Of a DNA stretch of 64,000 nt, positions 1-64,000 are shown piece by piece. The position numbers were made by a program, and so were the translations under genes. This DNA comes from a virus. Under the pieces are notes generated by a model. That model was not told the DNA's origin and ran no database searches. It saw only the letters and a list, made by a program, of their open reading frames with translations. The stretch covers positions 2,306-66,305 of the IMG/VR virus record IMGVR_UViG_3300042374_000500, one strand, 5' to 3'. Each line of letters opens with the position of its first letter. Within the stretch, counting starts at the first letter, position 1.

Positions 1-96
1 AGAAAGCAATCCAGCTTCTTTGTCAGCTTTAGTTACAGGTTCGGTCATTAAATAACCGACAGAGCTTGCTCTGATTAGTGTTTCGTTCCAGTTCAT
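1..96 (-). CDS. YqaJ/lambda-exonuclease-like recombinase, N-terminus (truncated by the window edge)
   Basis: Manual translation gives MNWNETLIRASSVGYLMTEPVTKADKEAGLLS. The R-x-SS-x-G-x-LMT-x-P pattern is typical of phage YqaJ exonucleases. The ATG overlaps the stop of 96..455. Confidence 0.6.
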   Translation of the reverse strand, partial: MNWNETLIRASSVGYLMTEPVTKADKEAGLLS

Positions 97-455
97 TAAA
101 GTGTGTTTAGTTTTTTGTTATAATGTTCTAATAGTTCAGGATTGCTTTTACTCATTAACTCCCAAGCTTTTAATTCCTCTTTTGTTTTGCAAGAATCAAT
201 AAATGATTTTGTCTTTTCGGCTAATGTTTGTTTTGACTGAGTAGGAATTACTTCAATAACTTCATCATGATAATACCCTAAGCTTTTTAATCTTTCTACA
301 TTTTGTTTGTGATACTCTTCTACCAACTCTCTTGCAATATCAAGAGCTTTGTTTGCAGACTCACCTTGATTAAGAGAAAATTCAACGCCAATTTTTTCAG
401 ACGAGTAATTGCCTAAATTAAATGTTCTAGTGTAGTTAACGGTTTGGATGTGCAT
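96..455 (-). CDS. hypothetical protein (recombination operon)
   Basis: 119-aa ORF translationally coupled to the next gene. Confidence 0.7.
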   Translation of the reverse strand: MHIQTVNYTRTFNLGNYSSEKIGVEFSLNQGESANKALDIARELVEEYHKQNVERLKSLGYYHDEVIEVIPTQSKQTLAEKTKSFIDSCKTKEELKAWELMSKSNPELLEHYNKKLNTL

Positions 456-460
456 AATAC

Positions 461-658
461 TTATTTTGATCTTGTTACAATTGTTTTTTCATCAATAAAT
501 TTAATTTTAAACATTTTACTTTCATGTCCTTTTTTCTTTTTAAGATTTGAAACCATAACCATAACTGATGTGTATGGGTTATCTAATCTAATACTTTCTC
601 CTAATGTCAAATCAGCCACCTTACTTGAAACTGATTCTGGATCTATTTTTCTTGCCAT
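461..658 (-). CDS. small basic hypothetical protein, possibly DNA-binding
   Basis: 65-aa ORF directly downstream of a promoter-like region with two 16-bp motifs. Confidence 0.6.
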   Translation of the reverse strand: MARKIDPESVSSKVADLTLGESIRLDNPYTSVMVMVSNLKKKKGHESKMFKIKFIDEKTIVTRSK

Positions 659-673
659 TTTATATATTTTTTG

Positions 674-720
674 TAAAATTAATTTAATTAAATATAATAA
701 CCAAAATTAATTTAATTAAA
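674..720 (-). promoter_or_regulatory. promoter with two copies of AATTAATTTAATTAAA (677-692, 705-720)
   Basis: On the minus strand, -33 TTTG (702-705) and -7-like TAATTTTA (674-681) with a 20-nt spacer; two exact motif copies. Confidence 0.55.
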
Positions 721-750
721 AACCCTCCCAGTATAGAAATACAGGAGGGT
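716..750 (-). terminator. Rho-independent terminator after ninG-like gene
   Basis: Stem ACCCTCC/GGAGGGT followed by a T-run on the minus strand. Confidence 0.65.
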
Positions 751-792
751 ATATTTGCTTAAAACCACCAATCTACAATTACTTCTGTAAAA

Positions 793-1329
793 TTAAATAA
801 ATTTCTTTTTTACTAAGTTAAGCTTTGCCCTGTATTCTAGGATCAAAGATTTAAGCTCATCTCTTGTTGGTCTTACTGCTTGTCTTGCTATTTCTCTAAG
901 GTATTCAACTAATGCCCCATTTTCTTTATGTAATTTATATTCAAATTCTTCAATATTACCAGTTTTGAAATAGTTACACTCCATACATTGAGGTCTGCAG
1001 TTTTCATCCATCCATCTAGTTCCAAGATTTGATCTACCCATAAAATGACCGCATTGTATTTCTGCTATAGTATGTTTCTTACCACAAGTATAACATTCTA
1101 CCATACCTGTTTTATCTGCATATTTATTTCTTAAATACTGGCTAAATACATGATCAAGATCTGAAACTAAATTCTGAAAACTTTCTGAATCATCTTCAAA
1201 CTCTTCCATTCTTTTTTGCGTAGAAACTACTGTAGCACATTGCTTGCACATCTTTTTAGAAAAATGATAATCAATATTCCCGCAACTAACGCATCTTTTC
1301 TTCTTCACTATTATTGTTGAATTTCTCAT
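793..1329 (-). CDS. ninG: NinG/Rap-like recombination endonuclease (HNH-type, Zn-binding)
   Basis: D-x-x-FSQYLR, CYTCG, QCGHFMGR and NCRPQCMECN motifs. Confidence 0.8.
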   Translation of the reverse strand: MRNSTIIVKKKRCVSCGNIDYHFSKKMCKQCATVVSTQKRMEEFEDDSESFQNLVSDLDHVFSQYLRNKYADKTGMVECYTCGKKHTIAEIQCGHFMGRSNLGTRWMDENCRPQCMECNYFKTGNIEEFEYKLHKENGALVEYLREIARQAVRPTRDELKSLILEYRAKLNLVKKKFI

Positions 1330-1456
1330 CTTCTTTTAGTTTATGTAGTTTATCATTTATGAACCTAAATTTACCTATGTATTCACCTTTTTTTGTTACT
1401 TCAATTACCATATCTAATCTCTTAGCCATTTCATAAATCAAATCCCTATTCTCCAT
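1286..1456 (-). CDS. small hypothetical protein (56 aa, not in the ORF track)
   Basis: Manual translation MENRDLIYEMAKRLDMVIEV...; fills the gap between its neighbours. Confidence 0.5.
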   Translation of the reverse strand: MENRDLIYEMAKRLDMVIEVTKKGEYIGKFRFINDKLHKLKEDEKFNNNSEEEKMR

Positions 1457-1796
1457 ACTTCTCTTTTAAACTTTGTATCATATGCCAATCTCTTATTTCT
1501 TCTTCAGACATTTTAATTTCACTTATTAATAAACTATCTTGGTTATAAGTTTGCTTATAATATTCTTCAGCACTCCTCCCATAATTATTTTTTTTATTAC
1601 TTTTATTTGTTGCCAATATATCTTTCATAAATTCCCACGCTTCTACTGCTTCTACATCTTTACTGTTTCTTGCATCTATAATTTGTTGTTTTTCTTTTTC
1701 ATATAGATTTTTAGCATTGTTAAGAAACCATATTTTAAATTCATTTAGTTCCATAGAACTATAATGCTCAATTAATTCTTTCATTGCAGTTTTCAT
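1446..1796 (-). CDS. hypothetical protein (MKTAM...EKEKQQIIDA...AEEYYKQTY family, common in Bacteroidota phages)
   Basis: 116-aa ORF with a recognisable phage motif. Confidence 0.65.
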   Translation of the reverse strand: MKTAMKELIEHYSSMELNEFKIWFLNNAKNLYEKEKQQIIDARNSKDVEAVEAWEFMKDILATNKSNKKNNYGRSAEEYYKQTYNQDSLLISEIKMSEEEIRDWHMIQSLKEKYGE

Positions 1797-1817
1797 AGGT
1801 TATTATTTTTGGTAGGG

Positions 1818-1904
1818 CAAAGATAATTAATTTAATTAAACCACAAAATAAATTTAAAAAAAAGTTAAAAAAATTTGGGTATTTAAAAAATAACACTATT
1901 TTTG
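1818..1904. promoter_or_regulatory. divergent Bacteroidota sigma-A promoters with the 16-bp motif at 1825-1840
   Basis: Minus strand: TATCTTTG (1818-1825) with TTTG (1844-1847). Plus strand: TTTG (1874-1877), 19 nt, TATTTTTG (1897-1904). Confidence 0.7.
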
Positions 1905-1928
1905 TCATCCAATAATCAAAACAAATTT

Positions 1929-2126
1929 ATGGAAATCAAAACTGAATTAAGGCTTCACGAAAGAATAAAAGAAGCTTTAGATGGCCGTACACAAAGGTGG
2001 CTGTCATTAAATGCAAAGATACCAGAATCGGAATTATCACGAAAGATGCAGGGTAAATTATTATTTACTGATGCAGAAATATCTCGTATTAACGAGGCGT
2101 TGAAAACCGATTTTATAAACGATTAA
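1929..2126 (+). CDS. Cro/XRE-like helix-turn-helix regulator
   Basis: RTQRWLSLNAKIPESELSRKMQG HTH pattern. The ATG at 1929 is preferred over the TTG at 1902, which lies inside the promoter. Confidence 0.7.
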   Translation: MEIKTELRLHERIKEALDGRTQRWLSLNAKIPESELSRKMQGKLLFTDAEISRINEALKTDFIND

Positions 2127-2136
2127 GATAAAAAAA

Positions 2137-2868
2137 ATGCCAAAAGATACATTCTACTTCTCGCATGATTACAATGCGCGCAATGATGAGAAGATAAAAA
2201 GACTAATAAGAAAGCATGGCATGATAGGCTATGGTATATTTTGGTCAATAGTAGAGGATTTATATAATAATGCGAACGCATTGCAAACGGATTACGATGG
2301 CATTGCGTATGATTTAAGAACGGATAGCGATGTTGTTGCATCCGTAGTAAATGACTTTGATTTATTCGTTTTTGATGGTGATTTTTTTGGTAGTAATTCG
2401 GTACAAGAAAGACTTGATCAGAGGAATATAAAAAGCGAAAGTGCAAGAAAATCAGCAAGTTATAGATGGAATAATGCGAACGCAATGCAAACGCTATCCG
2501 ATAGCAATGCTAAAAAGGAAAGGAAAGGAAAGGAAATAAAAGGAAAGGAAATAAAGGAAATAAACATTTCGTTTGATTCTTTTTGGGATTTGTATGACAA
2601 GAAAACAGGTGAAAAAGGAAAGCTAACTGAAAAATGGAATAAGTTGTCTGACTCTGAAAGAACAGAAATTATGAGATATATTCCAAATTACAAGATTTGC
2701 CAGCCTGATAAAAAGTTTAGAAAAGATCCACAAACATTTTTAAACAACAAATCTTGGAATGATGAGCTTATAGGTTCGGGAGAAATACCAAAACAACAAA
2801 TTTATAAAAACGATGACTTTGAGGCGTACAAGAAACGCCAACAAGAATTAGGAAAAACTTTAAATTAA
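2137..2868 (+). CDS. DUF4373 (Lin1244-like) replication initiator, lambda O/DnaD-like
   Basis: N-terminus YFSHDYNARNDEKI...GYGIFWSIVE; KERKGKEIK linker; C-terminal FDSFWDLYDKK...PQTFLNNKSWNDE domain. Confidence 0.8.
   Translation: MPKDTFYFSHDYNARNDEKIKRLIRKHGMIGYGIFWSIVEDLYNNANALQTDYDGIAYDLRTDSDVVASVVNDFDLFVFDGDFFGSNSVQERLDQRNIKSESARKSASYRWNNANAMQTLSDSNAKKERKGKEIKGKEIKEINISFDSFWDLYDKKTGEKGKLTEKWNKLSDSERTEIMRYIPNYKICQPDKKFRKDPQTFLNNKSWNDELIGSGEIPKQQIYKNDDFEAYKKRQQELGKTLN
2266..2565. repeat. iteron-like repeats and purine tract (candidate replication origin)
   Basis: AATAATGCGAACGCA(T/A)TGCAAACG at 2266-2289 and 2470-2493; (AAGGA)n tract at ~2515-2560. Confidence 0.55.
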
Positions 2869-2872
2869 TACG

Positions 2873-4738
2873 ATGATAGCTACTATTTTTAAAAACATTT
2901 TTAGCAAGGAACCACATTTCATAACCGTTGACAAAGCACTTGAAAGGATTAAGCTAGGTGCAAGTAAAGCTTTGGTTTTAGACATTAGGTTGGCTTTGGA
3001 TAAGGAAAAGGCTAATAAGCTAAAGCTCAATTTACCTTCAATTTGCTTTAGCGGTAAGTTTGGAGCAGATAGGAAGGATGAGCAATTGGTTGCGCATAGC
3101 GGATTTATAGTTTTAGATTTTGATGATATTTCTGATTTAAGGGATAAACAGACTGAAATCATTCAAAAGGATTTTGTGTATGCCTGTTGGGTTAGTCCTT
3201 CAGGTAATGGGTTAAAAGCTTTGGTTAAAATAGCGGATGGCAAAAAGCATAGAGAGCATTTTCAATCATTACAAGAGGTTTTCCCAGAAGTTGACCGAAG
3301 CGGAATTAATGTTAGCAGGGTTTGTTACGAAAGTTTTGATCCCGATATTTACATCAACGACAAGGCTGCGGTTTTTACCAAAGCAAAAAAAATAGAAAAG
3401 GTTGTAGTCAACGAAATTGAAACAATTGACGATTCTGAAAACTTTCGTAGAATTCTAAAATGGCTAACCAATAAAAACGATGCTTTTGTCACTGGAGAGC
3501 GAAATACTTACATTTTTAAGTTGGCATCTGCATGTTGTAGGTTTGGAATCAACGAGGAGGCCGCTTTAAGCCTCATTTCAGCCGAATATTTAGTGAGTAA
3601 CGACTTTACTATGTCGGAGATGAGAAGCGCTGTAAAGAGCGGATATAGGGCAAATAGGGCTATTGCTGGTTCGGCTATTATACAAAAGGAAAAGTTGGTC
3701 AATAAGACTACGAATTTTGAAATTGATGTTAAGAAGGAATTTGTAGATGAAAAAGGCGATAACTACAGGGTTGAAGATGTGGTATATGGAATTGATGTAA
3801 AGGATAAAGCTTTGCTTATCAATCAAAATGGATTTGACAAGGTTATGGGGGTTGGTGTTCCAGAGCTTGATTATATTTTTAAGCCAAAAAGAGGCGAAAT
3901 TACATTACTTACTGGTATTGGTAACTACGGTAAAACAGCTTGGCAAAAATCCCAATTGCTAAGTAGAATCATCATGTATGGAGAAAAGATTGCTACATTT
4001 TCTCCGGAAGATACACCAGCGGAAGAATATTTTCATGACTATGTTGAGATGCTTTTGGGATGTGAGTGTACTCCGTTTAACCCAAATAGACCGGCTAATG
4101 ATATTTACGAGGCAGCCTATGATTATATTTCAAAGCATATTTTTTATATTAGTGCAGAGATGCTTTCGCCTACACCCCAATATATCAAAGAAAAGTTTTT
4201 GGAATTGATTGTGCAAGAGAAGGTTGATTTTTGTTGTATAGATCCATTTAACCAAATGACCAATGATTACAAAGGTTTTGGTGGAAGAACTGATAAGTAT
4301 TTGGAAACATTATTGGCTGATTTTTCAAGATTTGCGAAAAAGAATGATGTGTATTTTTGGGTTATTGCGCATCCAAAATTAATGGAAAGAGATAGGGGTG
4401 GAAACTACAAATGTCCAGATGTATTTGATGTGAATGATGGGGCTATGTGGAACAATAAAATGGATAACATTACAGTTTACCATAGACCATTTGCGCAGAC
4501 AGATCCAAGTAGTCCGGTGGCAGAATTTCATTCTAAGAAAATTAAAAAGAAAAGTGTTGGTAGAAAAGGGTTTGTTATGGTTGAGTATATTTGGGATAGA
4601 AGAAGATTTTTTATTGAGGGAAGGGATTTTATACAAGAAATGTTGAATAAAAAAGGACTTGATTTTTGGAAAAGAAAAGAAGCTAATCAATCATGGCTTC
4701 CATATAAAGATGAAGAAGGTGGAGAAGTAATATTTTAA
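2873..4738 (+). CDS. primase-helicase: BT4734/VirE-N primase-like domain, PriCT and SF4 (DnaB/Twinkle-like) helicase
   Basis: LDFDD, SPSGNGLK, GERN, Walker A GIGNYGKT, IDPFN, VIAHP. Confidence 0.85.
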   Translation: MIATIFKNIFSKEPHFITVDKALERIKLGASKALVLDIRLALDKEKANKLKLNLPSICFSGKFGADRKDEQLVAHSGFIVLDFDDISDLRDKQTEIIQKDFVYACWVSPSGNGLKALVKIADGKKHREHFQSLQEVFPEVDRSGINVSRVCYESFDPDIYINDKAAVFTKAKKIEKVVVNEIETIDDSENFRRILKWLTNKNDAFVTGERNTYIFKLASACCRFGINEEAALSLISAEYLVSNDFTMSEMRSAVKSGYRANRAIAGSAIIQKEKLVNKTTNFEIDVKKEFVDEKGDNYRVEDVVYGIDVKDKALLINQNGFDKVMGVGVPELDYIFKPKRGEITLLTGIGNYGKTAWQKSQLLSRIIMYGEKIATFSPEDTPAEEYFHDYVEMLLGCECTPFNPNRPANDIYEAAYDYISKHIFYISAEMLSPTPQYIKEKFLELIVQEKVDFCCIDPFNQMTNDYKGFGGRTDKYLETLLADFSRFAKKNDVYFWVIAHPKLMERDRGGNYKCPDVFDVNDGAMWNNKMDNITVYHRPFAQTDPSSPVAEFHSKKIKKKSVGRKGFVMVEYIWDRRRFFIEGRDFIQEMLNKKGLDFWKRKEANQSWLPYKDEEGGEVIF

Positions 4739-4756
4739 TAATAAAAAACAAACACA

Positions 4757-5095
4757 ATGATCAGAATTAGCGTAATCGGAAGATTAGGACAAGATGCAGT
4801 AGTTAACACAGTGAATGGTAAAACAGTGATTAATTTTTCAATGGCTTACAGCGAAAAGTTTAAAAACCAACAAGGTGAAGATGTAGATAAGACTACATGG
4901 GTTTCATGTGCTTATTGGACAGACAAATTAAATGTATCTAATTACTTAAAAAAAGGTACAATGATTTACATGGAAGGTAAGCCAGAAGCAAAGACTTACA
5001 ATAACGATAAAACAAAAGAAGTGATTGCGCAGTTGCATGCTAGAGTTACATCTTTACAACTTTTATCAGCAAAACAAGACGAAAATAATGCATAA
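4757..5095 (+). CDS. ssb: single-stranded DNA-binding protein
   Basis: IGRLGQDA...TTWVSCAYW...YLKKG OB-fold SSB motifs. Confidence 0.9.
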   Translation: MIRISVIGRLGQDAVVNTVNGKTVINFSMAYSEKFKNQQGEDVDKTTWVSCAYWTDKLNVSNYLKKGTMIYMEGKPEAKTYNNDKTKEVIAQLHARVTSLQLLSAKQDENNA

Positions 5096-5316
5096 TGTAT
5101 ATTCACGAATTAATAAACCCTATAGAAGTTGAAACACCACTTGGACGCGGAAAAGCAATCGCATGGATTGACTACGGAACAGAAGTCAATACCGTTTGGA
5201 AAGTCGTATTTTACCACAATGGTATGGTGCGGAACTTTTACGATAAAGACATACTCATCTATCCAAATAAAATGGACGGTGGGGACATAGATTTAAAGTA
5301 TTTTAAAACCCAATAA
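5095..5316 (+). CDS. hypothetical protein
   Basis: 73-aa coupled ORF (V-x-TPLG-x-G-x-A...IDYG phage family). Confidence 0.65.
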   Translation: MYIHELINPIEVETPLGRGKAIAWIDYGTEVNTVWKVVFYHNGMVRNFYDKDILIYPNKMDGGDIDLKYFKTQ

Positions 5317-5317
5317 T

Positions 5318-5590
5318 ATGCAACAAGAATTAGTATTTGACGGAACTGATTATGTTCATGAAAGAGATGGTAAAAGATTAGCTAAGAATCATTTTAAATT
5401 AAAGGAACTTATGCAAGATCAAAGGTTTAGAACCCTTAGTGAAATTTCAGCCATCACTCATATACCTGAAGCATCAGTATCGGCAGGTTTGCGTGATTTT
5501 AGGAAAGAAAAGTTTGGTAGGCATACCCTAAATAAAAATTATTTAGAAAATGGCTTATATTCGTACCAATTAATCCTAAATAACACATAA
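5318..5590 (+). CDS. winged-HTH-like hypothetical protein
   Basis: RTLSEIS...PEASVSAGLRDFRK. Confidence 0.6.
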   Translation: MQQELVFDGTDYVHERDGKRLAKNHFKLKELMQDQRFRTLSEISAITHIPEASVSAGLRDFRKEKFGRHTLNKNYLENGLYSYQLILNNT

Positions 5591-5591
5591 A

Positions 5592-5714
5592 ATGGCAAAA
5601 GTTAAAACAGATTCAAGAAAGGTAACATTTGGTAGTAGAAAAAAAGGCAGTGCAAAGAAATCGTATAACAAACATTCTCCAAAACCCAAGCAATATCGCG
5701 GTCAAGGAAGATAA
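5592..5714 (+). CDS. small highly basic peptide (40 aa)
   Basis: MAKVKTDSRK...KQYRGQGR; the YRGQGR C-terminus is typical of a common phage small protein. Confidence 0.6.
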   Translation: MAKVKTDSRKVTFGSRKKGSAKKSYNKHSPKPKQYRGQGR

Positions 5715-5723
5715 AATTAAATT

Positions 5724-5864
5724 ATGAATAATAAAGCAGCTAAAAAATTAAGAAGATTATCTGTGTTTATGGCATCAGGTGCTGGTAAAACATTAGAGGA
5801 TGCTAAAAGGATATATAAAAACCTAAAAACAGTACATAAAGAAAATAAAAAAGCCCCTCGTTAA
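5724..5864 (+). CDS. small basic peptide (46 aa)
   Basis: Manual translation MNNKAAKKLRR... Confidence 0.5.
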   Translation: MNNKAAKKLRRLSVFMASGAGKTLEDAKRIYKNLKTVHKENKKAPR

Positions 5865-5878
5865 AAAGGGGCTAATTT
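5847..5878. terminator. bidirectional terminator between convergent genes
   Basis: AGCCCCT/AGGGGCT stem with A/T flanks. Confidence 0.7.
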
Positions 5879-5892
5879 ACGTTTTTTTAAGA

Positions 5893-6156
5893 CTAAGCGT
5901 TTGCGGCTGTATTAACTTGCGCTACAGTAGAAGTTGTGTAAAACAATACTGGTACTTGATTTAAGCCAGTAGGAGCTACTTCAACTATTGAGTTCATAGT
6001 TACTCCATTTGCTACAGTTCCTGAAGGAGCTGGGTAAGCCATAATTGTGTTTACTGGGAATCCGTAAGCAATACCTGAAGTTGCAGGAGTTCCATTAGGG
6101 TTTAATAAAGCATATTGGTTTCTTTGATATGCTGTAATTGATACTATACTTGCCAT
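5893..6156 (-). CDS. small putative virion protein, paralog of 6194..6514
   Basis: Shares Y-x-RNQY-x-L-x-NPNGTPATSG...VANGV-x-MNS...P-x-GLNQ with its neighbour. Confidence 0.65.
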   Translation of the reverse strand: MASIVSITAYQRNQYALLNPNGTPATSGIAYGFPVNTIMAYPAPSGTVANGVTMNSIVEVAPTGLNQVPVLFYTTSTVAQVNTAANA

Positions 6157-6193
6157 TTTTTAATATTTTTGATTGTTTTTAAATTTTTTTTAA

Positions 6194-6514
6194 TTAAGCT
6201 GCTGTTGTTGTAGTTGTAGTAGGAGCCGCTGTAGTTGTAGTTGTAGTTGCAATACCACTTCCGTTAATAGCTGCAATTAATTGAGCAACAGTTTGATTGG
6301 TATACAACTTTTCAGCTGGTTGGTTAAGACCGCTTGGGTACATAAGAATCAATGAATTCATTTGTACGCCATTTGCTACTACAGTTGTTGGTTGTACCTG
6401 TAAATCAACAGTAGGTAATGAGAATAACACACCGCTAGTTGCAGGGGTGCCGTTAGGGTTCGTTAAATCGTATTGGTTTCTACGATAAACATAAACTGAT
6501 AAATGATTTGCCAT
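6194..6514 (-). CDS. small putative virion protein with a C-terminal poly-Thr tail
   Basis: Paralog of 5893..6156; ends ATTTTTTAAPTTTTTTAA; -7 box TATATTTG at 6558-6565 (minus strand). Confidence 0.65.
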   Translation of the reverse strand: MANHLSVYVYRRNQYDLTNPNGTPATSGVLFSLPTVDLQVQPTTVVANGVQMNSLILMYPSGLNQPAEKLYTNQTVAQLIAAINGSGIATTTTTTAAPTTTTTTAA

Positions 6515-6618
6515 TTTTTAATTGTTTTTTTTGTTATAAATTTTTTTTTGGGCAATACAAATATAATAAATTTTGGTAGATATAAAAAATCGTGTAATTT
6601 TAATTAAATTAATTAATT

Positions 6619-7284
6619 ATGAAATTGAAAGCTCCAAGTAATAGAGTAATCATTAAGGTTGATTTAGAAAGTAAAAACAGCCATACATTTAAGGATGGTA
6701 CAAAGATAAAATTAGAAAGAGTATATGATAATTTTAACATGCGTTATGTTAAGCCTGTTAATGCTGAAGTAGTTGATGCTACGGATATACCTGCTGGTTC
6801 TGAAATTTTAATTCATCATAATGCTACTCATGATACTTATAAAATTTTTAATTATCAAAAACCAACAGCTGAAGCATCTTCAGATATGCAATATTTCTCA
6901 ATACCTATTGAAGAATGTTTTATGTGGAGAAACGAAAAAGGTTCTACATGGAACCCTTTAAATAATTTTATTACTGGTCTAAGGGTATTTGAACCATACA
7001 CTGGATTCCTACAAGGAGTTGAACCTACTTTAGTTAAAAATAAGATTTATGTTACTAGCGGTGAATTAACCGGAAATGTTGTAGGCACTGTAATATCAAG
7101 TGATTATGAAATTATATATCAAAATGATGACGGAACTGAAGGTAGGATTATAAGATTAAGATATTATCCGGAAGGCAATGATAGAAACGAAATAATTTCA
7201 GTTGAACATGAACTGACTGAGAAGGTAGTAAAGGGTGATTTATTGATTGGTTATAATATTTCAGATGCTAAAAAATTAAATTAA
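6619..7284 (+). CDS. GroES-fold-like conserved phage protein upstream of terminase
   Basis: MKLKAPSNRVIIKVD...AEVV...G-x-EILIHHN resembles a divergent co-chaperonin. Confidence 0.45.
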   Translation: MKLKAPSNRVIIKVDLESKNSHTFKDGTKIKLERVYDNFNMRYVKPVNAEVVDATDIPAGSEILIHHNATHDTYKIFNYQKPTAEASSDMQYFSIPIEECFMWRNEKGSTWNPLNNFITGLRVFEPYTGFLQGVEPTLVKNKIYVTSGELTGNVVGTVISSDYEIIYQNDDGTEGRIIRLRYYPEGNDRNEIISVEHELTEKVVKGDLLIGYNISDAKKLN

Positions 7285-7670
7285 TGTCAGCAGAATTAGA
7301 AACCAAAATTAAGGATTTAGAAAAGCAAATAGCTTATTTAGAAGGAAAAAATGCTTATTATCAGCAAGATGGGATAGGTAAGCTTTATCATGCACTTAAT
7401 AGGAAAGCTAATGAAATGGCTGAATTGTTAAATAAAACAAGTCTTACTGCAATTGATATTGACGATCCTAAAATTAAGACATTTGAAAGACTACAAAAGA
7501 TATGGGTAGATGCTGGAACGATTTCAGCTTCAATTAAAGCTTTAGAAGTATTAGCCGGTATTAATCAAGAAACAAACGATAAAAAAGAAATAGTTCAGGT
7601 TAATAGAAAGCCATTTTCTCCAGAAAACATGGCCGACGCGGTAGGCGAATTAGCTGGTAAAAGATATTAA
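7284..7670 (+). CDS. helical protein, possible terminase small subunit
   Basis: Position immediately before terL; coiled-coil character. Confidence 0.4.
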   Translation: MSAELETKIKDLEKQIAYLEGKNAYYQQDGIGKLYHALNRKANEMAELLNKTSLTAIDIDDPKIKTFERLQKIWVDAGTISASIKALEVLAGINQETNDKKEIVQVNRKPFSPENMADAVGELAGKRY

Positions 7671-7672
7671 TT

Positions 7673-9721
7673 ATGTACGAAAAAATTGAAGGCGGGAATG
7701 TTATAGACATTCAAGGGCTAAAGTGTAATTTGCCTCCTGAAGGTTATGTATACAATATAATTACAAAACAAGTAGAATTTAGGGGCATATATAAAAGGTC
7801 TGAAATTGAATGTGAGCAATTTTGGAAAAGAATACCTATGCCAGATTGGTATCAAGATACAATGAAGAAGTGGGATGAATTTGATAAAAAGAAAAAAGAT
7901 GACGAGGTTGAATTTTATGATGAAAGACTAGAAGAATATAAGAAACAAGAGTGGGATAGAAGGTTAAATGGATTTTGGTACATGAACAATGGTACTCCCA
8001 CATATTTGACAGGATTGCATTATTTATATTTACAATGGTGGCCTATTGATATTGGTTATCCTAAGTTTCGTATTCCGGATTTGGAAAAGTTCTATTTTAT
8101 GGACTATTGTATTCAAGATCCATTATGTATGGGGATGCTTGAAGTAACTAAAAGACGTTTTGGTAAATCATTTGTAGCTGGATTATTTGTTTCTGAATAC
8201 ATTACTAGGACTAAGATGACAAACGGCGGTATTCAATCTAAAACAGGTTCGGATGCCAAAAAATTCTTTGCTAAGACAGTTGTTAATCCTTTCAGAAGAT
8301 TGCCAAAGTTTTTTAGACCAGAATATGATATGTCTTTGGGTGTTAATCCTAAAACAGAGATGAGATTCCAAAAGACAAACGTAAGAGGTAAAAAAGCAGA
8401 AGATAGTGTTGACAAAGATGAATTAGGATCAATTATTGACCATCAATCAGCAGATACAGTAGCTTATGATGGACAAAAATTACATAGATATGTGGCAGAC
8501 GAGTGTGGTAAAACCACAGAAGTAAATGTTTATGATAGACATGAGGTTGTGCGTTATTGTTTGTTAGATGATGAGGGTAAAATTATTGGGAAGGCTTTAT
8601 ATACTACAACAGTAGAAAAATTAACTACGGAAAAAGATGGGGTACAGGATGCGTTTAAGTTATTATGGGAGGAAAGTAATCAAGATAAAAGACAAGATAA
8701 TGGGACGACTTCAAGCGGTCTTTATAGATTTTTTATGTCTGCTAAACGAACTAGAAACTTTGACGACTTTGGTTTCCCTGATGAAAATAAGACTTTAGAC
8801 CAAATTTTAGCCGATAGAGAAACGGTAAAAAATAACCCAAGAGCATTATCTGCTCGTGTTAGAAAAGAGCCATTGACTATTGACGAGGCATTTAGTACAG
8901 ACTCAGATAAGTGTATTTTTAATGTAATGAACATAGGCGCAAGGGAACAATATTTAAAAGAAAACCCTGTATTAAAGAGGCATGTCATTTTTTACCGAGA
9001 TATTGATCAAACAGTAAGGTGGAGAAATATTAATGATAAAGAAGAAGATTTTCATTGGGTTATAACTCAATTCCCACCAAAAGGCGAAGAGAATAAACAT
9101 ACATTTGATGTTAAAACTAGAAAACCGGGAAGGGTATCTGATGGCGCAATAGCAATTGACGGATACAGTAATAGTCAAGGTGGTAAATACGGTTCAAAAG
9201 CATCAGCTTGGATTGGTAGAAGATATGATTTATTAAACCCAGAAACTACCGGTAAGGCAATAGGTCATTTGTATGGCAGACCACAAATTAAAGAAACATT
9301 GCATGAGCAAGTGCTTTTAGCGGCTGAATTTTATGGTTATCAAGCGTGGTACGAGCATAATAGTGATGATTATTTATCATATTTTAGAGATAGAGGCAGG
9401 GTTGGTTATTTAGGCTCATATCCACTTTCAACAATAGATCCTTCTAAAAGAGAATCAGCAGAAAGGTATAAAGGCTTCCCAACTACTCCTTTTAGCTTGA
9501 CAAAACAAACAGATGTTGGAATTATGTATTTTGAATCCCATATTGATTCTATAGATTTTGAAAATTTGCTAGAAGATGCTAAAAAGTTTGATCCAAATAA
9601 TAGAACTGATTATGACCAAACGGTATCATTTTTAATGTTAATAGTATGTCTTATGGAGCCAGTTCAAAAACAAATTAAACGAGAACCATTAGTTAGAAGC
9701 TATAAGCCAGAGTTCAATTAA
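7673..9721 (+). CDS. terL: terminase large subunit
   Basis: Walker A KRRFGKS, Walker B YVADECGK, P-x-T-x-x-EAF, nuclease AIAIDG. Confidence 0.9.
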   Translation: MYEKIEGGNVIDIQGLKCNLPPEGYVYNIITKQVEFRGIYKRSEIECEQFWKRIPMPDWYQDTMKKWDEFDKKKKDDEVEFYDERLEEYKKQEWDRRLNGFWYMNNGTPTYLTGLHYLYLQWWPIDIGYPKFRIPDLEKFYFMDYCIQDPLCMGMLEVTKRRFGKSFVAGLFVSEYITRTKMTNGGIQSKTGSDAKKFFAKTVVNPFRRLPKFFRPEYDMSLGVNPKTEMRFQKTNVRGKKAEDSVDKDELGSIIDHQSADTVAYDGQKLHRYVADECGKTTEVNVYDRHEVVRYCLLDDEGKIIGKALYTTTVEKLTTEKDGVQDAFKLLWEESNQDKRQDNGTTSSGLYRFFMSAKRTRNFDDFGFPDENKTLDQILADRETVKNNPRALSARVRKEPLTIDEAFSTDSDKCIFNVMNIGAREQYLKENPVLKRHVIFYRDIDQTVRWRNINDKEEDFHWVITQFPPKGEENKHTFDVKTRKPGRVSDGAIAIDGYSNSQGGKYGSKASAWIGRRYDLLNPETTGKAIGHLYGRPQIKETLHEQVLLAAEFYGYQAWYEHNSDDYLSYFRDRGRVGYLGSYPLSTIDPSKRESAERYKGFPTTPFSLTKQTDVGIMYFESHIDSIDFENLLEDAKKFDPNNRTDYDQTVSFLMLIVCLMEPVQKQIKREPLVRSYKPEFN

Positions 9722-9752
9722 TTAAAAATTTTACTAAATTCTTAATATTTAG

Positions 9753-9760
9753 TATATTTG
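9753..9760 (+). promoter_or_regulatory. Bacteroidota -7 box (TAnnTTTG) for the portal/capsid operon
   Basis: TATATTTG. The same box occurs at 16582, 24895, 33788, 34494, 44748 (TAATTTTG) and 51512 on +, and at 6558, 48541 (TACTTTTG) and 63761 on -. Confidence 0.65.
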
Positions 9761-9778
9761 ACGTAAAATACAATCACA

Positions 9779-12169
9779 TTGGCAGATAGTCCGTTATTCA
9801 TATCAGCAGCAAATAGCAATGGCGAAGCATTAAAAAAGTTTCAAATTACTACAGATGTATCATCTAAAAAAGATTATGCATATGGTAAAAATGTTGCACA
9901 AAGCATCTATTCTACAATTTACGGTAACCAAACTTATTTTTGGTTAAGAAATAATAGATTTAGAAAAAACAGACAAATCGCAAACGGTAAAATAGACATG
10001 AGTGTGTTTATGGATCGTTTGGAGATGAATAGTAAAGCTAACTTTGTAAATATTAATTGGAAATCAATTATTATTGGTAATACAATTGTTGCAAGGTTGG
10101 TTGGCTCATGGATGAGTAGAAATGAAAAGGTTACAGTTACTGCTACAGATAGCGCATCTGCAATGCTTAAAAAGAACGCAGCGGATGAAGCTGAATTTAT
10201 TTATCAAAATAAAGAAATACTTGCTCAATTACAACAAGAGTCTGGTATTCCAATTATCCCAAAAGATCAATTTATTGCGGAAGATAAAGATGAATTAGAT
10301 AGATGGATTAGCGAATTTAATCATTTACCAGAGGAAATACAATATAGCATTGGATGTAATAATGTATTAGAAGCTAATGGATGGAATGATGTCTTAAAAC
10401 AAAGATTGTTGCATGATTCTGCTGAAGTAGGATTAGTATGTACTTATACTTTTATGGACGAAGAAGGTGAAGTTCATGTTCAATGGATTAGACCTGAAAA
10501 TGCAATTTATTCTTATTCTGATTTTCCTGACTTTAGAGATACCACTTATAGAGGACACATTTTGTCAATGAAAGTTAGTGAAATTAGAGCAAGATATAGT
10601 ATTGCAGCTGGGGGAACTTTAACAGAAGAGGATATTTTTAGATTGGCAGAATCATCAAAAGAATATCAAAGAACAGATAAGATTAAGTGGATGCAAGATT
10701 GGAATGTTGCTTGGTTAAGGCCTTATGATGAATGGAATATTGACTTAATGCAATTTGAAATTAGAACATTAGATTCTGATGGTTATACTGTTACTAAAAC
10801 AAAGAAAAATGGTAGCACTATCATTAAAAAGGGGAAGCCTGAAAAATTAGACGAAAATCAACAATATTTAGAAGAGAAAAAATGGAACATATACGAAGGC
10901 GTATATTGTCCTGTTACTCAAACTATGATTAAGTGGGGTATTAAAAAGAATATGATTCGCCCACAAGATCCAAAAGAATTAGGAAACGCAGAGTTTTCAT
11001 ATAGCTTTTATATGTATGACCCTTACGATATGCGTAATGTGGCTGTACCTGAAAAAATAGAAGAGCCTATTGAGCAAATGATTTTAGCTAGATTGAAGAT
11101 ACAGCAAATGGTAGCCAAAATGGTGCCAGCAGGTGCTTCAATTGATGTAGATGCATTACAAGAACTAGATTTAGGTTTAGGGGATTCTGTAAAACCATTA
11201 GAAGTGCAAAAGATTTGGGAACAAACAGGTAAGCTTTATTATCGTGGTAGAGATGCTGAAGGAAATAGAATTCCAGTTCCAATTACTGAATTAGCTAATA
11301 CTGGTTTTGCTCCTCAATTGCAAGCTTTAATTCAATTATATCAATTCCATTATCAAGTCTTAAAAGATGAATTAGGAGAAGATCCTAATTTAATGAATCA
11401 AGCTGCACAACCAAGAGTTGCCGCTTCAAACATTGAGGCTTCAAGAGCTTTAGCAAATAACGCCACTGAATATATGTACGATGCATATATTTACGTTATG
11501 GAAGAAACATGTAAAAAAATAGCGTGTTTATTAAATAAGAGTGTTACTTATGGAGCTAAAAAATATAGAGATATATTAAAGGAAGAAGATGTAAAAGATA
11601 GAAACTTTGTTGCTACAGTTAAAATGATGCCACAAGCTCAAGAAATTGCTAATTTGCAAATAATGATGAACAATGCTATGGCATCAAATCCTCAATTAGT
11701 TATGTATCTAGATCCATTTAAGGTAATGAGAATAGCTAAGGAAAATGTTGACTTAGGTGAATTGTATTTTAGGCAAGCTCAAAAAAGATATATAAAAACA
11801 GAGCAAGAAAATGCTCAAAATAATTCACAGCAAAACGCAGAAGCTCAACAAGCTAGTATTCAAGCAAAAATGCAAGCTGATACAATTATTGATGGTAAAA
11901 GGGCTTTAGCTAGAGAAAAGGAAATTATACTACAAGGTGTTTTTGATCTTGCAAAAGCAAATATTCCTGTACCAGCCGAGCTTCAGCAATTGGTTTCTGA
12001 TACTTTGCAAAATGTAAATGTCCCAATTGAAGTGCAAAATGAAGAACAGCAAATGGCTTTAGCGCAACAAGCGCAACAGCAAGAGCAAATGCAAATGGAG
12101 CAAATGGGCGAACAACAGCTTTCTGAAGAGGAACAAATGATGATGGAACAACAAATGCAACAACAATAA
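9779..12169 (+). CDS. portal protein (TTG start, Gln-rich C-terminus)
   Basis: 796 aa following terL; W-x-QTG-x-LYYR and similar motifs of crAss-related portals. Confidence 0.85.
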   Translation: MADSPLFISAANSNGEALKKFQITTDVSSKKDYAYGKNVAQSIYSTIYGNQTYFWLRNNRFRKNRQIANGKIDMSVFMDRLEMNSKANFVNINWKSIIIGNTIVARLVGSWMSRNEKVTVTATDSASAMLKKNAADEAEFIYQNKEILAQLQQESGIPIIPKDQFIAEDKDELDRWISEFNHLPEEIQYSIGCNNVLEANGWNDVLKQRLLHDSAEVGLVCTYTFMDEEGEVHVQWIRPENAIYSYSDFPDFRDTTYRGHILSMKVSEIRARYSIAAGGTLTEEDIFRLAESSKEYQRTDKIKWMQDWNVAWLRPYDEWNIDLMQFEIRTLDSDGYTVTKTKKNGSTIIKKGKPEKLDENQQYLEEKKWNIYEGVYCPVTQTMIKWGIKKNMIRPQDPKELGNAEFSYSFYMYDPYDMRNVAVPEKIEEPIEQMILARLKIQQMVAKMVPAGASIDVDALQELDLGLGDSVKPLEVQKIWEQTGKLYYRGRDAEGNRIPVPITELANTGFAPQLQALIQLYQFHYQVLKDELGEDPNLMNQAAQPRVAASNIEASRALANNATEYMYDAYIYVMEETCKKIACLLNKSVTYGAKKYRDILKEEDVKDRNFVATVKMMPQAQEIANLQIMMNNAMASNPQLVMYLDPFKVMRIAKENVDLGELYFRQAQKRYIKTEQENAQNNSQQNAEAQQASIQAKMQADTIIDGKRALAREKEIILQGVFDLAKANIPVPAELQQLVSDTLQNVNVPIEVQNEEQQMALAQQAQQQEQMQMEQMGEQQLSEEEQMMMEQQMQQQ

Positions 12170-12194
12170 TTATAAAAAATTAAAATAAAAAAAA

Positions 12195-12575
12195 ATGGCA
12201 ACGGTAAGTAAGCTTTTAATAAGACTTCAAAAATTTAGTTCAAAAATTAGTACAACTGTAGATGCGACTGAATCATTTAATACAGATAATTCTTTTTATC
12301 AAGATTTATCTGGTTGGGATTCGGCTGTTATTCAATTTGTAGGTACGTCTGGAACAATTAGTTTTAGCACTACAAATGATAATGGTTCTATTACAGGGCA
12401 ATTATTGCCAGCACCAGAGGTTCCAACTAATTGGGTTACAGTATTAGGTGTTAATTTGACAACCAAAGCCGATGTGTCATCAATTAATGCGAGTGGTATG
12501 GTTGCATTTGGTATTATTGGTAATTATTTATTATTACAAGGTTCAGTAGCAACAACAACAACAGCCGCACCTTAA
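12195..12575 (+). CDS. putative virion decoration protein with a Thr tail
   Basis: Beta-rich 126-aa protein ending ATTTTAAP. Confidence 0.55.
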   Translation: MATVSKLLIRLQKFSSKISTTVDATESFNTDNSFYQDLSGWDSAVIQFVGTSGTISFSTTNDNGSITGQLLPAPEVPTNWVTVLGVNLTTKADVSSINASGMVAFGIIGNYLLLQGSVATTTTAAP

Positions 12576-12594
12576 AATTTAAAATAGAAATAAA

Positions 12595-12894
12595 ATGGCA
12601 AATTCAATAGCTTATGTATTGTCTAAAAATACATACTCTAACCCCTTTCAAGCAAACCTTATAGGTGTTAATCAAGGCACTCAAATTGTCTATGCAACAA
12701 CAAGCACATTAACATCCGCTAATAAATTGTATGCCGATAGTAGATTAACCCAACCTATTTATGGAGATGGAACAAGTTGGTATGGCGTGCAATTATTAAC
12801 AAATACTTCTGTAGTATATCCTATTACTATAAGCGCAAGTGGTACAATAGCAATTGGTTCTGGTACTACTACTACCACTACAGCAGCAGTTTAA
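12595..12894 (+). CDS. putative virion decoration protein with a Thr tail
   Basis: 99 aa; LYADSRLT...GDGTSWY module; ends GTTTTTTAAV. Confidence 0.55.
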   Translation: MANSIAYVLSKNTYSNPFQANLIGVNQGTQIVYATTSTLTSANKLYADSRLTQPIYGDGTSWYGVQLLTNTSVVYPITISASGTIAIGSGTTTTTTAAV

Positions 12895-12922
12895 AATAAA
12901 AATAGAAACCAAATCAGCATTT

Positions 12923-14092
12923 ATGCCAGAGAATACAGACATGTCAGCACCAATTACGCTGGCAGAAGGTTACAATCCGTTTTCGGATGAAAATGCACCA
13001 CAAGTGCAACAGCAAGTAGAAGTAGCCCCTACTGCAACAAATAATGAGCCAAATGAGCAACAAGCTCAATCGGTTCAAAATAATGAGCAAAATCAAGAAC
13101 AACAAGTTTCATCACCGTCTTTTGATCCAAACGAATTCGTCAGAGAAAGATTTGGTTTTGAAAGCGTTGAACAAGCAGAACAAGAATTTAAAAAACTTAA
13201 AGAAACGCCAAGTTTTGAATTCAAAGATGATGTAAGTAAAACATTATTTGATGCCATTAAAGAAGGTAAAGCAGATGATGTTTATGAAGTTTTGAATCAA
13301 CAAAAAAGATTAGAAAAATTGGTAAATTCAGAATTAAATTCTGAAATTGCTGCCGAGATTGTAAAAACAAATATTAAAAATAAACATAAAAGTTTATCAA
13401 ACGAAGATGTTGAGCTTTTGTTTTATGATCAATTTTTCGTACCTTTAAAACCTGAACAAGGTTATGATGAATCAGATGATGATTATGCTGCAAAAGTAAG
13501 TCAATGGCAATCACAAGTTGACTACACTGAAAGACGATTGATGATAGAGGCAAAAGTTTTAAAGCCGGAAATTGAAAAATTAAGAAGCGAAATTACTTTG
13601 CCAGATATTTATAATGAAAGTGCTAGGGAGGCTGCATCTCAAGAAGAATTTGAGATAATGCAAGAAGCTAGGTCAATTTATGAAAGAACTTTAGATTCGG
13701 ACTTCCAGTCCTTCAATGGATTTAATGTTTCGGTAAAAGACGAGGATGTTGAAATACCGATTTCATTTAATGTAGCTGAAGAAGAAAGATTGGCAATGAA
13801 GAATGATTTGGAGGATTTTGATACAGATTTATATTTTGAGAATAGATGGTTTAACAAGGAAGGGAAACCAAATGTTCAACAAATAATGGCAGATAAATAT
13901 TTGCTTGAAAATCGTGAAAAAATCTTTTCAAAAATAGCAAATGAAGCTGCATCCCAAAGATTGTTAGCTCATTTAAAAAAGAACGGGAATATTAATATCA
14001 ACCAAACACCAACTCCACAAGGAGCGAAACCAGATCTTAATGGCATAGAGGCTGAAAGGCTAAGAATGGCAGAATGGGCATTTAGTTCGTAA
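12923..14092 (+). CDS. capsid scaffolding protein
   Basis: Acidic helical protein directly before the major capsid gene; ATG at 12923. Confidence 0.7.
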   Translation: MPENTDMSAPITLAEGYNPFSDENAPQVQQQVEVAPTATNNEPNEQQAQSVQNNEQNQEQQVSSPSFDPNEFVRERFGFESVEQAEQEFKKLKETPSFEFKDDVSKTLFDAIKEGKADDVYEVLNQQKRLEKLVNSELNSEIAAEIVKTNIKNKHKSLSNEDVELLFYDQFFVPLKPEQGYDESDDDYAAKVSQWQSQVDYTERRLMIEAKVLKPEIEKLRSEITLPDIYNESAREAASQEEFEIMQEARSIYERTLDSDFQSFNGFNVSVKDEDVEIPISFNVAEEERLAMKNDLEDFDTDLYFENRWFNKEGKPNVQQIMADKYLLENREKIFSKIANEAASQRLLAHLKKNGNININQTPTPQGAKPDLNGIEAERLRMAEWAFSS

Positions 14093-14138
14093 CTTGTTAT
14101 TGCCTTTGGAGGAGGCGTAAAAAAATAAATTCAATATT

Positions 14139-15548
14139 ATGGCAGGAATACCTACCTCAAATATTTTGCAGCCGGGTTCTATCTCGTTGCAATCCCAGAA
14201 TAGACAACTGATGGTTGATCTACAATTATTAACTCCACAGTATTACAAGCAATACACTCAAAAGTATGGCAATGAAGATTTTACTTGGTGGTTAGCTGCT
14301 CATAGCGGCATGGAAGAAGTTAAAAACTTAAACTACTTCTGGTTTGAAAACCGCGGTAAATTAATGCCGGGTGTTACAAATACTAGCTCAGTTTCTGCTG
14401 GCGTTGGTGCTACAATTACTTTAACTTTAGGACAAGAGGCTTACTTTAACAATGGTACTCAAACTCCTTTAAGAGTTGGTGAAACTTTGCGTGTGGCTTC
14501 TTCAAACATTGAAGGGGTTATCATGTCAATTAATAGCACTACTGCATATGCATGGACTTTTACAGTTGCTCCAAAACAAACTACTCAAAGATTTGCTTCT
14601 GCTGGTTCAACTAGCTTGTTAGCAGGTGAAGTTTTATTGTTTGGTGGCGATGCAGATGCTGGTGAAGCTTCTGGACCAATCAATCCTTTGATTCAATTAG
14701 ATCAAAGATATGATAACAATGTAACAGAAATTCGTGATGGTTGGTCTAACACTGACTTAGCGCAAATGGCTGAAACATTTTATGAGTTCCCAGTATCTCC
14801 AGACATGGCTGCAAATGGTGTAACTGCATTTACTTACAAAGGTATGTATAAGACTCTTGTTCGTTTTAAAAACAATGTGGAAGCTAAATTAATGCGTGGA
14901 AATATCCAAAACAACTCAACAATTAGCAATTCAACTGGTTCTGAAGGTATTATCCCTAAAGTTGTAGCTGATGGTGAAACTGTTGGTTATACTCCGGGTA
15001 CTTTAGATATCCAAAAATTACACGAGATTACTCGTATCATGGATGTTAATGGTTGTGCTAAACAATCTGCATGGTTAACTGATATCTTCCAAAGACAAGA
15101 TTTCTCTGATGGTATCTTCGCTGCTTACCCAGCTGGTGCTTTCGTTTATGGACAAGGCGAGAAGTCTAAAGAAGCTTCTGTTGCTTATGGTTTCCAAGAA
15201 ATCTTCATTGATGGATATTTATTGTCTGTTAAGAAGTATCCTCAATTCAACACTGAGGTTACAACTGGTTTAACTCCAAACGTTGATTACTTCCGTAATT
15301 TCGGTTTAATCTATCCAATGGGTGAAACTAAGGATGCTAAAACTGCTCAAGCTTACAAGAACATTACTATTATGTATCAACAACCTCCTCAAGGTGGAAC
15401 AGTTGGTAATGGTATTCGTGTATGGCAATATGGTGGTGGATCTCCTAATCCAACAGATGGTACAATGACTAATCAAATTGCGATGATCACTTATCGTGGT
15501 ACTCGTGTTTGTGCAGCAAACCAATTCATCATCGTTCAAGGTAACTAA
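14139..15548 (+). CDS. major capsid protein (HK97 fold)
   Basis: 469 aa after the scaffold; WFENRG, GSEGII and AYGF motifs; followed by a terminator. Confidence 0.85.
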   Translation: MAGIPTSNILQPGSISLQSQNRQLMVDLQLLTPQYYKQYTQKYGNEDFTWWLAAHSGMEEVKNLNYFWFENRGKLMPGVTNTSSVSAGVGATITLTLGQEAYFNNGTQTPLRVGETLRVASSNIEGVIMSINSTTAYAWTFTVAPKQTTQRFASAGSTSLLAGEVLLFGGDADAGEASGPINPLIQLDQRYDNNVTEIRDGWSNTDLAQMAETFYEFPVSPDMAANGVTAFTYKGMYKTLVRFKNNVEAKLMRGNIQNNSTISNSTGSEGIIPKVVADGETVGYTPGTLDIQKLHEITRIMDVNGCAKQSAWLTDIFQRQDFSDGIFAAYPAGAFVYGQGEKSKEASVAYGFQEIFIDGYLLSVKKYPQFNTEVTTGLTPNVDYFRNFGLIYPMGETKDAKTAQAYKNITIMYQQPPQGGTVGNGIRVWQYGGGSPNPTDGTMTNQIAMITYRGTRVCAANQFIIVQGN

Positions 15549-15573
15549 TTAGTTATTTAGAACTTATAATTAT

Positions 15574-15610
15574 GGTAGGGGCAACTTTATTGATTGCCTC
15601 TACCTATTTT
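15574..15610 (+). terminator. terminator after the major capsid gene
   Basis: GGTAGGGGCAA/TTGCCTCTACC stem followed by TATTTT. Confidence 0.65.
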
Positions 15611-15629
15611 AACATTTAAAAACCATTTT

Positions 15630-16523
15630 ATGGCAAAGTTAAAGGCAATAGGGATAAATGAATATAATTTATCTCAACAAGGAGAATTTACTAATGTAAG
15701 ACAACATGAAGAAGCAGCTATTGCAATGACTGAAGCTTCTGTTGCAAATGAAGGAGTTACTTATAAAATTTTCAAATTATCAGATACTAAAAAAAATGGT
15801 AAATACCATATGGAAGGTATTGATGATGTTTGGAATCCAGAGAAAAAAAGAATGGAAAGGATTAGACTTTTAACAGGTTATCCTAGTATTTGGGTAGAAG
15901 ATCAAAAAGGTTTAGAAAAAAGTTTTGTTGAAAAAAATAGAAGGAGTTTAATATTTGACAGAAGGGTTTTAAGAATCCCTGATTACGATATGACAGCACT
16001 TGAATTTTTAAGTCTTTGTAATGCAAATTTGGACAATCCAAACAAAAAAGGCACTAGAAAGATTACTTTCTTTCAGTGGAATCCTCAAAGAACAGCTGAA
16101 TTAGAAAGAGAAAAGAGAGTTGCTAAAGTTAAGGCTATTAAACATGCTTCTTTAGCTACTGATGAAGAAATGCGTAAACATTGTAATTATCTTGGTATTT
16201 TGTTTACAGACGAATTAGGTATGCCTAAATCTAATGAAGCATTAAGAAATGATTACGAATTATATGCTGAAGCACAACCTAATAAATTTATGGAAAGTGC
16301 TGGTTCTAAGGAAGTTGAAATAGCTTTTATTATTAAAAAGGCTTTAATAGACAATAGAATTGATGTTAATAGCAAAAAAGGATCTGCTTATTGGGCGAAT
16401 GATGGTGGTTTTATTTGTAAAATACCATCGGATAAAAGACCTGAAAGCTATTTAGTTGAATATGCCATGTACCCTCAAGATGAGTGTAAAGCATTTTTAG
16501 AGCAATTAAAGAAATTAATGTAG
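15630..16523 (+). CDS. conserved post-capsid hypothetical protein
   Basis: RIR...SIWVEDQ...N(P) motifs seen in this phage group; ATG at 15630. Confidence 0.6.
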   Translation: MAKLKAIGINEYNLSQQGEFTNVRQHEEAAIAMTEASVANEGVTYKIFKLSDTKKNGKYHMEGIDDVWNPEKKRMERIRLLTGYPSIWVEDQKGLEKSFVEKNRRSLIFDRRVLRIPDYDMTALEFLSLCNANLDNPNKKGTRKITFFQWNPQRTAELEREKRVAKVKAIKHASLATDEEMRKHCNYLGILFTDELGMPKSNEALRNDYELYAEAQPNKFMESAGSKEVEIAFIIKKALIDNRIDVNSKKGSAYWANDGGFICKIPSDKRPESYLVEYAMYPQDECKAFLEQLKKLM

Positions 16524-16545
16524 TTCTTCCCCCTCTAAATAAAAT

Positions 16546-16580
16546 AAGCCCTGTAGCCTAAAAATTACGGGGCTTTTTTC
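16546..16580 (+). terminator. Rho-independent terminator
   Basis: AAGCCC.../GGGGCTTTTTT. Confidence 0.7.
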
Positions 16581-16606
16581 GTATATTTGTTGTATAACTT
16601 ATTCCA

Positions 16607-17302
16607 ATGAATGTTAATGATATGTATCGTATTTGTCAGTTTGCAGTTAATAAAGCGCAAAATGGCTATTTGACTCCATCTGAATTTAATCTTGTTATAA
16701 ATCAAGCACAAGTTTCATATCAAGATTACTTGTTGGGAGAGTTTCAGCAATATCAATATGGTAGGCCTCAAGCTAGAGTTAGTTATAGCCAAAATCAAAA
16801 TGTTAGACAAAGATTAACTCCATTAATTGCAGAAACTACGTTGACAATAAATGGCACATCTGGCCAATCGCCTTATCCAGTTGATTATTTGCAAACAGAT
16901 GCAATTATAACACCAGCTTTTAAGAGAGTTAGATATTCTCAACAAGATACTTTATATTCTTATTACAATAGCGAAATTGATCCAATTGCAACTAATCCTA
17001 TTTATTTATTAGAACCTACTGGTTTTCAGTTTTATCCTGTAACATTAGGAAGTGCAATTTTAACTTATGTAAAAAATGCACCTGATATAGTTTGGGCTTA
17101 TACTACCGTAAGCGGTAGGCCTGTTTATGCAGCTACTCAAACGGGAGTAGGGGTTACTCCAACCACAGGAACTGTGCAGCCGGTATGGGATGATGTAGAT
17201 TTATTAGAAATAATATCTAGGGCATTAAAATTAATTGGCTTAAATTTACAAGACGGCCAAGTACAGCAATATGCTAATCAAGTAACACAAATTGGGCAAT
17301 AA
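16607..17302 (+). CDS. head-tail ring/adaptor protein
   Basis: NKAQNGYLTPSEFN-x-x-x-NQAQ motif of crAss-related ring proteins. Confidence 0.7.
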   Translation: MNVNDMYRICQFAVNKAQNGYLTPSEFNLVINQAQVSYQDYLLGEFQQYQYGRPQARVSYSQNQNVRQRLTPLIAETTLTINGTSGQSPYPVDYLQTDAIITPAFKRVRYSQQDTLYSYYNSEIDPIATNPIYLLEPTGFQFYPVTLGSAILTYVKNAPDIVWAYTTVSGRPVYAATQTGVGVTPTTGTVQPVWDDVDLLEIISRALKLIGLNLQDGQVQQYANQVTQIGQ

Positions 17303-17934
17303 TGACTAGAAACGCATTTATAGAAAGAATATTAAGACAGGTTTATAATGGGCAACCATCGGATGATAGTAGTATCACTTATAATCTAGTTAATCAATGG
17401 CTTAATGATGCCATTGGTTCAGTTGTGAAAAAGAATTATACAGATAGCATTCAATTAGATGGAGTAGCTTATGTAAACAATTCATTTTATACTACATTTA
17501 CTAATTTAGACATTGAAGCTGAACTTGTAGATAATGTGACTTATAGCGTTGATTTACCAATTATTCCAATAGCATTAGGTAAGAATGAAGGTATTGCCAC
17601 TTTGCAGTTCGTTGGTGACAAGAAAACATCACAAACAGCTATTCCTTTAAGCATGAATCAAGTAGCTTATCAAGAGCTTTTAAGACCTATTCAAAATAAA
17701 ATAGTTTATTGGATTGAAGGTAAAAATATTTATATTAAAAGTTCAATTCCTTTAACAAGCTATAAAGCTACAATTAGAATGATTAGTGGTGGGGATTCAA
17801 CAGACTTAAATTCAACATTAATTGTGCCAGATGATTATGTGCCATTTATTGTTGAATACATAAAAGGGCAATTAGCTTTTGAAAGATCAAGACCAATAGA
17901 TACAAGTAATGACGGAGTAGACAACAACAACTAA
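17302..17934 (+). CDS. tail ring/structural protein
   Basis: Coupled gene in the tail block; ends PIDTSNDG. Confidence 0.6.
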   Translation: MTRNAFIERILRQVYNGQPSDDSSITYNLVNQWLNDAIGSVVKKNYTDSIQLDGVAYVNNSFYTTFTNLDIEAELVDNVTYSVDLPIIPIALGKNEGIATLQFVGDKKTSQTAIPLSMNQVAYQELLRPIQNKIVYWIEGKNIYIKSSIPLTSYKATIRMISGGDSTDLNSTLIVPDDYVPFIVEYIKGQLAFERSRPIDTSNDGVDNNN

Positions 17935-17941
17935 ATAATAT

Positions 17942-18214
17942 ATGAAACCAATTAGAGATTTTGTTTTAGTAAAACCATTTGCACCAGAAGAAGTTACAGA
18001 AGGCGGCTTATTGTTGCCAGAAAGTTATAGAGAAAGAAATTGTAAAGCAAAAGTTCTTTCTGTAGGCAGAGGAACTGCTAAAATTAAAATGGAAGCAAAA
18101 AAAGACGATGTTATTTTTCATATAAAAGGGGCAGGTGAGCCAATTATATTGGATAATGAACTTGTTTTTTTAATCCGCCAAAACGATATATTAGCTTACG
18201 CATCAAATAATTAA
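17942..18214 (+). CDS. groES: co-chaperonin GroES
   Basis: MKPIRDFVLVKP...TEGGLLLP...VLSVGRG...QNDILA. Confidence 0.9.
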   Translation: MKPIRDFVLVKPFAPEEVTEGGLLLPESYRERNCKAKVLSVGRGTAKIKMEAKKDDVIFHIKGAGEPIILDNELVFLIRQNDILAYASNN

Positions 18215-18216
18215 AT

Positions 18217-18987
18217 ATGTCACAAGTTAGAAATTATATAACACTAGATTCGGTAATCAATGATTATATTGATGAAAGTGAGCAATCCGTACACAAATAC
18301 GCTAAATTATACAACATAGCTGTAAGAGGTATGGAGAAATTAGGGCTTGACTTTTTTTACAAAATAAAAACAGTTAAAGTTGCTATTGATACAACAAATT
18401 ATACGGCTCAATTGCCTAATGACTATATTAGTTATACTAAAATAGGTGTATTAAATTCAGTAGGAGAAATTATTCCATTGAAGTTTAATAACAAAATGAC
18501 ATATTATGGAGATCAACAGCCAAATAGGTTAGCCTTGACTCAAGATGATACCCTAGCTGCATGGTACCAACAAGATATACCATTATGGTTTAATTATTGG
18601 GATGGTTATGGATTCCAAAATATTTATGGGCTACCTAGTGGCTCTCCATTTGTAGGTCAATTTAATATTGATGATTCAAATGGTGTGGTTCTTTTAAATC
18701 AATATTTTTATTATTCTTATTTGATGATAGAGTATTTATCTAGCGGTAATCCAGAGGAAACATATTCTATACCAATTCAATTTAGAGAAGCGTTGCTTTC
18801 ATGGTTGGCTTGGAGAGATATAGCTAGTATGCCAAGCACAAGAAAAGGTAACTTAGGAGATAAAAGAGATAGAAAGCAAGAATTTTATAATCAAAGAAGA
18901 ATTGCTAATGCTCAATATAAGCCATTATACTTAATGCAAGCTTACGAACAAAATTTAGATACTCAAAGAATGACTGTTAAGGCATAA
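18217..18987 (+). CDS. tail ring/tubular protein
   Basis: LPNDYISYTKI and IEYLSSG motifs of crAss-related ring proteins. Confidence 0.65.
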   Translation: MSQVRNYITLDSVINDYIDESEQSVHKYAKLYNIAVRGMEKLGLDFFYKIKTVKVAIDTTNYTAQLPNDYISYTKIGVLNSVGEIIPLKFNNKMTYYGDQQPNRLALTQDDTLAAWYQQDIPLWFNYWDGYGFQNIYGLPSGSPFVGQFNIDDSNGVVLLNQYFYYSYLMIEYLSSGNPEETYSIPIQFREALLSWLAWRDIASMPSTRKGNLGDKRDRKQEFYNQRRIANAQYKPLYLMQAYEQNLDTQRMTVKA

Positions 18988-18991
18988 AAAA

Positions 18992-21900
18992 ATGATAATA
19001 AATACTCCTTTTAGCGGAAAATTAAACTTAGATGATGCTGAATATAGAATTAGTAATAATGACTATATTGATGCATTAAATGTAACAAAAGATGCGCAAG
19101 GTACTGCTGTAGATAAAGTAGTATCTAATATACAAGGAAATACCTTAATACCATATACGGCACCTGCGGGTGTAAATAAGGTTATTGGATTTTATTCTGA
19201 TAAAGTTAGAAATAGAGCTTATTATTTTTTATGGAATAGTAATGGTTTTAATACAATATTATATTATGACTTAAATGAAAATAAAGTAGTTCCTGTTTTA
19301 ATAAGTAAAACACAAAGCAATGGCATTGATATTTTAAATTTTAACCCGTCTTATAAAGTATTATCAATAAATATATTTTATAGAGATATAGAAGGTGATA
19401 TTTTATTTTTTAATGACGCATATAATCCGCCAAAAAGTTTAAATGTAATTAACTTATACGGTAATAATTGGAAGTTAGAATATTTGTTAGTTGCGAAAGC
19501 TCCTCCAGTAATGCCTCCAAAAGTAGTTTATGAAAATGATACTACTATAACTATAAATAATTTAAGAAACAAATTATTTCAGTTTTCATATAGATATGTT
19601 TATGATAACAATGAAAAGTCTGTATGGAGTTCAAAAAGTATAGTTCCATTACCTCAACAGCCATCTTTAACACTTACAGATGATACTGCTACAAATAACG
19701 CAAGAATAGCTGTATTGTTTTCAACCGGTGGTCCAGATGTAAAAGCTATTGAGCTTTGTTTTAGAGAAACGACAAACGGATTAACTAGCGATTGGTTTTT
19801 GATAGAATCTTTTGATAAATCAAATCTTAATATATTAGATAATGATATTTTTGTTACAAAGTTTTTTAATGATTCTATATACACTCAATTAGATGTTATA
19901 GAAACGTTGCAATTGCAAGACTGGGTTCCTCAAAGGGCAAACGCAAGTGAATTAGCTAATGGAAATGTTTTATTGTACGCTGGAATTGTTGAAGGTTATG
20001 ATAAAACATCAATGGACTTATCTGTTGATCAATTTACTTCTGACCTTAATAGTTTTTTTTATGACCAAGCTGGGATATTATTGCTTGCTACAGTAAATGG
20101 TACAGATAGCGGAACTGGGACAAGAATGAATATATATCTTTATGGTACTGGAACTAACGGAGCGAATGGGGAAGTTGTAACATTAAATAATGCAGCTGGA
20201 TCTTATTTTATCAATTCATTTGCATCAAATGGCACTAATATAAATGCAGATTATTCAACATTTTCAAGTTCTTCTTTAGTTAGTACAATTTTAGCAGGAA
20301 TTTCGGCTGCAATGGTAGTAAAAGGCTTTACTCAAGTATCATTAGTAGGCAATAAATTAGTTATGAATTATGCAAATGGATTTGTTTTGACTTCAGTAGG
20401 GTTTAAAACAATCCCTTTATATGATTCGGATAATACTAGATTTGCTAATGTGTGGGATTCTGGTTATCAATATGCTATTCAATATTTTGATGCACAAGGA
20501 AGAACTATTGGCGCACAAACATCTATTGGCGGTACAATTAATACTATCTCAAGAGTATCAACAGCAGATTTCCCGGAAATAAGATTAAATATTCTTAATA
20601 GACCACCATTATATGCTACATATTATCAAGTATTAAGATCAAATAATACAACTTATAATAAAAGATTATGCTGGATAAGTGAATCTGCTTTTTCTGGTAT
20701 AACTAATAATGTAGATAATTCAAGATTTATTTATATTGGGATTGGTAATATAGCTGCATATAATGAAGCCATAAGTTCAACACAAAATATTGTTTCTTAT
20801 AATTTTACGGCAGGTGATAGAATTAGATTTATACAAAGGTATGATGCAGAAAATATACTTAGGACAATTCCAAAACAATACGATTATGAGATAGTTGGTA
20901 CGGTATCTACATTTGAATATAATATTGATTGGCCTGCTCCATTAGCTATAGATAATAATACATATACGGCTAACGGTAATTTTTTAAAAATAAGATATCC
21001 TATTAATGATTTAAATATTAATTTTCGTTTCCCTGGTACGGCTGATTTCCAGCATTATGAAATACTGTTATACAACTATACGACCAATGCAAATGAAAGT
21101 CAAAGGTTTTATTATGAATTTGGTAAACAATATGGGATAGGAAATCCGGGTACGGCAAATAGGTATCATTTTGGAATGTCGCAATTACCAAATGGTGGTG
21201 CTGTTGTGCCTGTTACAAATGGGGATTTGTTTTATAGACTTAGAACAGTACCATACACTGATAGTTTTAATTTTTCATCTAGTGTATTTGATATTGGAAC
21301 TACAGGATCTTTTTCATCAAGAAGTGAAGCGTTCCCTATTGATGTATCAAGAGCAATAGAAAATGCTTCATATAGAATACAATCTCAACCAAATTCAATT
21401 ATTAATTTAACAGGAACTGGATACCCTGTTGGTACAAGTTTAGGTTATTTTTTCCTTAATAAATCAAATCTTGTTGATAAGGTGGTGTCAATTAGTGGTT
21501 CTTTTAAAATGTCATCTGATGGTTCTTCTACTTTTTCGGTATATGCTCTTATTTGTACTACAATAGGCAATTTAAAATATACAGTTTCTTTATTACCAAT
21601 AGAAATTAATAATATAACTCAAAATACGCCTACTACATTTACAATTAATAAAAGATTTGTTGTTCCTGCAACAGGAAAAGTATGGATAGTAGCTAAATCT
21701 ACAAATGATAATATTGGTTCTAATAATATAATTGTTCAAACATTGAGTTTTGATTTTCAAGTTATAAAAGAAAAAACAATTGGGATTATTGAGCAAAGCT
21801 TTAATGATACATATAATTTAGTTACGAATAGCAACGGCAGACCATCTGTTATTGATGAAAATGCAAGACAAACTTACTTTCCAACTGTAATAAGATTTGG

Positions 21901-22702
21901 ACAAGCATATCAGCAAAATACCAACTTGAATGCTACTAATAGATTTTTTTATGATGATTTTGATGAATATGATAGAACATTTGGTGATGTATTAAGATTG
22001 CATGTTAGAGATAGATATTTAAAAGTGTATCAACAATTTAAAGTAGGTACTGTGCCTATTTTGACTCAAATCGTAAAAGATGTTACAGGAAATCCTTTAC
22101 AAGCCAATAGCAATCAATTAATTAATAAAATACAGTATTACGCAGGTGATTATGGTATTGGTGATGCCGCAACTAGTCTTGCATGGAATAACTTTGCAGA
22201 TTATTTTGTAGATAATTATAGAGGAGTGGTTTGTAGGTTAAGTCAAAATGGGATTGAGCCACTTAGTATTCTTTATAAAACTAATGCTTTCTTTGTTGCC
22301 AAAACAGCAGCTTATAGAAGAGATTTAAATAATGGAATTAATGATGCTGGCGTTTATACTGGCGATCCTTGTATTTATGGTGTATTTGATGCAAATACTA
22401 ATAAATATATTATTGCTTTGGAGGAGATTAATAGATATTCTAATTGTACTTTTAACGGTGGTACTGCAAGAGCTTTTGTGCCTGTGCCTTCTACTACAAC
22501 TACGACCGCAGGGCCAACTACTACTACGACCGCAGGGCCAACTACAACTACGACCGCAGGGCCAACTACAACAACCACTACAAGGACTCCTACAACAACA
22601 ACAACTCTTCCTCCTCTTTGTACATTGGTTCCGGGATCATTTTTAAGAGCGCCTGATTGTGTATTAGTAGCAGGAGAATTTATATACGTTTCAAATCCTT
22701 AA
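18992..22702 (+). CDS. tail muzzle/stabilisation protein (P22 gp10-like), N-terminal part, with a mucin-like C-terminal extension
   Basis: LNLDD...YIDALN, FSYRYVYDNNEKS, YFVDNYRGVVCRLSQNG, GVFD; ends in (TTTTTAGP)n. Confidence 0.8.
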   Translation: MIINTPFSGKLNLDDAEYRISNNDYIDALNVTKDAQGTAVDKVVSNIQGNTLIPYTAPAGVNKVIGFYSDKVRNRAYYFLWNSNGFNTILYYDLNENKVVPVLISKTQSNGIDILNFNPSYKVLSINIFYRDIEGDILFFNDAYNPPKSLNVINLYGNNWKLEYLLVAKAPPVMPPKVVYENDTTITINNLRNKLFQFSYRYVYDNNEKSVWSSKSIVPLPQQPSLTLTDDTATNNARIAVLFSTGGPDVKAIELCFRETTNGLTSDWFLIESFDKSNLNILDNDIFVTKFFNDSIYTQLDVIETLQLQDWVPQRANASELANGNVLLYAGIVEGYDKTSMDLSVDQFTSDLNSFFYDQAGILLLATVNGTDSGTGTRMNIYLYGTGTNGANGEVVTLNNAAGSYFINSFASNGTNINADYSTFSSSSLVSTILAGISAAMVVKGFTQVSLVGNKLVMNYANGFVLTSVGFKTIPLYDSDNTRFANVWDSGYQYAIQYFDAQGRTIGAQTSIGGTINTISRVSTADFPEIRLNILNRPPLYATYYQVLRSNNTTYNKRLCWISESAFSGITNNVDNSRFIYIGIGNIAAYNEAISSTQNIVSYNFTAGDRIRFIQRYDAENILRTIPKQYDYEIVGTVSTFEYNIDWPAPLAIDNNTYTANGNFLKIRYPINDLNINFRFPGTADFQHYEILLYNYTTNANESQRFYYEFGKQYGIGNPGTANRYHFGMSQLPNGGAVVPVTNGDLFYRLRTVPYTDSFNFSSSVFDIGTTGSFSSRSEAFPIDVSRAIENASYRIQSQPNSIINLTGTGYPVGTSLGYFFLNKSNLVDKVVSISGSFKMSSDGSSTFSVYALICTTIGNLKYTVSLLPIEINNITQNTPTTFTINKRFVVPATGKVWIVAKSTNDNIGSNNIIVQTLSFDFQVIKEKTIGIIEQSFNDTYNLVTNSNGRPSVIDENARQTYFPTVIRFGQAYQQNTNLNATNRFFYDDFDEYDRTFGDVLRLHVRDRYLKVYQQFKVGTVPILTQIVKDVTGNPLQANSNQLINKIQYYAGDYGIGDAATSLAWNNFADYFVDNYRGVVCRLSQNGIEPLSILYKTNAFFVAKTAAYRRDLNNGINDAGVYTGDPCIYGVFDANTNKYIIALEEINRYSNCTFNGGTARAFVPVPSTTTTTAGPTTTTTAGPTTTTTAGPTTTTTTRTPTTTTTLPPLCTLVPGSFLRAPDCVLVAGEFIYVSNP
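22493..22564 (+). repeat. 3 x 24-bp tandem repeat encoding TTTTTAGP
   Basis: ACTAC(A/T)ACTACGACCGCAGGGCCA three times. Confidence 0.85.
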
Positions 22703-22712
22703 AATAAAAAAT

Positions 22713-23144
22713 ATGCCATTTTCAGCAACAATTAGCTTAACTTCAGCAGCAACGAATACCGGCCCATTCAATTTATATTCAAATGTAGACAATTATGTTA
22801 TACCATTTGAAACAGCCGTTAGTAAAGCAAGTTTACTTTCAGGTACATATTTATCAACTAACGTTCCTAATTTAACAGTAATTTGTAGAGTTGCATCTAC
22901 AGGTACTTGTACTAATTATGTAGATATGCCTATTGATGATCCTTATGTTTATGTATATGAAAAATGTGGTACTTCGTTATATTATTATAAACCGGGGGTA
23001 TCAGGACTAAAAGCACAAGATGATAATTCTCCTACACCTAATTGTTATGCAAAAATAAATGAAGGCTTGTTAAGTGCTATGGATGCATTATATGCTCTTA
23101 CACTTAATAATACTTTAGTATCATCAAATTGTGAATGTGTTTAA
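22713..23144 (+). CDS. Cys-rich putative virion appendage protein
   Basis: TGPFNLYSN...LLSG...STGTCTN domain. Confidence 0.6.
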   Translation: MPFSATISLTSAATNTGPFNLYSNVDNYVIPFETAVSKASLLSGTYLSTNVPNLTVICRVASTGTCTNYVDMPIDDPYVYVYEKCGTSLYYYKPGVSGLKAQDDNSPTPNCYAKINEGLLSAMDALYALTLNNTLVSSNCECV

Positions 23145-23153
23145 AAATAAATT

Positions 23154-24383
23154 ATGTATATATTAGTTACATTAAATCCTGATCAAGGTACAGATTTAGG
23201 CCCAAATTTTACATTAACTGCTAATGTTGGAACATTGGTGCCTGCAACAGCTACACTGACTGAATTATTAGCTGGAGTATCAGTTATTGCCGATAATGCT
23301 GTTACTCAAGTTATTATAACTTCACAAGGGATATGTACTAATTCATTAACACTTAGTGTATTACCAGTTACAACTACTAGTACTACAACAACTACAACTA
23401 CCTTAGCACCTACAACTACAACAACAACATTTAGTCCTGAGCCTTGTAATTGTGTTGAGGTTAATATTACATCAGTAGGTGGAGTGGTAGCGACATTAAA
23501 TTGTTTTGGTGTAAATCAAAACTATGCTTATTCAACAGCAGGCATTAGGTATATTTGCGCATCAGTAGTTGGCGGTCTATTGCAAGCTGATATCATATCA
23601 GGTACAGGAACTTTAACTCCTGTTGGCAATTGTAAAACAGGTCCTTGTCCTCCTTTGCCTCCTACTACAACAACTACAAGGGCTTCTACTACTACAACTA
23701 CATCCGGTCCAACTACTACTACAACTGCTGGGCCAACTACTACTACAACTACAGCAGCTGCGACTACTACAACAACACTACAACCATCTCTTTATAGATA
23801 CAGTTCGGCAAGTTCAACAGATGCTTGCAACAGTGGTTTAACAATGACAAATGTCGTGCTAACTAATCCACCATTCTGTTCTGCAACTACAATTCAATGT
23901 GATGAGTTTGTATTAGAGATAGCTGGTTTACCAGTTTATATTCGTAGTGGGAATAGTTATAGAACTGCAACAATTAATGATCCTAATACATCAGGTATTG
24001 CTACATTTGACGCAGGAACATGTATTGTATGTACAACAACAACTACTACTACCTCTACAACAACTACTACCACTACAGCAGCACCAGTTGTAAGAACTGT
24101 AACTGGTGTTGGTGCAGGTTCTTCTGATATTTTAGGAGAAATTTATATAACTGCATCAGTATCTCTTAGTGGTAATGTAAGTGCAGATACTGTAATAGAA
24201 GTACGTGTATCTACTGTTCCATATAATAATGTCGTTGTGCCTGTTACAATACTTAACGGTAGTTCTTCAGGTAGTGGGGAAACCTATGTTGGGCAGGGAA
24301 GTCTACCATCATCTATATCGGGTGAATGTGTTTTATCTTCTGATAATATATATGTAACTTTCACTGGTTATCAATGTGTTTAA
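23154..24383 (+). CDS. mucin-like Thr-rich multi-domain putative virion protein
   Basis: N-domain paralogous to 22713..23144; three poly-Thr linkers separate Cys-containing modules. Confidence 0.65.
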   Translation: MYILVTLNPDQGTDLGPNFTLTANVGTLVPATATLTELLAGVSVIADNAVTQVIITSQGICTNSLTLSVLPVTTTSTTTTTTTLAPTTTTTTFSPEPCNCVEVNITSVGGVVATLNCFGVNQNYAYSTAGIRYICASVVGGLLQADIISGTGTLTPVGNCKTGPCPPLPPTTTTTRASTTTTTSGPTTTTTAGPTTTTTTAAATTTTTLQPSLYRYSSASSTDACNSGLTMTNVVLTNPPFCSATTIQCDEFVLEIAGLPVYIRSGNSYRTATINDPNTSGIATFDAGTCIVCTTTTTTTSTTTTTTTAAPVVRTVTGVGAGSSDILGEIYITASVSLSGNVSADTVIEVRVSTVPYNNVVVPVTILNGSSSGSGETYVGQGSLPSSISGECVLSSDNIYVTFTGYQCV

Positions 24384-24401
24384 TATATAAAATAAAATAA
24401 A

Positions 24402-24950
24402 ATGCCATTAATATTTCGCCAAGACCCTTATACGATATCATTTGATGAAAATGCTAATGCATTTGAGGCTTTTTATTCGTATTTCCCTGAATTTATGGGT
24501 GTAGTTAATGTTACCATGTTTACTTTTAAAAATGGTCAAATTTGGAAACATGGGACAACCCCTTTCTGTAATTTCTATGGGGTTCAATATAATGCATCAA
24601 TAACCAACGTATTTAATTCAAATTCATTGGATAAAAAGACATGGATTTCAGTAATGGAAACAGGTAATACTACATGGGCTTGTCCAGTTATATATACCCA
24701 AATGGAAACAGGTGGAAGTACAAGTATAAAGCAGTCAAGTCAGCTTTTAGAGTCTGATTTTGTGACTTTAGAGTCTGAGTATCAAGCATCATTTTTGAGG
24801 GATTCTAACAGTCCGGGAGGGCTAATAGAGGGGGATAGTTTAAAGGGTAATTATATGGTTATAAAATTTGAGAAAGCAAGTGCAAATTCTTTCGTATATT
24901 TGAACAGCGCAACGACTAAGTATATTAATTCACCATTGAATAATAGATAA
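24402..24950 (+). CDS. tail muzzle/stabilisation protein, C-terminal part
   Basis: TISFDE...FYSYFPE...FTFKNGQIWKH...FYGVQY...LKGNYM is the usual muzzle C-terminus. Confidence 0.7.
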   Translation: MPLIFRQDPYTISFDENANAFEAFYSYFPEFMGVVNVTMFTFKNGQIWKHGTTPFCNFYGVQYNASITNVFNSNSLDKKTWISVMETGNTTWACPVIYTQMETGGSTSIKQSSQLLESDFVTLESEYQASFLRDSNSPGGLIEGDSLKGNYMVIKFEKASANSFVYLNSATTKYINSPLNNR

Positions 24951-25474
24951 TGATTATTAGGGAAAATGATGAGATTGTAGATAATATTGAAGCTGCAATG
25001 ATGCAATTCCCTGATGAATTAATAGATGGTCCGTTAGTTCATAAATTTACAGAAGGAATGTATATAAGAGAAATCTTTATGCCTGCTGGATCTTTATGGA
25101 CAAGTAAGATACATAAAACAGAACATCCATATGTTGTTTCTCATGGAAAAGCTGCTGTATCTATTGATGCGCAAGAATGGTATGAAATAACAGCTCCTTA
25201 TACTGGTATCACAAAACCGGGAACAAGAAGAGTTTTATATATATTGGAAGATTGTATTTGGACTACATTTCACAGAATAGATGGAATGAAATCTGAATAC
25301 AATGATTTAAGTGAAGAGGAAATAGAGAAGATAGTTGAATCAATTGAAGATAAAATATTAGAGCCTTATATTAATCAGATTACTGGTTCAGATGTAGGCA
25401 AAGAATATAAAGAAATTTTAAAAAATAAAAATCAGGAATTATGGCTTTCGCAATCGCAGGATCAACAGCTTTAG
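24950..25474 (+). CDS. cupin-like (RmlC fold) protein
   Basis: H-x-F-x-x-G-x-Y-x-REIFMPAG...KIHKTEH...TKPGTRR...W-x-T-x-H. Confidence 0.65.
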   Translation: MIIRENDEIVDNIEAAMMQFPDELIDGPLVHKFTEGMYIREIFMPAGSLWTSKIHKTEHPYVVSHGKAAVSIDAQEWYEITAPYTGITKPGTRRVLYILEDCIWTTFHRIDGMKSEYNDLSEEEIEKIVESIEDKILEPYINQITGSDVGKEYKEILKNKNQELWLSQSQDQQL

Positions 25475-26145
25475 CAATAGGTGCTGTAACAGCCGGTGCT
25501 GGGGCATTGGTAGGGGGCATATCAGCTATTGGGGCTAATAAAAGAAGAAAAGCTCGTGAAAAAGAATTAGATGAATATGCTCAACAAAGCCCTTTGTATA
25601 CTGGCAGTAAGCCAATTAGTGAATACTACCAACAAGCATTAAATAGGGCTAATGAAAATGTTTATCAATCTCAACAATATCAAATGGGAGCTATGCAAGC
25701 TAGAAGAGCAACAGCTCAAGGTCTAGGGGCATTGCAAGATAGAAGATCAGCGATAGGTGGTATTAGTAGATTACAAGCGGGGCAAAATTATGCTATGCAA
25801 AATTTAGCCGCACAAGCAGAAGCTCAAAGAAATGCTAGATTTGGACAATTAGGATCAGCTACTCAAATGAAAAACGCAGATTTAATGCAGCAATTTGATA
25901 TTAACAAAATGACTCCTTATAATCGTCAGTTAGGATTAAAGCAAATGAAAGCTCAAGCTGCTAATCAAGAATATGCACAAAATGTTCAAAATACATTTAG
26001 TTCTTTAGGTAATTTAGCTTCTGTGGGCATGATGGCAGGTAATCCTAGCCCAGCACCAGCAGCAGGTATTCCTTTAACAAATCAAGCTGGATTTGATTCA
26101 TTTATGGCGAGTAGAGGCCCAGCACCTAGACCAAAATTACCTTAG
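25441..26145 (+). CDS. internal virion/ejection protein
   Basis: Ala/Gly-rich hydrophobic N-terminus and Gln-rich helices; typical position. Confidence 0.65.
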   Translation: MAFAIAGSTALAIGAVTAGAGALVGGISAIGANKRRKAREKELDEYAQQSPLYTGSKPISEYYQQALNRANENVYQSQQYQMGAMQARRATAQGLGALQDRRSAIGGISRLQAGQNYAMQNLAAQAEAQRNARFGQLGSATQMKNADLMQQFDINKMTPYNRQLGLKQMKAQAANQEYAQNVQNTFSSLGNLASVGMMAGNPSPAPAAGIPLTNQAGFDSFMASRGPAPRPKLP

Positions 26146-26174
26146 ACCAAAATTATAATATCAAAATCTAAAAA

Positions 26175-27506
26175 ATGGCAGCTACAGGATTATTAGGGAT
26201 AAACCCATATTTTAAAGGTGTAAATATAGATACATCTAAGCCAGTTAATTTAGCTATTCAGCTTGAGCAAAAAAATCAAGCTAAAAAAGAAGCTTTAGAT
26301 AAGTATTTTATGGATTATGAGAAATCAATTAATCCAGCAGGTATGCGTTCTCAAGATCAAGATATTGTATTAAAAAAGCTGAATGAAAATAAGCAGTTCT
26401 ATATGCAAAATAGAGATCGCATATTGAATCCATCTAAATATGGCGCAGAGGCTCAATCTAAATACATGGCTGGTTTTAAAGATATTTTATCTGATATAGC
26501 TAAATCAAAACAAGCATCCGCTGAAGATAAAGTATTGCAAAATACTTACAGCAGAATAAAAACACAAGGATTAGAAATACCAGATGGCTTTATGGAGGCA
26601 ATACAAGAAAGCCAAAAGCCGATTTATGCAGGTTACAAACCTGTAGATTTATTTCAATTTGATTTTAATGCGCCATTTAGTACAGAAAAATTTCAAAGAG
26701 ATATATTTGCCGGTATTGAGCCGGATAAAAAAAATATAGGTAGTAGAGTAAATAAAGAAGGACAGATAATAAATATATATAAAAATGAATTTGATAACGC
26801 AAGCTTAAAATCATTTCAAAATAGAGCAGCATCTCAATACAGAACAAATCCTAGTGTAACTAAAGAGGTTAATAGATTAATTAAAACAGGTGAATATTTA
26901 GATTTGCAACCTTACTATCAAATGCTTAATCCAAAAATGTCAATAAATAATGCTGATCCAGCTGATGTAGCGGCAGCTTTTGCATTAAGTTTAAAACAAC
27001 TTGGTAAAACTACTGAATCAACACCTGTATTTAAACCAGTTGGTCGTAAACCAGATGATAAAGAAGATGATTTTTCGCCAGAATTAATGGTTGATAATTT
27101 TTATGAAGCTGGAGATCCATTTACAGCTAATGTTAGTGGAAAGCTTATTAAAGGCAAAAAAATACAATTACCTCCAGAAATAGCTTTAAATTATGATAGA
27201 AAAGTTGGTAATAAAAAGTTTTCTCCTAATTATTTTGTTATGACAGATGATAAATTAAATGTTTATCCAATCTTTGTAACGGGCAAAACAGCATCCGGTA
27301 ATGACATTTTATCTGGAGAAGGTGGAACAATTATTGATGAAAAAATACCTGTTAAAACAAGTCTTATACCAACAATAGGTAAAGAATATGGCGGTATTGG
27401 TTATACTAGAAGAAATCTTAACAGAAATCAAATGCCTGCGACACCAACTAAACCTGTAACTAATAAACCAAAAGCCAAATCGGGAATTATTTGGAAAAAT
27501 AAATAA
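26175..27506 (+). CDS. internal virion/ejection protein
   Basis: 443-aa ORF between ejection genes. Confidence 0.55.
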   Translation: MAATGLLGINPYFKGVNIDTSKPVNLAIQLEQKNQAKKEALDKYFMDYEKSINPAGMRSQDQDIVLKKLNENKQFYMQNRDRILNPSKYGAEAQSKYMAGFKDILSDIAKSKQASAEDKVLQNTYSRIKTQGLEIPDGFMEAIQESQKPIYAGYKPVDLFQFDFNAPFSTEKFQRDIFAGIEPDKKNIGSRVNKEGQIINIYKNEFDNASLKSFQNRAASQYRTNPSVTKEVNRLIKTGEYLDLQPYYQMLNPKMSINNADPADVAAAFALSLKQLGKTTESTPVFKPVGRKPDDKEDDFSPELMVDNFYEAGDPFTANVSGKLIKGKKIQLPPEIALNYDRKVGNKKFSPNYFVMTDDKLNVYPIFVTGKTASGNDILSGEGGTIIDEKIPVKTSLIPTIGKEYGGIGYTRRNLNRNQMPATPTKPVTNKPKAKSGIIWKNK

Positions 27507-27511
27507 TAACT

Positions 27512-30500
27512 ATGCCAGATCAATTTGAACAATATTACAAGTATTTAAAAGCTAATGGAGCTGACGTGGCACCAGATTTTAATTCATTTAAAAATACTTT
27601 ATCTAATTACGATAATTCTTCTAAGTATTATTCATATTTAAAAGATAATCAATTTGATGTACCTGAAAGTTATGATTCTTTTGCAGATACATTTGGTTTA
27701 AAAAAAAAAGATGGTGGCATCGTATCTTCCCCTATTCCATCAAAATTACCATCTCAAGATTATCTTAGTCAAGGTCAAAAGTTTGCTGAAACTGCTTTTA
27801 CGATTCCTACCGAAAAGAGGGAAAAGGAAAAGAAAATAAGAGTTAGTCCTAAATTATTTGGTCAACCCGGAACGGTTGATGTGGATATAATTGAAGAAGG
27901 CGAAGATGTTGGCTATAAAAATATAGCACAAAGATTTGCAAATGATCTTATTATAAGTGGTACAGATCTCGCATCAGGTATTTCTGAATTAATGAGAGAT
28001 ATGGGTGCGAAGCAAGCAAAAGGGATTGCAAAAATAACTGGAAGTAAAAAAGCACAAGAATTCGCTGAAACAAAAGGACAAGCATTATATACTCCGGAAG
28101 GTCAATTGACCGAATATGCTAAAAAAGCAACTTGGGCTACAGATCCAGAAGCTAAAACTATTCTTGGATTAAATGGTCTTAATGCGGATGCAAAAGAAAT
28201 GCAAGAGTCTTACCAATTACCAGATACTGGTGTGGGTAAAACACTTACCGCACTTTCAAGTTTTGCTCCTGATATTTTAGCAACAGGATTACTTCCAGAA
28301 GCAAGAATTGCTGAAGGCGCAAGCGCACTTGCAAAATTAGGTTCTGGTTTATTCAATAATTTTACAAAATATTTAATAGTTAAAGATCCACTAGTTGCTT
28401 ATAAAGAAGCCAAAAAGGCTGGAGCAACTGCAGGAGAAGCTGTAAAAGAGGTACCCGGAGCTGCTTTAAAAGGAGCTGTTACTGGTGTGACTCTTGCAGG
28501 TACTGGTATGTTAAGTTCTTTGGCTACTAAGGGCATCATGAATAGCGCTACTAAATATTTAGTAGGTGCTGCAAGTTCTTCTGCCCCATCTTCTATGCTT
28601 AAAAAGGCAGCTGAAATAGGTTTGACTGGGAAGGGTGGATTTATAACAAAAGAAGGAGTTAATGCAATAACAGATGTTATTGGATATGGATTACTTTATC
28701 CAACAGGAGCTTCTTTGATTGAAAGAGGTGAATTGCCAAATGAAGAAGAAATAACTACTGGTATAGGTACAGCATTAGCTTTTAGAATTAAAGGCGCAAT
28801 TGAAGGAGGCATCAAGTTTGGCGAATTAAATAAATTAGTTGAAGATGTGCAAAGCGCAAAGCAGGGTACAGCCTTTATTAATTTTATGAGAGCTACTCCA
28901 GAAAGTATTCAAAAAGTATATAATAGTCCAGAAACAGCAAATGAACTTCAATTGCAGGCTCTGGAAGCTGCACAAAGGGCAAGAAAAGCCACAGATTTAG
29001 AAGAAAAGCAAAAAGCAGTGATACAGGCTTCTACCTTGTCAAAGGCGGCAAATGTGAAGCAAATGGCTGATTATGTAGTTAATAATAAAAATGATTTTCA
29101 AGAATTAAAAGAAAGCACACTCCCTGACGAATTTAAGCAAGCTTTTTTAGAAAAAGCAAATTTGGTTAATAAGAGTGTTAATCCAGTAGAAATAGAAAAA
29201 ACAAATATTGGCAATAGAATTAAGCAAGCATCTGATTTTATAACACAAAAAGAAGCTGAATTAAATTCTACTCAAGATCCGGTAGCTAAAGCTGAAATAC
29301 AAGTTCAATTAGAGCAAACCAATAAATTACTGAAGCAGCAAGAGCAGGCTTTAAGAGATTTAATATTTGAGCAAAAGCCGCCAAGAGATTTAGATCTAAA
29401 TGAAATAAATAGTATTAAAGAAAATAGAAAATTAGATAATCAAGAAATTGATTTGCAAATATCTAAGCTTGACAAAAACGATCCAGATTATAATGAGAAG
29501 TTAGAAAGCTTGTCTAAGAAAAAGGAAGAGCAAAATGATTATTATGATTCAGTTTTAAAATCTGCAAAAGAAACGGAAGATGTAGATATATCTGTAATTA
29601 TGCCAGATGAAATGGCTGAAATTGAAAATATTGAAATAAAGCGTCCAAAAGAACAAAGTATAAATGAATTTGTTAATAGAATAGCAGCAGGAGAAAAAAT
29701 GGAATCTCCTGAAGATTTACAATTTTACGAAAACAATAAAGATCAGGTAGAGGCTATATTAAAAGAAAAGGCAAAACCAGTAGAAGTTAAGCCTGAAATA
29801 AAAATTGAGCCTAAAAAGATAAGTATTGAAAATAAAGAATATACAACTAAAACAGGCAGACAAAAAGTTACATACGAGGATGGGCAGTTAATAGTAAGAG
29901 ATATAAAAACAGGAAAAGAAGTTTCTGCTGCTACTCGTAAAAAAGCTATTGACGAATATGTAGATGCATTTGATTTTGAAAAAGGCAAAACAGCAGAAGA
30001 AAATATTACTGAATTACCGGAAGGATTAAATCCGGAAGAAGCTAATTTATTTATCATAGAAAATTCAGAGAATCCTCTTGAATTAGCAAGCATTTATTTT
30101 TTTGAAGAACCATCTGGTAAAGCAGAAACGAAGGATCAAATGATTGGCGAATTTGGTTTAGGTAAAATAACGCAAGATAGTTTTAATAGATTTGGAGATA
30201 GAAATAAGGTAACGGGCGGAATGGCTAGAACATACTTTAAAAAAGATGGTTTACCGCTAGATGTTGCTGCAAAAGAAATGTCAGATTACTATGAAGTTGA
30301 AATAACTCCACAAGATTTGGCAGATTTTATTGTTAAGTATCCAAGTGGATCTCAGGCAGCTTTAAGACAATTTGAAACAAGAACTGCTAATGAAGCTGCT
30401 AATAAATTCAAAGAGCTTACTGGTCTTGATATAGACAGGAAGATGGCTGAAAAAATATTAAATGATAAAAAGAACAATTTAACAGATATTGAACAAGAAC

Positions 30501-33500
30501 TTTTAAATGCAAATTATGAATCAGAACAACAATTCCAAGATGCCTACTGGGAAGCCTACAAAGCAATTGACAAAGGAGCAGAAGCTAGCCCTGTTAGTGA
30601 AATTAAGCCTACAGAAGCCACCGAAGAAAAAGTAGAGCTAAAAGAAGAAGTAGAGGTAAAGCCTAAAAAACCAATTAAGGAAGCTAAAGTTACGGAAGAT
30701 GAAGCTATCAATATTGATCAAGTTTCAAATGAATTAATGCGTCAAGAGCTTGAGATGGCTGAATATGAGAAAATAAAGATTTCTGATAAAGACGCTTATG
30801 AAAAAGCAAAGAAGAGGTTATTGGAAGGTTATAATATAGAAAATCTGTTAAAAGATATAGAGTCTGGTAAAAAGAAAGTGATTGATGATGAGGAGTCTAT
30901 TATGTTGGGAATAACTAATGGAACACTAGCTAAACAAATAGATAAAAATCCAAAGAATATTGATCAATTAGTTGATTTACGAAAGAGAGTAATTGATGCA
31001 TTGGATATTACCGGTAGTTCGCTTGGTAGGGCATTGAGAACAAGACAGTTGGCTATTAAGCCTATGGAAACATTATCTGATTTTATTCTTGACGCTCAAG
31101 ATGCTGCTGGAGTAGATGTGCTTACACCTTCTCAAAAAGAAGAAGCTTTTAAAGATTATGAAAAATATAAAAAAGCATCAGAAGATTCCGAAAGAAAAAT
31201 ATTAGAATTAGAAGAATTAAATAGACAATTATTAGCTGAAAAAGAATTTAATTTAATAAAAAAATCTGTAGTAAAATCAAAGCAGAAAAAAGATTATGCT
31301 AAAGAAAGAGATGAGGTAATTAATTCAATAAAAGACAAGTTAAAAAAGGCAAGAGCCGGAGAAAGCGGATTAATGGCTGTTCCTGTTCCTTATGCAGCAG
31401 AGCTTATTGCAATAAGTCCTGAAATAGGTAAGTTGACAAAATTATATATAGAGGAAGGCGTAGAAAAATTATCTGATGTAGTTTCTAAAATACATGAAAA
31501 CATTAAAAATGATATAGAAGGAGTTACAGAAAGAGATATTAGAAATGTAATTGCTGGTAAGTATAATAAGCCAAGACCGGCAAAATCGGATCTTGATAGG
31601 AAAAAAGCATTGTTAAAGAGGGAAGCTGAATTATTAAATCAAATAGAACAGGTGCTTGCAGGCGAGCCAAAAGAAGAAAGGAAAGTAATACAGAAAAATC
31701 AAAGAATTAAAGAACTGCAAGATGAATTAAGAGCTGCACAACAACAAATGGGTTATGATGAAGTTACTAAAATTCAACAAGCTGAAAAAAGAGCAGAAAC
31801 TAATATAGCAGAAATAGAGAAAAAATTAGAAGAGAATGATTTATCAATAAAGAGAGCAGAAAAAATAAGCAGTCCTAGATTAGAGGAATTAAGAGAAAAG
31901 CAAAAAGAATTGCGAAATGAATTAAAAAGAAGAAGATTAGAAGATGCTGGTGTTATTACAAATAAGGATAATGAATTAAAAAGATTGCAATCAGCTACCA
32001 AAAGAAATGAAACAGAGTCTAAGAAAATTGAAAAACAAATTGAAGAAAAAGATTTTGAAGATAAAATAAAGGCCCCATCTTTCTTAGAAAATGTAGAACT
32101 GCAAAAAAAATATCCAAAAGAATATAAAGAATTTTTAAATTCAATCGCTAAAAAAAGAGATATAAAATATGAATACGAAATAAAGAAAGCACAAGAAAGA
32201 ATGGCAAGAGCTACTTCTGGCGAAAAACGTGCAAAATTTGCTAAAGAAGCGTTTAATACAGTAAAAGCGTTAAAATCTAGTATTGATAACTCTTTTGTCG
32301 GAGTACAAGGTGGATTGGCTTTTATGGCTAACCCATTGCAGGGTGCTAAAGCTCTTGTTGAATCCTATAAAGATATGGTTAATGAAGGAAGATTTAAAAG
32401 AGGTTTAGTTGAAATTTTTGAGAATAAAGAATTAATGGATTTGGTAGATAAATCAGGACTAGATATATTAAATCCACAAGAGATAGAGGAAAAGAGGAGA
32501 GAAGAATCTATGGGAGGTTCAAATTTGTTAGAGAGATCTTTAGGAGAAGTAAAAGGTGTAAAAATAATTCCAGCAAAAGTATTAACAGCTCCATTTGAAA
32601 GAGCTTATACAAGTATGGGAAATAATTTAAGGCTCAATATATTCTTAAAAAGAATAGCTCAATTAGAAAAAGAAGGCATTACTTATGAGAACAATCCTGA
32701 AGAAATCAAAGCCGCAGCAAGGGCTGTTAATGAATTAACCGGAAGAGGTAAACTAGCTAAAGGTCTTGAAACGTCCGCTGAAAAGTTATCATGGTTAATC
32801 TGGTCGCCAAAATTATTAGCTTCTACAGTAAATTTATTAGGTATTAATGATATAGGTAGTGTTTTAATGATTAGCAAGGGGTATTATCGTAGATTACCAC
32901 CAAAAGCTTTCAAATTTGCTACTTCTCAATTAGCATCTGGTATCGGTATGGGCGTTTCTATTATGGCCGCAATTGCCTTATTAGATAAAGATAAGGAGGT
33001 TGATGCAGATCCAAGAAGTGTAACTTTTGGACAAATAAAAGATAAAATTACAGGTACTGCTGTTAATGTGTATGGTAGATTTACATCTGTTGTAAGATTT
33101 GTTACATTGATGGCTCTTGGAGTTAAAGAAGTAAGAGGTGAATTAAAGACTGTTGATACCGGCAAGGAATTTTTTAAATTTTTTAGAGGTAAATTTAATC
33201 CAGTAGCTGGAACCGCTTATGATGCAGTTATTACAAGAAAAACTTATGAAGGAAAGCCTTATGAATTAAGCGATTTACCTAAAGATTTGCTTGCCCCGCT
33301 ATCGGTACAGGATATAAAAAAGTATTTAGAACAAGATGGCACTCTTGATATTTTGACTAAAGGCTTTGCTACATTTAATGGCTTGAAAGTAATGAATGAA
33401 AAAGATTTTATACCTCAAACACAGCAAAAACTATATGAAAAAGGACTAACTTCCGACTATTTAGATAGACTATCAATTATAGATAGAAGAACCAAAAAAC

Positions 33501-33778
33501 CTTTGACAAAAGAAGAATTTGCTAAATATTCAGATATGAGAGATGCTATTTTAAAAGAAGATTTAACAAGATTATACGAGGACGGTGTGCCAGTACTAGG
33601 GGAGAGAAAATTAAAGCCTTATAATAAAGCCACAGTAGATGAAATAGACAAAGCTCTTGATTGGTTAAAATCTAAAGCTACTAGAGAAACTAAAGATAAG
33701 TTATTTGGAGCTGAAAAGGTTTCAATGAAATCCGAGATAGATGAAGCCTATTATGAATTAATGAAAGAGAAATTCTAA
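27512..33778 (+). CDS. large internal virion (ejection/cargo) protein
   Basis: 2088 aa with coiled coils and Ala/Gly helical segments; no RNA polymerase DxDxD motif seen. Confidence 0.65.
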   Translation: MPDQFEQYYKYLKANGADVAPDFNSFKNTLSNYDNSSKYYSYLKDNQFDVPESYDSFADTFGLKKKDGGIVSSPIPSKLPSQDYLSQGQKFAETAFTIPTEKREKEKKIRVSPKLFGQPGTVDVDIIEEGEDVGYKNIAQRFANDLIISGTDLASGISELMRDMGAKQAKGIAKITGSKKAQEFAETKGQALYTPEGQLTEYAKKATWATDPEAKTILGLNGLNADAKEMQESYQLPDTGVGKTLTALSSFAPDILATGLLPEARIAEGASALAKLGSGLFNNFTKYLIVKDPLVAYKEAKKAGATAGEAVKEVPGAALKGAVTGVTLAGTGMLSSLATKGIMNSATKYLVGAASSSAPSSMLKKAAEIGLTGKGGFITKEGVNAITDVIGYGLLYPTGASLIERGELPNEEEITTGIGTALAFRIKGAIEGGIKFGELNKLVEDVQSAKQGTAFINFMRATPESIQKVYNSPETANELQLQALEAAQRARKATDLEEKQKAVIQASTLSKAANVKQMADYVVNNKNDFQELKESTLPDEFKQAFLEKANLVNKSVNPVEIEKTNIGNRIKQASDFITQKEAELNSTQDPVAKAEIQVQLEQTNKLLKQQEQALRDLIFEQKPPRDLDLNEINSIKENRKLDNQEIDLQISKLDKNDPDYNEKLESLSKKKEEQNDYYDSVLKSAKETEDVDISVIMPDEMAEIENIEIKRPKEQSINEFVNRIAAGEKMESPEDLQFYENNKDQVEAILKEKAKPVEVKPEIKIEPKKISIENKEYTTKTGRQKVTYEDGQLIVRDIKTGKEVSAATRKKAIDEYVDAFDFEKGKTAEENITELPEGLNPEEANLFIIENSENPLELASIYFFEEPSGKAETKDQMIGEFGLGKITQDSFNRFGDRNKVTGGMARTYFKKDGLPLDVAAKEMSDYYEVEITPQDLADFIVKYPSGSQAALRQFETRTANEAANKFKELTGLDIDRKMAEKILNDKKNNLTDIEQELLNANYESEQQFQDAYWEAYKAIDKGAEASPVSEIKPTEATEEKVELKEEVEVKPKKPIKEAKVTEDEAINIDQVSNELMRQELEMAEYEKIKISDKDAYEKAKKRLLEGYNIENLLKDIESGKKKVIDDEESIMLGITNGTLAKQIDKNPKNIDQLVDLRKRVIDALDITGSSLGRALRTRQLAIKPMETLSDFILDAQDAAGVDVLTPSQKEEAFKDYEKYKKASEDSERKILELEELNRQLLAEKEFNLIKKSVVKSKQKKDYAKERDEVINSIKDKLKKARAGESGLMAVPVPYAAELIAISPEIGKLTKLYIEEGVEKLSDVVSKIHENIKNDIEGVTERDIRNVIAGKYNKPRPAKSDLDRKKALLKREAELLNQIEQVLAGEPKEERKVIQKNQRIKELQDELRAAQQQMGYDEVTKIQQAEKRAETNIAEIEKKLEENDLSIKRAEKISSPRLEELREKQKELRNELKRRRLEDAGVITNKDNELKRLQSATKRNETESKKIEKQIEEKDFEDKIKAPSFLENVELQKKYPKEYKEFLNSIAKKRDIKYEYEIKKAQERMARATSGEKRAKFAKEAFNTVKALKSSIDNSFVGVQGGLAFMANPLQGAKALVESYKDMVNEGRFKRGLVEIFENKELMDLVDKSGLDILNPQEIEEKRREESMGGSNLLERSLGEVKGVKIIPAKVLTAPFERAYTSMGNNLRLNIFLKRIAQLEKEGITYENNPEEIKAAARAVNELTGRGKLAKGLETSAEKLSWLIWSPKLLASTVNLLGINDIGSVLMISKGYYRRLPPKAFKFATSQLASGIGMGVSIMAAIALLDKDKEVDADPRSVTFGQIKDKITGTAVNVYGRFTSVVRFVTLMALGVKEVRGELKTVDTGKEFFKFFRGKFNPVAGTAYDAVITRKTYEGKPYELSDLPKDLLAPLSVQDIKKYLEQDGTLDILTKGFATFNGLKVMNEKDFIPQTQQKLYEKGLTSDYLDRLSIIDRRTKKPLTKEEFAKYSDMRDAILKEDLTRLYEDGVPVLGERKLKPYNKATVDEIDKALDWLKSKATRETKDKLFGAEKVSMKSEIDEAYYELMKEKF

Positions 33779-33814
33779 TAAAAATCTTATATTTGAACAA
33801 AAAAAAATATCAAT

Positions 33815-34309
33815 ATGTTACCAAAATCATTATTAAGCGCAAGCATGAAAAAAGGCTTACAAGATGCATTGCAAGTGGAATTATATCAATCAAATCTATG
33901 GAAGCACCTTGCAAATAATCTTCAAAGATTAGGATTGTTTGGTAGTCAGAAATATTTTTTAGCCGAAAGTGCTGAAGAACTTACTCATTATCAAATGATT
34001 GTGGAATTTATTAATGACATGGGCGATGTGGCTGATATGCCAAAAATAGAATCCGTAACTGATAAAATAAACTCTATTGGGGATGCCTTAGATTTAGGTT
34101 ATGAAACAGAATTGGATGTATTAAACCAATATAAGGATTTATATAAAAAGGCAGAAGAGGAAGATTGTGTAGTTGCTCAATTTTTATTACAATTCATAGA
34201 AATACAAAGAAAAGCAGTAGGTCAATACGGAGATTTATTATCCAAATACAAAATAGCTGAAGAAACTAAAGAAATTCTTGAATTTGATCAACATATTAAC
34301 GATTTATAG
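33815..34309 (+). CDS. ferritin (FtnA-like)
   Basis: Four-helix ferroxidase pattern: QVE, AEELTH, YETE, FIEIQ; own -7 box at 33788. Confidence 0.8.
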   Translation: MLPKSLLSASMKKGLQDALQVELYQSNLWKHLANNLQRLGLFGSQKYFLAESAEELTHYQMIVEFINDMGDVADMPKIESVTDKINSIGDALDLGYETELDVLNQYKDLYKKAEEEDCVVAQFLLQFIEIQRKAVGQYGDLLSKYKIAEETKEILEFDQHINDL

Positions 34310-34311
34310 TC

Positions 34312-34476
34312 ATGCCATATAAGTCAAAAGCACAACAAGCTTACTTCAATATTCACAAAAAAGAACTTGAAAAACAAGGGGTGGATGTTAATGAATGGAA
34401 CCAAGCTAGCAAGGGAAAGAAATTACCTGCTAAAGTTAGCAAGTTAAAAGCTATGAGGAAAAGAAAAATGGGGTAG
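34312..34476 (+). CDS. small basic phage protein (MPYKSKAQ family)
   Basis: Manual translation, 54 aa, MPYKSKAQQAYF...KGKKLP. Confidence 0.6.
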   Translation: MPYKSKAQQAYFNIHKKELEKQGVDVNEWNQASKGKKLPAKVSKLKAMRKRKMG

Positions 34477-34518
34477 ATTTCCTATATTTTTCTTATATTT
34501 GATGTAAAATTTAATACA

Positions 34519-35037
34519 ATGCCCATAGTACCGAATTTTACAGCTAGCCAGTTTAGTGGCACACCATCGGTTATTACTTTAAGAGATACAAGTACAGGTT
34601 CTGATGTTACTATTGCTAAGCGTAGAATTTATCTATTGCAAGCTAATGGTACTATGTTAGTTCCAGCTGGTACACTTACAACTTATATTGATTGGCCCTT
34701 AGCAAATACAAGTATTAGTTTAGATGTATTATCACAAGATAGTGCATTGAGTATTACTGTTCAATGGTTGACTTCTGCAAATGCAGTAGTTACATCAAAA
34801 ACAACTTCATTCGCATTTACTGCATACAACGAAACATTTTATTATGGATTAACAGAGAGTCAAGTTGCAAATTCAAATTTAAGCGCAAGTACGAATTGGT
34901 ATCAAACTAAATTAGTATTAAGAGTTGAACTTGATAGCGCAGACCAAGCAATTACATTTGCATCTGATATTTATTCAGCACAAGCTGCATTAAATAGAGC
35001 GACATATATTTCTACTAACCAAGCTTTATTCTTTTAA
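34519..35037 (+). CDS. tail-associated structural protein (PKD/Ig-like N-terminus)
   Basis: PNFTASQ...ITLRDTSTG. Confidence 0.5.
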   Translation: MPIVPNFTASQFSGTPSVITLRDTSTGSDVTIAKRRIYLLQANGTMLVPAGTLTTYIDWPLANTSISLDVLSQDSALSITVQWLTSANAVVTSKTTSFAFTAYNETFYYGLTESQVANSNLSASTNWYQTKLVLRVELDSADQAITFASDIYSAQAALNRATYISTNQALFF

Positions 35038-35039
35038 AT

Positions 35040-35573
35040 ATGTTAGTTCCACAAACAGTAGTATCAATAGCGGAGATTTCGCAATACTTATGGAATGATT
35101 CTATTCCTAAGCAAAATGTATTTTTTAATGGAAGCATTGACCCACGCAAAGCACAACAGCTTTACATGGAAAGAAAAGCTTTGCAATATGGTATTAACCA
35201 ATCTTTAACAGGACTTCCGGGAACTTCTAATTATGTCTATGCTCTTTGTGGTTCTAAATTACAAGTAGCAATTGAAATATTAGGTAATGGTGGTGGCGGT
35301 GGTGGTGTAATACCGGGCGGTGGCGGAAACTTTAGTGTGTTTGAATATTCATCTAACGCAGTTGAAAATTCTGTTACAATATACTTCCCAGAAGCAGTTG
35401 GAAAAAGATGCGTAAATGCATTTAGACAAGGTAACAATATTGGTACTATATTAACAGCAGGAACACCAACTGGAAATCAAGTTGTTTGGGATAAAAATTC
35501 GGCATCATTAACAGTTGCTTCAACAGTTCGTTTTTACAATCAAGAATTTGTAAGAGTAGTTGTTCAACAATAA
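35040..35573 (+). CDS. tail fibre hub/attachment protein
   Basis: Helical N-domain, Gly linker and beta C-domain; precedes the fibre gene. Confidence 0.45.
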   Translation: MLVPQTVVSIAEISQYLWNDSIPKQNVFFNGSIDPRKAQQLYMERKALQYGINQSLTGLPGTSNYVYALCGSKLQVAIEILGNGGGGGGVIPGGGGNFSVFEYSSNAVENSVTIYFPEAVGKRCVNAFRQGNNIGTILTAGTPTGNQVVWDKNSASLTVASTVRFYNQEFVRVVVQQ

Positions 35574-35585
35574 AAAGTTTTTACA

Positions 35586-38500
35586 TTGGCAATACAGAAT
35601 TTAATAACAGGTGAATTTCAGATAAGAAAATTAAATGGAGTTCTTGTAGCTAACAATGGTATCGTTGATGCAGTTGGTAATATTACATCTGGTACGTCTG
35701 GTACAAGTGGTACAAGTGGTACAAGAGGTACTAGTGGTACTTCGGGTTTTGCTGGTACAAGTGCCATGATAGTTTATACATTTACAGCAATTCAAAATCA
35801 AACTACTTTTCTTGTTCCTAGTGGGTTTGTAAATAATATGATTGCTGTTTTTGTTAATGGCGTTAAATTATCACAATACGATTATATAACAGTAAATGGT
35901 TTTAGTGTAGTTTTAAATAATCCTCTTGATGCGGGGGACATTGTAGAAATAGATAATTTTGTTGCTAATTATGTTTCTACTTCAGGAAGTTCGGGTACAG
36001 CTGGATCTTCAGGTACGTCTGGTACAACAGGTACTTCAGGTAGTTCTGGATCTTCAGGTACGTCTGGTACAACAGGTACTTCGGGTAGCTCTGGTACTAC
36101 AGGAACTGGCGGTACTTCAGGTACAACTGGTACTTCTGGTACTTCAGGCAGTTCTGGTTTTAGTGGAAATAGGTATTTTACTACATCTAATACTGTATTT
36201 ACTTTAGGTAATTCTGGTACTTTGATTGTAGGGACAAATTTATCATTTAGTCCTGCACAATCAATAATTATTGTTTACGATAATACAAACTTCCAAGAGT
36301 GTGAAGTTATTTCATATAATTCAACAACTGGGCAATTGCAATTTGCAGAACCCAACAGAACAGTTGGTTCGGGTACTTATTCAAACTGGTCAGTTAACTT
36401 AGATGGCGCAACTGGAGCAGCAGGGACTTCAGGAAGTTCAGGAACATCTGGTTCTACAGGAACATCCGGTACAACTGGTACTTCCGGAACTTCTGGTACT
36501 TCTGGTACTTCCGGAACATCCGGAACTTCTGGTACAACTGGAACTTCTGGTACAACTGGCACTTCCGGAACATCTGGAACTTCAGGTAGTTCTGGTTCAA
36601 GTGCTACAAGCGGTACTTCTGGTACTTCTGGTACCTCTGGCACAACTGGTACATCAGGGACAAGTGGAACTTCAGGAACTTCAGGAACTTCAGGTACTAC
36701 TGGAACGTCAGGTACATCTGCAATAGATGGTACTAGCGGCACGTCAGGTACAACTGGAACATCAGGAACTAGTGGTACATCAGGAACAAGCGGAACAACA
36801 GGTACAAGCGGTACGTCAGGTACTTCAGGGGCAAATGGTATGAATGGAGTTGCAGGAGGTCTTGTGTACTATCTAAATCAATCTTTAAATACAGATACTC
36901 CGTTTGGCAGTCCAACATATAAGCAATGGTCGTCAAATCCAACGGGAGGCGCAGAGCAATCGGTAGCATTAAATAATGTACCCAACAACACAAGAACTCT
37001 TATTGCTACTTATGCGACTGATTCAGGAGTACCTAATGTCACCACAATACCTTCAGGGTTATGGGCGTGGACAACACATTTTGACATAAACCATAATTGT
37101 GATTTAGCGGTAGATGTTGAACTTTACAAATATACAACAGGCGGGGTATCAACACTTTTAGGTACTACTAACATAGATACTGAACCAGTATCGTCAAATA
37201 CTATTAAAGAATTTTTTACTGATTTATTTTTAATATCACAATCTTTAAACGCTACCGATAGACTTTATTGCAAAATATATGTTCTGCATAGTCATGGTGG
37301 GAATGCTGATATAAATTTTTATACTGAAGGAATAAGTAATTACTCTTTTGCACAAACAACATTCAATCCACCAAGTGGTACGTCTGGTACTTCTGGTACT
37401 TCAGGAATAGATGGAACTTCCGGATCTAGCGGTTCTTCAGGTACATCTAGTACATCTGGAACTTCTGGTACGACAGGTACATCTGGAACTTCAGGTGAAA
37501 ATGGTACAAGCGGTAGTTCTGGAACTTCAGGTTCTAGCGGAACTACAGGTACTTCTGGTACTTCTGCAACTTCAGGTACAACCGGTACTTCTGGAACTTC
37601 AGGTGAAAATGGCACAAGTGGCACATCTGGTACAACCGGTACGTCTGGAACTTCAGGAACTTCTGGATCTTCAGGGGTTACTGGTTCTTCAGGTACAAGT
37701 GGAACTACAGGTACATCTGGTACAAGCGGAGCTACTGGTTCTACTGGTACAAGTGGTACATCTGGAGTCACTGGATCTAGTGGTACTTCTGGTACAAGTG
37801 GCGCTAATGGTACAAGTGGCGTTAATGGTACAAGTGGAAGTTCGGGAAGTAGTGGAGTATCTCCATCTGTATCAGGGTTTTTACCTTTAACTGGTGGAAC
37901 ATTAAGTGGTACTCTTTATTCTACTTACAATACTGCTAGTGGTATAGCTAATAACGGTTTCAATGTTGCAAAAACCATAATTGGTAATTTACATATACAA
38001 AACGGAGACGGTACTAATGGTAATAACAGGCAAGCAGCTTTAACATTTCAAGGGGGTAATGCAAGCGAGGCTCAAGCAGGCATTTATGTGTCTAATAATA
38101 GTACTACAGGTACAGCTATGGGCTTTGCTACAACAGATTCATATGCAACAGGCCCACAATTATTTTTAACTGCTACTAATGCGGGTCAAGTAACTTTCCC
38201 AAGAGCTTTAGTTCAAGTAAATGGATATTTAAGAACAGCAGGGGCAACATCTAATACAGTGTTATTTAACAATTCAGGCTCTTCTGTTGATTTTGGTAAT
38301 GTTTTAGGACAAGGAAGTACAGGTAGAAGTACATTTTTTAGAGGGGCTTCAGCTCTTGTTTCTGTATGGTGGGGTACTACTGATGGTAATGGTAACAACA
38401 TACCATATGCAGCAATAGATGCAACAGCTGGTGAGTTTAAGTTTTATAGAAATACAGGTGGAACTGGTGGTGGAACATGGACAAATATTATGACCATGAA

Positions 38501-40319
38501 CGCATCTGGTCTTACTATGGATTCGGGTAATTTTATAGGCAATCTTACAGGAAATGTTACAGGATCGGCTGGTTCTGTTGCATGGGGAAACGTAACTAGC
38601 AAGCCTAGTCTTATTATGTATTATCAAGGGTTCACATTGAACGCTGATACAATGGATGGCAACTCTACCGGGTTTACGTATGCTGTAAATGCTCCATATA
38701 CAGGTCCTATCGCTAGGTTTAGTGAAACTGGGTATTCTTTACAATTAAATGCAGCATATAGTGGAGGAGGTAACCTTATTGCTTTTAGAACTAGAAATGG
38801 AGATGCTGGAGCATTTAATCCTTGGAGGGAGTTTATTACTTCTGGTAATATTGCTGGTCAATCAGTTGCTTATGCTACTTCTGCTGGTAGTGCTAGTACT
38901 GCAACCTCAGCAACTTCTGCAACATATTTAAATAGTAGTAATTATATTCAACAAACAGGTTCTACAGGTTCTTGGAACGCTGATTTCCAAAATACGCCAG
39001 CCGGTACCGCAAGATATGGAGGAGATGTTGGAGCAAATGGGACTAATAATCCCGGAGGAAGTTGGTGGATTCAACAAAACTTTAGACATACTAATGCTTC
39101 TAACTTTTGGGGTATACAAATAGCATGGGGATGGGAAGATAATGCTAATAGATTAGCTACAAGAAATGTATCTGGAGGTACTTTTGGAGGATGGGTTTAT
39201 TATTTAAATAGTAATAATTTTACATTATATGCTCCTTCTTTGACTGGTAGTGGGGCAAGTGGTACATGGAATATAACTTCTGCTAATACAAATAGTATTT
39301 CAAGTGCAGTTGGTGGTGCTTATACATGGACGGGTATTCAATATTTTAGATCCAATAGAAATACAAGCTCAGATTCACCATCGCTACAAGCTTACTCCGA
39401 TAATGGAAGTGGTGCTATAATGGCTTTTCATAGAGGCGGATATTATGCAATAAATATGGGACTTGATTCCGATAACGTATTTAGAATTGGTGGATGGAGT
39501 GCAGCTGCTAATAGATTACAATTAGATATGAGCGGCAATTTAACCATTGCTGGAACTGGAATTTTTGGTATCACTGGTGCTGCTGGTAGTTTAACTTATA
39601 ATGGTACTGCTGATAATATTTATAATAGCGGATTTTATAGAAACTATGGCGATACTGGGCTTTATAATGAATCTTATGGATGTATGTTTAGAAGAAATTC
39701 ATCTTCAAGTCATGGATCATGGGAGGCATTTGGATATAATAAAAATGGGTATGCTGGAATAAACATAGTAGATCCTCAAGGATATTGGAATAATTCAATG
39801 TATGAAAATGGTAATGGAGGTTTATATCAAGAAAATGGGGCAGGGTGGCAATATTACTTTCAAAGGTCAGCCAATGACTGTTTAGGTCTTAGCGGTTCTG
39901 AAACATACGATTGGGTAAGAGCATGTACAAATGGTAAGCATAGAATTACAAATGATACTTGGTGTGATGCAATATCTTACGCTGTTTCATTTAATCCTAT
40001 ATCAGATGCTAGACTAAAAGAAAATGTCGTAACTGTTGACAATGCTCTTGATAAAATATTACAATTAAGAGGTGTTTATTATAGTTGGATTATAGATACA
40101 GAACAAAAAAAACATATTGGCGTTATCGCACAAGAAGTTCAAGAAGTTTGTCCTGAAGCTGTACTTTATCATGAAGAAACTGATACACTTACTGTAAGTT
40201 ACAATGACTTATCTGGTGTCTTTATAGAAGGTTTTAAAGAATTAAATCAAAAGTTAATTGATGCTAATGCGAGAATTGAGATGCTAGAAACTAAACTTAA
40301 CCAATTATTAAACGCATAA
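35586..40319 (+). CDS. tail fibre 1: (Gly-Thr/Ser-Ser/Thr)n collagen-like segments, knob domains and a C-terminal peptidase S74 chaperone
   Basis: Long GTS/GSS/GTT triplet runs; SDARLKEN...GVIAQEV S74 motif; TTG start. Confidence 0.85.
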   Translation: MAIQNLITGEFQIRKLNGVLVANNGIVDAVGNITSGTSGTSGTSGTRGTSGTSGFAGTSAMIVYTFTAIQNQTTFLVPSGFVNNMIAVFVNGVKLSQYDYITVNGFSVVLNNPLDAGDIVEIDNFVANYVSTSGSSGTAGSSGTSGTTGTSGSSGSSGTSGTTGTSGSSGTTGTGGTSGTTGTSGTSGSSGFSGNRYFTTSNTVFTLGNSGTLIVGTNLSFSPAQSIIIVYDNTNFQECEVISYNSTTGQLQFAEPNRTVGSGTYSNWSVNLDGATGAAGTSGSSGTSGSTGTSGTTGTSGTSGTSGTSGTSGTSGTTGTSGTTGTSGTSGTSGSSGSSATSGTSGTSGTSGTTGTSGTSGTSGTSGTSGTTGTSGTSAIDGTSGTSGTTGTSGTSGTSGTSGTTGTSGTSGTSGANGMNGVAGGLVYYLNQSLNTDTPFGSPTYKQWSSNPTGGAEQSVALNNVPNNTRTLIATYATDSGVPNVTTIPSGLWAWTTHFDINHNCDLAVDVELYKYTTGGVSTLLGTTNIDTEPVSSNTIKEFFTDLFLISQSLNATDRLYCKIYVLHSHGGNADINFYTEGISNYSFAQTTFNPPSGTSGTSGTSGIDGTSGSSGSSGTSSTSGTSGTTGTSGTSGENGTSGSSGTSGSSGTTGTSGTSATSGTTGTSGTSGENGTSGTSGTTGTSGTSGTSGSSGVTGSSGTSGTTGTSGTSGATGSTGTSGTSGVTGSSGTSGTSGANGTSGVNGTSGSSGSSGVSPSVSGFLPLTGGTLSGTLYSTYNTASGIANNGFNVAKTIIGNLHIQNGDGTNGNNRQAALTFQGGNASEAQAGIYVSNNSTTGTAMGFATTDSYATGPQLFLTATNAGQVTFPRALVQVNGYLRTAGATSNTVLFNNSGSSVDFGNVLGQGSTGRSTFFRGASALVSVWWGTTDGNGNNIPYAAIDATAGEFKFYRNTGGTGGGTWTNIMTMNASGLTMDSGNFIGNLTGNVTGSAGSVAWGNVTSKPSLIMYYQGFTLNADTMDGNSTGFTYAVNAPYTGPIARFSETGYSLQLNAAYSGGGNLIAFRTRNGDAGAFNPWREFITSGNIAGQSVAYATSAGSASTATSATSATYLNSSNYIQQTGSTGSWNADFQNTPAGTARYGGDVGANGTNNPGGSWWIQQNFRHTNASNFWGIQIAWGWEDNANRLATRNVSGGTFGGWVYYLNSNNFTLYAPSLTGSGASGTWNITSANTNSISSAVGGAYTWTGIQYFRSNRNTSSDSPSLQAYSDNGSGAIMAFHRGGYYAINMGLDSDNVFRIGGWSAAANRLQLDMSGNLTIAGTGIFGITGAAGSLTYNGTADNIYNSGFYRNYGDTGLYNESYGCMFRRNSSSSHGSWEAFGYNKNGYAGINIVDPQGYWNNSMYENGNGGLYQENGAGWQYYFQRSANDCLGLSGSETYDWVRACTNGKHRITNDTWCDAISYAVSFNPISDARLKENVVTVDNALDKILQLRGVYYSWIIDTEQKKHIGVIAQEVQEVCPEAVLYHEETDTLTVSYNDLSGVFIEGFKELNQKLIDANARIEMLETKLNQLLNA

Positions 40320-40320
40320 T

Positions 40321-40686
40321 ATGAGCAAGACATACACTTGGAGAATTATTGATTCAGCTATTATACCAAATAAAGATGGTATGGAAAATATAGTATATAA
40401 AGTACACTATATCAAAAGAGTGGTTGAAGAAATTGATGGTAAAAGATATGAAGCAGACTTTGTAGGTGAAGCCAAAATGCCTGCTCCAGACCCAAATAAC
40501 TTCTCTCCAATCAATGAACTTACAACAGAGGTGGTTTCTGGATGGTTAGAGTCTTTATTAAACCAAGACTTTATTAATAGCAGGCTAGATGGAATGTTGG
40601 CTTTTAAAAAAAGAAGTGATAATTTTGTATATATAAATCCTCCTTTTTCAACAAGAGAAGTTCCAGTAGCTGATACAAACATTTAA
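40321..40686 (+). CDS. tail fibre-associated protein (DUF7936-like)
   Basis: TYTW-x-I...NIVYKVHY...F-x-P-x-x-ELT-x-E-x-V-x-x-WLE. Confidence 0.6.
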   Translation: MSKTYTWRIIDSAIIPNKDGMENIVYKVHYIKRVVEEIDGKRYEADFVGEAKMPAPDPNNFSPINELTTEVVSGWLESLLNQDFINSRLDGMLAFKKRSDNFVYINPPFSTREVPVADTNI

Positions 40687-40707
40687 AAACAAATTAAATA
40701 TAAAAAA

Positions 40708-41091
40708 ATGAAAACAATTGAACCAGTACAAGTTTGGTATAATGGCCAAGAAGTAAATGCAACAGTATTAAATGCATATGCAAGCGATGTGCAACTAAAT
40801 GTTTCTGCTAATTTTTATTACACTTTATTTATTGTGAATGAATACAATTATATAAATCAAGTAAATAGCGGAATGTTAATAATGGATGGTCAAGCTTACC
40901 AAGATTGGGATCAAGATTCTTTTGCTTGGGATTGGGTGGCTTCTAAGCTTAACTTAACAATTACAGGAGAATATGTTCCTAATATACCTCCATCACCAAC
41001 ACCAATACCAGTGCGAACAACAACAACAGAAGCACCAGCAACAACAACAACAACAACAGAAGCACCAATAGTAGAAGCACCAATAGCATAA
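40708..41091 (+). CDS. tail fibre-associated protein with a TTTTEAP tail
   Basis: IEPVQVWYNG...WDWVASKLNLT family plus Thr repeats. Confidence 0.6.
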   Translation: MKTIEPVQVWYNGQEVNATVLNAYASDVQLNVSANFYYTLFIVNEYNYINQVNSGMLIMDGQAYQDWDQDSFAWDWVASKLNLTITGEYVPNIPPSPTPIPVRTTTTEAPATTTTTTEAPIVEAPIA

Positions 41092-41101
41092 TTCTAAAAA
41101 G

Positions 41102-43375
41102 ATGAGCAAAAATACAATTTTAAGTGAATTACCTAATATTGATGGTATAATTAAAGGAAACTTAGATGCTAATTTTAGCACAGCAGTTCCTAATGTTGAC
41201 TATCAATTGCCTATAAGTCTTACGACAAATGGTGTTAGTGGACCATCTACATTTAGTGGTAATGTCTTAAATGTGCCTATTTATAGCTCATCTTCTGGTA
41301 CAGCAGGTAGTTCAGGTAGTTCGGGTAGTTCGGGGAGTTCTGGGACAACTGGTACGTCAGGCACAAGCGGTAGTACAGGAACTTCAGGAACAAGTGGCAC
41401 ATCTGGCACAAGCGGAACAAGTGGCACATCTGGCAGTTCAGGCACTACAGGTACAAGCGGAACATCTGGGACTAGCGGTACAAGCGGAACAAGTGGCAGT
41501 AGTGGAACAACAGGTACTAGTGGAACTTCAGGGTATTCTGGAGATAAGTATTTTACTACTTCAACAACTTCTTTTACTTTAGGTAATAGCGGTACTATAA
41601 CAGTACAGACAGCATTGGCATATACAATTGGTCAAACTATCCTTATTGTATATAATATTACAAACTATCAAGAATCAGTAGTTACAGCATATAATCCTAG
41701 TACGGGATCTCTTTCATTTGGCGCTCCAGCAACCACAGTTGGTTCAGGTACTTATGCAGCATGGATTGTCAACTTAGCTGGTGCTAGCGGTGGTGATGGT
41801 AGTTCAGGAACTTCAGGTTCTTCTGGTATTACTAGTACTTCTGGAACCACAGGAACATCAGGTTCTTCAGGTAGCTCAGGTTCTTCAGGCAGTTCAGGTT
41901 CTACAGGTAGTTCAGGTTCTTCAGGCAGTTCAGGTACTTCAGGAACTAATGGTACATCAGGATCGTCTGGCACCACAGGATCATCTGGCACATCAGGTAC
42001 TAGAGGTACTAGCGGAACTAGCGGTACTAGCGGTACTAATGGAACTGGTGGCAGTTCGGGTGTTTCAGGTAGTTCAGGTACTTCGGGTACAACTGGTACT
42101 TCGGGTACTAGCGGTACTAATGGAACTGGTGGCAGTTCGGGTGTTTCAGGTAGTTCAGGTACTTCGGGTACAACTGGTACTTCGGGTACAACCGGTACTT
42201 CAGGCACTTCTGGAACGTCAGGTTCTTCGGGTTCTTCGGGTTCGTCAGGTTCGTCTGGAGTAAATGGTAATAATGGTTCTTCAGGTTCGTCTGGAGTAAA
42301 TGGCGGAAATGGTTCTTCAGGCACTTCTGTTTCTGTATCAGGTACTACAAATTATATAACTAAATTTACATCAGCATCTACTATTGGTAATAGTAATATT
42401 ACATCAAATGGATCTGAAGTTGATATAGCAGGGGGGAATAATCCTTTAAGAGTTTTTGGAGTAGAGCCATATGTTAGTATTCATGCAATAGGAGCAACAA
42501 ATTCTGCGGGTCTTAGGATTTATCCATCAGGCGGATTTGGTGCTTATATTGGCAATTATGCAACAGGGGCATTAGTTTTAGTATCTGCAAATGCAGAAGC
42601 GGCTTTTGTATATGGTGATGGTAATATTGTATCTAATGGAGGATGGTTTATTAATAATTCCACATTCAGAGGTTTGCATAATAGTGCGACTGCGATGTAT
42701 TTTGCATCAAAAGATTCAGGTTATTATGATATATCATCATCAGGAGTTTCAGTTTCTTCGTTGAGATTATTTACAGGAGGCAATCAAGCAAGTCTTAGAG
42801 GATATGTGTATGCAGACACTAATAATGATATAGGTTTTTTACATCATAATGGTGGTTGGAGTGTTAGAACTAATACAGCAGGTGTTACTTTATATGGTGA
42901 TTCTGGTTCAACTGGTACCTTTACTGCAACAAAATATAAATTTGGTAGTAATAATACTCTTTCTGGTAATGGATTAGTTGAAATTGTTGATATGGCAGAA
43001 GTTGGAATGGCAACACAAGCGGCTTCCTATAGATGGTATAATAGTACTGCTGCTACTATATTAATGTCCTTAAATTCAAGCGGAAATTTAACTGCGGGGG
43101 CATTTTTTGAAGGTTCAGATATTAGATTTAAAAATGTCATAGAAACCAATCCTCAGATAGATTTAACAAGTATAGACGTAATTAAATTCATTCGTACAGA
43201 TAATGAAAGTGGACAAGTAAGATATGGCTATTCAGCACAACAAGTACAAGAAATACTTCCAGATTTGGTTACTGAATCTGAAGAAAAGTTAAGTTTGAAC
43301 TATATGGATGTTCACACATTAAAAATAGCTGCTTTAGAAAAACGCATTGCTGAATTAGAAGCTAAACTAAAATAA
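41102..43375 (+). CDS. tail fibre 2: G-S/T collagen-like segments and a C-terminal S74 chaperone
   Basis: GTS/GSS runs; SDIRFKN...GYSAQQV. Confidence 0.85.
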   Translation: MSKNTILSELPNIDGIIKGNLDANFSTAVPNVDYQLPISLTTNGVSGPSTFSGNVLNVPIYSSSSGTAGSSGSSGSSGSSGTTGTSGTSGSTGTSGTSGTSGTSGTSGTSGSSGTTGTSGTSGTSGTSGTSGSSGTTGTSGTSGYSGDKYFTTSTTSFTLGNSGTITVQTALAYTIGQTILIVYNITNYQESVVTAYNPSTGSLSFGAPATTVGSGTYAAWIVNLAGASGGDGSSGTSGSSGITSTSGTTGTSGSSGSSGSSGSSGSTGSSGSSGSSGTSGTNGTSGSSGTTGSSGTSGTRGTSGTSGTSGTNGTGGSSGVSGSSGTSGTTGTSGTSGTNGTGGSSGVSGSSGTSGTTGTSGTTGTSGTSGTSGSSGSSGSSGSSGVNGNNGSSGSSGVNGGNGSSGTSVSVSGTTNYITKFTSASTIGNSNITSNGSEVDIAGGNNPLRVFGVEPYVSIHAIGATNSAGLRIYPSGGFGAYIGNYATGALVLVSANAEAAFVYGDGNIVSNGGWFINNSTFRGLHNSATAMYFASKDSGYYDISSSGVSVSSLRLFTGGNQASLRGYVYADTNNDIGFLHHNGGWSVRTNTAGVTLYGDSGSTGTFTATKYKFGSNNTLSGNGLVEIVDMAEVGMATQAASYRWYNSTAATILMSLNSSGNLTAGAFFEGSDIRFKNVIETNPQIDLTSIDVIKFIRTDNESGQVRYGYSAQQVQEILPDLVTESEEKLSLNYMDVHTLKIAALEKRIAELEAKLK
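42023..42189 (+). repeat. exact 81-bp tandem duplication in fibre 2
   Basis: The unit GGTACTAGCGGTACTAATGGAACTGG... at 42023 recurs at 42104. Confidence 0.85.
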
Positions 43376-43376
43376 T

Positions 43377-44714
43377 ATGGCATATAATGATTTGAGTCAA
43401 AATCAGACAATTAGTTTTAATAATTTACAAAGTGGTGTTAATCAAGGTGTATTTACAGCTAAAGCTGCTATACCAGTTAGTACTAAACAGATAACAAAAA
43501 CTGAAGCTAATACTTATGTAAATATAAATACATCACTTCCATCATATGCTGCCAAAGCATCAAATCAATTAGTAACTAAAGAAGATTTATCAGGAATTAC
43601 TAGTACTTCTCCATACACAATGTATGGTGTGGCAGGAACAGCTGCTTATAAATCTTTAGATGGAGGCAATACATTTACAGCATTATCAGGTCTTACATCA
43701 GCTTACAACTGGATGGGGATAGCAGGAGATAGTACAGGAACATATATTGCAGTTGTTACTAATTCATTAAATCTTGTAGTTTATCTATCTAGTGATGGTG
43801 GTTCTACATTCACACAAAAGTTAATAAGTGGGGTTTTTGGTGGCAACCTTTATCCGACAAGTGTAGCTATGTCTAATAATGGACAATATATAGGTATAGC
43901 AGGTCTAACAAACACATTAAATGTAGGAGGTCTCAAAAAAGCTATGCTTGTAGCATCATCAGATTATGGTAGTTCATTTGGTACTATATATACAGATTCT
44001 ATGAATGTTAATATGTATCAAGACTATCCATTTAAAATATCAGTATCAGGCAATGGCCAATATATGACTGCTGTTTATTCCTATGAAGTAGATCCGGGAG
44101 GGATTAATAGGCCAAGACCTTGGTCATTTAGAATTTACTCAACTAACTATGGATCTACTTGGACAAGAAGTGGAGGTAGCGAGTTTTCAAGATTTTTTGA
44201 TATTGCATTAGATGGTACAGGTCAAAATCAATTTTTAACAAGCGATTGGGCTAGACCGGGATTAGGTGGATCACAAGGTATAAAAGCATCTGTTACAAAT
44301 GATTTTGGTGTTAATTGGAATGAAAGATATTCAAATACTGTTGGACTTTCTCGGCCAAGACAGGTAGGATTTATCTCTGCCACTATATCAGATAATGGCC
44401 AAGTTATGGTGGGATCTACAAACGAAACCACAAGTACACCATTTTACGATCCCTCTAATTTTTCACCTTTAGTTGTAGCATCATTTAATTCAGGCAGTAC
44501 TTTTGCACAAAGTGGTGGATATAATAATGCTATAGAAATAGCTGGTGGTACAGCAGTCACTGGAGGTATTACAAATAACTATATTGCAATGATGTTAAAC
44601 AACATAGGTCAGTTTAATTACAGTACAAATGGAGGATCTAGTTTTTTAGTCAGTACTACAACAGCTCGTGCTTGGAATCAAATATATAGAAAAGCATTAT
44701 TAAACACTCCATAG
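43377..44714 (+). CDS. BNR/Asp-box beta-propeller virion protein (candidate receptor-binding or glycanase-like)
   Basis: Repeated S-x-(D/N)-x-G-x-(T/S)-(F/W) Asp-boxes. Confidence 0.7.
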   Translation: MAYNDLSQNQTISFNNLQSGVNQGVFTAKAAIPVSTKQITKTEANTYVNINTSLPSYAAKASNQLVTKEDLSGITSTSPYTMYGVAGTAAYKSLDGGNTFTALSGLTSAYNWMGIAGDSTGTYIAVVTNSLNLVVYLSSDGGSTFTQKLISGVFGGNLYPTSVAMSNNGQYIGIAGLTNTLNVGGLKKAMLVASSDYGSSFGTIYTDSMNVNMYQDYPFKISVSGNGQYMTAVYSYEVDPGGINRPRPWSFRIYSTNYGSTWTRSGGSEFSRFFDIALDGTGQNQFLTSDWARPGLGGSQGIKASVTNDFGVNWNERYSNTVGLSRPRQVGFISATISDNGQVMVGSTNETTSTPFYDPSNFSPLVVASFNSGSTFAQSGGYNNAIEIAGGTAVTGGITNNYIAMMLNNIGQFNYSTNGGSSFLVSTTTARAWNQIYRKALLNTP

Positions 44715-44773
44715 GGTAAAATATTTTTTTAATTAAATAAATTAACTTAATTTTGTCTTTAAAACATAAAAAC

Positions 44774-45109
44774 ATGAAATCAATAGAATTAAAGATTGTA
44801 AAAGAAACCCAAGAAGGACAAGATCAGTATGTAAGTACATACGCTATTTTAAGAGCAGTTATTAATAACCCAACAGAGGGTGGTATTAATGTAGAGGAAA
44901 TGCTTGTTAGATTAAAACTTTTGGATAAGTTAGACAAGTTTAAAGAGCTTTTTGAAACAACTGCTCCTGTAGAAGAATTATTACAAAAGACAGCAACTTT
45001 AGAGTTAGAAGATAGTGAATTTAACAAATTGAGAGATTTGTATAAAAACATGAAATTCTTAGTTGTTTCTAAGTTCCTAGTTGAAATTAGTGAACAATTA
45101 GATAAATAA
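44774..45109 (+). CDS. hypothetical protein
   Basis: ATG at 44774 after a -7 box and a motif copy. Confidence 0.6.
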   Translation: MKSIELKIVKETQEGQDQYVSTYAILRAVINNPTEGGINVEEMLVRLKLLDKLDKFKELFETTAPVEELLQKTATLELEDSEFNKLRDLYKNMKFLVVSKFLVEISEQLDK

Positions 45110-45111
45110 TA

Positions 45112-45147
45112 ATAAATAGGCAGCTTAAATCGCTGCCTTTATTTTTT
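45112..45147. terminator. bidirectional terminator
   Basis: AGGCAGC/GCTGCCT stem between convergent genes. Confidence 0.65.
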
Positions 45148-48100
45148 CTATAACCATCTGAGCTGTTATTGATTTATGACATTCAAAGTGTTTGTCAGTG
45201 TCTTTATGTTTGCACCAATTCCAATCTCCCTTATCAAAGATAATCCCATTTTCATTCCAACAGCTATTACAAACATTGGTATTTGTTATTCTAATGCAGT
45301 CTAATTGAAATTCGTGATCAGCGGAAGTGAAATTGCTTATCATTATTACTTTCTTTTTTAAAGCCCAAGCAAGCCAGCTTAACCCACTAGAAAGACCAAT
45401 AAAGAATTCACTATTTAATATTACATCAATCGTGTTTTCTATTGAAGTATCAGATATTTTAGTACAATTATCAAATGGATTGTCCTCTTTAGATACGTTT
45501 ATTACAGCATATCCTTCCTCGTGTAAATAATTGATTACCTCTTGCCAGCCTTCTCTAGTCCAAAACTTGCATCCAGAAGTTGAATTAGTGGCTATAGTAA
45601 TATATTTACCACTAAGCTTGCTTTTGTTTTCAATCTTCAAAATAGGTCTTATTTCTTTAAATTCAAGACCTAGTATATTTGTAGCTGCTTTCTGTAATGG
45701 AATAGTATTTGGAACTTCTGGTTCTTTATCACTATTATAAAACCATCCTAATCTATATAAAGCATAAATGTTATCTACAACTACACCCGGTTCTACTAAT
45801 TCCAATTCAGGATAGTCCAGTATTTTATTCCAAAAAGTGGACAATATAACCTTACATTGATGTAGTTTTTGAAACTCTAATGCATAAGGAACCCAAGCCA
45901 ATGTATCTCCTAATGATTTACTTTCTAATACAATAAATACTCTTTTGCCATTTAAATGTAAATAATTTGCATATATCATCTGATTATTTTGCCAAACCTT
46001 AGTTGTCCAATTGGTAAAATATGTTCTATTTAGCTTTATCCAATGATTTGATTTAACAAAGTTTTCATATTGGCATTTACCTTCCCCATCATAAAATGCA
46101 ACTTTAAATAAATCATCAACATTGCCTTTAATTTCTAAAAACGGATTATCAACAAAGTGTTGCGTGATAGATGCTTTTTGATTTTGAATAGGTAGTTCAA
46201 TTATTTTTTTATAAGCATCCTCTTGTCTAAAAGCAAATATAGGGGTGGTATTGTCTGTAGGTACTTCGTAATTACATTCTAGGGTATTTAAATCACTATC
46301 AATTGGCTGTAAATAATCGGTAAACATATTTCCATATTGAGGCAAATTTCTAGCTATAATAGGCAATCCGTAGCTAATGGCTTCCCTTAAAACTAAGGGG
46401 TTACATTCCCAAGTGGAATTAAACATAAAAATGTCAGCTGCGGTCATAAATTTATCAATATCATTTCTTTCTCCCCACACTTTAACATTTGGAGGCAAAT
46501 CTTTCATTAATGGCTCCCAATAATCTTTAAAGTTCCCAGCTTGGTTCCCAACAAAATGAAAATCTATATTTGGATATTTTTTAGCAATTTCAATTCCTTC
46601 TCCTTGATTTTTACCAGATGTCCATAATCCAACATTTAAAACATTCTTTTTATGCATAGATAAGCCTAATTCATTTATTGCTTGTATATAATGAGCTTGA
46701 TCAAATGGCTTTTGATTTATAGGGTATTCTATTGTAACAAATTTAGATACCATATTAGCAAAGGTTTGCTCGTGATATGGGCTACAGAATATATATGAAT
46801 CTGGGTGAAATATCTTTTCTTTGTCAGGATCAAAAGATACATCGTGGCAAGTTTCTACAATTCTATATTTTCTATTTGAATCATAAAGTCTTTTTACCAT
46901 TCCCATATCTAACCTTTCTGATGGCTCATCTATATGTATTAAATCAGGCCTCCATTTATCAATTACCTTGAATAGCTCCATCTTATCTTCATACAAAGTA
47001 GTAAAGTTTTCTCCTAGTAAACTTTTTATCTTATCTCTTTGAACCACAAAATCTAAGCTATAACATTGATATTCAACAACATATATTTCACAATCAGTAT
47101 AATCATTAAGAGCTTCAATTCTTTTAAGCAAAAATTGAGGCATGCCACCTGTACTCAAATGAGGTGCTAGATATAGTATTCTCATTTTCTTTTCGCCACC
47201 AATAAATTCATTTATCTTGTTTATATCCTTTTCTCCATGATAAAATAATAAATCTTCTTTCTTTGCAGGTATTCTAAGCCAATTGCCATCTACTCTAGCT
47301 TCTCCCGTAAATTCTAAATTAGAATGTAAACCATTAACATACATACAAGGCAAGCCATTGTAAGCAAGTCTTTTATATAGCAATACATTCATTATTGTTT
47401 CTTCGTGATATGGAGCATACCATTGATGATTTGCTACTATTTTAGGATGATTGCACATCCAATACCATTCATCTAAAAAGTCTATTGTTTTTTGCCCAGC
47501 AACATAATATCCCGTTTGTCTATATCTTTGCCTCACATATTGGTTTATGCCAAATAAATCACAAGCCGGATGCTCTAAGGTAGTGCTTAAATCATCTCGG
47601 CTATCTGCCCCACCACGACCATTTATATGCAAATAGTCATACACCCCTTCTACAAAATAAGGATAGGTTGAATCATAGTCATAGAAGTCAAAAATCCTAT
47701 CTACATAAGCACTTGCAACAGAATCAGTATCAACATAAGCTATTGTTTTTGCATAATTAGTTAAAGCATCTTTTGTAATTTTAGGTCTTTCAATAAGAAG
47801 CTTGTAAATACTTTTGTCTAATCTATCTATAAAATCTTTTCTTTTAATGTAGCTTTTAACATCACAATCCCATTTTATTGTATTAACGTCTACTACATTT
47901 ACTTTTTTATCTGAATTAAGCATATAAACGTAAATAGGATAAGAGCTGTAATTTCTAATGGAACGACAACAAGCATCCACAAGATCAAAATAGGAATCGT
48001 CAGCATAAAGGACGTAAGCTTTTTCATGTTTTTGGGGTTTATTTATGTAGTATCCGTAATATTCATTTCCATAGATTAGCTGCAAATCTGGGTATCTATG

Positions 48101-48535
48101 CTCCATTACTTCCAATGTTAAATCTGGTTGTAAATGTGTTTCATGGATATTACCCTCATGTTCCCCTTGTTCCATCATATATGGGATTGCCACTAAACAG
48201 CCCTTATTTTGGCTTATAATTGAATCTATAAGGACTTGGGCATCTTCGGTAGCTATATGCTCTAGAACATCCCCTAAAATCACAAAATCATATGGAGTAA
48301 TATCAAACCCAACAATGCTTTGCACAAATACATTCTTATACTTATCCCTTAAATTGTACTTTTCTACATAAGGTTCAAAGATTTCAACAGCATCCATATC
48401 AAATCCATAGTCCTTTAGGAGCATTGAATATGTCCCTATCCCGGGGCCTGCGTCTAATATTTTAGCGTTTTTACTTAAATTTTCTACTAGATATTGCTTA
48501 ATATCTTCCTTAAAATAGCTGAAACTGTGTGGCAT
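45125..48535 (-). CDS. four-domain protein: SAM methyltransferase, GT-A glycosyltransferase, GT4 (GT-B) glycosyltransferase and Aah/TibC-like protein O-heptosyltransferase
   Basis: ILDAGPGIG/GDVLEH; YVDTD; APHLSTGGMPQ...KNQ...ECNPLVLREA; SKSLGDTLAW...FFIGLSSGLSWLAWAL...CNSCWN...C...C. Confidence 0.8.
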   Translation of the reverse strand: MPHSFSYFKEDIKQYLVENLSKNAKILDAGPGIGTYSMLLKDYGFDMDAVEIFEPYVEKYNLRDKYKNVFVQSIVGFDITPYDFVILGDVLEHIATEDAQVLIDSIISQNKGCLVAIPYMMEQGEHEGNIHETHLQPDLTLEVMEHRYPDLQLIYGNEYYGYYINKPQKHEKAYVLYADDSYFDLVDACCRSIRNYSSYPIYVYMLNSDKKVNVVDVNTIKWDCDVKSYIKRKDFIDRLDKSIYKLLIERPKITKDALTNYAKTIAYVDTDSVASAYVDRIFDFYDYDSTYPYFVEGVYDYLHINGRGGADSRDDLSTTLEHPACDLFGINQYVRQRYRQTGYYVAGQKTIDFLDEWYWMCNHPKIVANHQWYAPYHEETIMNVLLYKRLAYNGLPCMYVNGLHSNLEFTGEARVDGNWLRIPAKKEDLLFYHGEKDINKINEFIGGEKKMRILYLAPHLSTGGMPQFLLKRIEALNDYTDCEIYVVEYQCYSLDFVVQRDKIKSLLGENFTTLYEDKMELFKVIDKWRPDLIHIDEPSERLDMGMVKRLYDSNRKYRIVETCHDVSFDPDKEKIFHPDSYIFCSPYHEQTFANMVSKFVTIEYPINQKPFDQAHYIQAINELGLSMHKKNVLNVGLWTSGKNQGEGIEIAKKYPNIDFHFVGNQAGNFKDYWEPLMKDLPPNVKVWGERNDIDKFMTAADIFMFNSTWECNPLVLREAISYGLPIIARNLPQYGNMFTDYLQPIDSDLNTLECNYEVPTDNTTPIFAFRQEDAYKKIIELPIQNQKASITQHFVDNPFLEIKGNVDDLFKVAFYDGEGKCQYENFVKSNHWIKLNRTYFTNWTTKVWQNNQMIYANYLHLNGKRVFIVLESKSLGDTLAWVPYALEFQKLHQCKVILSTFWNKILDYPELELVEPGVVVDNIYALYRLGWFYNSDKEPEVPNTIPLQKAATNILGLEFKEIRPILKIENKSKLSGKYITIATNSTSGCKFWTREGWQEVINYLHEEGYAVINVSKEDNPFDNCTKISDTSIENTIDVILNSEFFIGLSSGLSWLAWALKKKVIMISNFTSADHEFQLDCIRITNTNVCNSCWNENGIIFDKGDWNWCKHKDTDKHFECHKSITAQMVIEKIKAAI

Positions 48536-48540
48536 ATTTA

Positions 48541-48590
48541 CAAAAGTAATTAATTTAATTAAAAAACAAATAAAATTTCATAATATTGCA
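48541..48590. promoter_or_regulatory. divergent promoter region of the glycosylation locus, with the 16-bp motif at 48548-48563
   Basis: Minus strand TACTTTTG (48541-48548) and TTTG (48567-48570), with the motif in the spacer. Confidence 0.65.
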
Positions 48591-48592
48591 TT

Positions 48593-48964
48593 ATGAAAAT
48601 AGAAGTAAGTATCGGTGAAGTAGTAGATAAGTATACTATATTAACCATAAAAAAGCTATTCATTCATGACAATGAAAAGCTGGAAAACGTAGAAAAAGAA
48701 TGGAAAATAATTAAATCTGCTCTATTAAAAAAATATCCTGAAACATTAACAGAGCCATTAACCCAAGAGCTTTATGATATAAATAAAAGGCTATGGAAAG
48801 TAGAGGATGATCTAAGGGATTGCGAGCATAAAAATTATTTTGGAGAAAAATTTGTGGAGTTGGCTAGGGAAGTTTACCAATTGAATGATGTGAGAGCCAT
48901 TATAAAGAAGCAAATTAACCAAAAATATGGTTCTGAATTAATGGAAGAAAAATCTTATAAATAA
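48593..48964 (+). CDS. DUF6165-like helical protein
   Basis: VSIGE-x-x-DK-x-TIL-x-IK...LWKVEDDLR...ND-x-RA-x-IK-x-x-IN...EEKSY. Confidence 0.75.
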   Translation: MKIEVSIGEVVDKYTILTIKKLFIHDNEKLENVEKEWKIIKSALLKKYPETLTEPLTQELYDINKRLWKVEDDLRDCEHKNYFGEKFVELAREVYQLNDVRAIIKKQINQKYGSELMEEKSYK

Positions 48965-48965
48965 T

Positions 48966-49895
48966 ATGAATTTACGTTTTATTTGTGCGCAGCCAGCAAG
49001 TGATTATTACGTTTGGCAAGTTGAAACACTTTTGAATAATTTCATTAGTGTTGGTATTAATCCTAATAATGTTGATATAGTATGTTGGAAAGTAAATGGA
49101 GTAATCCCAGAAAATTGGATAAAATTAGCTAATGGTTATCCAGCGAGATTTTTTTTCTATGATGACACTAGAGAAACAAGGCATTACATATCTTCCATAA
49201 GACCAAACATCTTAAAACAACATTTTCAAGCTTTCCCTGAATTAGAAAATGAAGCTATTTTGTATCATGATTGTGATATTGTATTTACTAAGCCAATTGA
49301 TTGGAACCAATTTTTACAAGACGACAAATGGTATGGATCTGATTGCAGATGGTACATAGGACACGACTACATTATAGGCAAAGGAGAAGATATATTAGAT
49401 AAAATGTGCGAAATAGTAGACATAGATAAGCAACTAGTAAAAGACAACGAACTAAATGCAATAGGCGCACAATATCTAATGAAGGGTATCAATGCAGAAT
49501 ATTGGGCAAGAGTAGAAAAAGATTGCGAAAGGCTATTTAAAGAAATAACCGATATAAACAATGAAAAGAAAGCCATAAATCCATCATATCATGAATTACA
49601 GATATGGTGTAGCGATATGTGGTGTGTGCTTTGGAACGGATGGAAAATGGGCAAAGAAACTATATGCCACCCATCACTAGAATTTGCTTGGGCAACAAGT
49701 ACCGAAGCGGATTGGGATAGATTAAATATATTCCATAATGCGGGCGTTACAGATACAGCAAGTGGTTTATTTTATAAAGCATTGTATATAAATACGTTGC
49801 CTTATAGTGAAACTTTGGATATAAAAGAAGGGACAGCAAGTAAAAAATATTGGGAAATAATACAAGAAACAGCTAAAAAATCAGTTTTATTATGA
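48966..49895 (+). CDS. GT-A glycosyltransferase resembling plant peptidyl O-glycosyltransferases (SERGT/HPAT, GT96/GT95)
   Basis: YYVWQ, YISSIRP, YHDCDIVFTKP, IWCSDMW. Confidence 0.6.
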   Translation: MNLRFICAQPASDYYVWQVETLLNNFISVGINPNNVDIVCWKVNGVIPENWIKLANGYPARFFFYDDTRETRHYISSIRPNILKQHFQAFPELENEAILYHDCDIVFTKPIDWNQFLQDDKWYGSDCRWYIGHDYIIGKGEDILDKMCEIVDIDKQLVKDNELNAIGAQYLMKGINAEYWARVEKDCERLFKEITDINNEKKAINPSYHELQIWCSDMWCVLWNGWKMGKETICHPSLEFAWATSTEADWDRLNIFHNAGVTDTASGLFYKALYINTLPYSETLDIKEGTASKKYWEIIQETAKKSVLL

Positions 49896-50404
49896 CAACA
49901 AAAATAGTAGAGTCAGAAAATCCACTTGAACATTGGAACGATATTCAAAGCGTGGAAGGCAAGGTGGTATTGGATTTAGGGTGTGGATGGTTATTCCAGC
50001 CATTTGAATCAACTCCTCAATATTTTATAAGTAGGGGGGCTAAAAAAATAATTGGTGTAGATGCAGCATGCGGAGAAATTGAAAAGTTAAATCAAACTTT
50101 TCTTGACCACACTTTTATTTGCAAAACAATTTTAGAATTTGATGATTTAGCTAACTTAATTATAGATCATAAGCCACAATTAATTAAAATGGATATTGAA
50201 GGTTATGAGCATCATATGAAAAATATTACAGCAGAACAATTTGAATCAGTAGAAGAAATTGCCGTTGAATATCACAATCCAGAGTGTAAAAAAATATTAG
50301 AAGAAAAATTAACTGAACTAGGTTTTGATATATTTGCTACCAATCAATTTGGATGGTTTTGTACTGATATAAATGTAATGGGAATAATGCACGCAAAAAG
50401 ATAA
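49892..50404 (+). CDS. SAM-dependent methyltransferase (FkbM-like)
   Basis: VLDLGCG, LIKMDIEGYE, IAVEYH. Confidence 0.8.
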   Translation: MTTKIVESENPLEHWNDIQSVEGKVVLDLGCGWLFQPFESTPQYFISRGAKKIIGVDAACGEIEKLNQTFLDHTFICKTILEFDDLANLIIDHKPQLIKMDIEGYEHHMKNITAEQFESVEEIAVEYHNPECKKILEEKLTELGFDIFATNQFGWFCTDINVMGIMHAKR

Positions 50405-50405
50405 A

Positions 50406-51269
50406 ATGAAAATAAAAAAAGCTACATACGGAGGTGAGGATTGCAAAGATATTCTACAAAATAGAGTGTTGGCTAATAAATTAGTCATAAGAGTAAATAA
50501 TGATATAATTGGTGATCCTGCTGTCGGGCAAGTAAAATATTTAGAAATTGAATTTGAAGATGGTTTTACTGCTACAGTAAGAGAAGGTGATACTTTTGTT
50601 TATCCTAAATCAAATAACCGGAAATTAGGTATATTTTATTCTAATAACAACAACCATAAAATATGGGACTCAATATATAAGTCTTTAGATACAATAAAAG
50701 ATGCTAGCGATGGAGTAGCTGACATAGTTATTTGTACATGGGAGCATATGCCAAATGTTCCATTTCAGCAATTAAATAGCTGGTACAAAAGCCAATCTCA
50801 TCTTAATCAACTTCTTCAAATTATGCAATGTCTATATACGGCAAAGACAATGGGAGAATATGACTACGTTTCTTTTCTAGAGCATGATGTTATGTACCCA
50901 AAAGGCTATTTTGATTACCCAGATTTTGATCATGGCGATATTTTAACTAATATGAATTATGGAGGCGTTTGCATAGAAGGATGGCAAAAAAGAGGTCAAG
51001 ACGATGAACCTTTCCACCAAATGACTATGAGATTAAATGATGCTATTCAGCATTGTTTGAGCATTTTACCAAATGCATTGGTTACCAATAGCGGGTTAAT
51101 AGAATCTCAAACCTTTACAAGAAAGAAATGGCATTGTGAAAATGAAGCCATTCATATTAATCATGGAGTACATTTTACATCACATAATAGTATTTACAAG
51201 AAAGATAATTTAATTCAAAATCACCCATATTGGGGCGAACATGATAAATATAAAAATTTATTTATATGA
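50406..51269 (+). CDS. SUEL-lectin/DUF3395-like domain fused to a GT-A glycosyltransferase
   Basis: IKKATYG...NNDIIGDPAVGQVKYLEIEF followed by FLEHDVMY. Confidence 0.6.
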   Translation: MKIKKATYGGEDCKDILQNRVLANKLVIRVNNDIIGDPAVGQVKYLEIEFEDGFTATVREGDTFVYPKSNNRKLGIFYSNNNNHKIWDSIYKSLDTIKDASDGVADIVICTWEHMPNVPFQQLNSWYKSQSHLNQLLQIMQCLYTAKTMGEYDYVSFLEHDVMYPKGYFDYPDFDHGDILTNMNYGGVCIEGWQKRGQDDEPFHQMTMRLNDAIQHCLSILPNALVTNSGLIESQTFTRKKWHCENEAIHINHGVHFTSHNSIYKKDNLIQNHPYWGEHDKYKNLFI

Positions 51270-51490
51270 ACAAAATAAAAGAGATCCTAATTTCTTATGC
51301 AACTGCATTTAACCCCACTGAAGAACAAAAAGAAGTAGCAGAAAAAAGACTTGAAATATGTGCTGGTTGTGAGTTTTGGGTGCAATCTGCAATAAGAGAT
51401 TATTGTGGTAAATGTGGATGCACCACCAGTGCAAAAGTATTTAGTCCAGTAGGTGCAGATGCTTGTCCTGAAAAAAAATGGACAATTTAA
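51266..51490 (+). CDS. small Cys-rich protein (DUF6171-like)
   Basis: RLEICAGC...CGKCGC...CPEKKW. Confidence 0.7.
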   Translation: MNKIKEILISYATAFNPTEEQKEVAEKRLEICAGCEFWVQSAIRDYCGKCGCTTSAKVFSPVGADACPEKKWTI

Positions 51491-51528
51491 AAAATATAAT
51501 ATAATATTAGTTATATTTGTTAAAAAAA

Positions 51529-51732
51529 ATGAGCAATTTTGACCAAATAGATAGTGATTTTACACCTTTGGGTGTTATAACAATGGCTATATCATGGCTA
51601 AATATTTTAGGAATAGTAGTGTTAAATCCACTATTACAAACTGTAGTTTATTTGATGACAATTGTTTGGTTAGGGATGCAAATGTATGGTTTTATTAAAA
51701 AGCAGTTTTTTAAACATAAAAATAATGGTTAA
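51529..51732 (+). CDS. holin-like membrane protein (2 TM)
   Basis: Hydrophobic segments and basic C-terminus; first gene after the -7 box at 51512. Confidence 0.5.
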   Translation: MSNFDQIDSDFTPLGVITMAISWLNILGIVVLNPLLQTVVYLMTIVWLGMQMYGFIKKQFFKHKNNG

Positions 51733-52276
51733 AAACATCCTAATTTTAGCACTTACATTTGTAGTGCTTTTTTTCGTTTTAGCCCCTCATAAGGGAGGCG
51801 ATGCTAAAGTTATCACTACGATAGACACGCTAATAAAACATGACACAATAAGGAAATATAAAAAAGGGGATGCTATCCCTTTTGTTGTTTTAGATACAAT
51901 TTACCAAGTTAAGGAGGTACACGATACCACCTATATAGTTAATGATTATAATAAGGTAAAAGTTTATTTAGATACTTTGCGTATAAATACGGATAACTAC
52001 GTATCTATTCAAGATACAATCTCTCAAAATAAGATTTTTGGTAGAGGATATGACGCACATTTTACTGAAAAAACTATTGTGAAAGTAAGAGAATTACGCA
52101 CGCCACCACCACCACCAAAAGCAGCACTATATTGGGGAGTAATGGCAACTAAGCAAGAAAATAATTTTGGATATGGGGGAGGCTTGATTTACAAATCACC
52201 TAATAAAGGGATTATCCAATTAAATATTACTAACAATAAGCAGTTCCAATTAGGATACTACTCTAAAATATTTTAA
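51725..52276 (+). CDS. membrane-anchored lysis/spanin-like protein
   Basis: N-terminal TM, DT[LIT]-rich stalk, and C-terminal amphipathic beta strands ending in Phe. Confidence 0.5.
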   Translation: MVKNILILALTFVVLFFVLAPHKGGDAKVITTIDTLIKHDTIRKYKKGDAIPFVVLDTIYQVKEVHDTTYIVNDYNKVKVYLDTLRINTDNYVSIQDTISQNKIFGRGYDAHFTEKTIVKVRELRTPPPPPKAALYWGVMATKQENNFGYGGGLIYKSPNKGIIQLNITNNKQFQLGYYSKIF

Positions 52277-52278
52277 CA

Positions 52279-52599
52279 ATGCCAGCAACAAAAAAGACAG
52301 ATGAAAAAAAAGATGTAAATGTATCTGCAAATCCATTGCCTGTAAGCTTTAAAGATTTCGTTAAGCATCCAAAGGAAGCAATTGCATTTTTAGCTATTAT
52401 AGCAATGGGTTATTTGTATGTAGATATAAGAAGCACATTCCAGACCAATGCAGATAAGCAAGATAGAAGGGTTGATAAGGTAGAAACAAGACTAGATGCA
52501 GTACAAGATGCATTAAGAAGAAGCGATTCTTCAGGTGCAGTAACCGCATCCCAATTAAAAATGTTAAATGATTTAGGAGCTATAAAATCCCTTAAATAA
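52279..52599 (+). CDS. TM plus coiled-coil protein (holin/i-spanin-like)
   Basis: AIAFLAIIAMGYLYV followed by a coiled coil. Confidence 0.5.
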   Translation: MPATKKTDEKKDVNVSANPLPVSFKDFVKHPKEAIAFLAIIAMGYLYVDIRSTFQTNADKQDRRVDKVETRLDAVQDALRRSDSSGAVTASQLKMLNDLGAIKSLK

Positions 52600-52913
52600 T
52601 GAAATACTTAGTATTTATATTTTTATTTGGTTGTGGTGTTACAGCTCAAGGTGTAAGTGAGGAGTCAAAAGAGGATCAAGAATTGGATATGCTTTTAAAA
52701 AAAGCGCAGTCTAATATCCAAGCTCAAGCTACATTGCAAGATGCAGCTAGTAAAGAACAAAAAAAGATAGTAAAGCAGACCATTAGTCAAATTGTAGGAT
52801 TAAAAGAAGAAAACAAAGAATTAAAAATAGAATTAAATGAAACTAAAGCAAAGTTTGATAGTATTAGCTTTGATACTCTTGTGCCATTCCAGTTACTCCC
52901 AATACCCCGTTAA
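52599..52913 (+). CDS. putative lipoprotein with a coiled coil (o-spanin-like)
   Basis: MKYLVFIFLFGC lipobox-like signal. Confidence 0.5.
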   Translation: MKYLVFIFLFGCGVTAQGVSEESKEDQELDMLLKKAQSNIQAQATLQDAASKEQKKIVKQTISQIVGLKEENKELKIELNETKAKFDSISFDTLVPFQLLPIPR

Positions 52914-53235
52914 AAGAGTATTTAGAGGTGATTCGGTGGTAATAATGAAAGTGTCACAAGCAGATACAATCAATATGCTTTACAAGTTTTATTCTCAAAA
53001 AATAGATTCACTAACCGATTCAGTAGCAATTAAAAACAAAACAAATGAAGAACTTTATAAAAAATTACTTGTTAAAAATGATACAATCTTTTATTGGAAA
53101 GGTAAATACGAAGCAAGTAGAGAGCGCGCTCCAAGATACAGAGATATTAACTACGAAAAAGAAGAAGCTTTCCACCTCCTCCAAAAAATCATCCTCATCG
53201 GAGTCATAATTTTACAATTTAGTCAAATAAAATAA
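52837..53235 (+). CDS. secreted or membrane lysis-module protein
   Basis: Signal peptide and C-terminal hydrophobic segment; overlaps the previous gene by 77 nt. Confidence 0.5.
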   Translation: MKLKQSLIVLALILLCHSSYSQYPVKRVFRGDSVVIMKVSQADTINMLYKFYSQKIDSLTDSVAIKNKTNEELYKKLLVKNDTIFYWKGKYEASRERAPRYRDINYEKEEAFHLLQKIILIGVIILQFSQIK

Positions 53236-53236
53236 T

Positions 53237-53467
53237 ATGAAACAATTTTTCCAAGAAGATAATGGTAGATTTAGTATGAAAAGACTATGTGGTTTATTAT
53301 GTACAATAGCTCTATGTGCTACAATGTACCATAACCAATTTAGTGAGCAACACTTTGCACCAAGCCCTATCCTAGTAGAGGCAGTAGCTATGTTAGCCTT
53401 TGGCACTTTAGGATTAACATCAGTTGAGAAAATATTTAAAAAGAAAGAAAATGAAAATGCCGAGTAA
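53237..53467 (+). CDS. holin-like membrane protein
   Basis: G-x-x-SMKRL...GTLGLTSVEK; 2 TM; directly before the endolysin. Confidence 0.55.
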   Translation: MKQFFQEDNGRFSMKRLCGLLCTIALCATMYHNQFSEQHFAPSPILVEAVAMLAFGTLGLTSVEKIFKKKENENAE

Positions 53468-53498
53468 CGAAAAATTTTACAATTAAAATATTATAAAA

Positions 53499-53966
53499 AT
53501 GAAATTATCAGAACATTTAGATCTAAGCGAAGTAACCCGTAGCGAAACAGCAAAAAGAAATGGTATTAGCAATATGCCAACAGAACTACATATAGCTAAT
53601 TTTAAATTATTGGCTGAAAATATATTTGAACCAATTAGAAATAACTTTCGTTGCCCTATCCATATTTCTAGTGGATATAGATCAATTGAACTTAATCGTG
53701 CTATTAAGGGAAGTCTAACTTCACAGCATTGCCAAGGCGAAGCCATTGATATTGATATGGATGGAAGTGCAAATGGCGTTACTAACAAAATGGTTTTTGA
53801 TTACATCAAAGATAATTTAGAATTTGACCAATTGATTTGGGAATTTGGTACAAGTCAAAATCCGGATTGGGTTCATGTTTCATACGAAAGCACAGGTAAG
53901 CAAAGAAAACAAATTTTAAGGGCAACTAGGGTTAATGGTAGCACACAATACTCCCCATACAAATAA
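53499..53966 (+). CDS. endolysin, peptidase M15A
   Basis: ISSGYRS...SQHCQGEAIDI...FDQLIWEF...WVHVSY. Confidence 0.9.
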   Translation: MKLSEHLDLSEVTRSETAKRNGISNMPTELHIANFKLLAENIFEPIRNNFRCPIHISSGYRSIELNRAIKGSLTSQHCQGEAIDIDMDGSANGVTNKMVFDYIKDNLEFDQLIWEFGTSQNPDWVHVSYESTGKQRKQILRATRVNGSTQYSPYK

Positions 53967-53971
53967 AATTT

Positions 53972-54979
53972 ATGCCAGCTAAAAATGGTAATGCAGATAT
54001 TGCTAGACAATATCGCACAAAATATCCCGATATGCCAACATTAAAATTGGCAAGGATAATGTATAAAGAAAATAATTTAGCTTTCCCTAATGAGGAAGGC
54101 GCAAGGTCAACTTTAAGATACATAGAAGGTAAAAACGGGCAAAAGCACAGGTCTAGAAGTACAGTGAAAGAAAGTCAATTTTTAAAAACAGAGGATAGAC
54201 CAAAAAATCCATATAACTTACCAGCATCAGATGAAACTGCATTTGAGCCATTTATATTTAAAGGGCATAAAAAGGTTTTAATACTATCTGATATTCATGT
54301 GCCATATCATAGTATAGATGCGATAACGGCAGCTTTACAATATGCCAAGAAAAGTAAACCTGACGCTTTACTTTTAAATGGGGACACTATTGATTGTCAT
54401 AGACTTAGCAGATTCATTAAAGATCCAAAGAAAAGAAACTTTAAATTAGAATTAGATACATTTAAAGCATTGTTTGATGTATTTGAAAAGGAACTAAAGT
54501 GTAAGATATATTTTAAAATAGGAAATCACGAGGAGAGATATGAGCATTTCTTATATGAGAAAGCCGGTGAATTGGTAGGGATAGAGGAGTTTGAATTTGA
54601 GAATATCATTAAAGCTAGAGCCAGAGGAATAGAAATAATAGGGGACAAACGCCCAATGAAACTAAATAACCTTTGGGGAATTCATGGTCACGAATATGTA
54701 GGTGGTATCTCAGCTCCGGTAAACCCAGCAAGGGGCTTATTTTTAAAGGCAAAAGTTAGCACCTTTCAAGGGCATAACCACCAAACCTCAGAACATACAG
54801 AACCCACTCTTACGGGCAAGATGGTAACTACTTGGTCACTTGGTTGCCTAAGTGAATTGCATCCCGCTTATATGCCTTTAAATAAGTGGAATCATGGTTT
54901 TGCGGAAGTTGAGTTAGATCCAAACGGAGAGGACTTTGAATTCAATAACAAGCGTATTTTTAAAGGTAAAATTGTGTAA
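53972..54979 (+). CDS. calcineurin-like metallophosphoesterase
   Basis: SDIH, NGD, GNHE, HGHE, GHNH. Confidence 0.85.
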   Translation: MPAKNGNADIARQYRTKYPDMPTLKLARIMYKENNLAFPNEEGARSTLRYIEGKNGQKHRSRSTVKESQFLKTEDRPKNPYNLPASDETAFEPFIFKGHKKVLILSDIHVPYHSIDAITAALQYAKKSKPDALLLNGDTIDCHRLSRFIKDPKKRNFKLELDTFKALFDVFEKELKCKIYFKIGNHEERYEHFLYEKAGELVGIEEFEFENIIKARARGIEIIGDKRPMKLNNLWGIHGHEYVGGISAPVNPARGLFLKAKVSTFQGHNHQTSEHTEPTLTGKMVTTWSLGCLSELHPAYMPLNKWNHGFAEVELDPNGEDFEFNNKRIFKGKIV

Positions 54980-55383
54980 TGCCAAAGCAGAAGCCATATA
55001 AAACTTATACTTATAAGATACCAACGTTTTACGTTACTATTAAAATAATGGTAGCACCTAAAATGTCGGATATGCTTACCGATAAGATATTTGATTTAGA
55101 TGACAATAAGGATAACTATGCAAAAACTGCTGCTGCATTGTGCCTAACATACAAAGATGATATATACATATGCTTGCCAAATGAGGGCAAATTTGCCACT
55201 GAATTTATGTTCCACGAGATAATCCATGCCAAGAACTTTATATACTCAAAAAGGGGTGTTAAATTAGACGTAGATAATGATGAGAATGAGGCATATCTAG
55301 TCCAATATATTTATAGCAAATGCGAGGATGCTAAAAAGAAATTTGCCAAATCTCAAATACCTACTCCAAGTGAAAGCATATAG
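54979..55383 (+). CDS. small zincin-like protein
   Basis: HEIIH...E-x-x-AY. Confidence 0.6.
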   Translation: MPKQKPYKTYTYKIPTFYVTIKIMVAPKMSDMLTDKIFDLDDNKDNYAKTAAALCLTYKDDIYICLPNEGKFATEFMFHEIIHAKNFIYSKRGVKLDVDNDENEAYLVQYIYSKCEDAKKKFAKSQIPTPSESI

Positions 55384-55540
55384 AGTTTATTTCAAAAAAA
55401 ACGGCATAAACCTAACTAAATTGGTCTATGCCGAGTCTTTACTTGAAGTACTTAATCAATTCAAAAAAATGGAGGTCATTCTTATCAAAGAAATAGATAT
55501 GTTACCCGATGGAGAAATAGATATCATTTCTTTAAATTAA
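55370..55540 (+). CDS. small hypothetical protein
   Basis: Probable GTG start overlapping the previous gene. Confidence 0.45.
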   Translation: MKAYRVYFKKNGINLTKLVYAESLLEVLNQFKKMEVILIKEIDMLPDGEIDIISLN

Positions 55541-55648
55541 ATTTTTCTTTTAATTGAGTAATAACATACTTTGCCATATATGTCCAACATATAATCGCTA
55601 AAATAATTTGTACTTGAAACAAGTATTTTTCTAAAAAATCTATCATAT

Positions 55649-55837
55649 TTAATCTAATTTAATAATTAATTGATAAGTATCAATGCCATTAGGTTTTACT
55701 TCGGAATTCCAAATTTTTAAGACGGATCTCCTTCGGTAAGCATCATGAAACTTAAATTCCCTAATCAGTTTATCATTCTTGAATAATTGCATTGTCCCTT
55801 TTATTTTGTACCATTCCTTCTCTCTCTCGTTCTTCAT
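55649..55837 (-). CDS. hypothetical protein
   Basis: ORF in the leftward early array. Confidence 0.55.
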   Translation of the reverse strand: MKNEREKEWYKIKGTMQLFKNDKLIREFKFHDAYRRRSVLKIWNSEVKPNGIDTYQLIIKLD

Positions 55838-55945
55838 ATAGCTTCTTTAATTCTTTAAATTCTGAAATTAATGTTTTTATCCTTTCTCTTAATTCATCAT
55901 TTTCTAATTGAAGCAAGTAGTTAGGGCTTATTGTATATTTATTTT

Positions 55946-56146
55946 TCATATTATTTCAAGTAATGCTCTTTTATTAATATAAGCTTCCATTAAGGCGCTT
56001 TCTTGCTTGTAAATTAATCTTTCGTCAGTTTGGTCTTTGGCTAACTTAAATTTATACAAAGCAATAAGAACTTCACAGCAGTTTAGTTGTTCGTTGTTTG
56101 TGCATGAATTGATACAATTCAATACCCAATCTATGTTTCTTTCCAT
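55946..56146 (-). CDS. hypothetical protein
   Basis: ORF in the array. Confidence 0.55.
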   Translation of the reverse strand: MERNIDWVLNCINSCTNNEQLNCCEVLIALYKFKLAKDQTDERLIYKQESALMEAYINKRALLEII

Positions 56147-56147
56147 T

Positions 56148-56351
56148 TTAAAAATTTTCTTTTACGGTTAATATATGAATTTTTCCTATTTTATTGTACT
56201 TTAAAACTTCTGGCAATGCAAGGTTATTTTTAATTCTATATTTTATCGCTTGCTGTGTCATTGGAGCGGTAGGGTGTTTTCTATTTGCCCTAAAATTGTC
56301 AGGATCAATTTTAGCTGCATATTCTTTTACACTAATTTGTTTTGTTTTCAT
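56148..56351 (-). CDS. MerR/excisionase-like HTH protein
   Basis: ISVKEYA...TQQAIKYRIKNN-x-x-LP. Confidence 0.5.
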   Translation of the reverse strand: MKTKQISVKEYAAKIDPDNFRANRKHPTAPMTQQAIKYRIKNNLALPEVLKYNKIGKIHILTVKENF

Positions 56352-56500
56352 TTAACTTTTCTTTTCTTTTTTTAAGTAAATTGTATCTATTAGTAAGGGT
56401 TACCATTTTTTTATAATCCCAAGTATCTGCTATGTTTTTATTTACTTGTTTCATTTCTAATTTTATAATTTTAATAATATTTTTAATTCTTGTTTTTCTA

Positions 56501-56698
56501 TCAATCATTAACCTCTATTGTTTTAATTGTTTCCTTTATTGTGTCTAATTCACCATTTGTTGTGAGGATGTTTAAATACCTTTCAGCTTCTTCCAAGCTA
56601 TGAGTTACACTTCTGCTTACATAAAGTCCATCTTTTTCAATAGAATATCGTACCATTCCATTGATTGTTGTTTCTTTTACTAATTCATACTTTGCCAT
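56501..56698 (-). CDS. hypothetical protein
   Basis: ATG at 56698 (MAKYELV...). Confidence 0.55.
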   Translation of the reverse strand: MAKYELVKETTINGMVRYSIEKDGLYVSRSVTHSLEEAERYLNILTTNGELDTIKETIKTIEVND

Positions 56699-56721
56699 AA
56701 TTGTTTGTTTTTTTTGTTGTT

Positions 56722-57381
56722 TTAAAAATGATATACTTTTGTTGGTTTTCGGCATTTAATCTGCCAATCGTGGTTATTGAGCATTTGAAAGCCATAGGAT
56801 AGCTTTGATTCAATCTTTTTTAATACCAAGCCTTCATATAGGTCGGTTTTAGATATGTCCTCAAATAGCTTTGTAAAGCCATTCATATAGGTAGGGGCTT
56901 TGTATATTCCATTAAGGTTGGTATGGCATAAGTGTTCATACATCTCCAAGCCATTTTCACCTATTTTACCTCTTTGGCAAGGATATGTTTCTTCAAGTAA
57001 ATTGATTCTGGTCAATAGGTCATCTCCAATTAAATATTGGTCAGCCCATACAAGAATATCCCATATGATAAACTTATCTTTTTCTTTGTTGCCATTTTCC
57101 CCTAATTTACCCTTGTTAAGATATTCTCCCGTATAAACATACCATTGATCGGATTGTGCTAACCCTTTAAAATCTATATTCGGGCAATACCAAGCCATTG
57201 GGCTTTTGTGCCGGTTATATACATAAACTTCAGTACCATTGGTAAAAACGATACAGCAAGTACCATTGTACTTTGGTTGCACTAAGTATTCTCCCGTATC
57301 AAAGGTGTCTAATTCTTTGGGTGGTATCTTAAATTCGGGGCGCGGCGGATATATGTAATTGAAATTTAAATAGGGTATCAT
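56722..57381 (-). CDS. stand-alone ATP-dependent ligase nucleotidyltransferase domain
   Basis: Motif I QPKYNG, Ia NRH, III TGEY, IIIa FIIWDI, IV EGLVLK, V WQIKCRK; no OB domain. Confidence 0.8.
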   Translation of the reverse strand: MIPYLNFNYIYPPRPEFKIPPKELDTFDTGEYLVQPKYNGTCCIVFTNGTEVYVYNRHKSPMAWYCPNIDFKGLAQSDQWYVYTGEYLNKGKLGENGNKEKDKFIIWDILVWADQYLIGDDLLTRINLLEETYPCQRGKIGENGLEMYEHLCHTNLNGIYKAPTYMNGFTKLFEDISKTDLYEGLVLKKIESKLSYGFQMLNNHDWQIKCRKPTKVYHF

Positions 57382-57617
57382 ATAAAATATTTATCAAAAA
57401 TTTCGTTAAAAACATTTTGCCTATTAGAAGCTACCGAGTTTACTTCTTCAATAAATTCCTCCCATTGGTCATCCTCTATTCGTATGTTCCATTGGTCGGC
57501 TAAAGATTGCCACATAATCAAAAAATCTTCCATATCTAAATAGGGCAAATGATTGTCTTTAAACATTACATACATAGTATCCCTTAACATTTGGGTTTTG
57601 CTTATTTTTTTATCCAT
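57378..57617 (-). CDS. hypothetical protein
   Basis: Coupled ORF. Confidence 0.55.
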   Translation of the reverse strand: MDKKISKTQMLRDTMYVMFKDNHLPYLDMEDFLIMWQSLADQWNIRIEDDQWEEFIEEVNSVASNRQNVFNEIFDKYFI

Positions 57618-57739
57618 TTTATTATTCTTTTAAGTTCAAAAAATAGGTGGGCGGTTAGAAGTATTGTGATAGCTAATGGTACACAAACGACTATAAAATA
57701 AGTTAATTGTGCTAAAAAAATTATAGTAGCTTTAAGCAT
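57602..57739 (-). CDS. small membrane peptide
   Basis: Hydrophobic 45-aa ORF starting at ATG 57739. Confidence 0.45.
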   Translation of the reverse strand: MLKATIIFLAQLTYFIVVCVPLAITILLTAHLFFELKRIIKWIKK

Positions 57740-57746
57740 ATTTATT

Positions 57747-57941
57747 TTATTTAATATGTGGTAATTGGCATATTCTAACTTCAGTAAATTTTCTACCTTC
57801 ATTATCTTCGCAATTTTGTATTGCATCTATGTAAAAATTAAATAGGTCAGTTTCATCCCCATTTTCATCACAAGCAGACAATACAACAAAATCTTCATCA
57901 TTAAATTCATATAAGGCGTTTATTAGTTCTTTAACTTGCAT
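57747..57941 (-). CDS. small acidic hypothetical protein
   Basis: MQVKELINAL...; typical phage early protein. Confidence 0.55.
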   Translation of the reverse strand: MQVKELINALYEFNDEDFVVLSACDENGDETDLFNFYIDAIQNCEDNEGRKFTEVRICQLPHIK

Positions 57942-57946
57942 ATAGA

Positions 57947-58531
57947 TTATTTTTTAAGTGCTACAATAGGGTTTATTAATTCAAATACTTGTTCGGGGTT
58001 GTCATACTGCATTAAGCGGTCAATACTGCCTTTAGCTACTGAAAAGGTCTTTTCTCCGCTAATTAAGTTTCCCTTGTCCATATCATCTATATCGGGGCAA
58101 TTAAGGATAAGTTCACTTAATACCGCGCCATATTTCTCAACAAGGTCGGCATTGAACTTATACACTACATTTTCAGCCAATAAGCCTTCAAAATTTGCCA
58201 ATATACCGGCTTTATTTTCATCTACAATAGTGTACTTGTCCATACAAATAAACATACAAGTAAATCCCGCTTCATCTTGAATTTTAAAATTATCGGGTGT
58301 ACTGCGCTGGGTACGATATTCTTTCATAAATAGGTCTTTACCTACTGCTTTAATATCTCCCTCAATCATTTTAAGCTCTCCGGTAGCACTATCAATCGTT
58401 TGCTTGAGTTCTGCATACCTTTGAACTTTGTTGCCCAACAAGGGGCTAGAAATAACCTTTTTATCGGTCTTTTTTGTTGTTTCTTTAACTTTTGTTGCGG
58501 ATGCAAATAGGTTGGTTGTTGTGGTGTTCAT
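57947..58531 (-). CDS. hypothetical coiled-coil protein
   Basis: 194 aa with its own upstream motif copy at 58593-58608. Confidence 0.65.
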   Translation of the reverse strand: MNTTTTNLFASATKVKETTKKTDKKVISSPLLGNKVQRYAELKQTIDSATGELKMIEGDIKAVGKDLFMKEYRTQRSTPDNFKIQDEAGFTCMFICMDKYTIVDENKAGILANFEGLLAENVVYKFNADLVEKYGAVLSELILNCPDIDDMDKGNLISGEKTFSVAKGSIDRLMQYDNPEQVFELINPIVALKK

Positions 58532-58609
58532 AAAATAGTTTTTGTTGGTTATGTAATGTAAAGCTAAATACTTTTTACATTACAGCAAAATAAATTAATT
58601 TAATTAAAA

Positions 58610-59185
58610 TTATACAAAGGGGTTTATTTCGTGGGTATCTTCGGTGTATTCGTTGGTACCTAAAATACGATACATATCTTTTTCTTCATCATACCTTACT
58701 TCATTGCCGTCATCATCTACTTGTCTAGGCTCCCCGTATTGCTCCTCTACTTCTTTATTATGGGCGGTTACTCGTCCCGCAAACCATTCTCCCGTTTCCA
58801 TAAAGTAAAGGTCAAAAATAAGGTCTGGAAACATACGGGCAACTTGTCTAATGTAAGGGATTGGCGGACTCCAAGCGGTATCAAAATTAATTGTCAATCC
58901 GTTTTCATCTTCTTCAACATAAGGCTCTTGTGCATCCCATTTACTTCCCCAATTTTCTAACCTCCAAAAATACCAATTATCATAGCCATATTTAGCTATT
59001 CTTTCGGCGTTTTGTTCGGGTGTTATGTCCTCACATATTGCAAGTTCTTCGGGCATAGGAATACATCCGTCCATTAGAAATATATCTACATCCATTGCGC
59101 TTTTAGAAATAGATTTTTGCTTGAACATTTCAAGCTGTTCTTTGTTCCCACTAATTTGTAGGGTGTTACTGCACCAATTTGGCAT
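58610..59185 (-). CDS. DUF1281/YubB ferredoxin-like protein
   Basis: MPNWCSN...NWYFWRLENWGSKWDA...FDTAWSPP. Confidence 0.8.
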   Translation of the reverse strand: MPNWCSNTLQISGNKEQLEMFKQKSISKSAMDVDIFLMDGCIPMPEELAICEDITPEQNAERIAKYGYDNWYFWRLENWGSKWDAQEPYVEEDENGLTINFDTAWSPPIPYIRQVARMFPDLIFDLYFMETGEWFAGRVTAHNKEVEEQYGEPRQVDDDGNEVRYDEEKDMYRILGTNEYTEDTHEINPFV

Positions 59186-59196
59186 AATTTTAAGTT

Positions 59197-59397
59197 TTAA
59201 TTGTTTATAAGATTGTAAATTTCTTCTATTGATTCTATTACATAGTTAGTAGTTATCATTGCTCCTAAACTTCTAATAATTGATACATCCCTCATCATAT
59301 CATCACGATATTTGCTTTTAATTTCAATAATACTTCCTACTCCTATCAATATAGTTTCGTTTTCAGTGTTTGTTAGTTTAATTATTTTCTTTTGCAT
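59197..59397 (-). CDS. FlbD-like small protein
   Basis: IIKLT...ILI...VIESIEEIYNLI; paralog of 60588..60779. Confidence 0.5.
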   Translation of the reverse strand: MQKKIIKLTNTENETILIGVGSIIEIKSKYRDDMMRDVSIIRSLGAMITTNYVIESIEEIYNLINN

Positions 59398-59402
59398 AAA
59401 AT

Positions 59403-59570
59403 TTAATTTAAAAATTGTTGTGTTATTTCATTAGCTTTTTCTTCTTGCAAATAACCTAATAAATTTTCATTAGGTATAAAATTTAAAAGTTCTTCTAAAC
59501 TTTCAATATAATTATCCCTAATATCTTCCTTAATTTGTTCAATTACTTGTAATAATAATTTTTCTTTCAT
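59403..59570 (-). CDS. small hypothetical protein (55 aa, not in the ORF track)
   Basis: MKEKLLLQVIEQIKEDI...TQQFLN. Confidence 0.6.
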   Translation of the reverse strand: MKEKLLLQVIEQIKEDIRDNYIESLEELLNFIPNENLLGYLQEEKANEITQQFLN

Positions 59571-59575
59571 AAAAT

Positions 59576-60109
59576 TTAATTTAAAAATTGTTGTGGTATG
59601 TTAGTATTTAATAATCTATATCCTTGTTCCTTGTATTTTTCAAGTTTATTCTTCAATGTCAATTTAAAGTGGTCGGGGTAATTTTCCCACATTTCTTGCA
59701 ATGGCAATTTGAAGCTAATTGTCCTATATTCATTATCATTACCAATAACAATACCTTTAAGCATTTCTTTGGCTATTTTTTTGTCAAATTTAGCTTTGTC
59801 TTTAGCTTTTAAATAGGCATAGAACAAATCATCCAAATAATGTTCTAATGTCATTTTAATAACACATTTACCATCCTTATATAAGCTACTTTCATACACT
59901 AACGGGGGTAATGATTCGCAATACGTTTCCAATTCGTGTATAACCTCGTAACTAACGCCACTTACCCTATTGTAGCTAGTGCTTCCGCCTTTGCCATCAT
60001 TATTGCAATAACCTACTAATTTGCCATTTAGATATATATTAGCTTGAAAGCAAGAAGTTTCCTCACTTGCCCAATCCGAATACTTAATGTTTTTTAATTC
60101 AATTTTCAT
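59576..60109 (-). CDS. hypothetical protein
   Basis: SEETSCFQANIYLNGK...NDGKGG phage family. Confidence 0.65.
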   Translation of the reverse strand: MKIELKNIKYSDWASEETSCFQANIYLNGKLVGYCNNDGKGGSTSYNRVSGVSYEVIHELETYCESLPPLVYESSLYKDGKCVIKMTLEHYLDDLFYAYLKAKDKAKFDKKIAKEMLKGIVIGNDNEYRTISFKLPLQEMWENYPDHFKLTLKNKLEKYKEQGYRLLNTNIPQQFLN

Positions 60110-60132
60110 TTTTTAAAATTTAGATTTATTAA

Positions 60133-60582
60133 TTAATTACCATAAGATACTTCATCCATTTCCTCTAAAATTCCGTTTATAATTTGATATTGATAATCTT
60201 CTATATCTTCCCATTCAGTCCAATAATAACTATCGTTAATAATGGGAACTCTATATAAATTTTCTTCTTCATCTTCTACTCCATTACTTGTCAATTCTTC
60301 CCACTCTTTTGCCGAGTATTCAGTATGTAAACAACTATCACTACAAAAATATTCGTAGTCAGCAAAATATCCCTCGTTCATTCCTTGCCCGCATTTATCA
60401 CATTTACGGGCATATTTATCCCCTTTAACCACTTCTTCAATAACTTCACATTGTTTCATTTCTTCGGTGTATATACTATCCCCTAGCGCCTTGAATTTAT
60501 CAATGGCTTGTTGCTGGTTGTCTGCCTCTATCTCAAACATTGTTGAATAAGTGCGTAATAATTCAAAATTAAATACTGCCAT
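60133..60582 (-). CDS. DpnD/PcfM-like domain plus zinc finger
   Basis: FEIEADNQQQAI; CDKC...FCSDSC. Confidence 0.5.
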   Translation of the reverse strand: MAVFNFELLRTYSTMFEIEADNQQQAIDKFKALGDSIYTEEMKQCEVIEEVVKGDKYARKCDKCGQGMNEGYFADYEYFCSDSCLHTEYSAKEWEELTSNGVEDEEENLYRVPIINDSYYWTEWEDIEDYQYQIINGILEEMDEVSYGN

Positions 60583-60587
60583 AAAAT

Positions 60588-60779
60588 TTAATTTAATTGT
60601 TTAATAAGTTTTAAAATTTGTTCGGGTGTTTCTTTTACATACCAACCCCCGTTATTATGGGATGGATGCTTTAAACGAGTGCGATTTCCCTCTATAAATA
60701 TTGCTTGTATCATTTCAACATTAAAATACATTTCTTTTGTTTCTTGTGAATAACATTCAGTTAGTTTAATAAATTTCAT
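60588..60779 (-). CDS. FlbD-like small protein
   Basis: MKFIKLT...FNVEMIQAI...VKETPEQILKLI. Confidence 0.5.
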   Translation of the reverse strand: MKFIKLTECYSQETKEMYFNVEMIQAIFIEGNRTRLKHPSHNNGGWYVKETPEQILKLIKQLN

Positions 60780-60797
60780 TTTGTTTAATTTAATTGT

Positions 60798-61001
60798 TTA
60801 TTTGTTTATTTGTTTAATTAATACATCTTGTAAATGTTTAGGCAAATCAGTGCAAGACACTAATAATTCATCTTCATCTAAATCCAAAATGGCTTCATAT
60901 TTATTGCCATAAATAACTACTTGATTTGTATCAACAAAAGAAAACATTTCAGTTTTATCTTTATTGCATATAACATAATCAGTTGAGGATAATTTTTTCA
61001 T
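60798..61001 (-). CDS. hypothetical protein
   Basis: ORF in the array. Confidence 0.55.
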   Translation of the reverse strand: MKKLSSTDYVICNKDKTEMFSFVDTNQVVIYGNKYEAILDLDEDELLVSCTDLPKHLQDVLIKQINK

Positions 61002-61006
61002 AAAAT

Positions 61007-61222
61007 TTAATTTAATTGTTTACTATTTATTTTTTTAAGATTATAAGGGATGCAATCAAGATAAAAATCAAATTCATAGCCATAAATAGCCATTTCCTTG
61101 CCCATTTGGATAAGGTCGGCATATTCTATCCCTTTTTCTATTTCTAGAGCATTGTAGCGGCTTAAAATAGCTTGTATTTTTTTAGGTAGCTTGTTCGGGG
61201 TTTCAAATAGGTCTTTTGCCAT
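61007..61222 (-). CDS. hypothetical protein
   Basis: DLFETP...GYEFDFYLD-x-x-PY family. Confidence 0.6.
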   Translation of the reverse strand: MAKDLFETPNKLPKKIQAILSRYNALEIEKGIEYADLIQMGKEMAIYGYEFDFYLDCIPYNLKKINSKQLN

Positions 61223-61228
61223 AAAATT

Positions 61229-61372
61229 TTAGTTTGCACCGATAACCCTTTTAGCTTCGGTAAGTGTTAAAAAATATTGGTCATTGTATTTCCCGCTTTT
61301 AGATTGTAGCACATAATAAGTTCCTTTTGCGATAATTCTGCACCACTTGTTTTGATATAAAATTTCAGTCAT
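61229..61372 (-). CDS. small hypothetical protein (47 aa)
   Basis: Manual translation MTEILYQNKWCRI... Confidence 0.5.
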   Translation of the reverse strand: MTEILYQNKWCRIIAKGTYYVLQSKSGKYNDQYFLTLTEAKRVIGAN

Positions 61373-61382
61373 AAAAATATTT

Positions 61383-61571
61383 TTAAATTGATAAATAATT
61401 TTCCCAATAATGATTATCCATTTCGGTCTTTAAAGCTTCTTTTAGGGCTTCAATCTTGTTGATAACCGGATATGGGTTTTTAACTTTACCCTCTTTTAAA
61501 CGGGTGTTTAAGGCCTTAATTTGTGCCTTTGTTTTGTTAATCCTTTGCATTGGTGTTAGATGTTTTTTCAT
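61383..61571 (-). CDS. hypothetical coiled-coil protein
   Basis: ORF downstream of the motif copy at 61602. Confidence 0.55.
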   Translation of the reverse strand: MKKHLTPMQRINKTKAQIKALNTRLKEGKVKNPYPVINKIEALKEALKTEMDNHYWENYLSI

Positions 61572-61725
61572 TTGTTTTTTGTTTATTTTTAAGCAAATTA
61601 GAATTAATTTAATTAATGGCCAAAATTATTTTAGCGCATAGTTTAAAATCATAAGCCCGAATGTTAAACTCATAGCTATATAAAAGCTAAAAAATAGGGC
61701 ATCAATTACCTTTGTCTTTTTCATT

Positions 61726-62082
61726 TTAGTAAAGTTTATAATTGGTTAAAAAATTGCTGGCCTCCTCGCTGGATTCGTTATTAACTAGCCAATTTAAATA
61801 TGTATGTATGTGGTTGCCTATTACATTGCCCGTCCTCATAGGGTTGTCCTCTTTCTCGCAAATATCAAGGCGCCCCTCGTATGTTTCCCCGTCTTGAAAA
61901 GTTGCCGTAAATTTTACCTTATTATATCCTCCGTCAAATTCTAGGCTGTCCTCATATACCGGTATAAGGGCTTTATTGACTTCCTCAAAGCTGGCGTATG
62001 CTTTCGGGAACTTATCGTAATTTGCCGTTTTACCTTCCGCCCAATGGATCAAAATTTCTTTTACTTCAATTTGCTTGTTCAT
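61726..62082 (-). CDS. LPD25-like (large polyvalent protein-associated) domain protein
   Basis: IHWAEG...GGYNKVKF...TYEGRLDI. Confidence 0.6.
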   Translation of the reverse strand: MNKQIEVKEILIHWAEGKTANYDKFPKAYASFEEVNKALIPVYEDSLEFDGGYNKVKFTATFQDGETYEGRLDICEKEDNPMRTGNVIGNHIHTYLNWLVNNESSEEASNFLTNYKLY

Positions 62083-62083
62083 T

Positions 62084-62245
62084 TTATTTGGTTTTAATGG
62101 TTAAATTTAAAATATGCTCATAGCTTTCGTATAGCTTTAAAATTGCCTCTCTTTTACTAGGGGCTGTTATTGTCTTGCTGTATTTACTGAATTTGCCAAT
62201 GGCGTTGATTTGGCGCCCATAAAATTTAAAAATGTAGGTTTGCAT
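62084..62245 (-). CDS. small hypothetical protein (53 aa)
   Basis: Manual translation MQTYIFKFYGRQINAIG...LYESYEHI. Confidence 0.55.
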   Translation of the reverse strand: MQTYIFKFYGRQINAIGKFSKYSKTITAPSKREAILKLYESYEHILNLTIKTK

Positions 62246-62261
62246 TTCTTTGTATTTAATG

Positions 62262-62290
62262 TTAAAAATTGGGGCATATTTCAGCCCCTT
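62262..62290 (-). terminator. GGGGC-loop-GCCCC hairpin, copy 1
   Basis: GGGGCATATTTCAGCCCC with a T-run on the minus strand. Confidence 0.6.
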
Positions 62291-62296
62291 TAATGG

Positions 62297-62542
62297 TTAA
62301 TATTTGCCGGTTTTAATGGCTTGAATTTGTTTATATTCTTTTTCGTTGTAGCTTATTGGCTGGAGGGTTACCTCGTTAATATTGAAATCTATTTGCCTAT
62401 TATCTTTTTTTATTGTTATCCTAGTGCCAACAATCTCAAAAACGGGAAATTTTTTGTTTTGCATCCCGTCATAATTTACTTTTACAATGGCGTTAAAATC
62501 ATAACCGCCGGCAATCAATTTTTGTAGTGTTTCGTTTTTCAT
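62297..62542 (-). CDS. hypothetical protein
   Basis: 81-aa ORF flanked by hairpins. Confidence 0.55.
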   Translation of the reverse strand: MKNETLQKLIAGGYDFNAIVKVNYDGMQNKKFPVFEIVGTRITIKKDNRQIDFNINEVTLQPISYNEKEYKQIQAIKTGKY

Positions 62543-62567
62543 TTATTTTTTATTTTGTGGTTAAAAT

Positions 62568-62762
62568 TTACGCAAACATTTTGCGGGCTTCTCCTATAAA
62601 TTTTTTGTATTCATTGGCGCCCATTTCCTCGCGTAGCTCGTTCAATATGCTGGTATAGGCTACATTTAAAAACTTGTTTAATTCTGCGTTGTCTTTGTTT
62701 AGTTCTATTTGCCAATTAACGTCTAATAAGTCCGAAAATAGGCGGCGTGCGTGGTCTGTCAT
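62568..62762 (-). CDS. hypothetical protein
   Basis: ATG at 62762 (MTDHARR...). Confidence 0.55.
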   Translation of the reverse strand: MTDHARRLFSDLLDVNWQIELNKDNAELNKFLNVAYTSILNELREEMGANEYKKFIGEARKMFA

Positions 62763-62780
62763 TGTATTATATTTAAATTT

Positions 62781-62810
62781 AAAAAATAGGGGCATTTTCA
62801 GCCCCTTTTT
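62781..62810 (-). terminator. GGGGC-loop-GCCCC hairpin, copy 2, after ardC
   Basis: GGGGCATTTTCAGCCCC, near-identical to the 62271 copy. Confidence 0.6.
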
Positions 62811-62818
62811 AGGGTTTA

Positions 62819-63730
62819 TTAATCTTCTGCGGGTGTTTCCTCGTCTTGTTTATTTAGTATCAATTTTGCGGCCTTGCTGGCTCTTTGTGAGGCCATTATA
62901 AACAGCTTTTTATCTGCCTTAATTGCGTTTTTCCAATTTTTAAGATACGCGGCGCTGTTTCGCTCGGTGTTTTCGTTATTGATACCAATTTCAGCGCATA
63001 TAAACGCGGCGGTAAGTTCGGCGGTTAATTCTTCGGTGCCATAATCACAAGAACCAAAAGAGGCGGTTTCGTTTACTTCTTTGCGGTTTAATCTGCTTTT
63101 ATGTCCTGTGCTGTGTCCTAATTCGTGGAAAAAAACACTATAAAAACTTTCCGCGCTCTCAAATTGCTCTAACAATGGCATTTGAACATAATCTTTAGAG
63201 GGTTGATAAAAGGCGCTGTTACTTTCTTTTACTGAGGCGCTCAAGGTTTCGTATTTGTTAACATACCCTTTTATTATGCTTTCGCAAAGTTCGTTTTTTT
63301 CGTGCTGGGTGTATTCTATTTGCGGCGTGTTGTCGCTTATTGTTATATTTTCGCATTGCTCTACGTTAAATACGTTATAATAGCGCAAAATAGGTACTTT
63401 TTTTACTTCGTCCTCTTTTGTAGCTTCGTTTGTCTTTGTGTATTCATTTAGCTTCCAAAATACCACCATTGCGCCTTTTTCACCCTTGCGAACATTCCCG
63501 CCCATTTCGGTAACTTGTTTATATGTTAGCCAATATGGGGAGCTATACCCGTACATTTGAAGCAAGAAAAAGTTTATCCCGTTGTAGGGTTTTTTACTTT
63601 TCCCGTTCATTGGATAGCCGCCGCCGTTGGTTTTCCAAGATTTAACCCAAGTTAATTTTTCGGTTTTTTCAATGTCCTCAAGGATTTTGTTTGTTACAAT
63701 TTCGTAAAGGTCAAAATTTGCATTTTTCAT
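62819..63730 (-). CDS. ardC: ArdC antirestriction protein (DUF1738 ssDNA-binding domain plus zincin domain)
   Basis: W-x-K-x-W, YNGIN, WLTYKQ...GGNVRKGEKG, VFNVEQ, HELGHSTGH, EELTAE. Confidence 0.9.
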   Translation of the reverse strand: MKNANFDLYEIVTNKILEDIEKTEKLTWVKSWKTNGGGYPMNGKSKKPYNGINFFLLQMYGYSSPYWLTYKQVTEMGGNVRKGEKGAMVVFWKLNEYTKTNEATKEDEVKKVPILRYYNVFNVEQCENITISDNTPQIEYTQHEKNELCESIIKGYVNKYETLSASVKESNSAFYQPSKDYVQMPLLEQFESAESFYSVFFHELGHSTGHKSRLNRKEVNETASFGSCDYGTEELTAELTAAFICAEIGINNENTERNSAAYLKNWKNAIKADKKLFIMASQRASKAAKLILNKQDEETPAED

Positions 63731-63956
63731 AATAGCTTTTTTTGTTGGTTAATTGATAAGCAAATATAGGGGCATTTATTTATTATTTCAGCAAATTAAA
63801 TGTTAAATTTTTAACTATTTCTTTAACACGTTTAAACGCATTTTAACGCGGTTTTTTTAGGGGTTGCCCCTTTTTGATATGTTACCCTTACCACCCCTCA
63901 GATAATTGATTTTTGAGCAAATTAGATTTTTTATTTATATATAACTAATTGACTCA

Positions 63957-63992
63957 ACTAAATACTTTAGCAATACTAAATCCTTTAGCAAT
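63957..63992. repeat. 2 x 18-bp tandem repeat in the non-coding end region
   Basis: ACTAAATACTTTAGCAAT / ACTAAATCCTTTAGCAAT. Confidence 0.6.
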
Positions 63993-64000
63993 TACCCTAT

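What the first reader, a model, noticed from the sequence alone, without database searches (positions are those of the whole stretch)
35586..51490. Candidate phage-encoded virion protein O-glycosylation system: protein glycosyltransferases beside Ser/Thr collagen fibres
Seen: two fibre genes with long (G-T/S-S/T)n runs sit a few genes upstream of a divergent locus. That locus encodes about five glycosyltransferase domains, two methyltransferases, a lectin-like domain, DUF6165 and a Cys-rich protein. Established: Aah/TibC enzymes heptosylate Ser residues of repetitive autotransporters, and plant SERGT/HPAT enzymes glycosylate extensins. Pro-poor, Thr-rich collagens such as B. anthracis BclA and Riftia cuticle collagen are glycosylated on Thr. 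Inference: the two initiating-type enzymes here are protein-directed rather than DNA- or LPS-directed. The phage would build a methylated glycan on its own fibres and appendages, which could stabilise a hydroxyproline-free triple helix or act as a glycan coat or adhesin. No nucleotide-sugar synthesis genes are in the window, so the sugar donors would come from the host.
Basis: partly seen in the sequence, partly recalled or inferred. Interest (0 to 1): 0.9.

Follow-up and report, generated by a model that had tools for sequence, protein, structure and literature searches.

The report
Phage two-tag virion sugar-coating locus
A 66-kb uncultured phage carries a block of sugar-adding enzymes, and comparison with other phages and bacteria suggests that it coats the phage's own collagen-like fibres and threonine-tailed proteins with sugars, although no sugar has been measured.

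Summary
Two fibre genes (35586-40319, 41102-43375) hold 130 and 88 proline-free Gly-Thr/Ser-Ser/Thr triplets. They lie 1.75 kb from a glycosyltransferase locus (45125-51490).

The 1136-aa enzyme ends in a true TibC/Aah-family domain. It scores 248 bits against the TIGR04414 cut-off of 200. The catalytic Asp, three of four sugar-binding residues and all four iron-finger Cys are kept. Arg286 is Thr and the thumb is deleted.

This domain travels with Gly-Ser/Thr repeats. That holds in 30 of 32 related viral loci, in 7 of 7 fibre relatives with such repeats against 0 of 73 without, and in a cyanophage and a 735-kb phage. In bacteria it sits next to the stand-alone gene in 10 of 13 loci.

The second initiating enzyme (48966-49895) has a GT8-like GT-A fold. 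I found no support for the GT95/GT96 label. It tracks poly-Thr tags instead. Four complete syntenic genomes with it have 16-23 Thr5+ runs, and two without it have none.

Best reading (about 0.68): there are two tag-and-enzyme pairs, plus elongating transferases and methyltransferases. These cytoplasmic enzymes would glycosylate phage proteins using host sugar donors. No glycan has been observed.

This scan has noted both pairings before on other DNA. I found no publication of either in the searches I ran.

The parts
35586..40319 (+). Fibre 1 (1577 aa). Eight proline-free Gly-Thr/Ser-Ser/Thr collagen-like tracts (130 triplets), globular domains, and a C-terminal intramolecular-chaperone domain. 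Proposed acceptor of the TibC-like domain.
   Evidence: Collagen 1e-42 and Peptidase_S74 5.2e-19. Triplet counts. Tail-fibre PHROGs.
40321..40686 (+). Small protein between the fibres (DUF7936). Role unknown.
   Evidence: PF25590, 43.2 bits against a cut-off of 27.
40708..41091 (+). 127-aa protein ending in poly-Thr tags (T4-EAPA-T6-EAP...). In relatives the tag is poly-Thr, absent, or in one case Gly-Thr-Ser. Proposed acceptor.
41102..43375 (+). Fibre 2 (757 aa). 88 Gly-Ser/Thr triplets. Proposed acceptor.
   Evidence: Collagen 2.1e-32 and a weak Peptidase_S74 match..
43377..44714 (+). 445-aa protein with repeated S-x-D-G-G-x-T-F/W-type motifs; no family assigned. It sits between fibre 2 and the enzyme gene. 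Its membership in the system is uncertain.
   Evidence: Sequence. No Pfam or PHROG hit. Relatives in some loci.
45118..45138 (.). Terminator-like hairpin read on both strands, lying between the convergent fibre block and the enzyme gene.
45125..46135 (-). TibC/Aah-type protein O-glycosyltransferase domain (residues 801-1136 of the 1136-aa protein). Proposed initiating enzyme for Gly-Thr-Ser triplets.
   Evidence: TIGR04414 at 248.3 bits against 200. TibC 4rap at 8.7e-43. Residue conservation.
46136..47185 (-). GT4 (GT-B) domain, residues 451-800. It adjoins the TibC-like domain in all 49 TibC-seeded viral loci. Proposed elongating transferase.
   Evidence: Glycos_transf_1 4e-12..
47186..48040 (-). 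GT-A-like domain, residues 166-450, with an invariant D-x-D. This assignment is a lead only.
   Evidence: Atlas score 0.96. Glyco_transf_8 in 1 of 16 members at E 0.018. Invariant D104 and D106.
48041..48535 (-). Class I SAM methyltransferase domain, residues 1-165.
   Evidence: Methyltransf_23 at 32.3 bits against 27.
48593..48964 (+). DUF6165 protein, divergently transcribed. It accompanies the TibC module in most related viral loci but was not detected in the bacterial loci. Role unknown.
48966..49895 (+). phrog_4417-family GT-A glycosyltransferase with an invariant D102-C103-D104. Proposed initiating enzyme for poly-Thr tags.
   Evidence: phrog_4417 7.7e-66. pLDDT 92.9. GT8/GT24-like fold. 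Co-occurrence with poly-Thr tags.
49892..50404 (+). Probable small SAM methyltransferase (weak evidence).
50406..51269 (+). Rhamnose-binding-lectin-type N-domain joined to a GT-A-like C-domain (the C-domain is a lead only).
   Evidence: 5h4s at 2.5e-9 and 9.4e-13. Atlas score 0.90.
51266..51490 (+). 74-aa protein with six Cys (phrog_13558). It stays with the TibC module when 48966-51269 is absent. Role unknown.
6194..6514 (-). 106-aa protein ending in T6-AAP-T6-AA. Its orthologues in the two phrog_4417-free genomes lack the tag.
12195..12575 (+). 126-aa protein ending in T4-AAP, next to the portal gene.
12595..12894 (+). 99-aa protein ending in T6-AAV.
18992..22702 (+). 1236-aa virion structural protein with five T5-6 runs (T5-AGP repeats) near its C-terminus.
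   Evidence: phrog_14478..
23154..24383 (+). 409-aa Cys/Thr-rich protein with nine Thr5+ runs.

Best explanation
The locus is a phage-encoded, cytoplasmic protein O-glycosylation system. It is aimed at the phage's own structural proteins and is built from two tag-and-enzyme pairs.

PAIR 1. The TibC/Aah-type domain at the end of the 1136-aa enzyme puts a first sugar on Ser or Thr of the (Gly-Thr/Ser-Ser/Thr)n collagen-like tracts of the two fibres. This parallels how TibC and Aah load Ser residues of the repetitive adhesin encoded next to them. The fused GT4 and GT-A-like domains extend the glycan and the fused methyltransferase caps it.

PAIR 2. The GT-A enzyme 48966-49895 starts glycans on the poly-Thr tags (T5-6 followed by AAP or AGP). 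These tags are carried by at least six proteins of the head, muzzle and fibre region. The lectin-plus-GT-A protein and the small methyltransferase then extend or modify those glycans.

Sugar donors come from the host.

SHOWN: the family membership, the GT-A fold, solubility of the enzymes, and the co-occurrence patterns.
INFERRED: that any sugar is transferred, which residues take it, which sugar it is, and the order of steps.

Likely benefits, all inferred, are stabilisation of a proline-free triple helix and a glycan coat that alters adsorption or shields the particle.
For: (1) TibC membership. TIGR04414 scores 248.3 bits against a cut-off of 200. TibC structure 4rap matches at E 8.7e-43 over residues 831-1128. 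Asp110, Thr226, Lys230 and Cys339/342/358/370 are kept in 37 of 37 phage domains, and Trp305 in 36 of 37. The residues are as defined in eLife 2014, PMC4358343; I read passages only.

(2) The TibC-like gene is convergent on a Gly-Ser/Thr fibre gene in 30 of 32 related viral loci that have at least 5 kb downstream.

(3) Among 80 loci that share the fibre's non-collagen C-domain, 7 of 7 with Ser/Thr-type triplets hold the TibC domain. None of the 73 without them does. 50 of those 73 records were searched whole and none has it.

(4) Records seeded only by a (GTS)4 DNA pattern hold it in 23 of 98 cases. Among records at least 90% complete the figure is 6 of 11.

(5) Independent lineages show the same neighbours. 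Microcystis phage Mel-JY01 and a 735-kb phage both have Gly-Thr-Ser ORFs within about 4 kb of their TibC-like gene. In 10 of 13 bacterial loci (Methylobacter, Methylococcaceae, Polaromonas, Pseudobdellovibrionaceae and others) a stand-alone TibC-like gene lies 35-912 bp from a Gly-Thr-Ser repeat ORF.

(6) phrog_4417 and poly-Thr tags go together. Among six complete syntenic genomes, the four with the gene have 18, 16, 18 and 23 Thr5+ runs and the two without it have 0 and 0. All six keep TibC and Gly-Thr-Ser fibres.

(7) Orthologues of 40708-41091 carry Thr tags in 12 of 14 records with the gene. They do so in 1 of 5 records without it that are at least 60% complete. One gene-free complete genome carries a Gly-Thr-Ser tag there instead.

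(8) Loci with phrog_4417 but no TibC have 45 Thr5+ runs per 100 kb (11 of 11 loci) and no Gly-Thr-Ser ORF. Loci without the gene have 0.8-3.9.

(9) In 5 of 6 cultured phages examined the homologue lies next to the tail-tube or capsid gene, or to Thr-rich ORFs. In those phages capsid, tail-tube or portal proteins, or ORFs flanking the homologue, end in poly-Thr.

(10) No locus protein has a membrane segment, while a control protein does. The record has no integrase and no thymidylate-synthase-type hydroxymethylase.
Against: No glycan has been observed on anything here. All the support is membership plus co-occurrence.

Many loci are related phages with conserved gene order, so the counts are not independent events. 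Some are near-duplicates, such as L006/L007 and L016/L018.

The TibC-like domain differs from characterised enzymes. The sugar-binding Arg286 is Thr in 32 of 37 phage domains, and an 8-residue deletion removes the thumb tip needed for the dodecamer. Both the donor and the assembly state may therefore differ.

Gly-Thr-Ser repeats exist without TibC: in 75 of 98 pattern-seeded records, which are mostly fragments, and in 5 of 11 complete ones. Two of the 32 TibC loci (L040, L045) and phage LR756504 have no such ORF nearby.

The poly-Thr pairing has exceptions. L029 has the tag but no gene in an 81%-complete record. L013 and L027 have the gene but no tag on that orthologue. Chryseobacterium phage MA9V-3 has only internal runs.

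The small tagged proteins have no family, so their presence in virions is inferred from gene position only. The 469-aa ORF in the capsid-gene position (14139-15548, no family found) has no tag.

Three of the domain assignments rest on weak evidence: GT-A 166-450 and the C-half of 50406-51269 are leads only, and the methyltransferase call for 49892-50404 is weak. The second fold could not be run.
Confidence: 0.68

Rival explanations
1. Only the TibC-like pair is a protein glycosylation system. The genes 48966-51269 would then do something unrelated, such as modifying a host glycan or a small molecule. On this reading the poly-Thr runs are plain flexible linkers.
For: The 48966-51269 block is a separable insertion. 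It is absent from complete relatives that keep the TibC module. No sequence family ties it to protein glycosylation. Its nearest folds include polysaccharide enzymes such as WbbM and LgtC.
Against: Thr5+ runs vanish completely in the two complete genomes that lack the block (0 and 0, against 16-23). They are densest where the gene occurs without TibC. In Firmicute phages the homologue sits inside the head-tail module beside proteins that end in poly-Thr.
Confidence: 0.1
2. The enzymes modify host envelope glycans during infection rather than phage proteins. Targets could be LPS core, capsule or lipid-linked precursors. The effect would be exclusion of other phages or altered lysis.
For: GT4, GT9-like and GT8-like folds are typical of LPS and polysaccharide synthesis. 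Weaker hits point to LPS heptosyltransferases. A lectin domain fits glycan handling.
Against: The best match by far is the protein-directed TibC/Aah equivalog, at 248 bits against 24 bits for LPS heptosyltransferase I. No membrane segments are present. No integrase is found, so lysogenic conversion is unlikely. This reading gives no reason for the enzyme to follow Gly-Thr-Ser repeat genes in phages and bacteria.
Confidence: 0.1
3. There is no functional glycosylation of virion proteins. The repeats are structural spacers, and their linkage with the enzymes reflects shared ancestry and conserved gene order.
For: Most of the viral loci counted are related. Complete genomes with Gly-Thr-Ser repeats but no TibC exist. 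No experiment exists.
Against: The same pairing recurs in a cyanophage, a 735-kb phage and several bacterial orders, where the only shared genes detected are the TibC-like gene and the repeat gene. The catalytic and iron-binding residues are invariant in 37 of 37 domains. Tags are swapped on one orthologue in step with the enzyme present.
Confidence: 0.08
4. The transferases glycosylate phage DNA bases.
For: Many phage glycosyltransferases act on DNA (cited in PMC12619734, passages read).
Against: The whole record has no thymidylate-synthase-type hydroxymethylase. The Tet/JBP search was uninformative because its control did not ring. TibC-family membership and the location inside the fibre block point elsewhere.
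Confidence: 0.03

Closest known systems
TibC-TibA and Aah-AIDA-I of E. coli (bacterial autotransporter heptosyltransferases, BAHT; TIGR04414; PDB 4RAP/4RB4; Yao et al. 2014 eLife, PMC4358343)
   Same: The sequence is homologous above the curated cut-off. The catalytic Asp, Thr226, Lys230, Trp305 and the four iron-finger Cys are kept. The enzyme is soluble and cytoplasmic. It is encoded next to a highly repetitive Ser-rich structural protein, which is the presumed acceptor.
   Different: The acceptor would be a collagen-like Gly-Thr-Ser triple-helix fibre of a virus, not a beta-helical autotransporter. Arg286 is Thr. The thumb tip is deleted, so a dodecamer is doubtful. The domain is fused to GT4, GT-A-like and methyltransferase domains. 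The donor sugar is unknown.
Virion glycosylation of mycobacteriophages (Freeman et al. 2023, Cell Host Microbe; paper not held, known here only through citing passages in PMC12619734 and PMC13313380)
   Same: Phage-encoded glycosyltransferases and a methyltransferase are present. The acceptors are at the C-termini of virion proteins. The result would be a glycan coat on the particle.
   Different: The host phylum differs, and here it is probably Bacteroidota. Two distinct acceptor codes are present, Gly-Thr-Ser triplets and poly-Thr tags. One initiating enzyme is of the TibC family. Homology to the mycobacteriophage enzymes was not tested. Nothing has been shown by experiment here.
Glycosylated proline-poor collagens: Bacillus anthracis BclA and Riftia cuticle collagen (recalled, not checked in any call)
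   Same: These are Gly-X-Thr-type collagen-like repeats whose Thr carries O-glycans. The sugars are thought to stabilise the helix in place of hydroxyproline.
   Different: Those systems use unrelated enzymes. Here the triplets are Gly-Thr-Ser with no Pro at all, and the enzyme is TibC-like.
GT8/GT24-type retaining GT-A transferases (glycogenin, UGGT catalytic domain, Skp1 galactosyltransferase, LgtC, WbbM)
   Same: 48966-49895 shares their fold, with Foldseek E values from 2.7e-6 to 4e-4 and TM about 0.5. It also has a D-x-D motif. Several of them act on proteins or protein-bound glycans.
   Different: There is no detectable sequence similarity. The family (phrog_4417) has no described function.

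Membership tests
BAHT (TibC/Aah, TIGR04414) | Whole-domain match above the curated equivalog cut-off | tested here: met
   248.3 bits against a cut-off of 200, E 1.2e-73, profile positions 29-372 of 374. TibC 4rap matches at E 8.7e-43.
BAHT (TibC/Aah, TIGR04414) | Catalytic base Asp110 | tested here: met
   This is D877 of the 1136-aa protein. It is Asp in 37 of 37 phage domains. The residue's role is taken from PMC4358343.
BAHT (TibC/Aah, TIGR04414) | Four sugar-binding residues: Thr226, Lys230, Arg286 and Trp305 | tested here: not met
   Thr, Lys and Trp are kept (37, 37 and 36 of 37). Arg286 is Thr here and in 32 of 37 domains, and Arg in only 2. Three of the four are therefore met.
BAHT (TibC/Aah, TIGR04414) | Iron finger: Cys339, 342, 358 and 370 | tested here: met
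   These are C1089, C1092, C1108 and C1119. All four are kept in 37 of 37 domains. Iron binding itself was not tested.
BAHT (TibC/Aah, TIGR04414) | Beta-hairpin thumb (Phe265/Val266) that builds the dodecamer | tested here: not met
   The TibC residues around 263-270 fall in an 8-residue gap of the alignment. The gap is shared by most phage domains. This is judged from sequence alignment only.
BAHT (TibC/Aah, TIGR04414) | The acceptor is the passenger domain of an autotransporter encoded next door | tested here: not met
   The neighbouring repetitive genes are collagen-like fibres. Adjacency to a Ser-rich repeat gene does hold.
BAHT (TibC/Aah, TIGR04414) | Transfers heptose from ADP-heptose to Ser | not testable with these tools
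   A heptose-1-phosphate adenylyltransferase match above the cut-off occurs in 2 of the 4 Bacteroidota-labelled assemblies that hold related contigs, and also in the Methylobacter genome. The host of this phage is not known.
Mycobacteriophage-type virion glycosylation | Phage glycosyltransferases plus a methyltransferase, with Ser/Thr-rich C-terminal acceptors on virion proteins | tested here: inconclusive
   The enzymes are present. C-terminal poly-Thr tags occur on four small proteins and Thr runs on two larger ones. Only 18992-22702 has a virion-protein family. The 469-aa ORF in the capsid-gene position has no tag.
Mycobacteriophage-type virion glycosylation | Glycans seen on the proteins by mass spectrometry | not testable with these tools
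   No data are available.
GT95/GT96 (plant HPAT/SERGT), as proposed for 48966-49895 | Detectable sequence relationship | tested here: inconclusive
   Pfam gives no glycosyltransferase family for any of the 18 members at E up to 10. The PDB gives no sequence relative. I do not know whether these libraries hold GT95 or GT96 models, so this is absence of support, not disproof.
GT-A fold, GT8-like clan (48966-49895) | Rossmann-like GT-A fold with a D-x-D motif | tested here: met
   The model has pLDDT 92.9. 98 PDB matches have E of 0.001 or better, and the 50 listed are almost all GT-A transferases. D102, C103 and D104 are invariant in 18 sequences.
Collagen triple-helix repeat (PF01391) | Long uninterrupted Gly-X-Y periodicity | tested here: met
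   E 1e-42 and 2.1e-32. The fibres have 130 and 88 triplets.
Collagen triple-helix repeat (PF01391) | Pro/Hyp-rich X and Y positions | tested here: not met
   X is Thr or Ser in 112 of 130 and 77 of 88 triplets. Y is Ser or Thr in 115 of 130 and 75 of 88. Pro is not among the eight commonest residues at either position.

The most novel reading that the evidence does not exclude
Phages, and some bacteria, use portable peptide codes for cytoplasmic O-glycosylation. Gly-Thr-Ser collagen triplets would be read by a thumbless TibC-type enzyme. Poly-Thr tags would be read by the unnamed phrog_4417 GT-A family. Both codes coexist in this 66-kb phage and can be swapped on the same orthologue. If so, a virion's glycan coat is programmed by which tags its proteins carry and which initiating enzymes the genome holds. 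It would also make the TibC family primarily a collagen-repeat glycosyltransferase family, with the E. coli adhesin enzymes as a side branch.
Probability: 0.45. Interest if true: 0.85.

Novelty: new variant of a known kind. Interest (0 to 1): 0.7.

Why it matters
According to the citing passages I read, virion glycosylation has been reported by experiment for mycobacteriophages. If this reading holds, glycan-coated virions are common in environmental phages of other phyla. They would be made by enzyme families not yet linked to phages: the TibC/Aah family and the function-less phrog_4417 family.

It would give the TibC family a second, probably much larger, class of substrate in proline-free collagen-like repeats. 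It would also explain how such fibres could be stable without hydroxyproline. Finally, it would provide short genetically encoded tags for site-directed glycosylation of proteins in bacteria.

For phage biology it bears on adsorption, on particle stability and on recognition by hosts or immune systems.

Tried and rejected
DNA search of the locus against cultured phages found no match.

I looked for the GT95/GT96 relationship and did not find it.

Profile comparison of domain 166-450 with the phrog_4417 family gave only a weak alignment around the D-x-D region (probability 12%, E 0.0024). The lectin-GT protein gave nothing against that family. PDB and Pfam gave no usable hit for domain 166-450, nor for the C-half of 50406-51269.

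I considered DNA glycosylation and rated it low. I considered lysogenic conversion and rated it low.

PHROG and Pfam searches gave no family for the small Thr-tagged proteins. No tRNA genes were found. The sigma-70-type promoter scan found fewer sites than the shuffles (35 against a mean of 48.5), so I did not use it.

LITERATURE. Ten searches were run. The search for 'TibC' with 'phage' returned only unrelated papers (listing seen). 'Collagen-like' with 'heptosyltransferase' gave one unrelated paper. 'Autotransporter heptosyltransferase' with 'phage' gave two papers. One, PMC8498110, uses the terms in unrelated places (passages read). The other, PMC7142665, I saw only in the listing and did not open. 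Three searches combining phage, capsid or tail, threonine or collagen-like, and glycosylation found nothing. Subscription journals and supplements were not visible, so publication elsewhere cannot be excluded. The key precedent, Freeman et al. 2023, is not held; I know it only from citing passages.

I did not use complex prediction, the look-up of sequencing runs, read laying or the search of protein representatives.

Full report
WHAT THE WINDOW IS. The window is bases 2306-66305 of a 66,305-bp IMG/VR virus record rated 100% complete. It encodes a primase/helicase, a large terminase, a portal and a large virion structural protein. All late genes lie on the + strand. GC content is about 0.33. 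No tyrosine integrase is found and no tRNA. The locus has no DNA match in cultured phages.

Fibre 1 (35586-40319) and fibre 2 (41102-43375) are collagen-like by Pfam, at 1e-42 and 2e-32. Fibre 1 ends in the endosialidase-chaperone domain typical of trimeric phage fibres; fibre 2 matches that domain only weakly. Their 130 and 88 triplets are almost purely Gly-Thr/Ser-Ser/Thr, and Pro is not among the commonest residues at either position.

A hairpin at 45118-45138 reads as a terminator on both strands. It separates this block from the only minus-strand late gene, 45125-48535. A five-gene + strand operon (48593-51490) starts 58 bp beyond that gene's start codon. The observation check gives the domain content and says which assignments are solid and which are leads.

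THE TibC-LIKE DOMAIN IS GENUINE. Residues 810-1133 pass the NCBIfam equivalog model for the autotransporter O-heptosyltransferases Aah and TibC, at 248.3 bits against a cut-off of 200. LPS heptosyltransferase I scores 23.8 bits. The alignment to the TibC crystal structure has E 8.7e-43.

I mapped the residues that Yao et al. define (PMC4358343, passages read) onto 37 phage domains.
- The catalytic Asp110, Thr226, Lys230 and the four iron-binding cysteines are invariant.
- Trp305 is kept in 36 of 37.
- The fourth sugar-binding residue, Arg286, is Thr in 32 of 37.
- The stereoselectivity position Pro300 is Ser in 32 of 37, as in Aah.
- The tip of the beta-hairpin thumb, which links dimers into the dodecamer, lies in an 8-residue deletion.

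So this is a member of the family by sequence. It belongs to a distinct branch whose donor sugar and quaternary structure may differ.

WHAT THE TibC-LIKE DOMAIN TRAVELS WITH. A scan of viral contigs found 49 loci, at 53-92% identity. In 30 of the 32 with at least 5 kb downstream, a Gly-Ser/Thr collagen-like ORF lies on the opposite strand. The nearest such ORF starts 11-4,036 bp beyond the gene. The exceptions are L040 and L045.

For a test that does not start from the enzyme, I searched with the fibre's non-collagen C-terminal half.
- Of 80 loci, 6 have Ser/Thr-type triplets and 1 is borderline. All 7 hold the TibC domain.
- The other 73 do not hold it. These include about 19 whose collagen-like repeats are poor in Ser and Thr.
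- 50 of those 73 records were searched whole and none holds it, including 0 of 10 that are at least 90% complete.

Records picked only by a (GTS)4 DNA pattern hold it in 23 of 98 cases, and in 6 of 11 that are at least 90% complete. The enzyme therefore nearly always comes with such repeats, but the repeats can exist without it.

The pairing is not confined to one phage lineage. Microcystis phage Mel-JY01 has a 1016-aa ORF with 606 residues of such triplets, ending about 1.7 kb upstream of its TibC-like fusion gene. A 735-kb phage has one about 4 kb away. A third huge phage has none within 15 kb.

In bacterial assemblies, 10 of 13 stand-alone TibC-like genes (377-440 aa where a host ORF was called) lie 35-912 bp from a small Gly-Thr-Ser repeat ORF. 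These include a complete Methylobacter chromosome, Methylococcaceae, Methylomicrobium, Polaromonas and Pseudobdellovibrionaceae. None of the other window genes was detected beside them. I did not check whether those bacterial loci lie in prophages. This enzyme-beside-its-repeat arrangement is the same as in tibC-tibA and aah-aidA.

THE SECOND INITIATING ENZYME. 48966-49895 belongs to phrog_4417, a family with no described function. With an 18-sequence alignment it folds confidently, at pLDDT 92.9. It matches retaining GT-A transferases of the GT8/GT24 type: WbbM, the UGGT catalytic domain, the Skp1 galactosyltransferase, glycogenin and LgtC. E values range from 2.7e-6 to 4e-4 and TM is about 0.5. 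Its D-C-D motif is invariant.

What this enzyme tracks is poly-Thr. The window holds 18 runs of five or more Thr in five ORFs, plus a T4 tag on 12195-12575. Most are T5-6 followed by AAP or AGP, and on four small proteins they sit at the extreme C-terminus.

Among six complete syntenic genomes of 64-68 kb, the four with phrog_4417 have 18, 16, 18 and 23 such runs. The two without it have none. All six keep the TibC module and the Gly-Thr-Ser fibres. In the two gene-free genomes the orthologues of 6194-6514 and 12595-12894 simply end without the tag.

For the small protein 40708-41091, 12 of 14 records with the gene have a Thr tag. Among records without the gene that are at least 60% complete, 1 of 5 has it. 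One gene-free complete genome (L032) carries a Gly-Thr-Ser tag at that position instead.

Loci with phrog_4417 but no TibC have 45 runs per 100 kb and no Gly-Thr-Ser ORF. Loci without phrog_4417 have 0.8-3.9.

Of the 77 cultured phages with a homologue I looked at six. In Enterococcus phiFL1A, Clostridium phiCTP1, Lactobacillus LpeD, Staphylococcus SA2 and Lacticaseibacillus R3.3 the gene lies directly after the tail-tube or capsid gene or, in LpeD, after two Thr-rich ORFs. In those phages capsid, tail-tube or portal proteins, or the ORFs flanking the gene, end in poly-Thr. Chryseobacterium MA9V-3 shows only internal runs.

HOW IT MOST LIKELY WORKS. The locus is two modules.
- Module A is the four-domain enzyme, DUF6165 and the Cys-rich protein. 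It is present wherever the Gly-Thr-Ser fibres are present among close relatives.
- Module B is 48966-51269. It is inserted between DUF6165 and the Cys-rich gene, and it comes and goes with the poly-Thr tags.

None of the proteins has a membrane segment, while a control protein scores well above the threshold. They must therefore act in the cytoplasm, where virion proteins fold. The record has no sugar-nucleotide genes, so the donors are the host's.

The closest TibC-bearing contigs in genome assemblies are binned with Sediminibacterium, Chitinophaga and a 'Bacteroides' MAG. Two of those assemblies have a heptose-1-phosphate adenylyltransferase above its cut-off. Heptose is therefore possible, but the Arg286 change makes it uncertain.

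Everything beyond membership, fold, solubility and co-occurrence is inference.

WEAKNESSES. No glycan has been seen. Many loci are related, so the counts overstate independence. Repeats exist without the enzyme, in 5 of 11 complete genomes. The Thr-tag rule has exceptions (L029, L013, L027, MA9V-3). The small tagged proteins have no family, so their place in the virion is assumed from gene position. Two glycosyltransferase assignments and one methyltransferase assignment are weak.

NOVELTY. Ten literature searches found no paper that links the TibC/Aah family or collagen-like fibres to phage glycosylation, or poly-Thr tags to a phage transferase. The library lacks most subscription journals, and the key precedent could be read only through citations.

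This scan has reported both pairings before on other DNA. For TibC with Gly-Thr-Ser fibres, 245 earlier notes in at least 188 genomes hold the search words, and several follow-ups are concordant. The phrog_4417 or poly-Thr pairing has been noted in Enterococcus-type and aquatic phages. I reached both pairings from my own calls before reading those notes.

What this window adds is both systems side by side in one small, complete genome. Syntenic relatives that lack one module make a clean natural experiment.

Noticed in passing
L068 (Microcystis phage Mel-JY01, PP395634.1) 2-3049: A 1016-aa + strand ORF with 606 residues of Gly-Ser/Thr triplets is not annotated as one gene. The record instead lists a minus-strand CDS at 739-2298 and a short + CDS at 2519-3052. 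The TibC-like fusion protein next to it is labelled 'methyltransferase FkbM'.
   Followed up: partly
window 43377-44714: A 445-aa protein has about seven repeats of an S-x-D-G-G-x-T-F/W-like motif, which I recall as the Asp-box/BNR signature. No Pfam or PHROG family was found. It lies between fibre 2 and the enzyme gene, and relatives occur in some related loci.
   Followed up: no
window 5893-6156 and 6194-6514 (- strand): These are tandem paralogues. The downstream-encoded 106-aa copy ends in T6-AAP-T6-AA, while the 87-aa copy has no tag.
   Followed up: no
window 48541-48548 (- strand): TACTTTTG lies 5 nt upstream of the ATG of the 1136-aa gene. It fits the Bacteroidota -7 promoter consensus TAnnTTTG as I recall it, which would make the mRNA nearly leaderless and would fit a Bacteroidota host.
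   Followed up: no
G162 and G173 (L299-L306), orthologues of window 12195-12894: In the two phrog_4417-free genomes, the frame of the 12195-12575 orthologue reads on to the end of the 12595-12894 orthologue. The two genes may therefore be one ORF there.
   Followed up: no
window 53499-53966 and 51686-52276: A Peptidase_M15 endolysin candidate (2e-17) lies just downstream of the locus. So does a protein with a strong N-terminal membrane segment, which was used here only as a hydrophobicity control.
   Followed up: no
L279 (63.6-kb contig in a 'Bacteroides' MAG) and L277 (Sediminibacterium MAG): Contigs with this phage's gene content (GT4-TibC fusion, Gly-Thr-Ser ORFs) are binned inside bacterial MAGs. 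They look like phage contigs, so they are a weak host hint and a possible source of mis-binning.
   Followed up: partly
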